Under the pieces are notes generated by a model. The model did not search any database and was not told where the DNA came from. It saw nothing but the letters and a program-made list of their open reading frames with translations. Of a stretch of DNA of 64,000 nucleotides, positions 1 through 64,000 are shown piece after piece. The DNA is taken from positions 74,278,001 to 74,342,000 of the forward strand of contig OZ076409.1 in NCBI GenBank assembly GCA_964187785.1, read 5' to 3'. Source of the DNA: Amphiscolops sp. MND2022 (lineage: Eukaryota). The position numbers were made by a program, and so were the translations under genes. Position 1 is the stretch's first letter. The number at the start of each line of letters is the position of its first letter.

Positions 1-700
1 ATCTCGCCACGGGTTTACGCTAGCGCTTGAAAACCCTGCTAAAGAAAGCTTGCAAACTGTCTCAGGAATGGGGTGTGAAATTTTCAGCTCAATCGGACTC
101 AAACTCAGGGAGATATAGCGTTTTTCCGGAGCGGGGGGGTTTCATTTTTCTAACGGTCCAGCTTATCTTAGCCATTTTTTCGAAAACGTACTCGCCTAAA
201 GACCTCCCCTGGCCGATTTTATTCCCAGCAAAACCATTTGGCCCTAAATACGGAGTTTCAGCGTTCCAGCATTCCCGGGCGAAAAGTTGTGGGACTTAGA
301 AAATTTCAAAAATTTTCAAAAATTTTTTTTTCCGTTTTCCGCCCTCCCCCCCTAGGGGAAAAGACCACCCAACCAGTAATTTGAGTGAATTCATGTGGAA
401 AGGCCATGTTTAGAGGAGAAAAATACCGTTTAGATCGTCTTTTTATCTTTATTCAACGTTGACTTATGACGTTTTGAAGGTGATGTTTGGAGGTGTGAAG
501 CACGTGAAAAGTAAACGTTATGAGTATTTATCTGATCTGAAAGCCATTGAGATGCAACCTATTTTGCTCAAAACGTAATTCATATCAGTTTGGTAGTCAA
601 TCAACACCCTTTGTTGTCATTTGACATCTTTTTTTGTTGATATAGGAAAAAATTTCGTGTATTTATTCATTTTTTTATCATCAAATAACTTGAAACAGTT

Positions 701-745
701 GAGTACATTCCATCCCCCCTTCACGGGGGAGATGAGAATGTACTC
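701..745 (+). other. Conserved ~45-nt internal hairpin of the 1.3-kb units (representative copy)
   Basis: GAGTACATTC-CATC-CCCC…GGGG-aGATG-a-GAATGTACTC. It is conserved even where flanks are unalignable by eye (e.g. ~7115, ~12359, ~31812, ~44665, ~63149). Confidence 0.8.
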
Positions 746-952
746 GCAAAAAGCCCCGAACTACGGCCCTTACCTTCCTGAGCTACGCAGTATAAAGATT
801 GCATATTGGTTCCGACATTTTGATAGAGTTATATCTTGGTAATCTGTCTGGGTATGCAGAAAAACCAGCACGTGCTTTTTTATACCAAAGTTGCTCACAA
901 CGACATTTATTTTATATCAACGCCCCCATATTTATCAACGCCCCCCGTCCGT

Positions 953-972
953 GGGCATGCCGAGGCATGCCC
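953..972 (+). other. 3'-subterminal palindrome/hairpin GGGCATGCC-GA-GGCATGCCC (representative copy; present before every junction)
   Basis: Perfect 9-bp inverted repeat found in all 38 copies, with a compensatory variant AGG…CCT at 18528, 20524, 32041 and 60819. It is analogous to the Helitron 3' termination hairpin. Confidence 0.9.
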
Positions 973-1046
973 TTCGACGACGTATACCAAAATATGTTCG
1001 AGCGCGTTAGCCTAGGTGCCGGGATTTCCATTCGATAAGGAATTCT

Positions 1047-1074
1047 GCGCGTGTGGGTAGGGCCCCTGGCGCGC
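1047..1074 (+). other. 5'-subterminal stem-loop with (T/G)AGGG(T/C) loop (representative copy)
   Basis: GCGCG-tgt-GGG-TAGGGC-CCC-tgg-CGCGC here. Other subfamilies have different but complementary stems around the same loop (7463-7486, 18639-18662, 30872-30893). Confidence 0.8.
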
Positions 1075-4000
1075 TCCTGTGTTTTCGGTTTTCCTACTCC
1101 TAAATAGGCCCCCTGAATTCCGGGATCTCCTAAACTATCCATACGATTTGGCTGAAATTTGGCACACGTACCCCCCTCGGCACGGTGAAGATGATTCCTT
1201 ACTGACGTTTTGCCCGCTAAACATTTTTTGTTGACCAAAATAACGGTTTTTGGTGGAAAATTTTCAACTTTTTTTAAATTTCATCTTATATCTCGCCACG
1301 GGTCAACGCTAGCGCTTCCAAACCTTTCTAACGAAAGTTTGCAAACTGTCTCAGGAATGCTGTGTGAAAATTTCAGCTCAATCGGACCTGAACTCGAGAA
1401 GATATAGCGTTTTTCCGGAGCGGGGGGGTTTCATTTTTCTAACGGTCCAGCTTATCTTTGCCATTTTTTCGAAAATGCACTCGCCTAAAGGCCTCCCCTG
1501 GCCGGTTTTATTCCCAGCAAAACCATTTGGCCCTAAATACGAAGTTTCAGCGTTCCAGCATTCCCGGGCGAAAAGTTGTGGGACTTAGAAAATTTCAAAA
1601 AATTTCAAAAAAATTTTTTTCCGTTATTTGGGCCCCCAAAGTGGGGGAAAAGACCCCCCAACCAGAAAAGCAAGTGAATGCATGTGCCAAGCCCTTGTTT
1701 AGAGGAGAAAAATGCCGTTTAGAACGTCTTTTTATCTTGGCTCAACGTTGACTTATGACGTTTTGAAGGTGATGTTTGGAGGTGTAAAGCAAGTGAATAG
1801 TAAACGTTATGAGTATTTATCTGATCTGAAAGCTATTGAGATGCAATATGGTTTGCTCAAAACGTAATTCATTGCAGTTTGGCAATCAATCAACACCCTT
1901 TGTTGTCGTTTGACATACTTTTTTGTTGTTATAATAAAAAATTTTGTGTATTTATTCATTTTTTTCTCATCAAATAACTTGAAACAGTTGAGTACATTCC
2001 ATCCCCCCCTTCCGGGGGAGATGAGAATGTACTCGCAAAAAGCACCGAACTACGGCCCTTACCTTCCTGAGCTACGCAGTATAAAGATTGCATATTGGTT
2101 CCGACATTTTGATAGAGTTAAATCTTGGTAATCTGTCTGGGTATGCAGAAAAACCAGCACGTGCTTTTTTATACCAAGTTGCTTACAACGACAATTATTT
2201 TATATCAACGCCCCCATATTTATCAACGCCCCCCGTCCGTGGGCATGCCGAGGCATGCCCTTCGACGACGTATACCAAGATATGTTCGAGCGCGTTAGCC
2301 TAGGTGCCGGGATTTTCTATTCGACAAGTTTGCGCGCCTTGGGGAGGGTCCCTTTGCGCGCTTTAAGATCCAGGTGTTTCCAACTCCTAAACGGGCATGT
2401 GATTTCGACGATCTCCTAAACTAGCCATACGATTTGGCTGAAATTTGGCACACGTACCCCCCTCGGCACGGTGAAGATGATTTCCTACTGACGTTTTTCC
2501 CGCTAAACATTTTTTGTTGACCAAAATAACGGTTTTTGGGGTAAAATTTTCAACTTTTTTTAAATTTCATCTTATATCTCGCCACGGGTACACGCTAGCG
2601 CTTCCAAACCTTGCTGACGAAAGTTTGCAAACTGTCCCAGGAATGCTGTGTGAAATTTACAGCTCAATCGGACTTAAACTCGAGGAGATATAGCGTTTTT
2701 CCGGAGCGGGGGGGTTTCATTTTTCTAACGGTCCAGCTTATCTTTGCCATTTTTTCGAAAATGTACTCGCCTAAAGGCCTCCCCTGGCCGGTTTTATTCC
2801 CAGCAAAACCATTTGGCCCTAAATACGGAGTTTCAGCGTTCCAGCATTCCCGGGCGAAAAGTTGTGGGACTTAGAAAATTTCAAAAATTTTCAAAAATTT
2901 TTTTTTCCGTTATTTGGGCCCCCAAAGTGGGGGAAAAGACCCCGCAACCAGTAAAGCAAGTGAATGCATGTGGAAAGCCCTTAGTTAGATGAGAAAAATG
3001 GCGTTTAGAACGTCTTTTTATCTTGGCTCAACGTTGTCTTATGACGTTTTGAAGGTGACCGTTAGATACGGAAAATTGATGTTTTGAGTCTTTATCCCAT
3101 CTGAAAGCCACTGAGATACAACATGTTTTGCTCAAAACGTATTTCATTGCAGTTTCGCTGTCCATTAACACCCTTTGGTGTCTTTTGACGTATTTTTCTT
3201 TTCTATAATAACATTTTTTCTGTGTATTTATTCATTTGTTTTTCATCAAATAACTTGAAACAGTTGAGTACATTCCATCTCCCTTCCCGGGGGAGATGAG
3301 AATGTACTCGCTAAAGGCCGCGAACTACGGTCTATATCTTCCCCAAAACAAAAGAGATTGAAAATTGTTTCATTTTGTGGAAAAAGTTCTTCTTTTTGTA
3401 CACTGTGACTCGACAAAGTGAACGTTTCTTACCTATTTTGAAACTTCCCTCACCAAAAACCATCTCTAACGTCAGCGCCCCCCTACTTGCATCAACGCCC
3501 CCCGTCCGTGGGCATGCCGAGGCATGCCCTTCGACGACGTATACCAAGATATACCTGGAGCGCGGTAGCCGCTAGGTGGCCGTGTCTTTTCGACGTGCTT
3601 TTGCATTGAGGAGTGGGTAGGGCCCCGCGACGACCTAGAAGAATTGGATGCTCACCGAAACGTGCAGAATTCTACGAGATCTCATAGTTTGAGCCATACG
3701 ATTTTTCTGAAATTTGGCATGTGGCCTGGAATTGGTGAGTAGGTAAAACGTGTAGAAGGTAATTTTTCCCAAATTCCACTGTGAGAGGAGATATGGGCAA
3801 ATAACGGACCCAAAAATGGCAAAAATGCACATTTTTCAACTTTGTCAGCCAATATCTCTTTTCCAGGTGCCCGTAGCGTTCCGCACGTGGACATCAATAT
3901 TGCTCAGCGCTGTTGGAGGAGTGCGTGGACAAATTTTGGTTTAAATCGGACTTAAACTTGACGAGAAATTAACGGTTTTTTGGGCGTTTCCGGGGTAAAT

Positions 4001-7000
4001 TTTTTAACGGTCCAGCTTATCTTTGCCATTTTTTCGAAAATGTACATGCCTAAAGGCCTCCCCCTGGCCGAATTTACTCCCAGCAAACCCATTTGGCCCT
4101 AAATACGGAGTTTCAGCGTTCCAGCATTCCGGGGCGGAAAGTTGTGGGACTTGGAAAAATTTCAAAATTTTTTCAAAAATTTTTTTTCCCGTTTTCCGGG
4201 CCCCCAATGAAGGGGAACGACCCCCCAACCAGTATTTTGAGTGAATTCATGTGGAACGCCCATGTTTGGAGGAGAAAAATGCCGTTTAGAACATCTTTTT
4301 ATCTTAACTTGACATTGACTTATGACGTTTTGAATGTGATGTTAGGATATATGAAGCATGTTAAAAGTTGAAGTTTTGAGTCTTTATCTCATCGGAAAAC
4401 CATTGAGATACAAGCAGTTTTGCTAAAAACGATTTTCATTGTAGGTTAGCAGAGTATTAGTACACTTTGATGTCATTTGAGTATTTTTTTCTTCTATATA
4501 ATAACTGTTTTTATGTATTTATTCCAATTTATCTCATCTTTTAACATCAAGCAGTTGAGTACATTTCATCTCCCTTTCGGGGGAGATGAGAATGTACTCG
4601 CTAAAAACCTAATGCTATGGCGCCAATGTTTGGATGGGAAGTTTTCTATGCTTTGAAAAAAGTTATTTTTAATTACTTGATTTTTTAAAACAATAATTAA
4701 CATGAAGTACATTACTTGCTCCTACTACTACCACCATACATCTCTAACGTCAACGCCCCCTGCTTGCATCAACGCCCCATCGTCCGTGGGCATGCCGAGG
4801 CATGCCCTTCGACGACGTATGCCAAATGCCCAGTGCCACGCAGTCTTTTCCCGCTAGGTGGCCGTGTCTTTTCGACGTGCTTTTGCATTGAGGAGTGGGT
4901 AGGGCCCCGCGACGACCTAGAAGAATTGGATGCTCACCGAAACGTGCAGAATTCTACGAGATCTCATAGTTTGAGCCATACGATTTTTCTGAAATTTGGC
5001 ATGTGGCCTGGAATTGGTGAGTAGGTAAAACGTGTAGAAGGTAATTTTTCCCAAATTCCACTGTGAGAGGAGATATGGGCAAATAACGGACCCAAAAATG
5101 GCAAAAATGCACATTTTTCAACTTTGTCAGCCAATATCTCTTTTCCAGGTGCCCGTAGCGTTCCGCACGTGGACATCAATATTGTTCAGCGCTGTTGGAG
5201 GAGTGCGTGGACAAATTTTGGTTTAAATCGGACTTAAACTTGACGAGAAATTAACGGTTTTTTGGGCGTTTCCCGGGTAAATTTTTTAACGGTCCAGCTT
5301 ATCTTTGCCATTTTTTCGAAAATGTACATGCCTAAAGGCCTCCCCCTGGCCGAATTTACTCCCAGCAAACCCATTTGGCCCTAAATACAGAGTTTCAGCG
5401 TTCCAGCATTCCGGGGCGGAAAGTTGTGGGACTTGGAAAAATTTCAAAATTTTTTCAAAATTTTTTTTTTCCCGTTTTCCGGGCCCCCAATGAAGGGGAA
5501 CGACCCCCCAACCAGTATTTTGAGTGAATTCATGTGGAACGCCCATGTTTGGAGGAGAAAAATGCCCTTTAGCACATCTTTTTATCTTAACTTGACATTG
5601 ACTTATGACGTTTTGAATGTGATGTTAGGATATATGAAGCATGTTAAAAGTTGAAGTTTTGAGTCTTTATCTCATCGGAAAACCATTGAGATACAAGCAG
5701 TTTTGCTAAAAACGATTTTCATTGTAGGTTAGCAGAGTATTAGTACACTTTGATGTCATTTGAGTATTTTTTTCTTCTATATAATAACTGTTTTTATGTA
5801 TTTATTCCAATTTATCTCATCTTTTAACATCAAGCAGTTGAGTACATTTCATCTCCCTTTCGGGGGAGATGAGAATGTACTCGCTAAAAACCTAATGCTA
5901 TGGCGCCAATGTTTGGATGGGAAGTTTTCTATGCTTTGAAAAAAGTTATTTTTAATTACTTGATTTTTTAAAACAATAATTAACATGAAGTACAATACTT
6001 GCTCCTACTACTACCACCATACATCTCTAACGTCAACGCCCCCTGCTTGCATCAACGCCCCATCGTCCGTGGGCATGCCGAGGCATGCCCTTCGACGACG
6101 TATGCCAAATGCCCAGTGCCACGCAGTCTTTCCCCGCTAGGTGGCCGGAAATTTTTTTTTCAGCAAAATCTTTGCCATTGGGGGAGGGGCCCCGGATGGC
6201 CAGTAGTACGGTATAGCTTCCTACCAAATCCAGATGGAAAAAACGTGATTTTGGAAACTAGCCGTCAGAATTTGCTCAAATTTTGCATACGGCTTCCTAT
6301 GACAATCCTAAGAACTAATCCCTACTGGCATTTTGCCCAAAAAACGCAAAAAGTTGGTCAAAATCTTAGTTTTTTGGTCAAAAAATGGCGTTTTTTCGAA
6401 AAAAAATTTTTTCAGAGACAATTACTCGTAACTGGTTCACCCAGCGCAAAAACGCCTAGCTGATTTATTGTTGGGCACTTCATGAGGAGTGCGTATACAA
6501 ATTTTCGTCCAGATCGGAAAAAAAATGACTAAGTATTAGCCGGAATTCGGACGCATTTTTTCGCAAATTTTTGAAAACCTAGTCTATCTCTGCCGTTTTT
6601 TTGCCCAGATTTTTTTCCAGGTCCTCTCCTAAAGGCATCCCCTGGCCGGTTTACTTCCCAGAAAAACCATTTGGCCCTAAATACGGAGTTTCAGCGTTCT
6701 AGCATTCCCGGGCGAAAAGATGTGGGACTTAAAAAAAATTCAAAATTTTTCAAAAATTTTTTTTTTTCGTTTTCCGTCCCCCCAATGAAGGGGAACGACC
6801 CCCCAACGAGGATTTTTGGTGAATTCACGTGGAAAGGCCTTGTTTTGTGGAGAAAATTGCCGTTTAGAGCGACTTTTTATCTTAACTTGACGTTGACCTC
6901 TGTCGTTTTGAATTTGATATTAGTATGTGTTGAGCATGTGAAAAGTTGATGATTTCAGTTGTTCTCTCGTGTTCAAGCCATTGAGATACAAGCGGTAGTG

Positions 7001-7429
7001 ATCAAAATGTGATTTATCGCAATTTGGTGGTGCTTTTGGTGTATTTTGATTCTTTTAAATAAAAAGTTGTTCTTTATATATTTGGTGTATTGATACAAAT
7101 GAACAAGAAACAGTTGAGTACATTTCATCTCCCCCCTTGTGGGGGAGATGAGGATGTACCCGCTAAATGACACGCACAATGGCCCAATTTTATTTTTATG
7201 CGACGTTCTCTAGGCTTTTGCGCAAGCCCACTAAAATTTAGACTGGTTTCCTTTTCTTTTACTCCAAAATTTTCCGTACTAACCACCTTACGCACCACCA
7301 GCTCAACGTAACATCTGTAACGTCAACGCCACACACTCTCACTAACGCCCACCGTCCGTGGGCATGCCGAGGCATGCCCTTCGACGACGTATGCCAAATA
7401 GCGCCACAGGGCGCAAACTTGTCCGCTAG

Positions 7430-10400
7430 GTGCGGGGGGGAAACCCCATCCCTTATCTTGGAGGATTCGGGTAGGGTCCTGAATCCGAGTTCAGTGCCGC
7501 CAGCTCTCAGTAGAAATCTGGGCATTTTTTTGCGATCTCGTGATCTAACCATAGGATTTTAAAGTTGGAGCGGCCCCCACCAGATTTTCCAAAGTTATTC
7601 GCCCCCCACCGGGTTCCAGCGTGATTGAAATATTTTGACGGGGTACACGGGCGACCGTTAGGGGTCATTTTGGGGGTAAAATTTATATCCGGTCGCATAA
7701 CTTTTTTCCTGTTGGATTAAAACTTTGGGACCCTGCTAAAAGTTTCTTGACCGTGTTGCGGGGGCTCCGGAGGTCCAAACCAAATTTTTCTATCTTGAAG
7801 CTATCTCCAAGTACCCCCCCGCCCAAACCGTTATTTTTCCGGAAACGCAGGTTTTTGACCCGGAAGGAGTCGTCTGAGCGCGGGGTCGTTAGGTGATGTA
7901 TTGGGGACGGCCTTGAGACGAAGCGGGGGATATATAGTTTGCCGACCCCAGTTTACCCCCCGCACGGGAAATGACCGTTATATGAGCGGGAAAAATGCCC
8001 CCCTCCACGTTTTACCGCTATTTCCGGTGTGAAGGAGTGGGAGTAGCGCTTCGGGTGCCATATATCAAAAATAAGTTTAGACAAGGACCTATCGGAAACA
8101 TGTAGTTTGGGACCCCCTGGACCAACCCGTTAGCGGGAAATGGGGCTTCCGCCTCCTTTTTTTACTGCTAAAACCGTAAAATGGGCATTGAGGGGTAAAT
8201 ATCTCGTGAACGCGTGGAGCAATCGTGTCCATCACTACTACAAGGTTTCATACCCATGATATGGTGCCTTCAGGGGGGCAAACAGATTTCCGCTATCTAT
8301 CACCGTTACCGACTTGGCCCCCCAGCCTAACCGCTATGTGACCGGAAATGTCACTTTTTGAGCCCAAAGGGTCGGTCCCAGCCGGGGAACGTTAGGTAAC
8401 TTATTGTAGTACTCAATGAGACGAGTTGGGGGATATAGTTTCAGTCAACCCCCGTTACCCCTTGGGACCGGAAATGACCGTTATGTGGGTAAATTTGCAA
8501 TTTTTATACTCTTTGAAGTGTATTTAGGTGCGGAAGGAGTGGTAATAGGTGCTTGGACACTATATGATGTAATGGAGGTCGTGAGGAGAGCATTCGGAAA
8601 TAACCGTTATGTTGACCCCAAAGTCCCCCTGGTACCGTTAACGACCGGAAATGGCCAAATTTTGTGTCTATTGGGTACAAATGTTTGGTATTTTATGGAT
8701 AAAAGTACATGGAAGGTGTTTCAAAGGCCTCCAGAAGTGAACATAGTCATGAAACCTTGTGGGGGGTAACGGTATATAGCACCGGAAGTCCAAACCGTTG
8801 GTCACAGAATAGGTTTTTTGGTTTCAAAATGTCTTTAGGCATAGTTTTGTGGGTTGAATCGTCATAATATCAACTAATACGGACTTTTTTCGGAAATAAA
8901 AATTTTTCCCATTAGTTTCAGGGACCTCCAATGCTTCAGTCAACATAACCGTTACATTTTGATAGCCTTTCAAGTTGACCTGGTGTCAACTTGGAAGGGC
9001 TATCCTTCTAAAATCGTTAATCAAGAGTGTTTTTGGGTAGGTATATGTTGCATTAGTACCAATTAGAGCTTCATCAACAGTTTGCCAACGGCAAAAACGA
9101 TGTCGTGATAATTCCGTTATAAAAATATTAGTTAACAAATTGTTTTCAAAGTTGATTTTTTCCATTAAAAATGTGTCCTAATGCCACCAAATTGAATAAA
9201 ATAATAAATGGTATTGACTAAAACTAAATAACAATGAAAAAGAAGATCAACATTTTTATTAGGTCTCATTATGGAAGCTGAAACCTCACGTTTTAGTTTA
9301 CTTAACGTCAACGCCACATACTTTACATCAACGCCCACCGTCTGTGGGCATGCCGAGGCATGCCCTTCGACGACGTATACCAAACAACCTCCATATCTAC
9401 ACCCACCCGCGGTAGCAGCTAGGTGCGGGGGGGTAACCCCAACAAATATATTGGAGGATTCGGGTAGGGTCCTGAATCCGATTTTAACTCTAATAGCTAT
9501 CGATAGGAAATCTTGCAAAAATTTCGGGATCTCGTGATCTAACCATAGGATTTTAAAGTTGGAGCGGCCCCCACCAGATTTTCCAAAATTATTCGCCCCC
9601 CACCGGGTTCCAGCGTGATTGAAATATTTTGTCGGGGTACACGGGCGACCGTTAGGGGTCATTTTGGGGGTAAAATTTATATAATGTCGCATAACTTTTT
9701 TCCTGTTGGATTAAAACTTTGGGACCCTGCTAAAAGTTTCTTGACCGTGTTGCGGGGGCTCCGGAGGTCCAAACCAAATTTTTCTATCTTGAAGCTATCT
9801 CCAAGTACCCCCCCCGCCCAAACCGTTATTTTTCCGGAAACGCAGGTTTTTGACCCGGAAGGAGTCGTCTGAGCGCGGGGTCGTTAGGTGATGTATTGGG
9901 GACGGCTTCGAGACGAAGCGGGGGACGTGTAGTTTGCCGACCCCAGTTTACCCCCCGGACGGGAAATGACCGTTATTTGAGCGGGAAAAATGTCCCCCTC
10001 CACGTTTTACCGCTATTTCCGGTGTGAAGGAGTGGGAGTAGCGCGTCGGGTGATATATAACAAAAGTAGGTTTAGACAAGGACCTATCGGAAACATGTAG
10101 TTTGGGACCCTCTGGACCAACCCGTTAGCGGGAAATGGCGCTTCCGCTTCCTTTTTTTACTGCTAAAACCGTAAAATGGGCATTGAGGGGTAAATATCTC
10201 GTGAACGCGTGGAGCAATCGTGTCCATCACTACTACAAGGTTTCATACCCATGATATGGTGCCTTCAGGGGGGCAAACAGATTTCCGCTATCTATCACCG
10301 TTACCGACTTGGCCCCCCAGCCTAACCGCTATGTGACCGGAAATGTCACTTTTTGAGCCCAAAGGGTCGGTCCCAGCCGGGGAACGTTAGGTAACTTATT

Positions 10401-11397
10401 GTAGTACTCAATGAGACGAGTTGGGGGATATAGTTTCAGTCACCCCCCGTTACCCCTTGGGACCGGAAATGACCGTTATGTGGGTAAAATTGCAATTTTT
10501 ATACTTTTTCAAGTGTATTTAGGTGCGGAAGGAGTGGTAATAGGTGCTTGGACACTATATGAGGTAAGGGAGGACGTGAGGCGAGCATTCGGAAATAACC
10601 GCTATGTTGACCCTAAAGTCCCCCTGGTACCGTAAACGACCGGAAATGGTCAAATTTTGTGTCTATTGGGTACAAATGTTTAGTATTTTGTAGATAAAAG
10701 TATCTATTAGGTGTTTCGACGGCCTGCAATAGTGAACATAGTCATGAAACCTTGTGGGGGTTAACGGGGTATATAGCACCGGAAGTCCAAACCGTTGGAC
10801 ACAGGATAGGTTTTTGGTTTGAAAATGTCTTTCGGCGTACTTTTGTCGACTATTATGGACTATTATTAAAAATTAAAGTTTTTCCATATAGTTTCAGAGA
10901 CTCCGAAATCTCAACCAACATAACCGTTACACTTTGATAGCCTTTCAAGTTGGCCTGGTGTCAACTTGGAAGCGCTATCCTTCTGAAATCGTTAATCAAT
11001 AGTGTTTTTGGGTAGGTATATATTGCATTAGTACCAATTAGAGCTTCATCAACAGTGTATCAACGACAAAAACTATGCCGTCATGATTCCGTTATTAGAA
11101 TCATAGTGAGCAAATAGTTGAAAAAAATGGTTTTTTCCATACAAAATGTGTCCTAAATGCCAGGAAACCTATTTACCTAACAAATGGTATTAATTGGAAT
11201 GTATGTAACAGATTTATAAAAGTTCAAATTGAATATTACATCTCATTATGGAAGCTGAAACGTAATATTTTAGTTTAATTAACGTCAACGCCACACACTT
11301 TACATCAACGCCCACCGTCTGTGGGCATGCCGAGGCATGCCCTTCGACGACGTATACCAAATACATACCCAAACGACGCCCGTACATCCCGGGCTAG
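7430..11397 (+). mobile_element. Two ~2-kb non-autonomous units (7430-9422; 9423-11397)
   Basis: Same terminal motifs as the 1.3-kb units (head GTGCGGGGGG…GGATTCGGGTAGGGTCCTGAATCC; tail palindrome plus CTAG) but a different interior built of ~167-bp degenerate subrepeats. Confidence 0.85.
8961..9004 (+). other. Conserved ~44-nt internal hairpin of the 2-kb units (representative copy)
   Basis: GATAGCCTTTCAAGTTGAC-CTGGT-GTCAACTTGGAAGGGCTATC, present in all six 2-kb units. Confidence 0.75.
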
Positions 11398-12665
11398 GTG
11401 CCGGGATTTCTATTCGTTCAAGGAAGTGGCGCGTGTGGGTAGGGCCCCTGGCGCGCTCTTGTGTTTCGGGTTCTCCTACTCCTAATTCACACCCCAGATT
11501 TCTCGGATCTCGTAAACTATCCATACGATTTGGCTGAAATTTGGCACACAGCTCCGTTGGAACAATGTAAGAACAAATCCCTACTGACGTTTTGCCCGCT
11601 AAACATTTTTTGTTGGTCAAAAATGCGATTTTCCGACAAAATTTTTGACTTTTTTTTCTTTTTCAACTCATATCTCGCCACAGGGTCACGCTAGCGCTTC
11701 GCAGCCTATGATCTTTTTTTGTAGGGCGTTGTCTGTAGAACACGTATGCCAAATTTGGTGGCGATCGGACTTAAACTCAGCGAGATAGAGCCATTTTTTA
11801 GGTGCATTTTTTGACATTTTTTGCATTTGCCGATTTATCTCTGCCATTTTTTGCCCAAATTTTTTTTGAGACACTCTCCTAAAGACCTCCCCTGGCCGGT
11901 TTACCTCCCAACAAAACCATTTGGCCCTAAATACGAAGTTTCAGCGTTCTAGCGTTCTCGGGCGAAAAGTTGTGGGACTTAGAATAGTTTTTATGGTAAC
12001 GCAAAATGTGTAAAGTCAACTTCAGGCCTCCCAAAGTCAAAGAACTTCCACACAACTAGGATTGCAAGTGGATGCATGTGGAAAGTACTCGGATAGACGA
12101 GGAAAATGAGCTATAGAACGTCTCTGTATCTTAATCTGACGTTGACTTATGATGTTTTGAATGTGGGCTTCCTAAGGGGTCCCAAATTGAAAATTTTTAA
12201 AGAAAATTAATATCGTCAAAAATTCATCGGAATGTCTGCAATATACAGCAGAGCATGTTCAATTGTAGCTGTCTAATGCATCAACGCCTTTCAAGGTCTT
12301 TTAACTCAGTTTCAAAATTTTGTACACTGTATTATTCATCCGAGAGCACAAAACAGTTGAGTACATTCCATCTCCCCTCCGTGGGAGATGAGAATGTACT
12401 CGCTAAAGTCCAGGTGCTACAGCCCATATTTGTTTTTTTGCGGCGCTATTTATGCTAGTGCGCACACGTATTAACTTTTTACCTGATTTTACTTTTGTCA
12501 GTACTTTTACTTTGACTTGACATATACTGAACATTATGTCCTTCTATCATACACATGACTAACGTCAACGCCCCATCCTTGCTTCAACGCCCACCGTCCG
12601 TGGGCATGCCGAGGCATGCCCTTCGACGACGTATGCCAAAGATATTCCCGAGCGCGTTAGCCTAG
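11398..12665 (+). mobile_element. Single 1268-bp unit lying between 2-kb units; its 5' ~800 bp is the closest relative of the autonomous element's 5' end
   Basis: It shares diagnostic stretches CACACAGCTCCGTTGGAACA and AAAGTCAACTTCAGGCCTCCCAAAGTC with 48874-49670 and is bounded by CTAG|GTG junctions. Confidence 0.85.
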
Positions 12666-15600
12666 GTGCGGGGGGGAAACCCCTTCCTTTATCTTGGAGG
12701 ATTCGGGTAGGGTCCTGAATCCGAGTTCAGTGCCGCCAGCTCTCAGTAGAAATCTGGGAAATTTTTTGCGATCTCGTGATCTAACCATAGGATTTTAAAG
12801 TTGGAGCGGCCCCCACCAGATTTTCCAAAGTTATTCGCCCCCCACCGGGTTCCAGCGTGATTGAAATATTTTGTCGGGGTACACGGGCGACCGTTAGGGG
12901 TCATTTTAGGGGTAAAATTCATATTGGGCCACATAACTTTTTTCTGTTGATTTAAAACTTTAGGACCCTGCTAAAAGTTTCTTGACCATGTTGCAGGGGC
13001 CCCGGAGGTCCAAACCAAATTTTTCTATCTTGAAGCTATCTCCAAGTACCCCCCCGCCCAAACCGTTATTTTTCCGGAAACGCCGGTTTTTGACCCGGAA
13101 GGAGTCGTCTGAGCGCGGGGTCGTTAGGTGATGTTTTGGGGACGGCCTCGAGACGAAGCGGGGGATATATAGTTTGCCGATCCCAGTTTACCCCCCGCAC
13201 GGGAAATGACCGTTATATGAGCGGGAAAAATGCCCCCCTCCACGTTTTACCGCTATTTCCGGTGTGAAGGAGTGGGAGTAGCGCGTCGGGTGTTATATAA
13301 CAAAAGTAGGTTTAGACAAGGACCTATCGGAAACATGTAGTTTGGGACCCCCTGGACCAACCCGTTAGCGAGAAATGGGGCTTCCGCCTCCATTTTTTAA
13401 TGCTAAAACCGTAAAATGGGCATTGAGGGGTAAATATCTCGTGAACGCGTGGAGCAATCGTGTCCATCACTACTACAAGGTTTCATACCCATGATATGGT
13501 GCCTTCAGGGGGGCAAACAGATTTCCGCTATCTATCACCGTTACCGACTTGGCCCCCCAGCCTAACCGCTATGTGACCGGAAATGTCACTTTTTGAGCCC
13601 AAAGGGTCGGTCCCAGCCGGGGAACGTTAGGTAACTTATTGTACTACTCAATGAGACGAGTTTGGGGATATAGTTTCAGTCACCCCCCGTTACCCCTTGG
13701 GACCGGAAATGACCGTTATGTGGGTAAATATGCAATTTTTATACTTTTTCAAGTGTATTTAGGTGCGGAAAGAGTGGTAATAGGTGCTTGGACACTTAAT
13801 GAGGTAAGGGAGGACGTGAGGCGAGCATTCGGAAATAACCGTTATGTTGACCCTAAAGTCCCCCTGGTACCGTAAACGACCGGAAATGGTCAAATTTTGT
13901 GTCTATTGGGTACAAATGTTTGGTATTTTATGGATAAAAGTACCTGGAAGGTGTTTTAAAGGCCTCCAGAAGTGAACATAGTCATGAAACCTTGTGGGGG
14001 GTAACGGTATATAGCACCGGAAGTCCAAACCGTTGGTCACAGAATAGGTTTTTTGGTTTCAAAATGTCTTTAGGCATAGTTTTGTGGGTTGAATCGTCAT
14101 AATATCAACTAATACGGACTTTTTTCGGAAATAAAATTTTTTCACATTAGTTTCAGGGACCTCCAATGCTTCAGTCAACATAACCGTTACATTTTGATAG
14201 CCTTTCAAGTTGACCTGGTGTCAACTTGGAAGGGCTATCCTTCTAAAATCGTTAATCAAGAGTGTTTTTGGGTAGGTATATGTTGCATTAGTACCAATTA
14301 GAGCTTCATCAACAGTTTGCCAACGGCAAAAACGATGTCGTGACAATTCCGTTATAAAAATATTAGTTAACAAATTGTTTTCAAAGTTGATTTTTTCCAT
14401 TAAAAATGTGTCCTAATGCCACCAAATTGAATAAAATAATAAATGGTATTGACTAAAACTAAATAACAATGAAAAAGAAGATCAACATTTTTATTAGGTC
14501 TCATTATGGAAGCTGAAACCTCACGTTTTAGTTTAATTAACGTCAACGCCACATACTTTACATCAACGCCCACCGTCTGTGGGCATGCCGAGGCATGCCC
14601 TTCGACGACGTATACCAAACAACCTCCATATCTACACCCACCCGCGGTAGCAGCTAGGTGCGGGGGGGTAACCCCTACAAAGATATTGGAGGATTCGGGT
14701 AGGGTCCTGAATCCGATTTCAACTCTAATAGCTATCGATAGGAAATCTTGCAAAAATTTCGGGATCTCGTGATCTAACCATAGGATTTTAAAGTTGGAGC
14801 GGCCCCCACCAGATTTTCCGAAAATTAGCGCCCCCCACCAGGTTCCATACCCCGGAAAATTTTTTTCTGGCCACACGGGCGACCGTTAGGGGGTCATTTT
14901 AGGGGTAAAATTCATATTGGTCCATATAACTTTTTTCCTGTTGATTTAAAAGTTTGGGAACCCTACTAAAGGTTTTTTGACCATGTTGCAAGGGCTCCGG
15001 AGGTGCAAACCAAATTTTTCTATCTTGAAGCTATCTCCAAGTACCCCCCCGCTCAAACCGTTATTTTTCCGGAAACGCAGGTTTTTGACCCGGAAGGAGT
15101 CGTCTGAGCGCGGGGTCGTTAGGTGATGTATTGGGGACGGCCTTGAGACGAAGTGGGGGACATGCAGTTTGCCAACCTCAGTTTACCCCCCGGACGGGAA
15201 ATGACCGTTATATGAGCGGGAAAAATGCCCCCCTCCACGTTTTACCGCTAATTCCGGTGTGAAGGAGTGGGAGTAGCCCGTCGGGTGCCATATATCAAAA
15301 GTAGGTTTAAACAAAGACCTATCGGAAACATGTGGTTTGGGACCCCCTGGACCAACCCGTTAGCGGGAAATGGGGCTTCCGCCTCCTTTTTTTACGGTTG
15401 AAAACGGAAAATGGGCATTGAGGGGTAAATATCTCGTGAACGCGTGGAGCTACGGTGTCCTTCACTACTACCAGGTTTCATACCCATGATATGGTGCCTT
15501 CAGGGGGGCAAACAGATTTCCGCTATCTATCACCGTTACGGACTTGGCCCCCCAGCCTAACCGTTAAGTGACCGGAAATGTCACTTTTTGAGCCCAAAGG

Positions 15601-18600
15601 GTCGGTCCCAGCCAGGGAACGTTAGGTAACTTATTGTAGTACTCATTGAGATGAGTTGGGGGACATAGTTTCAGTCACCCCCCGTTACCCCTTAAGACCG
15701 GAAATGACCGTTATGTGAGTAAATTTGCCGTTTTTGTCCTATTTGAAGGGCATTTAAATGCGGAAGGAGTGGTAATCGGTGCTTGGACACTATATGAGGT
15801 AAGGGAGGATATGAGGCGAGCATTCGGAAATAACCGTTATGTTGACCCCAAAGTCCCCCTGGTACCGTAAACGACCGGAAATGGTCAAATTTTCTGTTTA
15901 TAGGGTACAAATGTTTGGTATTTTGTAGATAAAAGTATCTATTAGGTGTGTCGACGGTCTGCAGTAGTGAACATAGTCATGAAACCTTGTGGGGGGTAAC
16001 GGTATATAGCACCGGAAGTCCAAACCGTTGGAGACAGGATAGGTTTTTTGGTTTTAAAATGTCTTTCGGCGTACTTTTGTCGACTATTAAGGACTACTTT
16101 TAAAAAATTAAAGTTTCTCCATATAGTTTTAGAGACTCCGAAACCTCAACCAACATAACCGTTACCTCATGATAGCCTTTCAAGTTGGCCTGGTGTCAAC
16201 TTCGAAGGGCTATCCTTCAAAAATCGTCAATCAAGTATGTTTTTGGGTATGTTTGTATCATTTTAGAATCAAATAGAGCTTCAAGAAAAGTTTTCCAACG
16301 ACAAAAACTATGTCGTGATGATTCCGTTATCTGAATAATAGTTAGCAAATTGTTGAGAAAATTGATTTTTTCCATATAAAATGTGTCCTAATTGCCAGGA
16401 AACCTATTTAACTAACAAATGGTATTAATTGGAATGTATGTAACAGATTTATAAAAGTTCAAATTGAATATTACCTTTCAATATGGAAGCTGAAACGTAA
16501 TATTTTAGTTTAATTAACGTCAACGCCACACACTTTACATCAACGCCCACCGTCTGTGGGCATGCCGAGGCATGCCCTTCGACGACGTATGGCAAATCCC
16601 TTCTAACGACGCCCGTACATCCCGGGCTAGGTGCGGGGGGGAAACCCCAACAAAATTTTTGGAGGATTCGGGTAGGGTCCTGAATCCGAGTTCAGTGCTG
16701 CCAGCTTTCGTTAAGAAAATTTGGATAGGATTCGGGATCTCGTGATCTAACCATAGGTTTTTAAAGTTGGAGCGGCCCCCACCAGATTTTCCGAAAATTA
16801 GCGCCCCCCACCGGGTTCCATACCCCGGAAAATTTTTTTCTGGCCACACGGGCGACCGTTAGGGGGTCATTTTAGGGGTAAATTTCATATTGGGCCACAT
16901 AACTTTTTTTCTGTTGATTTAAAACTTTGGGACCCTGCTAAAAGTTTCTTGGCCGTGTTGCAGGGGCCCCGGAGGTCCAAACCAAATTTTTCAATCTTGA
17001 AGCTATCTCCAAGTACCCCCCCGCCCAAAACGTTATTTTTCCGGAAACGCAGGTTTTAGACCCGGAAGGAGTCGTCGGAGCGCGGGGTCGTTAGGTGATG
17101 TATTGGGGACGGCCTTGAGACGAAGCGGGGGACATGTAGTTTACCGACCTCGGTTTACCCCTCGGACAGGAAATGACCGTTATATGAGCGGGAAAAATGC
17201 CCCCCTCCACGTTTTACCGCTATTTCCGGTGTGAAGGAGTGGGAGTAGCGCGTCGGGTGCCATATATCAAAAGTAGGTTTAAACAAGGACCTATCGGAAA
17301 CATGTAGTTTGGGACCCTCTGGACCAACCCGTTAGCGGGAAATGGCGCTTCCGCTTCCTTTTTTTACTGCTAAAACCGTAAAATGGGCATTGAGGGGTAA
17401 ATATCTCGTGAACGCGTGGAGCAATCGTGTCCATCACTACTACAAGGTTTCATACCCATGATATGGTGCCTTCAGGGGGGCAAACAGATTTCCGCTATCT
17501 ATCACCGTTACTGACTTGGCCCCCCAGCCTAACCGCTATGTGACCGGAAATGTCACTTTTTGAGCCCAAAGGGTCGGTCCCAGCCGGGGAACGTTAGGTA
17601 ACTTATTGTAGCACTCAATGAGACGAGTTGGGGGACATAGTTTCAGTCACCCCCCGTTACCCCTTGAGACCGGAAATGACCGTTATGTGGGTAAATTTGC
17701 ATTTTTTATACTCTTTGAAGTGCATTTATGTGCGGAAGGAGTGGTAATAGGTGCTTGGACACTATATGAGGTAAGGGAGGACGTGAGGCGAGCATTCGGA
17801 AATAACCGTTATGTTGACCCTAAAGTCCCCCTGGTACCGGAAGTGACCCGTAATGGTCAAATTTTGTGTTCAAAGGGTACAAATGTTTGGTGTTTTATGG
17901 ATAACAGTGCCTATCAGGTGTTTCGACGGTCTGCAGTCGTGAACATAGTCATGAAACCTTGTGGGGGGTAACGGTATATAGCACCGGAAGTCCAAAACTT
18001 TGGAGAAAGGATAAGTGTTTTGGTTTTAAAATGTCTTTCGGCCTACTTTTGTCGACTATTATGGTCTATTTTTGAAAAATAAAGTTTTTCCATATAGTTT
18101 CAGAGACTCCGAAACCTCAACCAACATAACCGTTACGTTATGATAGCCTTTCAAGTTGGCCTGGTGTCAACTTGGAAGGGCTATCCTTCAAAAATCATTA
18201 ATCAAGTGTGTTTTTGAGTATGTTTGTATTACTTTAGAATCAATTAGAGCTTCAAGAAAAGTTTGCCAACGACAAAAACTATGTCGTGATGATTCCGTTA
18301 TTAGAATAATGGTTAAGAAAATGTTGATAAATTTGATTCTTTACATTTCAAATGTGTCCTAAATGCCAGAAAACCTCTTTACCAAACAAATGGTTTTGAG
18401 TGAATTGTATATAACAGCTAATAAAAGTTCAAATTGAATCTTACGTTTCATTATTCAAGCTAAAACTTCATAACATAGTTTAATTAACGTCAACGCCACA
18501 CACTTTACATCAACGCCCACCGTCCGTAGGCATGCCGAGGCATGCCTTTCGACGACGTATACCAAATTCCACCCACACAACACCCCCGAGCGCGGTAGCA

Positions 18601-20601
18601 GCTAGGTGCGGGGGGGTAACCCCAACTTTTTTCTTGGAGGAATCGGGTAGGGTCCTGATTCCGAGTTCAGTGCCGCCAGCTATCGTTAAAAACCTATACC
18701 TTTTAAACCCGATCTCGAGAACTAACCACGCCCCTTCTTTAATTTTTTGGCCCCCACTCACTTTTTGAGAGTAGATCGCCCCCCATTGGGTTCGATGTTG
18801 GGCAAAAATGGAGATCATGGGTAACGGGGACCGTTAAGGGGTAACTCAGGGGGTAAAATTTATTTTTTGCGTCATATCTTTTCCCCCCGTGGATTTAGCG
18901 CTTCCGGTCAGCAGACAAAACCTCATGTACGTGATACGGGGCCTCCGTAGGTCCAAACAAAATTTTTCTATCATGCACCGTTACGGACTTGCCCCCCCGG
19001 CCCAACCGTTATTTTGCCGGAAATTGCACTTTTTGACCGGGAAGGAGTCGTCTGAGCACGGAGTCGTTTGGTAATGTTTTGTAGTGCATCTGGAGACGTG
19101 TTGGGGGACATGTAGTTTGCCGGCCCCAGTTTACCCCCCGGACGGGAAATGACCGTTATGTGAGTTTTAAAACTACCCCCCTTCAATTTTCCCCGTTATT
19201 TCCGGTGTGAAGGAGTGGGAGTAGCGCGTCGGGTGCCATATATCAAAAGTAGGTTTAGACAAGGACCAACCGGAAACTTGTGGTTTGGGACCCCCTGACC
19301 CAACCCGTTAGCCGTTATAAGGGTGATCGCCTCCTTTTTTTACTCTCAAAACCGGAAAATGGGCATTGAGGGGTAAATATCTCGTGAACGCGTGGAGCAA
19401 TCGTGTCCATCACTACTACAAGGTTTCATACCCATGATATGGTGCCTTCAGGGGGGCAAACAGATTACCGCTATCTATCACCGTTACCGACTTGGCCCCC
19501 CAGCCTAACCGCTATGTGACCGGAAATTGCACTTTTTGAGCCCAAAGGGTCGATCCTAGCCGGGCAACGTTAGGTAACTTATTGTAGTACTCATTGAAAC
19601 GAGTTGGGGGACATAGTTTCAGTCACCCCCCGTTACCTCTTAGGACCGGAAATGACCGTTATGAGGGTAAAATTGCAATTTTTATACATTTTGAAGGGCA
19701 TTTAGGTGCGGAAGGAATGGTAATCGGTGCTTGGACACTATATGATGTAATGGAGGTCGTGAGGAGAGCATTCGGAAGTAACCGTTACGTTGACCCCAAA
19801 GTCCCCCTGGTACCGTTAACAACCGGAAATGGCCAAATTTTGTGTTTATAGGGTACAAATGTTTGGTATTTTATGGATAAAAGTACCTGGAAGGTGTTTT
19901 AAAGGCCTCCAGAAGTGAACATAGTCATGAAACTTTGTGGGGGGTAACGGTATATAGCACCGGAAGTCCAAACCGTTAGTTACAGAATAGGTTTTTTGGT
20001 TTCAAAATGTCTTTAGGCGTAGTTTTGTGGGTTGAATCGTCATAATATCAACTAATACGGACTTTTTTCGGAAATAAAATTTTTTCACATTAGTTTCAGG
20101 GACCTCCAATGTTTCAGTCAACATAACCGTTACATTTTGATAGCCTTTCAAGTTGGCCTGGTGTCAACTTGGAAAGGCTATCCTTCTAAAATCGTTAATC
20201 AAGAGTGTTTTTGGGGAGGTATATGTTGTATTAGTACCAATTAGAGCTTCATCAACAGTTTGCCAACGGCAAAAACGATGTCTTGATAATTCCGTTAAAA
20301 GAATATTAATTAACAAATTGTTTCCAAAGTTGATTTTTTCCATTCGAAGTGTGTCCTAATGCCACCAAATTGAATAAAATAATAAATGGTATTGACTAAA
20401 ACTAAATAACATTGAAAAAGAAGCTCAACATTTTTAATAGGTCTCATTATGGAAGCTGAAACCTCACGTTTTAACTTAATTAACGTCAACGCCACATACT
20501 TTACATCAACGCCCACCGTCCGTAGGCATGCCGAGGCATGCCTTTCGACGACGTATACCAAATTCCACCCACACAACACCCCCGAGCGCGGTAGCAGCTA
20601 G
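12666..20601 (+). mobile_element. Four ~2-kb non-autonomous units (12666-14657; 14658-16630; 16631-18605; 18606-20601)
   Basis: Homologous to 7430-11397 throughout and bounded by the same junction motif. Confidence 0.85.
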
Positions 20602-23600
20602 GTGGCCGTGTCTTTTCGACGTGCTTTTGCATCGAGGAGTGGGTAGGGCCCCGCGACGACCTAGAAGAATTGGATGCTCACCGAAACGTGCAGAATTCTA
20701 CGAGATCTCATAGTTTGAGCCATACAATTTTTCTGAAATTTGGCATGTGGCCTGGAATTGGTGAGTAGGTAAAACGTGTAGGAGGTGATTTTTCCCAAAT
20801 TCCACTGTGAGACGAGATATGGGCAAATAACGGTCCCAAAAATGGCAAAAATGCACTTTTTTCAACTTTGTCAGCCCATATCTCGTTCCCAGGTGCCCGG
20901 AGCGGGACGCGTTAAGCTGATTATAAACTCTAGGGTGTTGAGGCTGTACGGGGAAGTCAGGCCCGTTCCGATCGGACTTGTAGTCTTGGAGAAATAACGG
21001 TATTTTTGGGGAACCTTTTCTAACGGTCCAGCTTATCTTTGCCATTTTTTCGAAAATGTACTCGCCTAAAGGCCTCCCCCTGGCCGAATTTACTCCCAGC
21101 AAAACCATTTGGCCCTAAATACGGAGTTTCAGCGTTCCAGCATTCCCGGGCGAAAAGTTGTGGGACTTGGAAAATTTTCAAAAATTTTCAAAAAATTTTT
21201 TTTCCGTTTTCCGGGCCCCCAATGAAGGGGAAACGACCCCCCAACCAGTATTTTGAGTGAATTCATGTGGAAAGCCCTTGTTTTGACGAGAAAAATACCG
21301 TTTAGAACATCTTTTTATCTTGACTCAACGTTGACTTATGACGTTTTGAATGTGATGTAAGGATGTAGGAGGCATGTGATAAGTTGATGTTTTGAGTCTT
21401 TATCTCATATGAAAGCGGTTGAGATGCAAGCTGTCCTGCTCAAAACGTCTTTCGTTGTAACTTTCCAGTGCACCAATACCCTTTGGTGTCATATAAACAT
21501 ACTTTTTGTCGATATATTAACAATTTTAATGTATTTATTCCAATTTTTATTATCTTATAACTCAAAACAGTTGAGTACATTTCATCTCCCTTTCGGGGGA
21601 GATGAGAATGTACTCGCTAAAGACCTAGCGCCATGACCAAAAATTTGAAACCCACGTTTTTTATCTTCTTACAGACTTGTTTTTGTATTTTTTCGGAATT
21701 TTTTAAAAATTAATATACTTGAAATACATTACTTGACTTTACTACTACAACCCACCTCCAACGACAACGCCCCCCTGCTTGCATCAACGCCCACCGTCCG
21801 TGGGCATGCCGAGGCATGCCCTTCGACGACGTATGCCAAATGCCCAGTGCCACGCAGTCATTATCGCTAGGTGCCGGGATTTCTATTCGATAAAGTATGT
21901 GGCGCGTGTGGGTAGGGTCCCTGGCGCGCTCTTGGGTATGGTGTTCACCAGCTAGGAAATAGGGGTCGATTTTTCGGGATCTCCTAAACTAGCCACACGA
22001 TTTGGCTGAAATTTGGCACACGTACTCCCCTCGGCACGGTGAAGATGATTTCCTACTGACGTTTTTCCCGCAAAATTTTTTTTGTTGTCCAAAATAACGG
22101 TTTTTGGGGTAAAATTTTGAACTTTTTTTAAATTTCATCTTATATCTCGCCACGGGTTTACGCTAGCGCTTCAAAACCCTGCTAAAGAAAGCTTGCAAAC
22201 TGTCTCAGGAATGCGGTGTGAAATTTTCAGCTCAATCGGACTCAAACTCGGGGAGATATAGCGTTTTTCCGGAGCGGGGGGGTTTCATTTTTCTAACGGT
22301 CCAGCTTATCTTTGCCATTTTTTCGAAAATGCACTCGCCTAAAGGCCTCCCCTGGCCGGTTTTATCCCCAGCAAAACCATTTGGCCCTAAATACGGAGTT
22401 TCAGCGTTCCAGCATTCCCGGGCGAAAAGTTGTGGGACTTAGAAAAATTCAAAAATTTTCAAAAATTTTTTTTTCCGTTTTTTGGGCCCCCAAAGTGGGG
22501 GAAAAGACCCCCCAACCAGGAAGGCAAGTAAATGCATGTGGAAAGCCCTTGTTTAGAGGAGAAAAATGCCGTTTAGAACGTCTTTTTATCTTGGCTCAAC
22601 GTTGACTTATGACGTTTTGAAGGTGATGTTTGGAGGTGTAAAGCACGAGAATAGTAAACGTTATGAGTATTTATCTGATCTGAAAGCCATTGAGATGCAA
22701 TATGGTTTGCTCAAAACGTAATTCATTGCAGTTTGGCAGTCAATCATCACCCTTTGTTGTAGTTTGACATACTTTTTTGTTGTTATAATAAAAAATTTTG
22801 TGTATTTATTCATTTTTTTCTCATCAAATAACTTGAAACAGTTGAGTACATTCCATCCCCCCCTTCCGGGGGAGATGAGAATGTACTCACAAAAAGCCCC
22901 GAACTACGGCCCTTACCTTCCCGAGCTACGCAGTATAAGGATTACATATTGGTTCCGACATTTTCATAGAGTTATATCTTGGTAATCTGTCTGGATATGC
23001 ACAAAAATCAGCACGTGCCTTTTAATACCAAGTTGCTCATAACGACAATTATTTTATATCAACGCCCCCATATTTATTAACGCCCCCCGTCCGTGGGCAT
23101 GCCGAGGCATGCCCTTCGACGACCCGCACCAAAATATACGTCGAGCGCGGTAGCAGCTAGGTGCCGGGATTTCTATTCGATAAAGTATGTGGCGCGTGTG
23201 GGTAGGGTCCCTGGCGCGCTCTTGGGTATGGTGTTCACCAGCTAGGAAATAGGGGTCGATTTTTCGGGATCTCCTAAACTAGCCACACGATTTGGCTGAA
23301 ATTTGGCACACGTACTCCCCTCGGCACGGTGAAGATGATTTCCTACTGACGTTTTTCCCGCAAAATTTTTTTTGTTGTCCAAAATAACGGTTTTTGGGGT
23401 AAAATTTTGAACTTTTTTTAAATTTCATCTTATATCTCGCCACGGGTTTACGCTAGCGCTTCAAAACCCTGCTAAAGAAAGCTTGCAAACTGTCTCAGGA
23501 ATGCGGTGTGAAATTTTCAGCTCAATCGGACTCAAACTCGGGGAGATATAGCGTTTTTCCGGAGCGGGGGGGTTTCATTTTTCTAACGGTCCAGCTTATC

Positions 23601-26600
23601 TTTGCCATTTTTTCGAAAATGCACTCGCCTAAAGGCCTCCCCTGGCCGGTTTTATCCCCAGCAAAACCATTTGGCCCTAAATACGGAGTTTCAGCGTTCC
23701 AGCATTCCCGGGCGAAAAGTTGTGGGACTTAGAAAAATTCAAAAATTTTCAAAAAAATTTTTTTCCGTTATTTGGGCCCCCAAAGTGGGGGAAAAGACCC
23801 CCCAATCAGTAAAGCAAGTAAATGCATGTGGAAAGCCCTTGTTTAGAGGAGAAAAATGCCGTTTAGAACGTCTTTTTATCTTGGCTCAACGTTGACTTAT
23901 GACGTTTTGAAGGTGATGTTTGGAGGTGTAAAGCACGAGAATAGTAAACGTTATGAGTATTTATCTGATCTGAAAGCCATTGAGATGCAATATGGTTTGC
24001 TCAAAACGTAATTCATTGCAGTTTGGCAGTCAATCATCACCCTTTGTTGTCGTTTGACATACTTTTTTGTTGTTATAATAAAAAATTTTGTGTATTTATT
24101 CATTTTTTTCTCATCAAATAACTTGAAACAGTTGAGTACATTCCATCCCCCCCTTCCGGGGGAGATGAGAATGTACTCGCAAAAAGCCCCGAACTACGGC
24201 CCTTACCTTCCCGAGCTACGCAGTATAAGGATTACATATTGGTTCCGACATTTTCAAAGAGTTATATCTTGGTAATCTGTCTGGATAAGCACAAAAATCA
24301 GCACGTGCCTTTTAATACCAAGTTGCTCACAACGACATTTATTTTATATCAACGCCCCCATATTTATCAACGCCCCCCGTCCGTGGGCATGCCGAGGCAT
24401 GCCCTTCGACGACGTATACCAAGATATGTTCGAGCGCGTTAGCCTAGGTGCCGGTGTCTTTTTACACAATGGGGGAAGTTGCGCGGTTGGGGAGGGTCCC
24501 TGACGCGCTTCCGTGAGATCAGGTTTTTCAACTAGTGAAATCGACAAAGAAAATTGAGATCTCGTAAACTAGCCATACGATTTGGCTGAAATTTGGCACA
24601 CGTACCCCCCTCGGCACGGTGAAGATGATTCCCTACTGACGTTTTTCCCGCTAAACATTTTTTGTTGACCAAAATAACGGTTTTTGGGGTAAAATTTTCA
24701 ACTTTTTTTAAATTTCATCTTATATCTCGCCACGGGTTTACGCTAGCGCTTCCAAACCTTGCTGACGAAAGTTTGCAAACTGTCTCAGGAATGCTGTGTG
24801 AAAATTTCAGCTCAATCGGACTCAAACTCAGGGAGATATAGCGTTTTTCCGGAGCGGGGGGGTTTCATTTTTCTAACGGTCCAGCTTATCTTAGCCATTT
24901 TTTCGAAAATGTACTCGCCTAAAGACCTCCCCTGGGCGGTTTTATTCCCAGCAAAACCATTTGGCCCTAAATACGGAGTTTCAGCGTTCCAGCATTCTCG
25001 GGCGAAAAGTTGTGGGACTTAGAAAATTTCAAAAATTTTCAAAAAATTTTTTTTTCGTTATTTGGGCCCCCAAAGTGGGGGAAAAGACCCCCCAACCAGT
25101 AAATCAAGTGAATGCATGTGGAAAGGCCATGTTTAGAGGAGAAAAATGCCGTTTAGAACGTCTTTTTATCTTGGCTCAACGTTGACTTATGACGTTTTGA
25201 AGGTGATGTTTGGAGGTGTAAAGCAAGTGAATAGTAAACGTTATGAGTATTTATCTGATCTGAAAGCCATTGAGATGCAATATGATTGCTCAAAACGTAA
25301 TTCATTGCAGTTTGGCAATCAATCAACACCCTTTGTTGTCGTTTGACATACTTTTTTGTTGTTAAAATAAAAAATTTTGTGTATTTATTCATTTTTTTCT
25401 CATCAAATAACTTGGAACAGTTGAGTACATTCCATCCCCCCCTTCCGGGGGAGATGAGAATGTACTCGCAAAAAGCACCGAACTACGGCCCTTACCTTCC
25501 CGAGCTACGCAGTATAAGGATTACATATTGGTTCCGACATTTTCATAGAGTTATATCTTGGTAATCTGTCTGGATATGCCGAAAAATCAGCACGTGCCTT
25601 TTAATACCAAGTTGCTCACAACGACAATTATTTTATATCAACGCCCCCATATTTATCAACGCCCCCCGTCCGTGGGCATGCCGAGGCATGCCCTTCGACG
25701 ACCCGCACCAAAATATGCGTTAGCGCGGTAGCCGCTAGGTGCCGGTGTTTTTTTACACAATGGGGGAAGTTGCGCGGTTGGGGAGGGTCCCTGACGCGCT
25801 TCCGTGGTATCGGGTCTTTCAACCGATGAAAACGACATAAAAAATTGGGATCTCGTAAACTAGCCATACGATTTGGCTGAAATTTGGCACACGTACCCCC
25901 CTCGGCACGGTGAAGATGATTCCCTACTGACGTTTTTCCCGCTAAACATTTTTTGTTGACCAAAATAACGGTTTTTGGGGTAAAATTTTCAACTTTTTTT
26001 AAATTTCATCTTATATCTCGCCACGGGTTTACGCTAGCGCTTCCAAACCTTGCTGACGAAAGTTTGCAAACTGTCTCAGGAATGCGGTGTGAAATTTTCA
26101 GCTCAATCGGACTTAAACTCGAGGAGATATAGCGTTTTTCCGGAGCGGGGGGGTTTCATTTTTCTAACGGTCCAGCTTATCTTAGCCATTTTTTCAAAAA
26201 TGTAATCGCCTAAAGGCCTCCCCTGGCCGGTTTTATTCCCAGCAAAACCATTTGGCCCTAAATACGGAGTTTCAGCGTTCCAGCATTCCCGGGCGAAAAG
26301 TTGTGGGACTTAGAAAGTTTCAAAAATTTTCAAAAATTTTTTTTCCGTTATTTGGGCCCCCAAAGTGGGGGAAAAGACCCCCCAACCAGTAAAGCAAGTG
26401 AATGCATGTGCAAAGCCCTTGTCTGGACGAGAAAAATGCCGTTTAGAACGTCTTTTTATCTTGGCTCAACGTTGACTTATGACGTTTTGAAGGTGATGTT
26501 TGGAGGTGTAAAGCACGTGAATAGTAAACGTTATGAGTATTTACCTGATCTGAAAGCCATTGAGATGCAATATGGTTTGCTCAAAACGTAATTCATTGCA

Positions 26601-29600
26601 GTTTGGCAATCAATCAACACCCTTTGTTGTCGTTTGACATATTTTTTTGTTGTTATAATAAAAAATTTGTGTATTTATTCATTTTTTTCTCATCAAATAA
26701 CTTGAAACAGTTGAGTACATTCCATCCCCCCTTCCGGGGGAGATGAGAATGTACTCGCAAAAAGCACCGAACTACGGCCCTTACCTTCCCGAGCTACGCA
26801 GTATAAGGATTACATATTGGTTCCGACATTTTCATAGAGTTATATCTTGGTAATCTGTCTGGATATGCCGAAAAATCAGCACGTGCCTTTTAATACCAAG
26901 TTGCTAACAACAACAATTCTTTTATATCAACGCTCCCATATTTATCAACGCCCACCATCCGTGGGCATGCCGAGGCATGCCCTTCGACGACGTGCACCAA
27001 GATATGCTATAACGCGTTAGCCTAGGTGCCGGTGTATTTTTACACAATGGGGGATGTTGCGCGTGTGGGGAGGGTCCCTGACGCGCTTCCGTGGTTTCGG
27101 GTCTTCTAACCTATGATAGCGTGACACCTGACTTCGATCTCGTAAACTAGCCGTACGATTTGGCTGAAATTTGGCACACGTACCCCCCTCGGCACGGTGA
27201 AGATGATTTCCTACTGACGTTTTTCCCGCTAAACATTTTTTGTTGACCAAAATAACGGTTTTTGGGGTAAATTTTTCAACTTTTTTTAAGATTCGTCTTA
27301 TATCTCGCCACGGGTACACGCTAGCGCTTCCAAACCTTGCTGACGAAACCTTGCAAACTGTCTCAGGAATGCGGTGTGAAATTTTCAGCTCAATCGGACT
27401 TAAACTCGGGGAGATATAGCGTTTTTCCGGAGCGGGGGGGTTTCATTTTTCTAACGGTCCAGCTTATCTTTGCCATTTTCTCGAAAATGCACTCGCCTAA
27501 AGGCCTCCCCTGGCCGGTTTTATTCCCAACAAAACCATTTGGCCCTAAATACGGAGTTTCAGCGTTCCAGCATTCCCGGGCGAAAAGTTGTAGGACTTAG
27601 AAAAGTTCAAAAATTTTCAAAAAATTTTTTTTCCGTTATTTGGGCCCTCAAAGTGGGGGAAAAGACCCCCCAACCAGTAAAGCAAGTGAATGCATGTGGA
27701 AAGCCCTTGTTTAGACGAGAAAAATGCCGTTTAGAACGTCTTTTTATCTTAACTTGACATTGACTTTTGTCGTTTTGAAGGTGACCGTTAGATACGGAAA
27801 ATTGATGTTTTGAGTATTTATCCCATCTGAAAGCCATTGAGATACAACATGTTTTGCTCAAAACGTGTTTCATTGCAGTTTCGCTGTCCATTATTACCCT
27901 TTGGTGTCTTTTCACGTAATTTTCGTTTCTATAATAACAATTTTTTTGTGTATTTATTCATTTTTTTCTCATCAAATAACTTGAAACAGTTGAGTACATT
28001 CCATCTCCCTTCCCGGGGGAGATGAGAATGTACTCGCTAAAGGTCAGGAACTACGGTCTATATCTTCCACAACACAAAAGGGATTGCAAATGGTTTCCGT
28101 TTGTCGCAGAAAACTTCTTTTTGCCCTCTGTGACTCGACAAAATGAACGTTTCTTACTTACTTTGAAACTCAGCATACCACAACTCATCTCTAACGTCAG
28201 CGCCCCCCTACTTGCATCAACGCCCACCGTCCGTGGGCATGCCGAGGCATGCCCTTCGACGACGTATGCCCAAGATATACCCCGAGCGCGGTAGCTGCTA
28301 GGTGGCCGTGTCTTTTCGACGTGCTTTTGCATTGAGGAGTGGGTAGGGCCCCGCGACGACCTAGAAGAATTGGATGCTCACCGAAACGTGCAGAATTCTA
28401 CGAGATCTCATAGTTTGAGCCATACGATTTTTCTGAAATTTGGCATGTGGCCTGGAATTGGTGAGTAGGTAAAACGTGTAGGAGGTGATTTTTCCCAAAT
28501 TCCACTGTGAGACGAGATATGGGCAAATAACGGTCCCAAAAATGGCAAAAATGCACTTTTTTCAACTTTGTCAGCCCATATCTCGTTCCCAGGTGCCCGG
28601 AGCGGGACGCGTTAAGCTGATTATAAACTCTAGGGTGTTGAGGCTGTACGGGGAAGTCAGGCCCGTTCCGATCGGACTTGTAGTCTTGGAGAAATAACGG
28701 TATTTTTGGGGAACCTTTTCTAACGGTCCAGCTTATCTTTGCCATTTTTTCGAAAATGTACTCGCCTAAAGGCCTCCCCCTGGCCGAATTTACTCCCAGC
28801 AAAACCATTTGGCCCTAAATACGGAGTTTCAGCGTTCCAGCATTCCCGGGCGAAAAGTTGTGGGACTTGGAAAATTTTCAAAAATTTTCAAAATTTTTTT
28901 TTTCGTTTTCCGGGACCCAATGAAGGGGAAACGACCCCCCAACCAGTATTTTGAGTGAATTCATGTGGAAAGCCCTTGTTTTGACGAGAAAAGTACCGTT
29001 TAGAACATCTTTTTATCTTGACTCAACGTTGACTTATGACGTTTTGAATGTGATGTAAGGATGTAGGAGGCATGTGATAAGTTGATGTTTTGAGTCTTTA
29101 TCTCATATGAAAGCGGTTGAGATGCAAGCTGTCCTGCTCAAAACGTCTTTCGTTGTAATTTTCCAGTGCACCAATACCCTTTGGTGTCATATAAACATAC
29201 TTTTCGTCGATATATTAACAATTTTAATGTATTTATTCCAATTTTTATTATCTTTTAACTCAAAACAGTTGAGTACATTTCATCTCCCTTTCGGGGGAGA
29301 TGAGAATGTACTCGCTAAAGACCTAGCGCCATGACCAAAAGTTTGAAACCCACGTTTTTTATCTTCTTACAGACTTGTTTTTGTATTTTTTCGGAATTTT
29401 TTAAAAATTAATATACTTGAAATACATTACTTGACTTTACTACTACAATCCACCTCCAACGTCAACGCCCCCTTGCTTGCATCAACGCCCACCGTCCGTG
29501 GGCATGCCGAGGCATGCCCTTCGACGACGTATGCCAAATGCCCAGTGCCACGCAGTCATTATCGCTAGGTGGCCGTGTCTTTTCGACGTGCTTTTGCATT

Positions 29601-32600
29601 GAGGAGTGGGTAGGGCCCCGCGACGACCTAGAAGAATTGGATGCTCACCGAAACGTGCAGAATTCTACGAGATCTCATAGTTTGAGCCATACGATTTTTC
29701 TGAAATTTGGCATGTGGCCTGGAATTGGTGAGTAGGTAAAACGTGTAGGAGGTGATTTTTCCCAAATTCCACTGTGAGACGAGATATGGGCAAATAACGG
29801 TCCCAAAAATGGCAAAAATGCACTTTTTTCAACTTTGTCAGCCCATATCTCGTTCCCAGGTGCCCGGAGCGGGACGCGTTAAGCTGATTATAAACTCTAG
29901 GGTGTTGAGGCTGTACGGTGAACTTGGGCCCGTTCCGATCCGACTTGTAGTCTTGGAGAAATAACGGTATTTTTGGGGAACCTTTTCTAACGGTCCAGCT
30001 TATCTTTGCCATTTTTTCGAAAATGTACTCGCCTAAAGGCCTCCCCCTGGCCGAATTTACTCCCAGCAAAAACAATTGGCCCTAAATACGGAGTTTCAGC
30101 GTTCCAGCATTCCCGGGCGAAAAGTTGTGGGACTTGGAAAATTTTCAAAAATTTTCAAAAAAATTTTTTTTCGTATTCCGGGCCCCCAATGAAGGGGAAA
30201 CGACCCCCCAACCAGTATTTTGAGTGAATTCATGTGGAAAGCCCTTGTTTTGACGAGAAAAATACCGTTTAGAACATCTTTTTATCTTGACTCAACGTTG
30301 ACTTATGACGTTTTGAATGTGATGTAAGGATGTAGGAGGCATGTGATAAGTTGATGTTTTGAGTCTTTATCTCATATGAAAGCGGTTGAGATGCAAGCTG
30401 TCCTGCTCAAAACGTCTTTCGTTGTAACTTTCCAGTGCACCAATACCCTTTGGTGTCATATAAACATACTTTTTGTCGATATATTAACAATTTTAATGTA
30501 TTTATTCCAATTTTTATTATCTTATAACTCAAAACAGTTGAGTACATTTCATCTCCCTTTCGGGGGAGATGAGAATGTACTCGCTAAAGACCTAGCGCCA
30601 TGACCAAAAATTTGAAACTCACGTTTTTTATCTTCTTACAGACTTGTTTTTGTATTTTTTCGGAATTTTTTAAAAATTAATATACTTGAAATACATTACT
30701 TGACTTTACTACTACAACCCACCTCCAACGACAACGCCCCCCTGCTTGCATCAACGCCCACCGTCCGTGGGCATGCCGAGGCATGCCCTTCGACGACGTA
30801 TGCCAAATGCCCAGTGCCACGCAGTCATTATCGCTAGGTGGCCGCGTCTTTTGTCGAACTTTAACCATGGAGGCGCGGGTAGGGTCCTGCGCCGACTTAG
30901 TGCCTTTACTATGATACAAAAATAGGTACCTGAGTAAACGATCTCGAAGATGAGCCGTCAGAAATTCCTGAAAATTTGCATGTGGCCCCCAATTGGCGAG
31001 CATATGAAAAGTGTAGGAGGTCATTTTTCCCAAATTCCACTGTGAGACGAGATAAACGCGAAAAATGAGGTAAAAAATGGACCCATTTTTGATAAATTTT
31101 GCAATATCTCGTTCCAGAGGCATCGGAGGTACCGTATACCTGACGTGGAAAATGCTCGGCATGTGAAGGGGGTTACGTGGACAAATTTTCGTCCAAATCG
31201 GATAAAAATTGACAGAGTAATAACAAATTTTTTTGTGCATTTTGGCGACTTTTTCAGAAAACCCAGTTTATCTCTGCCGTTTTTTGCCCAGATTTTTTTC
31301 TAGAACCTCTCCTAAAGGCCTCCCCTGGCCGGTTTACCTCCCAAAAAAACCATTTGGCCCTAAATACGAGGTTTCAGCGTTCCAGCATTATCGGGCGAAA
31401 TTTTATATGACTTAGAAAATTTTCAAAAATTTTCAATTTTTTTCTAAAAATGTTCAGACCGCCCAAAGTGAAGAAACTTCCACACAACTAGTATTGCAAG
31501 TGAATGCATGTGGAAAGCACTGCACTTGACGAGAAAAATGCCGTTTAGAACGTCTTTTTATCTTAACTTGATGTTGACTTATGATCTTTTGAGTAGCGTA
31601 TAACACGTGATCACAGTAGTGAAAATCCTAATTTTCAATAATTTTCAAACAATAACGCATGAAAAGAACCTGGAAAAAGTTCCGATGGGTCAGTTGGGAT
31701 GTCTGAAGCATGTGTACATTCCCGTAGTGTATAGCGGATGTATTTGGGACTTATTAGAAATTGTGATATATTTTATACAAGTCTTTGTTTCTCTTAGAAT
31801 CTTATGCAGTTGAGTACATTCCATCTCCCTCTCAGGGGAGATGTGAATGTACGTTTGCCAAATGCCTTGTAAAGCTCACAATTTTGATGGATTCAAATAA
31901 CTAAACAAGTGTGATTTGCGTTTGCCGAACCACTGCGACAAAATATCCTAAATCTATAGCGAGATTGTATGGTTTTTGTCTTTAGTGTTTCGTCTTGTGT
32001 AGCCGACTTCCACATCCAAATCTCAACGCCCACCGTCCGTAGGCATGCCGAGGCATGCCTTTCGACGACGTATGCCAAATGCCCAATGCCACGCTGTCAT
32101 TATCGCTAGGTGGCCGTGTCTTTTCGACGTGCTTTTGCATTGAGGAGTGGGTAGGGCCCCGCGACGACCTAGAAGAATTGGATGCTCACCGAAACGTGCA
32201 GAATTCTACGAGATCTCATAGTTTGAGCCATACGATTTTTCTGAAATTTGGCATGTGGCCTGGAATTGGTGAGTAGGTAAAACGTGTAGGAGGTGATTTT
32301 TCCCAAATTCCACTGTGAGACGAGATATGGGCAAATAACGGTCCCAAAAATGGCAAAAATGCACTTTTTTCAACTTTGTCAGCCCATATCTCGTTCCCAG
32401 GTGCCCGGAGCGGGACGCGTTAAGCTGATTATAAACTCTAGGGTGTTGAGGCTGTACGGTGAACTTGGGCCCGTTCCGATCCGACTTGTAGTCTTGGAGA
32501 AATAACGGTATTTTTGGGGAACCTTTTCTAACGGTCCAGCTTATCTTTGCCATTTTTTCGAAAATGTACTCGCCTAAAGGCCTCCCCCTGGCCGAATTTA

Positions 32601-35600
32601 CTCCCAGCAAAAACAATTGGCCCTAAATACGGAGTTTCAGCGTTCCAGCATTCCCGGGCGAAAAGTTGTGGGACTTGGAAAATTTTCAAAAATTTTCAAA
32701 AATTTTTTTTTCGTTTTCCGGGCCCCCAATGAAGGGGAAACGACCCCCCAACCAGTAATTTGAGTGAATGCATGTCAAAAGCCCTTGTTTTGACGAGAAA
32801 AATACCGTTTAGAACATCTTTTTATCTTGACTCAACGTTGACTTATGACGTTTTGAATGTGATGTAAGGATGTAGGAGGCATGTGAAAAGTTGATGTTTT
32901 GAGTCTTTATCTCATATGAAAGCGGTTGAGATGCAAGCTGTCCTGCTCAAAACGTCTTTCGTTGTAATTTTCCAGTGCACCAATACCCTTTGGTGTCATA
33001 TAAACATACTTTTCGTCGATATATTAACAATTTTAATGTATTTATTCCAATTTTTATTATCTTATAACTCAAAACAGTTGAGTACATTTCATCTCCCTTT
33101 CGGGGGAGATGAGAATGTACTCGCTAAAGGCCTAGCGCCATGACCAAAAGTTTGAAACCCGCGTTTTTTTTCTTCTTACATAATTGTTTTTGTATTTTTT
33201 CGGAATTTTTTAAAAATTAATATACTTGAAATACATTACTTGACTTTACTACTACAATCCACCTCCAACGTCAACGCCCCCCTGCTTGCATCAACGCCCA
33301 CCGTCCGTGGGCATGCCGAGGCATGCCCTTCGACGACGTATGCCAAATGCCCAGTGCCACGCAGTCATTTTCGCTAGGTGGCCGTGTCTTTTCGACGTGC
33401 TTTTGCATTGAGGAGTGGGTAGGGCCCCGCGACGACCTAGAAGAATTGGATGCTCACCGAAACGTGCAGAATTCTACGAGATCTCATAGTTTGAGCCATA
33501 CGATTTTTCTGAAATTTGGCATGTGGCCTGGAATTGGTGAGTAGGTAAAACGTGTAGAAGGTAATTTTTCCCAAATTCCACTGTGAGAGGAGATATGGGC
33601 AAATAACGGACCCAAAAATGGCAAAAATGCACATTTTTCAACTTTGTCAGCCAATATCTCTTTTCCAGGTGCCCGTAGCGTTCCGCACGTGGACATCAAT
33701 ATTGCTCAGCGCTGTTGGAGGAGTGCGTGGACAAATTTTGGTTTAAATCGGACTAAAACTTGACGAGAAATTAACGGTTTTTTGGGCGTTTCCGGGGTAA
33801 ATTTTTTAACGGTCCAGCTTATCTTTGCCATTTTTTCGAAAATGTACATGCCTAAAGGCCTCCCCCTGGCCGAATTTACTCCCAGCAAACCCATTTGGCC
33901 CTAAATACGGAGTTTCAGCGTTCCAGCATTCCGGGGCGGAAAGTTGTGGGACTTGGAAAAATTTCAAAATTTTTTCAAAAATTTTTTTCCCGTTTTCCGG
34001 GCCCCCAATGAAGGGGAACGACCCCCCAACCAGTATTTTGAGTGAATTCATGTGGAAAGCCCATGTTTGGAGGAGAAAAATGCCGTTTAGCACATCTTTT
34101 TATCTTAACTTGACATTGACTTATGACGTTTTGAATGTGATGTTAGGATATATGAAGCATGTTAAAAGTTGAAGTTTTGAGTCTTTATCTCATCGGAAAA
34201 CCATTGAGATACAAGCAGTTTTGCTAAAAACGATTTTCATTGTAGGTTAGCAGAGTATTAGTACACTTTGATGTCATTTGAGTATATTTTTCTTCTATAT
34301 AATAACTGTTTTTATGTATTTATTCCAATTTATCTCATCTTTTAACATCAAGCAGTTGAGTACATTTCATCTCCCTTTCGGGGGAGATGAGAATGTACTC
34401 GCTAAAAACCTAATGCTATGGCGCCAATGTTTGGATGGGAAGTTTTCTATGCTTTGAAAAAAGTTATTTTTAATTACTTGATTTTTTAAAACAATAATTA
34501 ACATGAAGTACATTACTTGCTCCTACTACTACCACCATACATCTCTAACGTCAACGCCCCCTGCTTGCATCAACGCCCCATCGTCCGTGGGCATGCCGAG
34601 GCATGCCCTTCGACGACGTATGCCAAATGCCCAGTGCCACGCAGTCTTTCCCCGCTAGGTGCCGGGATTTCTATTCGATAAAGTATGTGGCGCGTGTGGG
34701 TAGGGTCCCTGGCGCGCTCTTGGGTATGGTGTTCACCAGCTAGGAAATAGGGGTCGATTTTTCGGGATCTCCTAAACTAGCCACACGATTTGGCTGAAAT
34801 TTGGCACACGTACTCCCCTCGGCACGGTGAAGATGATTTCCTACTGACGTTTTTCCCGCAAAATTTTTTTTGTTGTCCAAAATAACGGTTTTTGGGGTAA
34901 AATTTTGAATTTTTTTTAAATTTTATCTTATATCTCGCCACCGGTTTACGCTAGCGCTTCAAAACCCTGCTAAAGAAAGCTTGCAAACTGTCTCAGGAAT
35001 GCGGTGTGAAATTTTCAGCTCAATCGGACTTAAACTCGGGGAGATATAGCGTTTTTCCGGAGCGGGGGGGTTTCATTTTTCTAACGGTCCAGCTTATCTT
35101 TGCCATTTTTTCGAAATAGCACTCGCCTAAAGGCCTCCCCTGGCCGGTTTTATTCCCAGCAAAACCATTTGGCCCTAAATACGGAGTTTCAGCGTTCCAG
35201 CATTCCCGGGCGAAAAGTTGTGGGACTTAGAAAAGTTCAAAAATTTTCAAAAAATTTTTTTTCCGTTTTCCGCCCTCCCCCCCTAGGGGAAAAGACCCCC
35301 CAACCAGTAATTTGAGTGAATTCATGTGGAAAGGCCATGTTTAGAGGAGAAAAATGCCGTTTAGATCGTCTTTTTATCTTTATTCAACGTTGACTTATGA
35401 CGTTTTGAAGGTGATGTTTGGAGGTGTGAAGCACGTGAAAAGTAAACGTTATGAGTATTTATCTGATCTGAAAGCCATTGAGATGCAACCTGTTTTGCTC
35501 AAAACGTAATTCATATCAGTTTGGTAGTCAATCAACACCCTTTGTTGTCATTTGACATCTTTTTTTTGTTGATATAAGAAAAAATTTCGTGTATTTATTC

Positions 35601-38600
35601 ATTTTTTTCTCATCAAATAACTTGAAACAGTTGAGTACATTCCATCCCCCCTTCACGGGGGAGATGAGAATGTACTCGCAAAAAGCCCCGAACTACGGCC
35701 CTTACCTTCCTGAGCTACGCAGTATAAAGATTGCATATTGGTTCCGACATTTTGATAGAGTTATATCTTGGTAATCTGTCTGGGTATGCAGAAAAACCAG
35801 CACGTGCTTTTTTATACCAAGTTGCTCACAAAGACATTTATTTTATATCAACGCCCCCATATTTATCAACGCCCCCCGTCCGTGGGCATGCCGAGGCATG
35901 CCCTTCGACGACGTATACCAAGATATGTTCGAGCGCGTTAGCCTAGGTGCCGGTGTCTTTTTACACAATGGGGGAAGTTGCGCGGTTGGGGAGGGTCCCT
36001 GACGCGCTTCCGTGAGATCAGGTTTTTCAACTAGTGAAATCGACAAAGAAAATTGAGATCTCGTAAACTAGCCATACGATTTGGCTGAAATTTGGCACAC
36101 GTACCCCCCTCGGCACGGTGAAGATGATTCCCTACTGACGTTTTGCTCGCTAAACATTTTTTGTTGACCAAAATAACGGTTTTTGGGGTAAAATTTTCAA
36201 CTTTTTTTAAATTTCATCTTATATCTCGGCACGGGTACACGCTAGCGCTTTCAAACCTTGCTGACGAAAGTTTGCAAACTGTCTCAGGAATGCTGTGTGA
36301 AATTTTCAGCTCAATCGGACTCAAACTCGAGGAGATATAGCGTTTTTCCGGAGCGGGGGGGTTTCATTTTTCTAACGGTCCAGCTTATCTTTGCCATTTT
36401 TTCGAAAATGTACTCGTCTAAAGGCCTCCCCTGGCCGGTTTTATTCCCAGCAAAACCATTTGGCCCTAAATACGGAGTTTCAGCGTTCCAGCATTTCCGG
36501 GCGAAAAGTTGTGGGACTTAGAAAATTTCAAAAATTTTCAAAAAATTTTTTTTCCGTTATTTGGGCCCCCAAAGTGGGGGAAAAGACCCCCCAACCAGTA
36601 AAGCAAGTGAATGCATGTGCAAAGCCCTTGTTTGGACGAGAAAAATGCCGTTTAGAACGTCTTTTTATCTTGACTCAACGTTGACTTATGACGTTTTGAA
36701 GGTGATGTTTGGAGGTGTAAAGCAAGTGAATAGTAAACGTTATGAGTATTTATCTGATCTGAAAGCCATTGAGATGCAATATGGTTTGCTCAAAACGTAA
36801 TTCATTGCAGTTTGGCAATCAATCAACACCCTTTGTTGTCGTTTGACATACTTTTTTGTTGTTATAATAAAAAATTTTGTGTATTTATTCATTTTTTTCT
36901 CATCAAATAACTTGGAACAGTTGAGTACATTCCATCCCCCCCCCTTCCGGGGGAGATGAGAATGTACTCGCAAAAAGCACCGAACTACGGTCCTTACCTT
37001 CCCGAGCTACGCAGTATAAGGATTACATATTGGTTCCGACATTTTCATAGAGTTATATCTTGGTAATCTGTCTGGATATGCCGAAAAATCAGCGCGTGCC
37101 TTTTAATACCAAGTTGCTCACAACGACAATTATTTTATATCAACGCCCCCATATTTATCAACGCCCCCCGTCCGTGGGCATGCCGAGGCATGCCCTTCGA
37201 CGACCCGCACCAAAATATGCGTTAGCGCGGTAGCTGCTAGGTGCCGGTGTATTTTTACACAATGGGGGATGTTGCGCGTGTGGGGAGGGTCCCTGACGCG
37301 CTTCCGTGGTTTCGGGTCTTCTAACCTATGATAGCGTGACACCTGACTTCGATCTCGTAAACTAGCCGTACGATTTGGCTGAAATTTGGCACACGTACCC
37401 CCCTCGGCACGGTGAAGATGATTTCCTACTGACGTTTTTCCCGCTAAACATTTTTTGTTGACCAAAATAACGGTTTTTGGGGTAAAATTTTCAACTTTTT
37501 TAAATTTCATCTTATATCTCGCCACGGGTTTACGCTAGCGCTTCCAAACCTTGCTGACGAAAGCTTGCAAACTGTCTCAGGAATGCGGTGTGAAATTTTC
37601 AGCTCAATCGGACTTAAACTCGGGGAGATATAGCGTTTTTCCGGAGCGGGGGGGTTTCATTTTTCTAACGGTCCAGCTTATCTTTGCCATTTTTTCGAAA
37701 ATGCACTCGCCTAAAGGCCTCCCCCGGCCGGTTTTATTCCCAGCAAAACCATTTGGCCCTAAATACGGAGTTTCAGTGTTCCAGCATTCCCGGGCGAAAA
37801 GTTGTGGGACTTAGAAAAGTTCAAAAATTTTCAAAAAAAATTTTTTCCGTTATTTGGGCCCCCAAAGTGGGGGAAAAGACCCCCCAACCAGTAAAGCAAG
37901 TGGATGCATGTGGAAAGCCCTTGTTTAGACGAGAAAAATGGCGTTTAGAACGTTTTTTTATCGTAACTTGACATTGACTTTTGTCGTTTTGAAGGTGACC
38001 GTTAGATACGGAAAATTGATGTTTTGAGTGTTTATCCCATCTGAAAGCCATTGAGATACAACATGTTTTGCTCAAAACGTGTTTCATTGCAGTTTCGCTG
38101 TCCATTAACACCCTTTGGTGTCTTTTGACGTAATTTTCTTTTCTATAATAACAATTTCTTTGTGTATTTATTCATTTTTTTCTCATCAAATAACTTGAAA
38201 CAGTTGAGTACATTCCATCTCCCTTCCCGGGGGAGATGAGAATGTACTCGCTAAAGGTCAGGAACTACGGTCTATATCTTCCACAACACAAAAGAGATTG
38301 CAAATTGTTTCAGTTTGTCGCAGAAAACTTCTTTTTGCACTCTGTGACTCGACAAAGTGAACGTTTCTTACTTACTTTGAATCTCACCATACCACAACTC
38401 ATCTCTAACGTCAACGCCCCCCACACACATCAACGCCCCCCGTCCGTGGGCATGCCGAGGCATGCCCTTCGACGACGTATAGCAAAATATATTCGAACGC
38501 GGTAGCCGCTAGGTGCCGGGATTTCTATTCGATAAAGTATGTGGCGCGTGTGGGTAGGGCCCCTGGCGCGCTCTTGTGTTTGGGGGTTTCCTACTTCTAA

Positions 38601-41600
38601 ATCACGTTCAGATTTCCGGGATCTCGTAAACTATCCATACGATTTGGCTGAAATTTGGCACACGTACCCCCCTCGGCACGGTGAAGATGATTTCCTACTG
38701 ACGTTTTTCCCGCTAAACATTTTTTGTTGTCCAAAATAACGGTTTTTGGGGGAAAATTTTGAACTTTTTTTAAATTTCATCTTATATCTCGCCACGGGTT
38801 TACGCTAGCGCTTCAAAACCCTGCTAAAGAAAGCTTGCAAACTGTCTCAGCAATGCGGTGTGAAATTTTCAGCTCAATCGGACTCAAACTCAGGGAGATA
38901 TAGCGTTTTTCCGGAGCGGGGGGGTTTCATTTTTCTAACGGTCCAGCTTATCTTAGCCATTTTTTCGAAAATGTACTCGCCTAAAGACCTCCCCTGGCCG
39001 GTTTTATTCCCAGCAAAACCATTTGGCCCTAAATACGGAGTTTCAGCGTTCCAGCATTCCCGGGCGAAAAGTTGTGGGACTTAGAAAATTTCAAAAATTT
39101 TCAAAATTTTTTTTTTCCGTTTTCCGCCCTCCCCCCGAGGGGAAAAGACCCCCCAACCAGTAATTTGAGTGAATTCATGTGGAAAGGTCATGTTTAGAGG
39201 AGAAAAATCCCGTTTAAATTGTCTTTTTATCTTTATTCAAAGTTGACGTATGACGTTTTGAAGGTGATGTTTGGAGGTGTGAAGCACGTGAAAAGTAAAC
39301 GTTATGAGTATTTATCTGATCTGAAAGCCATTGAGATGCAACCTGTTTTGCTCAAAACGTAATTCATATCAGTTTGGTAGTCAATCAACACCCTTTGTTG
39401 TCATTTGACATCTTTTTTTGTTGATATAAGAAAAAATTTCGTGTATTTTTTCATTTTTTTCTCATCAAATAACTTGAAACAGTTGAGTACATTCCATCCC
39501 CCCTTCACGGGGGAGATGAGAATGTACTCGCAAAAAGCCCCGAACTACGGCCCTTACCTTCCTGAGCTACGCAGTATAAAGATTGCATATTGGTTCCGAC
39601 ATTTTGATAGAGTTATATCTTGGTAATCTGTCTGGGTATGTAGAAAAACCAGCACGTGCTTTTTTATACCAAGTTGCTCACAACGACATTTATTTTATAT
39701 CAACGCCCCCATATTTATCAACGCCCCCCGTCCGTGGGCATGCCGAGGCATGCCCTTCGACGACGTATACCAAGATATGTTCGAGCGCGTTAGCCTAGGT
39801 GCCGGTGTTTTTTTACACAATGGGGGAAGTTGCGCGGTTGGGGAGGGTCCCTGACGCGCTCCCGGGATTTCGGATTTTTTAACCTTTACGTACCCATCAA
39901 AAATTTTGGGATCTCGAAAACTAGCCGTACGATTTGGCTGAAATTTGGCACACGTACCCCCCTCGGCACGGTGAAGATGATTCCCTACTGACGTTTTGCT
40001 CGCTAAACATTTTTTGTTGACCAAAATAACGGTTTTTGGGGTAAAATTTTGAATTTTTTTTAAATTTCATCTTATATCTCGCCACGGGTACACGCTATCG
40101 CTTCCAAACCTTGCTGACGAAAGTTTGCAAACTGTCTCAGGAATGCGGTGTGAAATTTTCAGCTCAATCGAACTTAAACTCGGGGAGATATAGCGTTTTT
40201 CCGGAGCGGGGGGGTTTCATTTTTCTAACGGTCCAGCTTATCTTTGCCATTTTTTCGAAAATGCACTCGCCTAAAGGCCTCCCCTGGCCGGTTTTATTCC
40301 CAGCAAAACCATTTGGCCCTAAATACGGAGTTTCAGCGTTCCAGCATTTCCGGGCGAAAAGTTGTGGGACTTAGAAAATTTCAAAAATTTTCAAAAAATT
40401 TTTTTTCCGTTATTTGGGCCCCCAAAGTGGGGGAAAGCACCCCCCAACCAGTAAAGCAAGTGAATGCATGTGGAAAGCCCTTGTTTAGAGGAGAAAAATG
40501 CCGTTTAGAACGTCTTTTTATCTTGGCTCAACGTTGACTTATGACGTTTTGAAGGTGATGTTTGGAGGTGTAAAGCACGTGAATAGTAAACGTTATGAGT
40601 ATTTATCTGATCTGAAAGCCATTGAGATGCAATATGGTTTGCTCAAAACGTAATTCATTGCAGTTTGGCAATCAATCAACACCCTTTGTTGTCGTTTGAC
40701 ATACTTTTTTGTTGTTATAATAAAAAATTTTGTGTATTTATTCATTTTTTTCTCATCAAATAACTTGGAACAGTTGAGTACATTCCATCCCCCCCTTCCG
40801 GGGGAGATGAGAATGTACTCGCAAAAAGCACCGAACTACGGCCCTTACCTTTCCCGAGCTACGCAGTATAAGGATTACATATTGGTTCCGACATTTTCAT
40901 AGAGTTATATCTTGGTAATCTGTCTGGATATGCCGAAAAATCAGCACGTGCCTTTTAATACCAAGTTGCTCACAACGACAATTATTTTATATCAACGCCC
41001 CCATATTTATCAACGCCCCCCGTCCGTGGGCATGCCGAGGCATGCCCTTCGACGACCCGCACCAAAATATGCGTTAGCGCGGTAGCCGCTAGGTGCCGGG
41101 ATTTCTATTCGATAAAGTATGTGGCGCGTGTGGGTAGGGTCCCTGGCGCGCTCTTGGGTATGGTGTTCACCAGCTAGGAAACAGGGGTCGATTTTTCGGG
41201 ATCTCCTAAACTAGCCACACGATTTGGCTGAAATTTGGCACACGTACCCCCCTCGGCACGGTGAAGATGATTTCCTACTGACGTTTTTCCCGCAAAATTT
41301 TTTTTGTTGTCCAAAATAACGGTTTTTGGGGTAAAATTTTGAATTTTTTTTAAATTTTATCTTATATCTCGCCACGGGTTTACGCTAGCGCTTCAAAACC
41401 CTGCTAAAGAAAGCTTGCAAACTGTCTCAGGAATGCGGTGTGAAATTTTCAGCTCAATCGGACTCAAACTCAGGGAGATATAGCGTTTTTCCGGAGCGGG
41501 GGGGGTTTCATTTTTCTAACGGTCCAGCTTATCTTAGCCATTTTTTCGAAAATGTACTCGCCTAAAGACCTCCCCTGGCCGGTTTTATTCCCAGCAAAAC

Positions 41601-44600
41601 CATTTGGCCCTAAATACGGAGTTTCAGCGTTCCAGCATTCCCGGGCGAAAAGTTGTGGGACTTAGAAAATTTCAAAAATTTTCAAAAAATTTTTTTTCGG
41701 TTTTCCACCCTCCCCCCCTAGGGGAAAAGACCCCCCAACCAGTAATTTGAGTGAATTCATGTGGAAAGGCCATGTTTAGAGGAGAAAAATCCCGTTTAAA
41801 TTGTCTTTTTATCTTTATTCAACGTTGACTTATGACGTTTTGAAGGTGATGTTTGGAGGTGTGAAGCACGTGAAAAGTAAACGTTATGAGTATTTATCTG
41901 ATCTGAAAGCCATTGAGATGCAACCTGTTTTGCTCAAAACGTAATTCATATCAGTTTGGTAGTCAATCAACACCCTTTGTTGTCATTTGACATCTTTTTT
42001 TGTTGATATAAGAAAAAATTTCGTGTATTTATTCATTTTTTTCTCATCAAATAACTTGAAACAGTTGAGTACATTCCATCCCCCCTTCACGGGGGAGATG
42101 AGAATGTACTCGCAAAAAGCCCCGAACTACGGCCCTTACCTTCCTGAGCTACGCAGTATAAAGATTGCATATTGGTTCCGACATTTTGATAGAGATATAT
42201 CTTGGTAATCTGTCTGGGTATGCAGAAAAACCAGCACGTGCTTTTTTATACCAAGTTGCTCACAACGACATTTATTTTATATCAACGCCCCCATATTTAT
42301 CAACGCCCCCCGTCCGTGGGCATGCCGAGGCATGCCCTTCGACGACGTATACCAAAATATGTTCGAGCGCGTTAGCCTAGGTGCCGGTGTTTTTTACACA
42401 ATGGGGGAAGTTGCGCGGTTGGGGAGGGTCCCTGACGCGCTTCCGTGAGATCAGGTTTTTCAACTAGTGAAATCGACAAAGAAAATTGAGATCTCGTAAA
42501 CTAGCCATACGATTTGGCTGAAATTTGGCACACGTACCCCCCTCGGCACGGTGAAGATGATTTCCTACTGACGTTTTTCCCGCTAAACATTTTTTGTTGA
42601 CCAAAATAACGGTTTTTGGGGTAAAATTTTCAACTTTTTTTAAATTTCATCTTATATCTCGCCACGGGTGCACGCTAGCGCTTCCAAACCTTGCTGACGA
42701 AAGTTTGCAAACTGTCTCAGGAATGCTGTGTGAAAATTTCAGCTCAATCGGACTTGAACTCGAGGAGATATAGCGTTTTTCCGGAGCGGGGGGGTTTCAT
42801 TTTTCTAACGGTCCAGCTTATCTTTGCCATTTTTTCGAAAATGCACTCGCCTAAAGGCCTCCCCTGGCCGGTTTTATTCCCAGCAAAACCATTTGGCCCT
42901 AAATACGGAGTTTCAGCGTTCCAGCATTCTCGGGCGAAAAGTTGTGGGACTTAGAAAATTTCAAAAATTTTCAAAAATTTTTTTTTCGTTATTTGGGCCC
43001 CCAAAGTGGGGGAAAAGACCCCCCCAACCAGTAAATCAAGTGAATGCATGTGGAAAGGCCATGTTTAGAGGAGAAAAATGCCGTTTAGAACGTCTTTTTA
43101 TCTTGGCTCAACGTTGACTTATGACGTTTTGAAGGTGATGTTTGGAGGTGTAAAGCAAGTGAATAGTAAACGTTATGAGTATTTATCTGATCTGAAAGCC
43201 ATTGAGATGCAATATGATTGCTCAAAACGTAATTCATTGCAGTTTGGCAATCAATCAACACCCTTTGTTGTCGTTTGACATACTTTTTTGTTGTTAAAAT
43301 AAAAAAAATTTGTGTATTTATTCATTTTTTTCTCATCAAATAACTTGGAACAGTTGAGTACATTCCATCCCCCCCTTCCGGGGGAGATGAGAATGTACTC
43401 GCAAAAAGCACCGAACTACGGCCCTTACCTTCCCGAGCTACGCAGTATAAGGATTACATATTGGTTCCGACATTTTCATAGAGTTATATCTTGGTAATCT
43501 GTCTGGATATGCCGAAAAATCAGCACGTGCCTTTTAATACCAAGTTGCTCACAACGACAATTATTTTATATCAACGCCCCCATATTTATCAACGCCCCCC
43601 GTCCGTGGGCATGCCGAGGCATGCCCTTCGACGACCCGCACCAAAATATGCGTTAGCGCGGTAGCCGCTAGGTGCCGGGATTTCTATTCGATAAAGTATT
43701 TTGCGCGGTTGGGTAGGGCCCCGTGAGCGCGCCAGGGGATTGTGTTAGAACAACCGGAAATTCGGCATACGATTTTGGCGATTTTCTAAACTATCCATAC
43801 GATTTGGCTCAAATTTGGCATACGGGTTCCTGAGACAGATATAAGAACTAATTCCTACTGGCGTTTTGCCCGGAAAATTTTTTTTGTTGCCCAAAATTGA
43901 AATTTTCGGCAAAAAAATGCGATTTTTTTTGAAAAATTTTTTTTGAGAGGCCATATCTTTTTTCAGGGTGCCCGGAGCGGGACGCGTTAAACTGATTATA
44001 AACTCTACGGTTCATGGGCTTTACGGAGAACCTAAGCTCGTTTCGCTCGGACAAATAGTCTTGGAGATATAACGGGATTTTTCGGGAATTTTTTGAAAAT
44101 TTTTCTAACGGTCCAGCTTATCTTTGCCATTTTTTCAAAAATGCACTCGCCTAAAGGCCTCCCCTGGCCGGTTTTATTCCCAGCAAAACCATTTGGCCCT
44201 AAATACGGAGTTTCAGCGTTCCAGCATTCCCGGGCGAAAAGTTGTGGGACTTAGAAAAATTTCAAAATTTTTCAATAATTTTTTTTCCGTTTTCCGCCCT
44301 CCCCCCCGAGGGGAAAAGACCCCCCAACCAGTAATTTGAGTGAATTCATGTGGAAAGGCCATGTTTAGAGGAGAAAAATGCCGTTTAGATCGTCTTTTTA
44401 TTTTAACCTGTCGTTGACTTATGTTGTTTTGAAGGTGATGTTTGGATGTGTGAAGCATGTGAAAAGGTAATTTATTGTGTCTTTAGCTCTTCTAAAAGCC
44501 ATTGAGATACAAGGTGTAGCACTCAGAACGTGTTTAATTCTAAATTAGCAATGCATCAACACTTTTTGTGTCTTTGGACTCTGTTAAAAAATTTTTTCCG

Positions 44601-47600
44601 ACTAAAATCAAAAATTATTTATAATTATTCACATTTTTTTCTGATCTCATGACTCGAAACAGTTGAGTACATTCCATCTCCCTTCCCGGGGGAGATGAGA
44701 ATGTACTCTCTAAAGACCAGGTACTACAGTACTTACCTTCCCCGAGCAACGCCCCATAAAAATTGCGTTTTGATCATTCTATTTTGACATAATTCTATCT
44801 TTGTAATTTGACTGGAAATGAAGAAAATCCGCACGTGCTCTTTTATATCAAGTATCTTAACAACGCCATCTCTTTAACGTCAACGCCCCATAGTTCACAT
44901 CAACGCCCACCGTCCGTGGGCATGCCGAGGCATGCCCTTCGACGACGTATGCCAAAGATATTCCCGAGCGCGTTAGCCTAGGTGCCGGGATTTCTATTCG
45001 ATAAAGTATGTGGCGCGTGTGGGTAGGGTCCCTGGCGCGCTCTTGGGTATGGTGTTCACCAGCTAGGAAATAGGGGTCGATTTTTCGGGATCTCCTAAAC
45101 TAGCCACACGATTTGGCTGAAATTTGGCACACGTACCCCCCTCGGCACGGTGAAGATGATTTCCTACTGACGTTTTTCCCGCAAAATTTTTTTTGTTGTC
45201 CAAAATAACGGTTTTTGGGGTAAAATTTTGAATTTTTTTTAAATTTTATCTTATATCTCGCCACCGGTTTACGCTAGCGCTTCAAAACCCTGCTAAAGAA
45301 AGCTTGCAAACTGTCTCAGGAATGCGGTGTGAAATTTTCAGCTCAATTGGACTCAAACTCGGGGAGATATAGCGTTTTTCCGGAGCGGGGGGGTTTCATT
45401 TTTCTAACGGTCCAGCTTATCTTTGCCATTTTTTCGAAAATGCACTCGCCTAAAGGCCTCCCCTGGCCGGTTTTATTCCCAGCAAAACCATTTGCCCCTA
45501 AATACGGAGTTTCAGCGTTCCAGCATTCCCGGGCGAAAAGTTGTGGGACTTAGAAAAGTTCAAAAATTTTCAAAAAATTTTTTTTCCGTTTTCCGCCCTC
45601 CCCCCCTAGGGGAAAAGACCCCCCAACCAGTAATTTGAGTGAATTCATGTGGAAAGGCCATGTTTAGAGGAGAAAAATGCCGTTTAGAACGTCTTTTTAT
45701 CTTGGCTCAACGTTGACTTATGACGTTTTGAAGGTGATGTTTGGAGGTGTAAAGCACGTGAATAGTAAACGTTATGAGTATTTATCTGATCTGAAAGCCA
45801 TTGAGATGAATATGGTTTGCTCAAAACGTAATTCATGGCAGTTTGGCAATCAATCAACACCCTTTGTTGTCGTTTGACATACTTTTTTGTTGTTATAATA
45901 AAAAATTTTGTGTATTTATTCATTTTTTTCTCATCAAATAACTTGAAACAGTTGAGTACATTCCATCCCCCCTTCCGGGGGAGATGAGAATGTACTCGCA
46001 AAAAGCACCGAACTACGGCCCTTACCTTCCCGAGCTACGCAGTATAAGGATTACATATTGGTTCCGACATTTTCATAGAGTTAAATCTTGGTAATCTGTC
46101 TGGATATGCAGAAAAACCAGCACGTGCTTTTTTATACCAAGTTGCTTACAACGACAATTATTTTATATCAACGCCCCCATATTTATCAACGCCCCCCGTC
46201 CGTGGGCATGCCGAGGCATGCCCTTCGACGACGTATACCAAGATATACATCGAGCGCGTTAGCCTAGGTGCCGGGATTTCCATTCGATAAGGAATTCTGC
46301 GCGTGTGGGTAGGGCCCCTGGCGCGCTCCTGTGTTTTCGGTTTTCCTACTCCAAATTCACACCCCAGTTATCTCCGATCTCGTAAACTATCCATACGATT
46401 TGGCTGAAATTTGGCACACGTACCCCCCTCGGCACGGTGAAGATGATTTCCTACTGACGTTTTTCCCGCTAAACATTTTTTGTTGACCAAAATAACGGTT
46501 TTTGGTGGAAAATTTTCAACTTTTTTTTAAATTTCCTCTTTTATCTCGCCCCAGGTTTACGCTAGCGCTTCAAAACCTTGCTGACGAAAGTTTGCAAACT
46601 GTCTCAGGAATGCGGTGTGAAATTTTCAGCTCAATCGGACTCAAACTCGAGGAGATATAGCGTTTTTCCGGAGCGGGGGGGTTTCATTTTTCTAACGGTC
46701 CAGCGTATCTTTGCCATTTTTTCGAAAATGCACTCGCCTAAAGGCCTCCCCTGGCCGGTTTTACTCCCAAAAAAACCATTTGGCCTTAAATACGGGGTTT
46801 CAGCGTTCTAGCATTTTCGGGCGAAAAGTTGTGGGACTTAGAAAATTTCAAAAATTTTCAAAAATTTTTTTTCCGTTATTTGGGCCCCCAATGTGGGGGA
46901 AAGGACCCCCCAACCAGTATTTTGAGTGAATGCATGTGCAAAGCGCTTGTTTAGAGGAGAAAAATGTCGTTTAGAACGTCTTTTTATCTTTACTCAACGT
47001 TGACTTATGACGTTTTGAAGGTGATGTAAAGAGGTGTGAAGCACGTGAAAAGTAAACGTTATGAGTATTTATTTGATCTGAAAGCCATTCAGATGCAATC
47101 TGATTTGCCCAAAACGTAATTCATTTCAGTTTGGCAGTCAATCAACACCCTTTGTTGTCGTTTGACATTTTTTTTTGTTGATATAATAAAAAATTTTGTG
47201 TAATTATTTATTTTTTTCTCATCAAATAACTTGAAACAGTTGAGTACATTCCATCTCCCTTCCCGGGGGAGATGAGAATGTACTCGCAAAAAGCCTCGAA
47301 CTATGGCCCTTACCTTCCCGAGCTACGCAGTATAAAGATTGCATATTGGTTTCGACATTTTGATAGAGTTATATCTTGGTAATCTGTCTGGATATGCAGA
47401 AAAATCAGCACGTGCCTTTTTATACCAAGTTGCTCACAACGACAATTATTTTATATCAACGCCCCCATATTTATCAACGCCCCCCGTCCGTGGGCATGCC
47501 GAGGCATGCCCTTCGACGACGTGCACCAAGATATACCCCAAGCGCGGTAGCCGCTAGGTGCCCGGATTTCTATTCATTAAAGTATGTTGCGCGTGTGGGT

Positions 47601-48873
47601 AGGGCCCCTGGCGCGCTCTTGTGTCCCTGTTCTCATAACTGCAATTTCCGGCAGCATTCTGAGCGATTTTTTAAACTATCCATACGATTCGGCTGAAATT
47701 TGGCATGTGAGTTCCTATGACAGTTCTAAGAAACATTTCCTTCTGGCGTTTTGCCCGGAAAATTTTTTTTGTTGACTTATAACGGTTTTTTTGGCCAAAA
47801 AATGCGTTTTTTTCAAAAAAATTTTTTTTCGGAGCCCATATCTTTTTTCAGGGTGCCCGGAGCGGGACGCGTTAAACTGATTATAAACTCTACGGTTCAT
47901 GGGCTTTACGGAGAACCTAGGCTCGTTTCGATCGGACAAATAGTCTTGGAGATATAACGGCATTTTTTGGGAATTTTTTGAAAATTTTTCTAACGGTCCA
48001 GCTTATCTTTGCCATTTTTTCGAAAATGTACTCGCCTAAAGGCCTCCCCTGGCCGGTTTTAATCCCAGCAAAACCATTTGGCCCTAAATACGGAGTTTCA
48101 GCGTTCCAGCATTCCCGGGCGAAAAGTTGTGGGACTTAGAAAAATTTCAAAATTTTTCAAAAATTTTTTTTCCGTTTTCCGCCCTCCCCCCCGAGGGGAA
48201 AAGACCCCCCAACCAGTAATTTGAGTGAATTCATGTGGAAAGGCCATGTTTAGAGAAGAAAAATGCCGTTTAGATCGTCTTTTTATTTTAACCTGTCGTT
48301 GACTTATGTTGTTTTGAAGGTGATGTTTGGATGTGTGAAGCATGTGAAAAGGTAATTTATTGTGTCTTTAGCTCTTCTAAAAGTCATTGAGATACACGGT
48401 GTGTGACTCAGAACGTGTTTAATTCTAATTTAGCAATGCATCGACACTTTTTTGTGTCTTTTGACTCTGTTTTAAAAAATTTTTCCGACTAAAATCAAAA
48501 ATTATTTATATTTATTCACATTTTTTTTCTGATCTCATGACTCGAAACAGTTGAGTACATTCCATCTCCCTTCACGGGGGAGATGAGAATGTACTCTTTA
48601 GAGACCAGGTACTACAGTACTTACCTTCCCCGAGCAACGCCCCATAAAAATTGCGTTTTGATCCAGATATTTTGACATAATTTTATCTTTGTAATTTGAC
48701 TGGAAATGAAGAAAATGCCGCACGTGCTCTTTTATATCAAGTATCTTAACAACGCCATCTCTTTTACGTCAACGCCCCATAGTTCACATCAACGCCCCCC
48801 GTCCGTGGGCATGCCGAGGCATGCCCTTCGACGACGTATACCAAAATATGCTCCCGAGCGCGGTAGCCGCTAG
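20602..48873 (+). mobile_element. Twenty-two ~1.27-1.32-kb non-autonomous units of several interleaved subfamilies
   Basis: Junctions recur every 1267-1316 bp. Heads include GTGGCCGTGTC (20602, 28302, 29569, 32110, 33378), GTGGCCGCGTC (30838), GTGCCGGGATTTC (e.g. 21871, 23161, 34659, 38513, 41093, 43672, 44982, 46268), GTGCCGGTGT (24448, 25739, 27026, 35947, 37241, 39799, 42381) and GTGCCCGG (47558). Confidence 0.85.
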
Positions 48874-51210
48874 GTGCCGGGATTTCCATTCGATAAGGAA
48901 TTCTGCGCGTGTGGGTAGGGCCCCTGGCGCGCTCCTGTGTTTTGGGTTTTCCTACTCTAAATTCACACATCAGTTATCTCGGATCTCGAAAACTAGCCAC
49001 ACGATTTGGCTGAAATTTGGCACACAGCTCCGTTGGAACATTGTAAGAACAAATCCCTACTGACATTTTGCCCGCTAAACATTTTTTGTTGGTCAAAAAT
49101 GCGATTTTCCGACAAAATTTTCTTTTTCAACTCATAACTCGCCACAGGGCCACGCTAGCGCTTTGCAATCTATGATCCTTTTTTGTAGGACATTGCATGT
49201 AGAACACGTATGCCAAATTTGGTGGCGATCGGACTTAAACTCGAGGAGATATAACGATTTTTTAGGTGCATTTTTTGACATTTTTTGCTTTTGCTGATTT
49301 ATCTTTGCCGTTTTTTGCCCAGATTTTTTTTGAGACACTCTCCTAAAGACCTCCCCTGGCCGGTTTACCTCCCAGCAAAACCATTTGGCCCTAAATACGA
49401 AGTTTCAGCGTTCTAGCATTCCCGGGCGAAAAGTTGTGGGACTTAGAATAATTTTTTGGAAACGCAAAATGTGTAAAGTCAACTTCAGGCCTCCCAAAGT
49501 CAGGGAACTTCCACACAACTAGGATTGCAAGTGGATGCATGTGGAAAGTACTGGGATAGACGAGAAAAATGAGCTATAGAACGACTCTGTAGCTTAACTT
49601 GACGTTGACTTATGACAATTTTAGTGTGAGCTTGCTAAGGGGTCCGAAAGTCAAAAATTGAAAATTGAGTTATTCCAAAGCAAATACTCCTTTATATAGG
49701 CTAATTAGGTATCAGTAACGTGAAACACGGTTGTACGGAGCGATTATTATCATAGGCGATACGGTTCGTTCAAAAAAATGTCCAAAAATTTTTTCTCTTT
49801 TTTCGTAGGTTTTTTGTCTAGGATTTTTTTCTTTGGTTTTTTCCTTAGGTTATAGGTGTAGGTTATAGATTAGGCTTTTTCTAAGGTCCTGTTTTGCTTT
49901 CCCTGTTCACTGCATAGTTTGTTTTTAGTGGCAGAAGAAGACGACGACGACCAAGCATACGAGTTTTTCTTTTTTTTCCTTGGGTTTTCTTCGGGTTAAT
50001 GGCTATCCCGAAACCAGGTGCTCCTGCTCGAGGGCTTCTCGGGCGCTGGTTTCGTGTATGGGGCTTTCCCCCCCCAGTAGGTAACCTCTGCCCAAATTTT
50101 CAAACGTCCCTCGTAATTCGCATTTTGCCGGTGTCTTTTTTTTACGGGCGTTTCGTCGAAAAAGATAGAATTTTTCTCGGAACCGGCAAAATCGGAAAAT
50201 CAATCACAAAATAAACGACGTCGAGAAATCAATCAGACTTAACGGCGTCCAGTTGCTACAAAGAAGAAGTACAGATTAACCATGCTTCAGTTTCAGGTGC
50301 CAATCAATCAAGCTCAAGATGTCTTTTTTGTAACTTATTAAATAGTCCATAAAATTATGGAAATTAGGAAAATTTTCAAAGGTTGGTTTTTTTTTGAAAT
50401 TTAATGCAACTTATTAACATATGTGCCAAAGCTTTTGAAAGCATTAGGAGAAATCAATATAAAGTAAACCAATATGCAGTTTAACTGTTCTAACTTCCTT
50501 CAGTTTTAGTTCACAGATGAAGATTCGCCGTAGCGATACGTAACGTTTTTTGTCTAAATCGAATTTGCGGAGACTCAATCTGCCTATCGTTCGCACGGTC
50601 GTTATTGAGCATAAATTACGCTCATTGAAAAAGTGCGTGATCAGCGTCGTTCAATTTTTACGTGTAATTATCATAGGTGCCCATATGTTAAATTGTAAGA
50701 ATAGAGGTAATGGGTTTTCAAAATCCGGCTCATCAGAAGTTAGCTTGCGGCGTTATGCTGAAGGCCCTTCTGATGATGCTATGTCCCCCCTTTCCTTTTT
50801 TAGTGGGTAACCTATGCCCAAATTTTTTTCCAGCAATTTTTCCCAGCATTTTTGTTTTTTGTGAGTCTTAACCAAAATAATTTCTGATACATATTTTTGA
50901 TTAAATATTACTTCTTAAAGTAGCTTTTCATTGAATGGTTTTAATACAATCAGAATTGTTTTTCCTTGTAAAGTTTTTTTGTAATATGAGTTTGTAACTG
51001 ATGTACATGAGAATGAATTCCACCAATAAAAGACTCGAAACCTCTTGTACTGTATGTTTGATGTATGTTTTTTTTATACTGAGAGTCAAGTAGGACATTA
51101 CGTCTCTCGATCAAATCATAGATTTTCTTCGCTCTTTTATTTCGTTAATTGCTATTTCCCAAGTGGAACCGCTTCACACATTTGATTTTGCAAAGAAACA
51201 TTGAACAAAG

Positions 51211-51444
51211 GTATTGTTTTAGCATATTTAGAATCAAAATTGAATTTTTCACGTTTGAAAGATTATAAGATTTACAAGTTCTCTGATTTTATCCATCGTC
51301 TAAAACTTGATTGACTCGATTTTGGTAATTGTTCCAGTGGCGCTTCAACTATTAATTCGATTTCATTAGCCAATTCGGTTGATCCGTATCAAATTTTAGT
51401 CCCAATGAGATACTGAAATGTTCAATTTCGTTTCATATTTTCAG
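51211..51444 (+). other. Possible 5'-UTR intron (or trans-splice acceptor) just upstream of the RepHel ATG
   Basis: A pyrimidine-rich TTTCATATTTTCAG|G ends at 51444, 4 nt before the ATG. A candidate donor AAG|GTATTG lies at 51210/51211. Confidence 0.4.
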
Positions 51445-51448
51445 GGAT

Positions 51449-54400
51449 ATGCCTCCAAGGAGAAATCGGAGTGTTAGAAACAAGTGCTCCCGGTGCCGTG
51501 TGTTTATCCCTCAGTCTTCGACTTTGTGTGCCAGTTGTGCATCTTCCTCCGCCGAGGTAACTCATGACAACGAAGACAGCAGCAGTGTTTCTATACCCAA
51601 CGAAGACAACCCTCGGAACATAGTTTACCCTCCTCGTTGTACATTATGTGGATTACATGAACAGTCACAAGGCCAACTTTGTTGTTTTTGCTGTCCTGTT
51701 ACTTTACCCGTTTGTACAGATGCAGAATGTCAAAAGTGCCGAAGAATTACCTGTTCATCACTTAATTCCATTTCTATGACTGATGTAAAGCAGACTGCAT
51801 TTGGTTGCCGATTACCGGGAGAAACATCTGATTTTGCAAGACTGTGCAACGAGTGTAGTCATTACACAACACATGGCTTCCAATCGCCATGGAGAATTAT
51901 TTGGCCCTGTGTGGTATTAGATTTCCTCCGTGGAAAATACAATGGAGTTGCTGATGGAAAACCATTCCATAAAGTGTTGCCTACTTCTATATTGAAACAA
52001 TATCAACATCTGTTGCAGATTAACACTGATGAAAAAGAGACTGTTTTTGCTGACTTGACACACAAACTCCAGGAATTCACAAATCTAAAAGAAGAACTCA
52101 AAATTGAAGGTTTGCAAAAAGCTCATAACAAGTACTGTTTTCCAGAAGTTCGCTGTCCCTTTGGTTGTACTGAGTTTGTTGGGGACACGGGATTAATACC
52201 TTTGCAGTTCTTTCTTCAGATGTTAGACCAAAACTTTGCATTTAACAAGATAAAATGGAAAAGGCGATTACGTTGTGTTCGACCTGATTGGTTGTGTTCA
52301 TACAATCACAACGATGTCTTCAACGTAAGACCACACATTGTTATCGACGAGAAACAAGGACTGTGTCTTGCAACCTGTAAATTTCACAACGGGGGATCGC
52401 ATCAGTTTTTCGTCCATCCTCCTACAAATCCCACTGGTAGATTACCCTCGAAAAATGCTGATCGTCTTGGGCCTGCTACAGTTAGTTACAACTGTTACAA
52501 ACCAAGCAAGCCGAATTTTTCCACTCACACGTTTTCAATGGGTGTGGCCAAGGGTAGTTTCTCCGGGATTAGTTCGACTACAATTGCCTGTAAGCGAAGG
52601 TGGGATATCGCATTTGGTGAAGACGATGTTGTGCGAGAAGCTCTTTGTTCAAATAACCGTCTGGATATAAAGCCACTCCTACAACAACTGGTAAACAAAG
52701 GAGAGATTTCACAGAATCTCTTCGATAGCATTACATCAAATGAAGGTTTGCCTGACGATCAAACAGTTCTGGAATGTTTAAAGACTGCTACATCCGTCCC
52801 CTTCGAACTAGCTCTTGCATTAAAGAAAATTCAAGAAGAAGGAATAAGTGTGAACTATTTTCCGGTTTTCTCCCAACCTTTTACAAAACACGGATGTGAT
52901 CCACCTGACACAGTTGTAAACACGTCAATGCCGAAACATTTATGGCTTTATGCTGTAATGTTTGCTGTGAGTTGCAATTTCCATTTGTCTCTTTTGAAGT
53001 TCATTGCAACAGATACTTCTTTAAAAGATATTTTCCCTCTAATGCTGAATAATGATGGTAGACTGGTTGCAAAAAAGAAACGAGAACTTGCAGAGTTTTT
53101 ACAAAGTCAACCGCAAGATCCCAGTTATGACATGGTTGATAGTTTGCAACAATTGTTATCAACAATATCTTTCGTCAAACACTTCAACGTAACTGACAGA
53201 GGAAGTGTTGAATCAAATTTGAAATCTCTGACCGACGAAAAAATTGTTACATTCATTACCAATGCAAGGAGAAGGGATGATGGGTATTTGCCGGATAGAG
53301 TGGTAACTACGAATAGCTCAACAACATACGAGCTACGATCGATTGCTATCCTTGAGGGCGGTAACGTGAAAACCATCGTTAGACATGGTAACGAGTATAA
53401 TTGTTGGTGGATATACTCTACAGCTCATGAGACTCCAACAAAAATGAAACTTGAAGACCTTGTGGAGATGAGTCATTTTCATTCAAATTGGATGTCGTGT
53501 CATTACGAAGTCATTGGTTCAGTTGACATGCAGAGAGCAAAATACCAGTACTTGGAATATTTGGGAGGCCAGGGACGATTCATTTGTGACGATCATCATG
53601 TCCCGCTTACTGTAGCTAGAAATGGTACTCCGACTCTTTGTTCGTTCAGTCCCAGCTGTCAACGAAAGCCTGCTTGGAATTGCCCCTCGGAAAACTGCTT
53701 GTCGTCAGTCTGCCGCACTCATTTCAGACAACACCAACTGAGCAACGAACATCTGTTTGTCAAATGTCCCACTTCAAATAATGAGGTTGTTCGTTCACAA
53801 CCTGCTGAATCTTGTGATGATGATGATGATGAAGTTGTTTCTGAACCAGAATCAGAATACGATGAATTTTCTTTTACAAATTTCACAACCGACGCTGGTC
53901 ATGTTGACAATATGACAAATTGTTTGGCCACAGATTCTGGAGACATGCCGTCAGTCGTTGACAGTATTGACACGTCAATTCCTGCCCACATTTTGCTAAA
54001 CACAGATTGTCACGTACTAGAAAGGAAGAATTACAGAAATGACCGTTCCAAAACAAGTTCACGATTTTTACAAAACATTGTCGCAAGTTCTGGTAATTCC
54101 ATCCCTCTCATTTACCCTGATGCAGCGCTCTTCCCTACTCACTATTATCATGAACAGACAGACAACACTATTACTGGCGCTGTTCCGGCTCCTCTGTTTT
54201 GTGATAAACAGAGCAAACACTTTCTCTTTGCAAGCATTGAGGATCATAAACGATCAGCTGTTCTGAACCCAAATCTTTTGCAGTCAACCGACGTTAGAAG
54301 TATCCAGACTTCCTTCGACACCGTCCTGAATAAGCGCCTCACTTTCTCCGATACACGTTTGGTTCTCATTCGAGGATTCCAAGAAGTGACTGTGAAGACG

Positions 54401-57400
54401 TCCAAATCAATAACACCAAACAATCCAAAACTTCAATTTGACCAGGCAGATTCCAGAGTACGTGTAAATGAATTGGCTGCAATGTTATCTAAAGAACCTG
54501 CTACATTTTTCCTGACACTCACCTGCAACCAGAAAAATCACTTTGGGGTAGCACCAATTTTTGAAGCTATAGAAAATCGATTCAACAGAATCAAGAAAGA
54601 AGAGTACGAGAGAGCGGTCCAAGCTGAGATGGTGCTACTAACAAGAGCCTGGTATCGATCAGCTGAAGCTTTGATGGAATGGATAGAAAAATCTCCTGAT
54701 CAACCGCTTGGAACAGTCACCAAAATTTGGTATCGCTATGAGTTCCAATCTACCAAAGGGAACTTACCGCACATTCATTGTGTTATATGGACAAAGGAAA
54801 GCAAAGCAGAATTGCAACACAAGGTTTCATGCTCCGGATCATCAGCTTTATTCGAATTGAAAAAAATCGCTGCTGAAACAAATGTTATTAATTGTGATCA
54901 AGTTTTCGATTTGTGGACTCAACTGATGACAATTCAAACACATTCCTGCGAAAAGGCAAATTATCGCTGCCACAAAATTGTCAAAGACGATGGGTCAACA
55001 ATATGCAGAGTTCCCCGTTACCCGCATTCAAACCAGTATTCTTGGAGAAAAGTCCCATCAAGCCATTCGGAGGAAGCATTGCAAGTTCTTCATTACCTTG
55101 ACTTGGCAACACCCTCGAAGTCTCATGACGATACCTTCGATGTTTCAGACAGTCTTCAAGGAGGCAAATTCGAATACCCTGCCTCAAGTGACGAGCACCT
55201 TTCCCCTTTTAACCCACTTATTTTTGTCGCTACGATGTCTTCCCAAAACCTTCAATTGTGTGACGAATACCTGTCTGCAAGATATATTGCAAAATATGCA
55301 GCAGGAATTGAAGAACGAGCTGATGCACGTGTTGATCCTGTCTCCTTCAATGAAATTAGAGTTCACACTAAAGGAATCAATAATTCGAAAATTTCCAGTT
55401 GCCGTATCAAAGAAAAAAGTACAGATAGAAAAACAATCGTTCAGATCATTCCTCTCGTCGAAACAGTTTGGTGGTTATTAAACTTCAAATATGTTAACAG
55501 TTCTGTTTCGTTTGTTCATTTATCGACTCTTGAAAAGTCAGAACGACCGTCTTTCATCATACCCGGAAAAAATACAAACCCTTCCCAGCCATTACCTGCA
55601 CATGTGACAAAAAGTTTCAGTTTACCACTGTCGCGCCAATTCACCCAATCGCAGCTGTTGGTTTTGAAAGATTCTATGACAAGTGAGCATTCTAACTGCA
55701 AAATGACAATTTTTAGCGGTAGGCCACCTGCGCTTTTGTGTGTTGATAACCCTCAACTGTATTTCACTTGGTTCAACAGAGTTAATATTCGACATCCCGA
55801 GGATACAATGAAGCTTGATGTTAACATTTCAAAATGGATAGACGTTTTTGGGCGTGCTGTACACTTGAGACGTTGTTATCTTGATGAATTTTCCGCTCAT
55901 GTTACCAAACTGAGAAGAGAGGGACATAACAACTTGTACCGATTCGATGAAGATACTTCAATATTGTTTTTACAAAACGACAGTTTGGGGTTAAAAACGA
56001 TTGACGATACTCCAGTTCAAGTAGTGACTTCGAATATTGTGCCAAGTAACCGCCGAAGATTTTTGGTGCACTTCGTTTTATCTAACGGAAAGTTTGAGAC
56101 AGAACCAGATCTATTCAATCATCTTAGCATGCTGGAGGTTTTTATCAACTGCAAGTTACTGCCATTAAAAAGTTCTTATACAATACAAGACGCATGTGAT
56201 TTAGTGAAATTTTATGTTTTGACGGAACTCAAGTACCTTCCTGGTGCAAGCAGATCGTTCGATCGTCATTTGTTAAGTTGTTACGAGTTGATCACCAATC
56301 TCGTTCTTAATAACCAGATTCATACCGAAGCTTTGCCATCAACTCTTCATTCAGAACTAACCGAAAACGCTGAAATTGCCTACATTCTTCACAGTAACGA
56401 AAAACGAGAGCGAAGCGTTCAAGGTTGCCTCCTAAATCCTGCTTTGATGCCATTGCAACCACACAACGACTCTTTTGTGGCAGCCACCCGCAGTAACCCG
56501 TTTGTGTACAATTTTCCGTTTCCTCGAGCTCCCGGACAGTCCGACGAATCAAACACTTTTCAACAACGTGTGTTCAATGGGTGCATTCAGAAATTGACTA
56601 ACTTCATTGAAACAAAAGACGGTTTCATAAAACATCAATTGTTTTTGGGGCGTCCGGGAAGCGGCAAAACACTCATCTGCACGATGATATATCTGGAAGC
56701 TGTAGCAAAAGGTCTCAACTGTGCAATAACTTGTCTAAGCGGAGAACGAGCCCAACAACTCGGTGGTGAACATGTCCACAAGTTGTTCAAGTTCAGAGTA
56801 AACAAATTTCAAAATCCTGAATTAATGGCTTCTCAGAGTTTGAAAAGTCTTCTCAAGGATGTCACACGGTTCACTGAGCTGGAACGCCTGGATGTACTAT
56901 TCATTGATGAAGTGGGCCAGCTGAATTCTGAATTGATGATAGCTATGGAAATTGTGCTACAAACTGTTAGAGACAACAAATTGCCAATGGGAGGGGTCTT
57001 TACCATCCTAACAGGCGACCCGAAGCAATTGCGCCCTCCACAAGGATCATTGACATGGTTGTCACCGAAGATGCTGACAAATTTCGATTTCCACTACTTT
57101 AGACACTATGTAAGAGCAAAACCTGGATTGTTGCGAGAGATACTGACTAAAATGGACGAAATTGATATCAGCCCAATCGAAGCATCAAGTATTGCAAAGG
57201 AAATTGTAGCCAATTGTAATATCCATTCAACTTGGGACGATATTGGTGACAACTTTGATATGCGTGTATTCAGCACAAGAGCTGCTGAAAAACAAGCTGT
57301 TACACATCATTTTGAAAAAATTTTGGCTGACCAAAGCTGTGCAAAAGTCGTGTTTACTGCCAATGATGAAGAGAGTTCTACTGGATCGTCAATTTGGCGT

Positions 57401-58435
57401 CCGGCAGGTGACATCGAACAAAAATTCATCGATTCCACATCCATCACTCCCCGACAACTGCTCTTGTATAAAAAAGCGCTTCTAAGATTTACAGCCAACC
57501 TTCCCAACATTCAGGCTAGGCAAGGACAATTGTGCCTAATTTTGGAAATACCAACCGAAACAGCATCTTCTCTGGACGTTTGGATCGCACCACCAGGTTG
57601 CCGGACCGCCGCAAATTTCGACGAAAATAACCTAATTACATCTGGTTGGCGCAAAGTCTCTATATCAAAAGTGTTTACACCTGTCATGACGAACCAATGT
57701 AAATTCCTAAGGCGATACTCTTTTCCTCTCAAGAATTATGTGGCATCCACTATTCATAAATGCATTGGTGACACGTTCCCAAAGATTGTTACCAAAGTTT
57801 CACTGACGGACAAACATTACAAAATTTGGGAAAAGGAGCAACTTCTCGTGTTGTTGAGTAGAGTCAGCAAGCTCGACGACATAACGTTCGTTGGTGAAGA
57901 ACACGAAATAGAATTAACTTTAACTGCTGCCATTCAGCAAAAGTCCTGCTGGGGAACTTTCATCAATGACCTTCTAGAAAAATTGGCCTCTACTCCCTCT
58001 GACCTGACGCCGCCAACACTCAACCTCCTTTCTTCAAATGTTGTACCTTGGAACATTGTCTTGCCCGAAGACAATGTAGGCTTTGTGTATCTTCTGATAA
58101 GCACGAAGATTCCGAATGCTTATTGCATTGGAGAGGCTCTGGAAATTCGGCGAGAATTGAAACTTATCAACTCTGGAAATGGGGCAAGTGAAACGCGCCC
58201 AATCGAACGCAGGCCATGGGCAATCGTAGCATTTGCAACAGGTTTCAACACCGAAGATTCTTCCGGCAACAACACGCAAAGAAAATCGCTTGTATCGAAG
58301 ATGAGAACGCAATTTACTTCCCTTGGAATAAACTTCACCACCGTGGAATTGTTTGAAACGTTCAAAGAATCAACGAGAACATATGCTGACGAACGTGATT
58401 TAAATTTGAGAGTTATTCAATGTGCCAGTGTTTAA
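51449..58435 (+). CDS. Helitron/Helentron-like RepHel transposase, 2328 aa: Cys-rich N-terminus, HUH/Y2 Rep, PIF1-family (SF1B) helicase, C-terminal GIY-YIG(SLX1)-like domain
   Basis: Single uninterrupted ORF. Rep motif 1 TFFLTLTCNQ (aa ~1019), motif 2 YEFQSTKGNLPHIHCVIW (HUH, aa ~1108), motif 3 YIAKY (aa ~1279). Helicase Walker A GRPGSGKT (aa ~1734), Walker B LFIDEVGQ (aa ~1818), plus TGDPKQLRPP, FPLKNYVASTIHKCIGDT and QLLVLLSRV. The C-terminal GFVYLLIS...YCIGE...RR...N.G.GA..T....RRPW...F..GF resembles SLX1-type GIY-YIG. Confidence 0.93.
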   Translation: MPPRRNRSVRNKCSRCRVFIPQSSTLCASCASSSAEVTHDNEDSSSVSIPNEDNPRNIVYPPRCTLCGLHEQSQGQLCCFCCPVTLPVCTDAECQKCRRITCSSLNSISMTDVKQTAFGCRLPGETSDFARLCNECSHYTTHGFQSPWRIIWPCVVLDFLRGKYNGVADGKPFHKVLPTSILKQYQHLLQINTDEKETVFADLTHKLQEFTNLKEELKIEGLQKAHNKYCFPEVRCPFGCTEFVGDTGLIPLQFFLQMLDQNFAFNKIKWKRRLRCVRPDWLCSYNHNDVFNVRPHIVIDEKQGLCLATCKFHNGGSHQFFVHPPTNPTGRLPSKNADRLGPATVSYNCYKPSKPNFSTHTFSMGVAKGSFSGISSTTIACKRRWDIAFGEDDVVREALCSNNRLDIKPLLQQLVNKGEISQNLFDSITSNEGLPDDQTVLECLKTATSVPFELALALKKIQEEGISVNYFPVFSQPFTKHGCDPPDTVVNTSMPKHLWLYAVMFAVSCNFHLSLLKFIATDTSLKDIFPLMLNNDGRLVAKKKRELAEFLQSQPQDPSYDMVDSLQQLLSTISFVKHFNVTDRGSVESNLKSLTDEKIVTFITNARRRDDGYLPDRVVTTNSSTTYELRSIAILEGGNVKTIVRHGNEYNCWWIYSTAHETPTKMKLEDLVEMSHFHSNWMSCHYEVIGSVDMQRAKYQYLEYLGGQGRFICDDHHVPLTVARNGTPTLCSFSPSCQRKPAWNCPSENCLSSVCRTHFRQHQLSNEHLFVKCPTSNNEVVRSQPAESCDDDDDEVVSEPESEYDEFSFTNFTTDAGHVDNMTNCLATDSGDMPSVVDSIDTSIPAHILLNTDCHVLERKNYRNDRSKTSSRFLQNIVASSGNSIPLIYPDAALFPTHYYHEQTDNTITGAVPAPLFCDKQSKHFLFASIEDHKRSAVLNPNLLQSTDVRSIQTSFDTVLNKRLTFSDTRLVLIRGFQEVTVKTSKSITPNNPKLQFDQADSRVRVNELAAMLSKEPATFFLTLTCNQKNHFGVAPIFEAIENRFNRIKKEEYERAVQAEMVLLTRAWYRSAEALMEWIEKSPDQPLGTVTKIWYRYEFQSTKGNLPHIHCVIWTKESKAELQHKVSCSGSSALFELKKIAAETNVINCDQVFDLWTQLMTIQTHSCEKANYRCHKIVKDDGSTICRVPRYPHSNQYSWRKVPSSHSEEALQVLHYLDLATPSKSHDDTFDVSDSLQGGKFEYPASSDEHLSPFNPLIFVATMSSQNLQLCDEYLSARYIAKYAAGIEERADARVDPVSFNEIRVHTKGINNSKISSCRIKEKSTDRKTIVQIIPLVETVWWLLNFKYVNSSVSFVHLSTLEKSERPSFIIPGKNTNPSQPLPAHVTKSFSLPLSRQFTQSQLLVLKDSMTSEHSNCKMTIFSGRPPALLCVDNPQLYFTWFNRVNIRHPEDTMKLDVNISKWIDVFGRAVHLRRCYLDEFSAHVTKLRREGHNNLYRFDEDTSILFLQNDSLGLKTIDDTPVQVVTSNIVPSNRRRFLVHFVLSNGKFETEPDLFNHLSMLEVFINCKLLPLKSSYTIQDACDLVKFYVLTELKYLPGASRSFDRHLLSCYELITNLVLNNQIHTEALPSTLHSELTENAEIAYILHSNEKRERSVQGCLLNPALMPLQPHNDSFVAATRSNPFVYNFPFPRAPGQSDESNTFQQRVFNGCIQKLTNFIETKDGFIKHQLFLGRPGSGKTLICTMIYLEAVAKGLNCAITCLSGERAQQLGGEHVHKLFKFRVNKFQNPELMASQSLKSLLKDVTRFTELERLDVLFIDEVGQLNSELMIAMEIVLQTVRDNKLPMGGVFTILTGDPKQLRPPQGSLTWLSPKMLTNFDFHYFRHYVRAKPGLLREILTKMDEIDISPIEASSIAKEIVANCNIHSTWDDIGDNFDMRVFSTRAAEKQAVTHHFEKILADQSCAKVVFTANDEESSTGSSIWRPAGDIEQKFIDSTSITPRQLLLYKKALLRFTANLPNIQARQGQLCLILEIPTETASSLDVWIAPPGCRTAANFDENNLITSGWRKVSISKVFTPVMTNQCKFLRRYSFPLKNYVASTIHKCIGDTFPKIVTKVSLTDKHYKIWEKEQLLVLLSRVSKLDDITFVGEEHEIELTLTAAIQQKSCWGTFINDLLEKLASTPSDLTPPTLNLLSSNVVPWNIVLPEDNVGFVYLLISTKIPNAYCIGEALEIRRELKLINSGNGASETRPIERRPWAIVAFATGFNTEDSSGNNTQRKSLVSKMRTQFTSLGINFTTVELFETFKESTRTYADERDLNLRVIQCASV
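54503..55297 (+). other. HUH/Y2 Rep catalytic core of RepHel
   Basis: Motif 1 at 54503, HIH at 54770-54778 and YIAKY at 55283-55297; all catalytic residues are present. Confidence 0.9.
56648..57870 (+). other. PIF1-family helicase core of RepHel
   Basis: Walker A at 56648-56671 and Walker B at 56900-56911. Motifs III-VI are recognisable, although V and VI are divergent (TIHKCIG instead of the usual TIHKSQG; QLLVLLSRV instead of QxYVALSRV). Confidence 0.9.
58079..58250 (+). other. GIY-YIG (SLX1-like) domain at the RepHel C-terminus, probably catalytically degenerate
   Basis: GFVYLLISTKIPNAYCIGEALEIRRELKLINSGNGASETRPIERRPWAIVAFATGF follows the SLX1-type pattern VYLL.S…YIG.T…RRL.QHN…GA..T…RPW…..GF (pattern recalled, not aligned). 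Confidence 0.7.
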
Positions 58436-60889
58436 TTTATTTCAGTTTACAAATAATACAATGTAGAATATACTGGCAATGGAACGAAAGATGAAGCTTA
58501 CGAGGTTGCCCCGGTCACGCAGTGAGCCGAGGGCAAGCTCTTTGTGTGACAAAAATCAACATCCACTTTAACTAAAAATTTGCCACTTCGGTTGTCCTCC
58601 TCTTCTGTCATAAAATGTTGAGAGTGGTGTCTGGCTTTTTTCAAGGCACTTACAGCTCCATATCCTCAACTTCGTCGACAGAATTTTTGATTTACTCCTT
58701 GAAAGCTCCTTGAATTACTACCTTTTCTTATATTGGTTATTTCACAATCTCCTTTCCTCATTCGCGTGTTCCAGTGTTTATTTAACGAAGTTTGGTCAAC
58801 AAACTGCTGACGGGCCTTTTTTACTTGGCCTTTTCAATCTAAAAATTTTACCTCCAAGTTAAACGGCAGTTCGCTACTTTATCAGACATGTTATCCTAGC
58901 ATTCATCTTCTCAACACGCTCTAATGTGCAGACATTGATGGAACTGGTGTCTGACCCCCAAGGGTATTAACAGTGCCAATACTTCAATTTGCACAGAGCA
59001 GCTTCAATTGTTTGCCGATCCCTCGTAAAGCTTTATTTGTTTTCCTGCTTTTTGTCTCTTACCAGTCCACGCTTTACATTCAATATTTATGCTAAGTCTT
59101 CATTGAGTTGCATCATCTGGAATGAAGAAATCTGAGTATGGTATATGGTTCAAAAAATCATGAACAAATCTCCTAAAAAAATTGTCCTAAAAAACTCATA
59201 TACAAAAGGAAAGAGTCTAAAATGTTATATTCAACACTAAAATTTATCTATTTTACTTGAAGATTCAATTGAGGATTTAGGAGTTTTCCTAGTATTTTAT
59301 TTAAAAGATAGTCATCAGTAACTAAAGTTATGATCGATCTTTCTAAACATCGATTTTTAGCTTTTTGATTAGAAAAAGTGACAGTGAATATACATAAAGT
59401 TACTTCATCTCTGCGGTCAACACGGGATGTTTTATCAGTCTTTGTGAATCATAATTTATGTTGTTATCATTAACAATTTTGAATTGGATTTCTCCATTAC
59501 ACATCAGCCTAAAATGGGCGATAAATGAAAAGCTCAGTAGGTAAGTTTTTGTTTAATTATTAAATTTAGCTGATAGTTTCGTTCTTGTTCCTCAAAAAAC
59601 AAATTGCTACAACAGCGTTTGCACTAAAAGTTATTCGGGACAGGTCAATATACTTTTACTTCAATTGTTTGAACCATAGAACGATCAGCTAAAGTGTTTT
59701 CTGCTGGAAAAGGATAACCGTCAATCCGGACAGATCTAAACGACGTTTCCTGTTCGTCCGACTTCACTCACCCTCCGCCAAACGCTCAAGTATTCGAATG
59801 TTTGCATGGAAACGTGTTTTTCATAGTGGATATTGCTTTCAAGTATTGATTACTGATGACACTGGGACTTTAGTTTTTTGATGAAAATGGAGAAAAGAAA
59901 AAATACACTGAGTGATCTTGTGATCAACTCACATGTCATTTCTTTCATCCAAATCACACAATTCAAGCACTCCTGTCATTGGTCGCACCCATGATACTCC
60001 AATCAAAAAACCAATTTTTTAAATTGATAACATGTTCAAACAGTGTCGGACGCAAAGAGAGTCCAAAATAAGTTTTTTGAACTGGTCATTTTTCATAATG
60101 CTTTGCAAACAATTCTATTACAGTCACAGCTTTATTCTCACTAGCTTCAATCGTGAACAATTTTCTCAACAAGTGATGATGTCACGCACCTAACTAGTAT
60201 CAGTCCTGCCTTCATTACCGATATGTCCGTCTTGCACTTATGGTTGCTCCCTTCTGAACCTCATCTATGAACTGTGCATAAATCTTCATTGCATCCTGAA
60301 AACGACTCCAGCTGAAACAATTTAACTTTTTATATTCTTTGTTGCTCGCATTGTAAATACTATAAACAATTCTGTCAAATGTTTTGAAGAACAGATTTTT
60401 AAAAAAAGCATTGCATCTAATGCAATGAACGCGGACATATATACAAATTGACGATGGAATTTTTCAAACATGTGTTTTTAGCCATTCAAGTTGAAACTAA
60501 GAAATTAGATAAAGTAGGCTGAAGGCGAGTTTACAAAGTGTTAGTTCGTCTTTGTAGAGCCGTGAATCAGTTATAAATACGCACAAAACTTCCTTTCAGT
60601 GAAACATAATGAAAACATAAAAAATTTAAATTAGTGCTTAGCAACATAACTGTTGTTACTTTATTCATTTTTGGAATTATTTTTTTCGATTGCGTAGGAG
60701 AATCAATCAGTTACGTTATGTTCAAAATTGTCGTCCCCATCGATTGCAACTCCAACGTCAGCTGCTTTATGTGCATCAAGCCGACGTCCCAAACCATTTA
60801 ATAACGCCCACCGTCCGTAGGCATGCCGAGGCATGCCTTTCGACGACGTATGCCAAATAACCAAAAACCGACGCGCACTCTCCCGCTAG

Positions 60890-63800
60890 GTGCCCGGATT
60901 TCTATTCATTAAAGTATGTTGCGCGTGTGGGTAGGGCCCCTGGCGCGCTCTTGTGTCCCTGTTCTCATAACTGCAATTTCCGGCAGCATTCTGAGCGATT
61001 TTCTAAACTATCCATACGATTCGGCTGAAATTTGGCACACGTACCCCCCTCGGCACGGTGAAGATGATTTCCTACTGACGTTTTTCCCGCAAAATTTTTT
61101 TTGTTGTCCAAAATAACGGTTTTTGGGGTAAAATTTTGAATTTTTTTTAAATTTTATCTTATATCTCGCCACGGGTTTACGCTAGCGCTTCAAAACCCTG
61201 CTAAAGAAAGCTTGCAAACTGTCTCAGGAATGCTGTGTGAAATTTTCAGCTCAATCGGACTCAAACTCGGGGAGATATAGCGTTTTTCCGGAGCGGGGGG
61301 GTTTCATTTTTCTAACGGTCCAGCTTATCTTTGCCATTTTTTCGAAAATGCACTCGCCTAAAGGCCTCCCCTGGCCGGTTTTATTCCCAGCAAAACCATT
61401 TGGCCCTAAATACGGAGTTTCAGCGTTCCAGCATTCCCCGGCGAAAAGTTGTGGGACTTAGAAAAGTTCAAAAATTTTCAAAAAATTTTTTTTCCGTTTT
61501 CCGCCCTCCCCCCCTAGGGGAAAAGACCCCCCAACCAGTAATTTGAGTGTATTCATGTGGAAAGGCCATGTTTAGAGGAGAAAAATGCCGTTTAGAACGT
61601 CTTTTTATCTTGGCTCAACGTTGACTTATGACGTTTTGAAGGTGGTGTTTGGAGGTGTAAAGCACGCGAACAGTAAACGTTATGAGTATTTATCTGATCT
61701 GAAAGCCATTGAGATGAATATGGTTTGCTCAAAACGTAATTCATGGCAGTTTGGCAATCAATCAACACCCTTTGTTGTCGTTTGACATACTTTTTTGTTG
61801 TTATAATAAAAAATTTTGTGTATTTATTCATTTTTTTCTCATCAAATAACTTGAAACAGTTGAGTACATTCCATCCCCCCCTTCCGGGGGAGATGAGAAT
61901 GTACTCGCAAAAAGCACCGAACTACGGCCCTAACCTTCCCGAGCTACGCAGTATAAGGATTACATATTGGTTCCGACATTTTCATAGAGTTAAATCTTGG
62001 TAATCTGTCTGGATATGCAGAAAAACCAGCACGTGCTTTTTTATACCAAGTTGCTTACAACGACAATTATTTTATATCAACGCCCCCATATTTATCAACG
62101 CCCCCCGTCCGTGGGCATGCCGAGGCATGCCCTTCGACGACGTATGCCAAAGATATTCCCGAGCGCGTTAGCCTAGGTGCCGGGATTTCTATTCGATAAA
62201 GTAAGTTGCGCGGTTGGGTAGGGCCCCGTGAGCGCGCCCGTGTCTGTGTTTTTTGAACCTGAATTTGCGGGTGCCAAAATAGACGATCTCCTAAACTATC
62301 CATACGATTTGGCTCAAATTTGGCATACGGGTTCCTGAGACAGATATAAGAACTAATTCCTACTGGCGTTTTGCCCGGAAAATTTTTTTTGTTGCGCAAA
62401 CTTGAAATTTTTGACAAAAAAATGCGATTTTTTTTGAAAAATTTTTTTTGAGAGGCCATATCTTTTTTCAGGGAGCCCGGAGCGGGACGCGTTAAACTGA
62501 TTATAAACTCTACGGTTCACGGGCTGTACGGGGAACCTATTTTTGTTGGAATCCGACTTGTAGATTTTGAGATATATCATCAAATTTGGGTGTTTTTTTT
62601 CCAATATTTCGAAAAACCTGGTTTATCTCTGCCGTTTTTTGCCCAGATTTTTTTATAGACCCTCTCCTAAAGGCCTCCCCTGGCCAGATTACGTCCCAGC
62701 AAAACCATTTGGCCCTAAATACGAAGTTTCAGCGTTCTAGCATTTTCGGGCGAAAAGTTGTGGGACTTAGAAAAAGTTTTTTTAAAACGCAAAATGTGTA
62801 AAGTCAACTTCAGGCCTCCCAAAGTCAAGGAACTTCCACACAACTAGGATTGCAAGTGGATGCATGTGGAAAGTGCTTGATTAGACGAGGAAAATGAGCT
62901 ATTATAAAACTCTGTAGCTTAACCTGACGTTGACTTATGACAATTTTAGTGTGAGCTTGCTATGTGAGAAAAAATTTCAAAAATTGAAAATCGAAGCTAA
63001 GTCTCATCCAAAACTCATCGGAATACGTTCAATCCATTCCAAAGCGGTTTACTTCCAGCTATAGACTGCAGCAACACTATTCAAGACCATTGTACCCCTT
63101 TATATTAGTTTTGACATTGTATTATTCATCCGAGAGCACAAAGCAGTTGAGTACATTCCATCTCCCTTTCGGGGGAGATGAGAATGTACTCGCTAAAGAA
63201 CAGGTACTACAGCCAATTTTTGTATTTATGCGAAGCCATTCTATGCTATTGCACATAACAACTATGCTATTGACTTAATTTTGCCTACACTTTGCTATGA
63301 CATATGCTAAACGTTTGGTCCTTACAACAACATACACATGACTAACGTCAACACCACATACTGTTACCAACGCCCACCGTCCGTGGGCATGCCGAGGCAT
63401 GCCCTTCGACGACGTATGCCAAATACCTTCCAGCGACGCTCGCGCTCCCCGGCTAGGTGCCGGTGTTTTTCACGACAAAGAAAGTTGCGCGCTTTGGGTA
63501 GGGTCCCGGCGCGCTTTTGGGGTTCATTTTAACAACCTGATCTCCCGTTGCACGTATGTCCGATTTTCCAAACTATCCTACCAATTTTGCTGAAATTTTG
63601 CATGTGGGTCCCTATGGACATTCTAAGAACAAATCCCTACTGGCGTTTTGCCCGGAAAATTTTTTTTCTTGACTTATTGACAATTTTAGGTGCCGAAAAT
63701 GACGTTTTTTCAAAAAAAAATTTTTTAAGAGCCCATATCTCGCTCCCAGGTGCCCGGAGCGGGTCGCATGTGGTCGTTGATATTGCTAGGCACTTCGTAA

Positions 63801-64000
63801 GGAGTCTGTAGACAAATTTTGGTTCAGATTGGATGAAAAATGATTGAGTAATAGCCGCAAATTGGACGCATTTTGTCAAATTTTTTCGAAACCCCAGTCT
63901 ATCTCTGCCGTTTTTTGCCCAGATTTTTTTCTAGACCCTCTCCTAAAGGCCTCCCCTGGCCGAATTACCTCCCAGCAAAACCATTTGGCCCTAAATACGA
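60890..64000 (+). mobile_element. Array resumes after the autonomous element: units 60890-62176, 62177-63456 and partial 63457-64000
   Basis: Same termini and core sequence as the upstream 1.3-kb units. Confidence 0.85.

What the first reader, a model, noticed from the sequence alone, without database searches (positions are those of the whole stretch)
1..64000. Candidate self-targeting rolling-circle system: a cassette-like array of diverse Helitron-like elements plus their RepHel, joined only at their own CTAG|GTG junction
Seen: 37 complete units of three size classes (about 1.3, 2 and 12 kb) and many subfamilies lie in one orientation with no intervening DNA and in shuffled order. All share the same two terminal structures, and the 12-kb RepHel-encoding unit sits in the array as just another unit. 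Established: Helitrons use an HUH/Y2 Rep plus PIF1 helicase, end in hairpin-CTRR, form end-joined circles, normally start with TC and disperse into A|T (Helitron) or T|T (Helentron) sites; read-through gives tandems of the same element. Inference: here the units start with GTG and neighbours often differ, which fits circles of different family members being integrated sequentially by Rep-mediated strand transfer at a pre-existing junction. The result would be an integron-like 'landing pad' array that may form a large satellite or centromere-like domain. I cannot verify novelty without a literature or database search.
Basis: partly seen in the sequence, partly recalled or inferred. Interest (0 to 1): 0.92.

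Follow-up and report, generated by a model that had tools for sequence, protein, structure and literature searches.

The report
Rolling-circle transposons stacking at their junctions
A divergent group of eukaryotic rolling-circle (Helitron-like) transposons whose copies almost all sit end to end at each other's junctions, so that many different families build mixed, same-direction arrays megabases long, a targeting behaviour I found no description of for Helitrons.

Summary
Confirmed and extended. The window holds 37 whole units (30 of about 1.3 kb, 6 of about 2 kb, 1 of 12 kb), joined at 38 CTAG|GTG sites, all on one strand. It lies in a same-strand array sampled over about 6 Mb that carries 34 Rep matches at 34-100% identity. 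Genome-wide, 4665 of 5059 tail motifs are followed by CTAG|GTG. Near-identical units usually have dissimilar neighbours, and similarity stops at the junction.

New here: solitary copies and array starts insert 3' of CTNG (22 of 27; T at position 2 in 27 of 27) without target duplication. The element's own end (CTAG, also CTGG/CTTG) therefore rebuilds the target, as in bacterial IS91. The tetranucleotide alone is not enough: none of about 6,300 internal CTNG sites in 299 kb holds an insertion.

The RepHel belongs to a GIY-YIG-bearing family that branches apart from this genome's HLE1 and HLE2 (unrooted, few references), with named relatives in hagfish, a tunicate and Perkinsus. Best reading: Rep-mediated strand transfer into existing origin junctions (about 0.68; inferred, not assayed). 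A centromeric role is untested. Membership in the Paramecium or HELIANO 'unclassified' Helitron clades could not be tested.

The parts
1..64000 (+). Part of a head-to-tail array of non-autonomous and autonomous rolling-circle elements: 37 whole units plus two cut by the window ends
   Evidence: continues on both sides
1012..1018 (+). First of 38 junctions CTAG|GTG (break between 1015 and 1016; last junction at 63453-63459). CTAG is the 3' end of one unit and, by inference, the target and nick site of the next
   Evidence: boundary profile; solitary and empty-site flanks
1047..1074 (+). Example head hairpin (putative origin): variable GC-rich stem closing a conserved GGG(T/G)AGGG(T/C)CC top that ends 48-58 nt from the unit start
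   Evidence: position in 142 of 149 units, and native arms fold at -8.5 versus -6.2 kcal/mol for swapped arms
2242..2259 (+). Example subterminal tail hairpin GGCATGCC-GA-GGCATGCC, about 40-60 nt before the terminal CTAG (putative terminator signal of the main tail class)
   Evidence: 37 of 37 window units; 97 of 149 units in 304 kb
7430..11397 (+). Two non-autonomous units of about 2 kb, similar to the 1.3-kb class only at the ends
12666..20601 (+). Four non-autonomous units of about 2 kb
48874..60889 (+). Autonomous 12,016-bp unit; shares about 790 bp of head and 55-90 bp of tail with 1.3-kb units
51383..58435 (+). Uninterrupted RepHel open frame (P0001; first ATG at 51449): Cys/His-rich N-terminal part, HUH/Y2 Rep, PIF1 helicase, C-terminal GIY-YIG-like domain
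54770..55297 (+). Rep catalytic core: HUH (H1130, H1132) to the two tyrosines (Y1301, Y1305), invariant in 26 relatives; the predicted fold matches Helraiser best
   Evidence: Foldseek 7lcc E 5.9e-5 on a model of mean pLDDT 55
56639..57037 (+). PIF1 helicase N-terminal part (Walker A GRPGSGKT)
58079..58300 (+). GIY-YIG (SLX1-like) region. Pfam does not detect it in P0001 itself but does in 7 of 7 relatives tested, so it may be degenerate in this copy

Best explanation
These are rolling-circle transposons of a divergent RepHel+GIY-YIG lineage with IS91-like site logic. Shown: each element runs from GTG (hairpin-bearing head) to CTAG (sometimes CTGG/CTTG), inserts 3' of a host CTNG without duplication, and nearly all copies sit at the junction of two other copies in the same orientation. 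Inferred: Rep binds the head and nicks after CTNG; the helicase peels off the strand; the second tyrosine cuts after the tail CTAG, giving a single strand or circle. The preferred target is a CTNG followed by a head, which is a complete origin, so every array junction is a ready target. Insertion there leaves both neighbours intact, fixes the orientation and turns one target into two, so arrays grow by positive feedback and take in any family whose Rep reads the shared head. Rare insertions at a bare CTNG seed new arrays. The GIY-YIG domain may cut the opposite strand or resolve the branched intermediate (weakest step).
For: 4665 of 5059 tails are followed by CTAGGTG, against about 27 million CTNG sites in the genome (estimate). 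In 299 kb read whole, 149 of 149 junctions follow a recognised tail; there are 2992 + and 3336 - internal CTNG sites, no minus-strand junction, and one stray partial head. Head and tail are linked within units (MI z 15.6, 11.3) but weakly across junctions (z 2.0, 3.3). Near-identical units have near-identical neighbours in 10 of 212 flank comparisons. Two 13.5-kb autonomous units are 98.2% identical from first to last base with different neighbours. Left flanks are CTNG in 10 of 13 non-redundant loci chosen by head sequence (background 1.26%) and in 12 of 14 others; copies with CTTG, CTCG or CTGG on the left still end in CTAG; a paralogous empty site is intact. Reps 41-50% identical on three other chromosomes sit between the same junctions (3 of 3). 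dN/dS about 0.10-0.26 where dS is measurable. IS91 uses CTTG/GTTC/GTCC/CTCG with invariant T at position 2 and no duplication (PMC13181058, passages).
Against: No biochemistry, no circle and no new insertion was observed. Same-head neighbours exceed chance (13 of 86 versus 4.8; 6 of 61 versus 2.7) and 70 of 952 alignments cross a junction, so local duplication or read-through also contributes. Many alignment ends lie 100-200 nt or more inside units, so recombination among related units is real. Five heads of the 2.2-kb class lack the conserved loop yet sit in arrays. One old family is dispersed rather than arrayed (14 loci). No head was recognised upstream of 11 of 20 dispersed tails. Whether head, tail or both define the target is not resolved.
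Confidence: 0.68

Rival explanations
1. Arrays arise as rolling-circle concatemers of one element (terminator read-through) and are mixed later by unequal crossing over, gene conversion or homologous capture of circles, with no targeting of junctions.
For: Tandem Helitron arrays are reported (PMC5148889 passages citing plant centromeres; 2-7 copies in Xenopus, PMC12001565 passages). Same-family neighbours are about twice chance; within-family mosaics and 70 junction-crossing alignments exist.
Against: Adjacent units are near-identical at only 5 of 147 junctions. Tail classes without a shared motif abut all head types. Similarity ends at the junction, where only 7 nt are shared. Short arrays of 2-8 units are already mixed.
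Confidence: 0.14
2. Targeting is regional, not junction-specific: Rep is tethered to an existing element end or its chromatin and uses the nearest CTNG, usually the junction; interrupted units are lost over time.
For: L099 shows two insertion points 16 bp apart in host DNA (CTAG| and CTGG|). Families cluster locally along arrays.
Against: One such case among the loci read; no insertion at any of about 6,300 internal CTNG sites in 299 kb with many young units. It is partly a variant of the best explanation.
Confidence: 0.13
3. CTAG is a 4-bp target-site duplication made by another enzyme (DDE transposase or retro-type), or the array is a satellite, an RNA-gene array or an assembly artefact, with RepHel as a passenger.
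For: Insertions at CTAG look like a duplication (L031, L081).
Against: Left flanks CTTG/CTCG/CTGG pair with a CTAG end. Strict orientation at a palindromic site. All 7 units over 10 kb in the 304 kb read encode RepHel. No Rfam match and no long tandem period up to 500 bp. Arrays and solitary copies occur on many chromosomes.
Confidence: 0.05

Closest known systems
Helitron / HLE1 (Helraiser, PDB 7lcc)
   Same: HUH/Y2 Rep fused to PIF1; 3' CTRR end with a subterminal hairpin in the main tail class; no target duplication; the predicted Rep fold matches 7lcc best.
   Different: 5' GTG instead of TC; CTNG| target instead of A|T; covarying head hairpin; C-terminal GIY-YIG; Rep profile versus Helraiser E 0.052 while this genome's HLE1 gives E 9e-193; mixed megabase arrays.
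HLE2 (Helitron2 / Helentron / FoHeli)
   Same: Hairpins at both ends; OTU, Ulp1 or (one moss family) GIY-YIG passengers (PMC11417382 passages; PMC3627910 passages); occasional self-insertion and multiple 5' ends in Fusarium (PMC5148889 passages).
   Different: No T|T target, no 5' T, no DUF6570 or AP-endonuclease hit in P0001; none of 42 DUF6570 matches lies in the C1 70.5-76.5 Mb array; separate branch in the Rep tree.
Paramecium Helitrons ('HLE Paramecium', PMC13085455)
   Same: A third clade outside HLE1/HLE2; the element's end (CCAA) matches its target repeat; absolute orientation bias; clustering in large domains (section 18 part 1 and passages).
   Different: They insert into telomeric repeats, which remain between copies; no direct element-to-element junctions and no GIY-YIG in the text (0 hits) or in the 7 readable supplements. 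Sequence relationship not tested.
IS91 / IS801 / IS1294 (bacterial rolling-circle IS)
   Same: Tetranucleotide target next to the origin end (CTTG, GTTC, GTCC, CTCG), T at position 2, terminator cut after a similar tetranucleotide, subterminal palindromes, no duplication (PMC13181058 passages). All five of CTTG, CTCG, CTGG, GTCC and CTTC occur both in that paper's table and among the flanks here.
   Different: IS91 transposases lack a helicase and form a separate Rep group (PMC10288648, PMC6213432 passages); the passages read describe no mixed arrays. The resemblance is in mechanism, not membership.
Replitrons
   Same: Eukaryotic HUH transposons with orientation-specific insertion 3' of a short target (PMC10288648 passages).
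   Different: Y1 Rep, no helicase, terminal direct repeats.
Integron cassette arrays (recalled; from no call)
   Same: Mixed, same-orientation units joined at recombination sites, probably read as single-strand hairpins.
   Different: HUH chemistry rather than a tyrosine recombinase; every junction appears usable; the units are selfish elements without cargo genes.

Membership tests
Helitron-like elements (broad) | HUH/Y2 Rep fused to a PIF1 helicase | tested here: met
Helitron-like elements (broad) | No target-site duplication | tested here: met
   mismatched left and right tetranucleotides; empty site L214 versus filled L081
Helitron-like elements (broad) | Single-strand, circular intermediate | not testable with these tools
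   no sequencing run was listed; a self-junction could not be told from an array junction anyway
HLE1 (canonical Helitron) | 5' TC | tested here: not met
   GTG in 149 of 149 array units (split at this motif) and in solitary copies found by internal motifs
HLE1 (canonical Helitron) | 3' hairpin plus CTRR | tested here: met
   met for the main class (97 of 149 units); ends CTAG/CTGG, rarely CTTG; hairpin weak in the 'CACGT' class
HLE1 (canonical Helitron) | Insertion between A and T | tested here: not met
   0 of 27 left flanks end in A; 22 of 27 are CTNG
HLE1 (canonical Helitron) | Rep falls in the HLE1 clade | tested here: not met
   references were 7 HLE1 rows from this genome only
HLE2 (Helitron2/Helentron) | T|T insertion and 5' T | tested here: not met
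HLE2 (Helitron2/Helentron) | DUF6570 marker or AP endonuclease | tested here: not met
   no hit in P0001 or in 7 relatives; DUF6570 loci lie elsewhere
HLE2 (Helitron2/Helentron) | Asymmetric terminal inverted repeats of 8-17 bp | not tested
   no dedicated search; head-tail sequence pairs were only read by eye
HLE2 (Helitron2/Helentron) | Rep falls in the HLE2 clade | tested here: inconclusive
   36 (35 in the second tree) family rows form one side of a long branch (SH-aLRT 98, 99) against 10 (8) own-genome HLE2-type rows; unrooted quick trees with a long-branch warning and without HLE2 subgroups from other species
HLE Paramecium clade / HELIANO 'unclassified' clusters | Rep and helicase group with those sequences | not testable with these tools
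   sequences not available as tool inputs; motif terms absent from the readable Paramecium supplements, two large files unreadable; Myxine, Styela and Perkinsus not found in the one HELIANO supplement held
IS91 family | Tetranucleotide target next to the origin, own end cut after a like tetranucleotide, no duplication | tested here: met
   which end is the origin is inferred
IS91 family | Helicase-less prokaryotic transposase | tested here: not met
   2328-aa RepHel

The most novel reading that the evidence does not exclude
A widespread eukaryotic RepHel+GIY-YIG lineage that uses its own origin as its integration site. Many autonomous families down to about 34% Rep identity and their parasites share one self-multiplying landing pad and so build multi-megabase, single-polarity chromosome domains by site-specific insertion rather than by satellite-type recombination; such domains might serve as centromeric or subtelomeric chromatin.
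Probability: 0.45. Interest if true: 0.92.

Novelty: new variant of a known kind. Interest (0 to 1): 0.82.

Why it matters
It would add a third target rule for Helitron-like elements (an IS91-type tetranucleotide plus the element's own head). It would show a transposon group sparing host genes by making its own safe harbour, and give a route to satellite-like domains in which each monomer is a mobile unit and the order records insertion history. It makes an open question testable: how HUH transposases pick targets and whether integration is the reverse of origin nicking. A eukaryotic HUH enzyme that inserts 1-15 kb units at a defined, regenerating site is also of interest for serial DNA integration. 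Annotation tools that look for TC...CTRR or terminal inverted repeats would likely miss these ends.

Tried and rejected
Viral contigs: no relative. Metagenome contigs: 20 loci with relatives at 26-52% best-segment identity, none showing an array or a clear junction; whether relatives in other organisms form arrays is open. Rfam: 0 matches, so no support for a ribozyme or RNA-gene array. Earlier scan findings: none by words, sequence or place. The careful tree did not finish; quick trees were used. The first motif-based extraction recovered no HLE2 rows and was redone on longer stretches. A second, proximal head hairpin (as in IS91 oriIS) is clear in some heads and absent in others, so it is not claimed. 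The ESM Atlas gave Helitron_like_N clusters only. The outer edges of the 6-Mb array were not read. CTAG as a target duplication was rejected. A uniform satellite or higher-order repeat was rejected. My note of about 37 Rep matches in the C1 array was a rough count; the list gives 34.
Full report
OBSERVATION. The window is wholly made of head-to-tail units. CTAGGTG occurs 38 times on + and never on - (about 3.2 per strand expected). The 37 whole units are 30 of 1267-1316 bp, 6 of 1973-1996 bp and one of 12,016 bp. All 37 carry the tail hairpin motif and the head loop, in 17 head and 13 tail clusters. The 12-kb unit holds one open frame, 51383-58435, with Helitron_like_N and PIF1 hits. Tandem Repeats Finder gave 5 short rows and Rfam nothing.

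SCALE. The window lies at G000:C1:74.28-74.34 Mb in a 1.07-Gb eukaryotic assembly. Of 20 probes from 73.28 to 75.35 Mb, 18 held plus-strand junctions, one lay inside another Rep unit and one held a tail motif. A probe at 72.28 Mb had junctions; one at 77.34 Mb had no motif. A search with the Rep core gave 122 matches (120 of 478 candidates scored); 34 lie in C1:70.56-76.46 Mb, all on +, at 34-100% identity, 28 of them in open frames of 2200 codons or more. Further clusters lie on C2 (102.0-103.9 Mb, 17 matches) and C3 (2.4-3.9 Mb, 10 matches). The 6-Mb array was sampled, not read through; one interruption was seen at 76.005 Mb (L060). The tail motif has 5059 copies; 4665 are followed within 24-52 nt by CTAGGTG and 63 by CTAG plus a non-G base. 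Five of the 30 such loci read were altered junctions inside arrays. The head loop follows CTAGGTG 4019 times and CTBGGTG 583 times.

UNITS BEHAVE AS UNITS. Two contiguous stretches (200 kb and 104 kb, the second including the window) split into 87 and 62 units that fill 198.5 and 101.0 kb between first and last junction, with 41 head and 39 tail clusters. Every one of 149 junctions follows a recognised tail of five classes. Head-tail mutual information within a unit is far above shuffles (z 15.6, 11.3); across a junction it is weak (z 2.0, 3.3). For 111 near-identical unit pairs the neighbours were near-identical in 10 of 212 comparisons, and per-base identity fell from about 90-100% to about 40% just outside CTAG at the 5' side and just after GTG at the 3' side. 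Of 1904 ends of alignments of 500 bp or more at 95% identity, 28% were within 10 nt of a junction against 1% for uniform positions; 882 of 952 crossed no junction. Against a pure shuffle: same-family neighbours are enriched (35 of 86 versus 20.9; 27 of 61 versus 13.5), same-head neighbours too (13 of 86 versus 4.8; 6 of 61 versus 2.7), and many alignment ends are internal, so local duplication and recombination among kin also act. Two 13.5-kb autonomous units 176 kb apart are 98.2% identical end to end with different neighbours; dN/dS between Rep frames is about 0.10-0.26 where dS is measurable.

TRUE ENDS AND TARGET. A small array on C1 (29.53-29.54 Mb) starts after host CTAG and ends in CTAG followed by host DNA. 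Fourteen loci found by an internal head pattern (13 after merging one duplicate) have left flanks CTTG x5, CTGG x2, CTCG x2, CTAG, ATAG, CTCT, CTCC: 10 of 13 CTNG, against a 1.26% background. Fourteen further starts found from tails or loop motifs give 12 CTNG plus GTCC and CTTC (left flanks of 6 of them, all tested that were host-like, showed no unit similarity, and a seventh, L086, proved to be another unit and was left out). All 27 have T at position 2. Copies with CTGG, CTTG or CTCG on the left still end in CTAG, so CTAG belongs to the element. One paralogous empty site reads through the insertion point unchanged (L214 versus L081; the motif used printed the filled site and 1 of 11 paralogues). 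For 11 of 20 dispersed tails no head was recognised. The tetranucleotide does not explain the arrays: the genome has about 27 million CTNG sites, and the 149 units hold 2992 plus-strand and 3336 minus-strand internal sites with no insertion seen apart from one stray partial head.

TERMINAL STRUCTURES. In 142 of 149 units a conserved GG(T/G)AGGG(T/C/G)CC top ends 48-58 nt from the start, on stems of different sequence. For 30 distinct arm sets native pairs fold at -8.5 kcal/mol against -6.2 for swapped arms; 17 of 30 beat at least three quarters of foreign partners. This supports selection on a single-strand hairpin, moderately. Autonomous units share about 775-870 bp of head with small units and little of the tail. 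One Rep of the window's group carries the head of the 33%-identical group, so heads can be exchanged between lineages.

PROTEIN. P0001 has invariant HUH (H1130, H1132) and two tyrosines (Y1301, Y1305) among 26 relatives. Seven of seven relatives scanned have a GIY-YIG domain after the helicase, SLX1-like by profile (E 6.5e-8); Pfam misses it in P0001. The Rep profile hits Helraiser at E 0.052, while an own-genome HLE1 hits it at 9e-193. A low-confidence model (pLDDT 55) still matches Helraiser best. In quick, unrooted Rep trees the family rows form one side of a long branch (SH-aLRT 98 with 53 rows; 99 with three long rows left out) against own-genome HLE1 and HLE2-type rows; 36 of 90 dereplicated family rows were used and the tool warned of long branches. 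The family is large (634 clusters at E 0.001 or less, a count that may include other Helitrons). Of 20 clusters looked up, three name an organism: Myxine glutinosa, Perkinsus olseni and Styela clava. Three Reps at 41-50% identity on C4, C5 and C10 each sit between the same junctions.

MECHANISM. Shown: ends, target, no duplication, unit-precise boundaries, many Rep lineages per array. From established Helitron and IS91 chemistry (PMC6213432 and PMC13181058, passages): 5'-phosphotyrosine at the origin, termination by the second tyrosine, end-joined intermediates. Inferred: a junction is a full origin and so the best target; insertion doubles the targets; bare CTNG sites seed arrays. L099, with two insertion points 16 bp apart, hints that an enzyme bound at an existing end may take the nearest CTNG (one case).

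PRIOR ART. Ten searches of the open library listed no paper describing mixed, junction-joined Helitron arrays or CTNG targeting by a Helitron. I read passages of PMC5148889, PMC11417382 (plus a term search of one supplement), PMC13181058, PMC10288648, PMC3627910, PMC4067079, PMC12001565, PMC6213432 and bioRxiv 10.64898/2026.09.17.752431, and passages, section 18 part 1 and a term search of 7 supplements of PMC13085455; other papers I saw as listings only. The plant centromeric Helitron tandem paper I know only through its citation in PMC5148889. Repbase, subscription journals, bioRxiv supplements and two large Paramecium supplements were not visible and could hold prior descriptions. The nearest concept is the Paramecium clade, whose end matches its telomeric target; HELIANO also notes unclassified clusters. 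Either might be this lineage.

VERDICT. Real, large and unusual. It works like IS91 in site logic and is a Helitron-like element in enzymes, but fails the defining terminal and target tests of HLE1 and HLE2. I rate it a new variant of a known kind, interest 0.82. Self-targeting by strand transfer has probability about 0.68; the centromere idea is open.

Noticed in passing
L137:150-235 (metagenome contig): A relative with about 25% Rep identity has a hairpin topped by GGGGAGGGTCCC about 1.6 kb upstream of its first frame, preceded by a second hairpin and a CTCG; the head signal may be conserved across hosts. Contigs of this cluster are often 13.1-14.0 kb long.
   Followed up: partly
L134:18800-19240 (minus strand): Two head-like hairpins and one CTAG|GTG on the opposite strand downstream of the Rep frame, as if the frame were reversed; also a 177-bp direct repeat flanking the frames. 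May be chance.
   Followed up: partly
G000:C2:102.0-103.9 Mb and C3:2.4-3.9 Mb: Rep matches are minus-strand in the left part and plus-strand in the right part of each cluster (8 then 9; 3 then 7), and both clusters lie near contig ends.
   Followed up: no
L035 (G000:C1:23.97-23.98 Mb): Two arrays of opposite strand converge; the stretch holds 200 N, so the join may be an assembly gap.
   Followed up: no
L099 (G000:C10:57.83-57.84 Mb): A unit and a short array separated by 16 bp of host DNA, both after CTNG.
   Followed up: partly
L087, L093, L100: Three dispersed tails share a similar 3' flank and lack the first 300 bp or so of the unit; possible read-through composite or insertion in another repeat.
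   Followed up: partly
G000:C1:73750224 and four more 2.2-kb units: A head class starting GTGGAGG or GTGGATG lacks the conserved loop yet sits in the arrays with normal tails.
   Followed up: partly
autonomous units in L101-L120: Internal minisatellites with periods of about 65 and 76 bp outside the Rep frame.
   Followed up: no
L081, L207-L218: One solitary copy sits in a tRNA-like dispersed repeat with hundreds of candidate copies (684 first-look candidates).
   Followed up: partly
L141-L186: The genome also holds dispersed HLE1 and DUF6570-bearing HLE2 elements; L180 and L181 are very divergent.
   Followed up: partly
P0013, P0030: Some relatives carry an OTU-like or Ulp1 (Peptidase_C48) domain in the same frame.
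   Followed up: no

Follow-up and report, generated by a model that had tools for sequence, protein, structure and literature searches.

The elements of a head-to-tail array in Amphiscolops sp. MND2022 carry, near their left ends, a hairpin with a near-invariant 12-nt head held at a nearly constant distance from the junction between units. This hairpin is a real and probably selected left-end signal of a Helitron-like element. The window analysed is a stretch of 64,000 nt (GCA_964187785.1, OZ076409.1:74,278,001-74,342,000, forward strand), the features of which are listed in Table 1. The initial annotation had proposed a selected + strand structure at a rolling-circle left end, which is upheld by a RepHel ORF in a unit with the same ends, by partner switching at CTAGGTG and by clean compensatory changes in the stem.

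Table 1. Features of the array, with positions counted from the first base of the window
Feature	Position	Strand	Remark
Head-to-tail array	1016..63456	+	37 complete units in a single orientation; units cut after CTAG
Hairpin, commonest stem type	1047..1074	+	GC outer stem, internal loop, GGG/CCC head
Hairpin, weak stem type	3610..3631	+	7/38 units; 5 bp continued by a G·A/A·G tandem in place of Watson-Crick pairs
Hairpin, stem type GCCAT/ATGGC	6174..6200	+	loop GAGGGG
3' palindrome of the unit preceding 7430	7360..7379	+	conserved; candidate terminator
3' linker	7380..7425	+	variable; includes a short stretch imperfectly complementary to the start of the same unit
Junction CTAGGTG	7426..7432	+	invariant; CTAG would close one unit (putative 3' end) and GTG open the following one (putative 5' start)
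Spacer	7433..7462	+	variable in sequence, near-constant in length
Small GGGG/CCCC hairpin	7436-7447	+	inside the spacer, 2-kb family
Left-end hairpin of unit 7430	7463..7486	+	2-kb family; 9-bp stem including one G·T
Head GGG-KAGGGB-CCY	7469..7480	+	near-invariant; one per junction, 38/38
Loop TAGGGT of unit 7430	7472-7477	+	
Hairpin, compensatory variant	18639..18662	+	T-A to A-T in the stem
Hairpin, contiguous stem type	30872..30893	+	8 contiguous pairs
12,016-nt unit	48874..60889	+	same ends; candidate autonomous element
Hairpin of the 12-kb unit	48905-48932	+	
2328-aa ORF	51449..58435	+	uninterrupted; HUH Rep, Pif1 helicase and C-terminal GIY-YIG-like domain

Cut after CTAG, the array comprises 30 units of 1.27-1.32 kb, 6 of about 2 kb and 1 of 12,016 nt. 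The 20-nt 3' palindrome occurs at 38 places in the window, each followed by CTAGGTG, a heptamer present 38 times on the + strand and 0 times on the - strand; at all 38 junctions CTAG is followed directly by GTG. The cut probably falls after CTAG, judging from the CTRR ends of Helitrons and from the flanks of two metagenome loci (L010 and L013, see below). A unit would then start with G, and a cut one base later would give a TG start. The 2-kb family aligns to other units over its last ~120 nt only, that is, at the 3' end, while the 12-kb unit has its first ~750 nt and its 3' end in common with the short units.

The CTAGGTG junction is a module switch point at which units change partners. The post-junction spacer tracks the downstream body (Mantel r 0.86), the upstream linker hardly (r 0.22), and 11 linker types and 8 spacer types make up 21 linker/spacer combinations. 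Bodies upstream and downstream of junctions are correlated (r 0.49), indicating some local duplication. Among adjacent unit pairs, 3/34 are at least 97% identical and 15/34 less than 80%. Given the switch point and the mostly unlike neighbours, the units are discrete elements joined head to tail, and a simple rolling-circle concatemer as the sole origin was rejected because near-identical neighbours are few and many fall below 80%. Separately, the resemblance of units 7430 and 12666 (97%) and of units 9423 and 14658 (91%) suggests a duplicated multi-unit block at window 7430-16630; exchange of linkers between bodies is seen as well (r 0.45) and points to recombination in the common 3' palindrome. 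A contig piece from one sequencing run (word share 0.19, 14 contig pieces) spans the junction at 9419 and has none of the listed differences in 9448-9481; the run may come from the same organism and was left out as support.

The sequence GGGKAGGGBCCY matches the window 38 times, exclusively on the + strand, against 0.06 matches expected by chance; since the copies are related, this is one match per unit rather than 38 independent events. This core spans nt 40-51 of the unit, within a hairpin that begins about 30 nt in, and provides the sole 8-mers conserved in position in at least 33/37 units (first 400 nt examined); it is present in the 2-kb family and in the ORF-bearing 12-kb unit as well. 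The hairpin of unit 7430, with a 9-bp stem and its loop at 7472-7477, had been placed and spelled correctly in the initial annotation (7463-7486), and the loop consensus offered there, (T/G)AGGG(T/C), fits 37 of the 38 junctions: the hexamers are TAGGGC (16), TAGGGT (13), GAGGGT (8) and GAGGGG (1). We also confirmed that the loop starts at the 43rd base after CTAG, that is, after a gap of 42 nt, at 29/38 junctions; the others start at the 41st to 45th base, with gaps of 40 nt (1), 43 nt (2) and 44 nt (6). Between types, spacers are just 21-61% identical and differ in length by 0-3 nt (9 short units compared). For the same pairs, 42-nt windows in the unit bodies have zero net indel in 23-72% of cases, so the constant spacing alone is moderate evidence. 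No intramolecular G-quadruplex pattern was found at the motif, and the pattern matches fall elsewhere.

Ancestry and gene conversion in a satellite-like array might keep such a motif without selection, the stems being chance pairings in G/C-rich sequence. The relatedness of the copies, the correlation of bodies across junctions (r 0.49) and the ability of alternating GC arms to cross-pair with other stem types fit a neutral relic of this kind. We regard it as highly improbable, however, given that the core is invariant beside 5'-side spacers that differ as much as stated above, and that it recurs in the 2-kb family, which has no common body. The compensatory pair in the six 2-kb units also speaks against it: here variation within nt 29-59 is confined to two columns, which pair with each other and change from T-A to A-T (chance about 0.006 by a post-hoc hand estimate).

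About five stem types occur among the 38 copies, and four of the five keep at least 8 pairs with different sequences. Most stems contain internal loops or bulges, and the inner GGG/CC is invariant except for C/T. When the flanks were shuffled around the fixed core in 21 distinct 40-mers, 17 folded better than chance (p<=0.05) and 2 were borderline. The two variants of the 3576 type (7/38 units) folded as DNA no better than shuffles (p 0.93 and 0.84). These 7 copies lack a Watson-Crick outer stem; some are 99% identical to one another and were thus recently copied. With DNA parameters the expected register of this weak type did not form; RNA parameters gave that register with the 6-nt loop open, yet again no better than shuffles. 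Over all variants, all six loop bases are unpaired in the DNA minimum-energy structure of just 12/21. Tandem G·A/A·G closes three stem types, and in the weak type such a tandem replaces two Watson-Crick pairs. These tandems are often stable and would be present on the + strand only.

We examined covariation in an ungapped alignment of 15 chosen variants, using an 11-pair structure derived from the same sequences. Paired cells amounted to 75.8%, compared with 61.9% after shuffling (0/500) and at most 55.8% in slid alignments, and the covariation score was 0.363 versus 0.180 shuffled (0/500). Measures resistant to kinship were not significant in this set, neither pairs changed on both sides (32/500) nor pair types (271/500). 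RNAalifold recovered the same head and a 3-bp outer stem from 17 ends, and for five stem types the native arm combinations paired better than exchanged ones, ranking 4 of 120. Taken as a whole, the stem-pairing tests show a handful of independent compensatory events rather than full covariation. The earlier description of the stems as fully covarying is therefore retained in part: stems do differ and a few clean compensatory changes exist, as in the six 2-kb units, but with only about five types, 7/38 copies without the outer stem and non-significant conservative measures, 'fully' does not hold.

The related statement that G-T pairs are tolerated only on the + strand agrees with our counts. 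Distinct column/pair cells in 12 straight-register rows (3 bulged rows left out) comprised 4 G·T, 0 A·C, 7 G·A and 2 T·C, and the + strand folds better than the - strand in 20/21 variants, by only 0.1-2.1 kcal/mol.

The 12-nt core could instead be a double-stranded binding site for the N-terminal region of the transposase or for a host factor, with the stem secondary. Such a site would suit a core that is near-invariant while stems vary, the 7/38 units that manage without a good stem, and a gap of 42 nt, about four helical turns; it would also suit the double-stranded donors that Helraiser requires (PMC4778049, PMC5876387) and the separate bind and nick sites described for pT181 and phiX174 (PMC5714925). 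We consider it unlikely in view of the compensatory changes, the preference for own arms and the retention of at least 8 pairs by four of five stem types despite differing sequences; a spacing variation of ±2 nt would, moreover, shift the helical phase.

Quite unlikely, too, is a structure that acts in RNA, as part of a 5' transcript region, or as a host-read priming site for the second strand on the + circle. G·U pairs and tandem G·A are usual in RNA, and the weak 3576 type takes its expected register only with RNA parameters, though no better than shuffles. Single-strand origins read by host enzymes are described (PMC5714925). Neither role would need a fixed distance to a DNA junction, and an Rfam search gave 0 matches at gathering thresholds.

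At the other end of the units, the palindrome sits 39-54 nt before CTAG (38 junctions), and thus its spacing is not fixed. The idea that the two structures bracket the nick site symmetrically is not borne out, given this loose 3' spacing and the tight spacing at the 5' end. Small hairpins adjoin CTAG in some linkers only. The palindrome has a compensatory change of its own, from G-C to A-T at the base, in 4/38 copies (18528, 20524, 32041 and 60819), among them that of the ORF-bearing unit.

Because CTAG is palindromic, polarity could also be reversed, with the - strand transferred, the hairpin being a terminator that precedes a - strand CTAG by about 40 nt, and the long palindrome acting as the origin. 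Elements with reversed ORFs have been published (PMC3627910, PMC5148889, PMC13085455). The long palindrome shows no + strand preference (-12.6 versus -13.5 kcal/mol) and marks the more sequence-conserved end, two points in favour of reversal. Reversal nevertheless seems very unlikely, as the wobbles favour the + strand for the hairpin and, at L010 and L013, two flanks ending in CTRG stand just before a common G-start on the ORF strand.

The two ends of a unit also show a slight correspondence. Units starting with GTGG contain GCCAC in their own 3' linker in 9/9 cases and units starting with GTGC in 0/28; the match extends to the next unit in the array in just 6/9, and the association represents one or two events on the body tree. 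GTGG and GCCAC amount to a very short imperfect terminal inverted repeat, for example at window 6141 with 7401-7405. Own tail-head pairing was slightly better than permuted pairing (p 0.04 for 30 distinct pairs and 0.012 for 15 representatives, both uncorrected for kinship). Perfect end-linking repeats (ATIR) were at most 5-8 nt long in 37/37 units, equal to shuffles.

The predicted product of the 12-kb unit matches two Pfam families above their cut-offs, Helitron_like_N (PF14214, 34 bits; cut-off 28.9) and PIF1 (PF05970, 31.9 bits; cut-off 25.9). The HUH Rep motifs lie at aa 1020, 1097 and 1279, Walker A at aa 1734 and the GIY-YIG-like domain at aa ~2211. With the Rep motifs PHIH and YxxKY and two tyrosines, the protein combines a two-tyrosine HUH Rep with a Pif1 helicase, the fusion that defines the RepHel superfamily. 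When the Rep region was modelled (mean pLDDT 84.9), its best structural match was Helraiser 7lcc (Z 13.7, rmsd 4.3, 223 aligned), and the next structure reached Z 5.7. The GIY-YIG domain of the window's own protein has no Pfam match and looks degenerate in alignment; for the C-terminus of the family profile, the nearest solved structure is SLX1 (E 4e-13).

Relatives of the 2328-aa protein number 142 representatives at E<=1e-30, and the 90% cluster of the exact protein has 13 members; relatives on long contigs (P0161-P0167) are 72-79% identical. A C-terminal GIY-YIG was present in 14/16 relatives scanned and DUF6570 in 0/16; none of the 17 proteins scanned matched either DUF6570 or AP endonuclease. 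Language-model neighbours of the protein are Helitron_like_N clusters. A profile search with the Rep domain, word-seeded and hence non-exhaustive, returned 24 proteins at E<=2e-34, four of them hypothetical proteins of Perkinsus olseni (42-44% identity). A gap then follows to E 0.09-3, the range in which plant Helitron-type proteins appear, at E 0.3-0.4 to the Rep family profile. The score gap in this word-seeded search suggests that the transposase group is a clade separate from HLE1 and HLE2. An atlas search with the N-terminal 671 aa gave no usable match and no candidate hairpin-binding domain, and no relatives were confirmed in viral and prokaryotic collections.

By analogy with Helraiser, the hairpin would be recognised by Rep and might act in initiation, and we think it rather likely that the hairpin is the left-end (LTS) recognition signal, read by RepHel on the + strand and spacing the enzyme to the nick. 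The RepHel of the 12-kb unit would read the head base by base on + strand ssDNA, which at the hairpin might be melted, extruded or freshly displaced. The stem would present the head to RepHel, and the ~40-nt spacer would be a ruler placing the HUH tyrosine at the junction. The enzyme would remain bound to the 5' G, unwind with Pif1, pause at the 3' palindrome and then cut at the next CTAG; a pause followed by such a cut would explain why spacing is tight at the 5' end and loose at the 3' end. The odds are about even between a hairpin that acts before the first nick, in initiation, and one that retains the 5' end so that the circle can be joined and the strand transferred.

Several results count against a recognition hairpin: the 7/38 units with weak stems, the non-significant conservative covariation, the restriction to about five stem types, a loop open in 12/21 folds, spacing that is only moderate evidence and the occurrence of the motif in 0/21 distant loci. 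The analogy is also strained in that the cleavage determinants of Helraiser are described as lying within the terminal 40 nt (PMC4778049), whereas the core here occupies nt 40-51; the need of Helraiser for double-stranded donors is a further point against. The left end of Helitrons is essential, and its recognition is defined, in the accounts consulted, only as 'within the terminal 40 nt'. Here, head, stem and ruler are directly testable, as stem, spacer and body vary while the 12-nt head and the 42-nt distance are held, with an intact transposase ORF nearby.

In published work on Helraiser, the LTS proved essential and the 3' hairpin acts as a terminator; circles with head-to-tail junctions arise, donors have to be double-stranded, and cleavage at the junction is confined to the + strand (PMC4778049, PMC5876387). 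The array elements resemble Helraiser and HLE1, as described, in having HUH Rep and Pif1 in one ORF, a 3' CTAG, a 3' palindrome, a head-to-tail junction and the Rep fold. CTAG, present at 38/38 junctions, conforms to the CTRR of HLE1 3' ends, the exact cut being placed as above. Unlike HLE1, they lack a 5' TC, all 38 junctions reading CTAGGTG, and have an extra 5' hairpin, a remote Rep sequence and, in most relatives, a C-terminal GIY-YIG. The HLE1 3' hairpin is reported 10-12 nt (about 11) from the end, compared with 39-54 nt for the main palindrome here. A further mark of HLE1 is insertion between A and T; the window contains no edge of the array.

A 5' hairpin with compensatory changes has already been described in Helitron2 (Bao & Jurka 2013, PMC3627910), and related HLE2 end structures have been reported (Chellapan 2016, PMC5148889; Thomas 2014, PMC4067079; PMC11417382). 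Like Helitron2/Helentron (HLE2) in these descriptions, the array elements have hairpins at both ends, and short complementarity links the 5' start to the 3' subterminal region. The HLE2 5' hairpin, however, is built on an ATIR of 8-15 bp, 0-2 nt from the end, whereas that of the array is subterminal with a fixed head, and the array units contain no perfect end repeat over 8 nt. HLE2 is marked by a 5' T start (TT in proto-Helentron), an AP endonuclease in Helentrons and DUF6570 (PMC11417382). Our elements have no match to DUF6570 or AP endonuclease; they would start with G and end in CTAG if the cut follows CTAG, or start with TG after a cut one base later. A captured GIY-YIG is reported once in that source, in a moss HLE2 family (PMC11417382).

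The third Helitron clade described in Paramecium (PMC13085455) is likewise divergent from HLE1 and HLE2, with a long ORF, one fixed orientation and an end motif that resembles the target. An alveolate link is common to both, the named relatives of the window's Rep coming from Perkinsus olseni. The Paramecium ends, as published, are CCAA with insertion into telomeric repeats (PMC13085455), unlike the CTAG of the array, where the telomere patterns tried were absent. By eye, the published Hel01 ORF of Paramecium ends about 250 nt past the last helicase motif and so leaves no room for a GIY-YIG. A telomeric-repeat target, suggested by TAGGG, was rejected for our elements, as the patterns tried were absent from the window and the 21 loci.

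Among other HUH elements, IS200/IS605, IS91 and the origins of rolling-circle plasmids have a 'bind' site, structural or sequence-based, apart from the nick, comparable to the role proposed for the array hairpin, and IS91 inserts in a tetranucleotide-directed, orientation-specific manner, as the array elements would (PMC10288648, PMC5714925). These systems are prokaryotic, with small transposases described without Pif1, and serve as a working analogy only. A Replitron, which has a Y1 Rep without helicase and terminal direct repeats (PMC10288648), was ruled out by the Pif1 domain. Arrays of Helitrons in tandem have been described before, most of them being truncated concatemers or internal satellites (PMC12628747, PMC12001565, PMC11934779), and the comparison also drew on PMC8788227 and PMC6431247. 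Neither a Rep-Pif1-GIY-YIG group with G-start ends nor a left-end hairpin that combines a fixed head with a fixed distance was found in our search of mainly open literature, Repbase apart. In that search the hairpin's fixed head and its spacing, like the G-start ends and the divergent group of transposases, had no published counterpart, unlike the 5' hairpin with compensatory changes.

It is possible, although we would not count on it, that these elements represent an undescribed third eukaryotic RepHel type, characterized by Rep, Pif1 and an SLX1-like GIY-YIG, a G-start and a CTAG end. Such elements would insert right after CTRG, preferably at the 3' end of their own kind, and so build mixed-family head-to-tail arrays; their transposase would gauge a distance of about 40 nt between the nick and a hairpin with a fixed head, and short end-to-end pairing would check the joint. 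If this were true, the array would offer a mutagenesis series made by nature, showing how Helitron transposases recognise their origin. As the ends fit the rules of neither HLE1 nor HLE2, end-based annotation tools would probably miss the transposase group.

In metagenome loci of distant relatives, the core motif was found in 0/21, few of these loci reaching an end. Two of the loci, L010 and L013, with 26% identity to the full-length window protein, share 9.5 kb. In both, this stretch opens with G, preceded by CTGG at one locus and by CTAG at the other. This single case fits a G-start after CTRG. The 5' end shared by L010 and L013, the sole left end of a distant relative that could be placed, lacks the loop motif, which indicates that the head is family-specific. 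The points at which this distant relative meets its two different flanks, each directly behind CTRG, are L010:197-202 and L013:1414-1419, and L010:9885-9916 is a likely 3' end, with a 6-bp palindrome and a 2-nt loop shortly before CTAG. A homologous unnamed ORF lies beside the RepHel gene at L006:233-1672, L010:10322-11242 and L017:5580-6854 (E 1e-8 to 1e-19); present at three unrelated loci, it is possibly an accessory gene of the RepHel group.

Two further conserved features lie inside the array units. The 1.28-kb families contain a long, conserved internal hairpin with a variable loop at 7118-7159 and equivalent positions (unit nt ~960-1015; z -6.3 as DNA), which does not align in the 2-kb family or the 12-kb unit. 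A highly conserved block at unit nt 470-570 (for example ~6610-6730) is common to the 1.28-kb families and the 12-kb unit, with 36-38/50 columns invariant in the 9 units compared, and is possibly a promoter or a second binding site.

Follow-up and report, generated by a model that had tools for sequence, protein, structure and literature searches.

The window, i.e., the 64,000-nucleotide stretch of DNA analyzed here, contains one long open reading frame on the plus strand (51449..58435) that encodes a RepHel-GIY-YIG protein of 2328 aa and is not interrupted by any break in frame (ORF list). Pfam detected Helitron_like_N at residues 1002–1113 (E 4.5e-8) and PIF1 at residues 1731–1863 (E 1.3e-7) of this protein, both above the cut-off. 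The core of the Rep (HUH) domain (54452..55297, plus strand) contains an intact HIH motif at residues 1108–1110 and, with YIAKY at residues 1279–1283, an intact Y-x3-Y motif with tyrosines 1279 and 1283, and the Pif1-like helicase (56549..57990, plus strand, approximate boundaries) follows downstream in the same ORF with intact Walker A and B motifs, as expected of Helitron-like elements. The helicase matched Pif1 at E 5e-29 and Helraiser (7lcc) at E 2.7e-20. As the Rep and helicase motifs are intact, the transposase core of the element looks functional, and these motifs were identical or nearly identical in all 18 aligned local proteins. Pfam gave no match to Exo_endo_phos (AP endonuclease) in the window protein, and DUF6570 was absent from the Pfam listing for this protein (P0001) and 13 homologues, where a weak match could escape. 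An ArgoMid match below the cut-off (E 0.026) was discarded, as the fold searches contradict it.

The ORF lies within a head-to-tail array of heterogeneous non-coding units of about 1.27–1.32 kb and about 1.98 kb (1016..63456, plus strand; 38 junctions), which have the same ends, belong to several families in mixed order, and overrun both ends of the window; no empty site or array edge was found within these 64 kb. All 38 junctions carry CTAGGTG on the plus strand, 58–73 nt after the start of a palindromic hairpin that is likewise present at each of them and shows a compensatory pair change at four. The sequence preceding CTAG co-varies with the upstream unit and the sequence following GTG with the downstream one, so that the units appear to run GTG...hairpin...CTAG in the same direction as the ORF. 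The co-variation across the junctions also led us to reject the reading of the array units as minus-strand Helitron2 elements with asymmetric inverted repeats, as well as a unit boundary left of the hairpin.

With boundaries drawn from this junction co-variation, the ORF belongs to one array unit of 12,016 bp that starts with GTG and ends with CTAG (48874..60889, plus strand), a putative autonomous element. Its 5' region of about 790 bp (48874..49668, plus strand) is common to most of the ~1.3-kb units and matches the unit starting at 11398 at 90%. Its 3' terminus of about 90 bp (60796..60889, plus strand), which consists of a conserved block, the palindromic hairpin (core 60820–60837), and the terminal CTAG (60886–60889), is common to all 36 short units, although none of these matches its subterminal 3' region. 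The 12,016-bp unit is probably an autonomous member of the group moving the short units. Another hairpin just past the stop codon (~58502–58540) was considered as the 3' end of the element and rejected, as it has no partner end. Of 83 pairs found within the 12-kb unit, the best (longest) 25 included no terminal inverted repeat, and Rfam gave no match anywhere in the window. A look-up of sequencing runs gave none for the element, which does not bear on its expression.

The C-terminal GIY-YIG domain

The protein ends with a domain that we assign to the SLX1-type GIY-YIG fold and that is catalytically altered (58073..58432, plus strand, residues 2209–2328; AF2 model, fold searches, and alignments). 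Its GFVY motif begins at 58079 (G2211), and the stop codon ends at 58435. Pfam GIY-YIG stayed under the cut-off with the C-terminal 137 residues alone (E 0.093) and was over the cut-off in 9 of 13 homologues. The AlphaFold2 model of the domain reached a pLDDT of 92.1 and a pTM of 0.86 (49-row alignment), and with this model all eight Foldseek matches at E ≤ 0.001 were Slx1 or At-HIGLE, with a top E of 8.8e-6. VIA-align also placed Slx1/At-HIGLE first (Z 10.6, 10.2, and 9.8; rmsd 2.4–2.6; 103–108 residues aligned), followed by a next row at only Z 6.6, and the profile of the domain alignment A1 matched SLX1/HIGLE chains with E values from 4e-12 to 2e-9. We therefore regard an SLX1-type GIY-YIG fold of the modeled domain as practically certain. 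The original prediction had proposed an SLX1-like GIY-YIG domain fused to the RepHel C-terminus, together with an AlphaFold and Foldseek check of this region; this check put SLX1/At-HIGLE first, and AF2, Foldseek, and VIA-align all agree with the proposal. An Atlas search returned only GIY-YIG/T5orf172 clusters, all under 0.9, which we note as a lead only.

The window domain thus resembles SLX1 and At-HIGLE in its fold (Z of about 10, rmsd of about 2.5 Å over some 105 residues) and has the first tyrosine, the asparagine, and the RPW...GF segment in common with them. It differs in that it is fused to a transposase helicase and lacks the RING domain of SLX1 orthologues, as the protein stops with the GIY-YIG domain at residue 2328, and in that four of the five catalytic residues are replaced. 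The catalytic set of yeast SLX1 is given in the accessible text of PMC8287910 as Y17, Y29, R39, H43, and E82, any single substitution of which cripples the enzyme (see also the accessible part of PMC4407285). With an intact relative as a bridge for the alignment to yeast SLX1, Y2214 (58088..58090) corresponds to Y17 and is the sole catalytic residue kept. C2226 (58124..58126) is found at the position of Y29, E2236 (58154..58156) at that of R39, I2240 (58166..58168) at that of H43, and V2282 (58292..58294) at that of the metal-binding E82, all on the plus strand. The alignment confirmed the three changes that had been named at the outset (YIG to CIG, the second R to E, and H to I), but the loss of the metal-binding glutamate had gone unnoticed.

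The family of the window protein was defined as its 90% cluster, which has 13 members, 12 of them with the domain. All 12 domain-bearing copies have glutamate at the arginine position and isoleucine at the histidine position, and the E82 position is occupied by valine in 11 and by leucine in one. At the second tyrosine position, the 11 other copies have phenylalanine, so that the cysteine is private to the window copy, which is the most diverged member of the family with 74 private substitutions, four of them within the domain. None of the 12 copies has a stop or a frameshift in the domain. A sequencing error behind the catalytic substitutions was dismissed because all 12 copies share the loss. 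Judged by these replacements, the domain of the window family is very probably nuclease-dead.

Relatives of the fusion protein and the state of their nuclease

A search with the helicase plus the domain gave 3367 proteins at E ≤ 0.001. At 1e-30 there were 244, and the 150 listed among them were scanned for the domain together with the first homologues, 163 proteins in all. The domain was present in 145 of the 163 and gave no match in 18 (among the matches listed). Most of these 18 look like ORFs ending early and one, P0012, proved degenerate, but true losses could be hidden among them. On the strength of these matches, the RepHel-GIY-YIG fusion is not rare, but common across a large clade. Among the matches listed, 133 representatives carry the domain, and their catalytic states are bimodal: all five residues are kept in 101, at least two are lost in 28, one is lost in a single representative, and three are truncated. 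The asparagine is kept in all 28 representatives (among the matches listed) with at least two losses; the replacement residues vary between lineages, with no common substitute among the matches listed. The scoring of homologues that had been proposed with the original prediction thus yielded an intact majority with recurrent inactivation.

We counted at least 14 state changes in a tree of 144 rows built from the helicase alone (intact in 106 and altered in 38, with single-residue changes scored as altered; among the matches listed). This tree comes from a quick search under LG+G4, has SH-aLRT as its sole support measure, and cannot by itself separate loss from gain. As the majority is intact and SLX1 provides an outside reference, these changes are read as repeated losses of catalytic residues. 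Near the window family, the states form a graded series that leads from the intact P0003 and P0060 to P0002 and P0005, in which only the arginine is changed (to serine), then to P0004 and P0006, which have lost the tyrosine, the arginine, and the histidine, and finally to the window family, in which all four are lost. P0007 and P0008 also have the arginine-to-serine change, and their ORFs end before the glutamate position. A second, more deeply altered lineage with the domain at full length comprises P0012, P0243, P0244, P0246–P0250, and P0252.

One relative carries the NCBI name Perkinsus olseni. Several families are perhaps clustered on single contigs, e.g., six ORFs on a contig of 1,394,692 bases, as equal contig sizes suggest. 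Single-protein locus searches did not find relatives in metagenome and viral contigs, and an alignment search of viral contigs did not find them either.

Retention of the altered domain and its possible role

In the 11 full-length copies of the window family, the mean identity of the domain (94.9%) is close to that of Rep (95.4%) and helicase (95.6%), and three N-terminal blocks have mean identities of 84–90%. Across the clade, the domain/helicase divergence ratio of disjoint closest pairs has a median of 1.61 for 12 dead pairs versus 1.28 for 38 intact pairs (p 0.018). Of 37 dead domains, 36 are at least 124 aa long, and length and core residues are kept over helicase identities down to 45%; the positions of Ser2218, Asn2241, Pro2256, and Phe2266 are kept at 93–100% in 30 dead domains. 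As dead domains diverge modestly faster yet stay full length, the constraint on them appears relaxed yet clearly present, as gauged on protein sequences that still match the domain profile. We consider it likely that the dead domain is kept by selection, and the earlier idea of a retained module is supported in this respect by family identity, length, and core residues. A functionless relic in neutral decay would agree with the faster divergence of dead domains (1.61 versus 1.28) and with the 74 private substitutions of the window copy, four of which are in the domain. We nevertheless regard such a relic as improbable, as no stop or frameshift occurs in the 12 domain-bearing family copies, the domain is as conserved within the family as the enzyme cores, and dead domains persist in length and core residues down to 45% helicase identity. 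It is less probable still that the domain has remained an active nuclease by means of a rearranged chemistry. Such a nuclease would agree with the retention of Y2214 and N2241 and with the location of E2236 in the pocket, but single substitutions cripple SLX1 (accessible text of PMC8287910), four positions are changed here, and the replacements differ by lineage with none in common.

What the domain is retained for may be indicated by its relation to the helicase. In the AlphaFold2 model of helicase and domain in one chain (pTM 0.88), the two are predicted in a manner that suggests a fixed arrangement. When they were given as two chains, the score was 0.59 versus 0.00 for the best control, with a contact agreement of at least 59% and a partner pLDDT of at least 77, which the tool rates as weak support. 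Of the solved pairs, 51 of 78 reach the mark of this docking tool, as do 2 of 108 mismatched ones, but scores of up to 0.60 comprise only 5 of the 78 solved pairs, but all four passing mismatches of 180; the docking evidence is model confidence obtained from two halves of one chain. With some preference over the other readings, we favor the view that the domain is a kept pseudo-nuclease, an ancestral SLX1-type domain docked on the helicase as a structural cap, and we lean to a similar degree toward this capping, as modeled, being the main reason for its retention.

The original prediction had suggested that the altered domain could bind branched DNA or hairpins and thereby contribute to self-targeting. 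In its full form, in which the dead domain directs the element to insert at its own junctions and the mixed array arises in this way, this idea appears unlikely to us. The basic residues R2235 and K2238, at or near DNA-binding site I of SLX1, are kept in the family, as is the basic stretch TRPIERRPW, and the hairpin occurs at all 38 junctions with its compensatory pair change at four. According to the accessible text of PMC6902002, SLX1 sites II and III bind DNA independently of catalysis, and the GIY-YIG domain of MSH1 binds branched DNA with no nuclease activity observed. Against such a role, the site III pair K21/R22 of SLX1 aligns to I2221/P2222, and positive charge is lost in dead domains clade-wide. 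The median net charge is –1 in 30 dead versus +4 in 102 intact domains, a comparison of related rows for which a p value overstates the difference, and this loss argues against general DNA binding by dead domains across the clade. The window family is an exception with a charge of +5 (11 K/R versus 6 D/E), like its intact sisters, and its basic residues would agree equally with DNA binding and with packing. The contribution to self-targeting is also unsupported by the junctions, as L001 (32% identity), the one relative for which flanking DNA could be used, has an intact GIY-YIG nuclease and the same CTAG/GTG junction. In this relative, CTAGGTG and a downstream G-rich motif are found 3.4 kb past the stop and 60 nt before the contig ends. 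The junction pattern, which matches 37 of the 38 window junctions, occurred once in L001 versus 0 of 200 shuffles, although it was tuned after L001 had been seen and L001 is one locus. As the junction is present with an intact nuclease, it would not need the dead state, which suggests that it is a trait of the clade independent of that state. From 270 pattern matches, a narrower alignment search gave only two loci. Matches of the junction pattern in 20 viral contigs were taken as chance, as none of these contigs encodes a relative (tblastn).

Dead families could also be partial cheaters that still need the cut and borrow it in trans from intact sisters or from host SLX1/MUS81. Such borrowing and the structural cap can both hold, but we consider it rather unlikely. 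It would agree with the 9-row clade (100% SH-aLRT) that unites the intact P0003 and P0060 with dead or partly dead families, and the possible presence of several families on the same contigs suggests it, too. However, the co-residence of intact and dead copies in one assembly is itself deduced, and some wholly dead clades are deep, e.g., one of 8 rows at 100% support.

In the view that we favor, the domain is an ancestral component of a large clade of Helitron-like rolling-circle transposases with a helicase ending in an SLX1-type GIY-YIG nuclease. In intact members, this nuclease may cut the branched DNA that remains after a single strand has been inserted, e.g., by nicking the opposite strand or trimming a flap. 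This step would be dispensable where it is taken over by the replication or the nucleases of the host or by intact sister elements. After the loss, the dead domain would have been retained as a cap that packs against the helicase; in the window family, where the basic residues are kept, a non-cutting contact with DNA is possible as well. The mixed array would most likely stem from Rep itself. Helitron transposition has an established circle intermediate, and as each CTAG/GTG junction equals the junction expected of an excised circle, Rep may reuse it for insertion.

Relation to known Helitron-like elements

The comparison with Helentrons (HLE2) made in the original prediction applies to the layout, a RepHel protein with a C-terminal nuclease, and is otherwise loose because the ends of the element are not of the Helentron type. 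OTU matches in relatives of the window protein are a further likeness (4 of 13 at E < 0.003 and one more above this cut-off). In contrast, the AP endonuclease of Helentrons is unrelated to the GIY-YIG nuclease family found here, and no subterminal inverted repeats and no TT or T-rich ends were found in the window element. With canonical Helitrons (HLE1) and the Phytophthora proto-Helentron, as described in the accessible parts of PMC4067079, PMC3627910, and PMC11934779, the element has the 3' CTAG and the upstream hairpin in common; the CTRR end of HLE1 is matched by CTAG at all 38 junctions, with the boundary deduced from co-variation. Tandem arrays of Helitrons are also known (PMC4067079 and PMC11934779, accessible parts). 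However, the window units start with GTG instead of TC or TT, the main hairpin lies 40–55 nt from the end instead of about 11, the array units are of mixed families in shuffled order, and both HLE1 and the proto-Helentron are without a C-terminal nuclease. As far as can be judged from sequence, the ends and the domain of the window element together fit neither Helentrons nor canonical Helitrons.

The original prediction had allowed that RepHel-GIY-YIG fusions might already be described. This is partly so, since the accessible text of the HELIANO study reports one HLE2 family with a captured GIY-YIG domain, HelenSM92 of Sphagnum magellanicum, and does not name GIY-YIG where it treats 20 recurrent domains (PMC11417382). 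HelenSM92 is Helitron-like with RepHel and a GIY-YIG domain, as is the window element, but it differs in its short inverted repeats at the termini and its insertion at TT, in place of GTG...CTAG ends and a tandem array; this comparison is by text description, and the accessible text gives no domain position, frame, or catalytic state. The accessible portions of PMC6431247, PMC13085455, PMC11934779, PMC12001565, and PMC13565253 do not tie GIY-YIG to Helitrons. Catalytic decay of a RepHel GIY-YIG domain was not found in the papers covered by our literature search. The fusion is thus widespread and partly described, and what the window adds is the repeated conversion to a conserved pseudo-nuclease, together with the unusual end structure.

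It is possible, and we put it forward tentatively, that RepHel-GIY-YIG elements form a separate rolling-circle class, neither HLE1 nor HLE2, with GTG...CTAG ends. Such elements would insert site-specifically at their own junctions and thereby build mixed arrays of the cassette type, and their nuclease would many times have been repurposed as a conserved pseudo-nuclease that, e.g., holds the helicase at the junction like a clamp. Were the end junction indeed the target, eukaryotes would have a system of site-specific insertion based on an HUH protein. To our knowledge, the extra nuclease of Helitron-like elements has no experimentally assigned role. The clade offers natural pairs of intact and dead copies that are 66–69% identical in the helicase, with graded losses, and such pairs make this role testable. 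Repeated inactivation with intact retention suggests a further role of the domain that does not involve cutting.

Fold neighbours and copies of the GIY-YIG domain

In the fold search with the region encoding the C-terminal domain of the window protein (58016-58432), SLX1 was followed by the fungal mitoribosomal chains 3j6b_d and 6ywe_d, which matched with Z scores of 6.6 and 5.8, respectively, a range that the search tool labels as a common arrangement, and with an rmsd of approximately 4.

A second copy of the window family is split into two proteins, P0017 and P0024 (1175 and 919 aa), and the contig given for it is equal in length to the one that carries the window protein. The sister-family ORFs P0007, P0008, and P0231 have a common end point inside the GIY-YIG domain, before the Glu helix, which possibly reflects an intron or a shared truncation.

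N-terminal region and flanks of the RepHel ORF

The N-terminal third of the window protein (51449-53750) contains several Cys/His clusters that are conserved in the clade, and no Pfam family scored above the cut-off in this region. As a T-rich, splice-acceptor-like stretch ending in CAG (51435-51451) directly precedes the start codon, a non-coding exon may lie upstream. On the other side of the ORF, approximately 70 nt past the stop codon, there is an imperfect hairpin (~58502-58540), which may act as a termination signal, either for the transcript or internally; the 76-nt segment that includes it has a folding energy of -16.7 kcal/mol with DNA parameters.

Array junctions, hairpins, and unit order

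At all 38 array junctions (1016-63456), the upstream unit ends with CTAG and the next unit starts with GTG. The base of the terminal hairpin that precedes CTAG shows a compensatory change from G-C to A-T at positions 18529, 20525, 32042, and 60820. At L001, the locus of the 32%-identical relative with an intact nuclease, positions 6015-6065 near the contig end carry CTAGGTG together with the same G-rich motif as the window junctions, and the hairpin sequence of these junctions is absent there. Between the RepHel stop and this putative 3' end, L001 contains a 356-residue open frame (4032-5099) without a Pfam match, and four copies of a 38-nt repeat (2743-3057) also follow the stop.

Along the array in the window (1016-63456), the unit families of approximately 1.3 and 2.0 kb follow one another in an interleaved, cassette-like order. 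This pattern suggests that the array was built by insertion at the junction and does not consist of simple rolling-circle concatemers.
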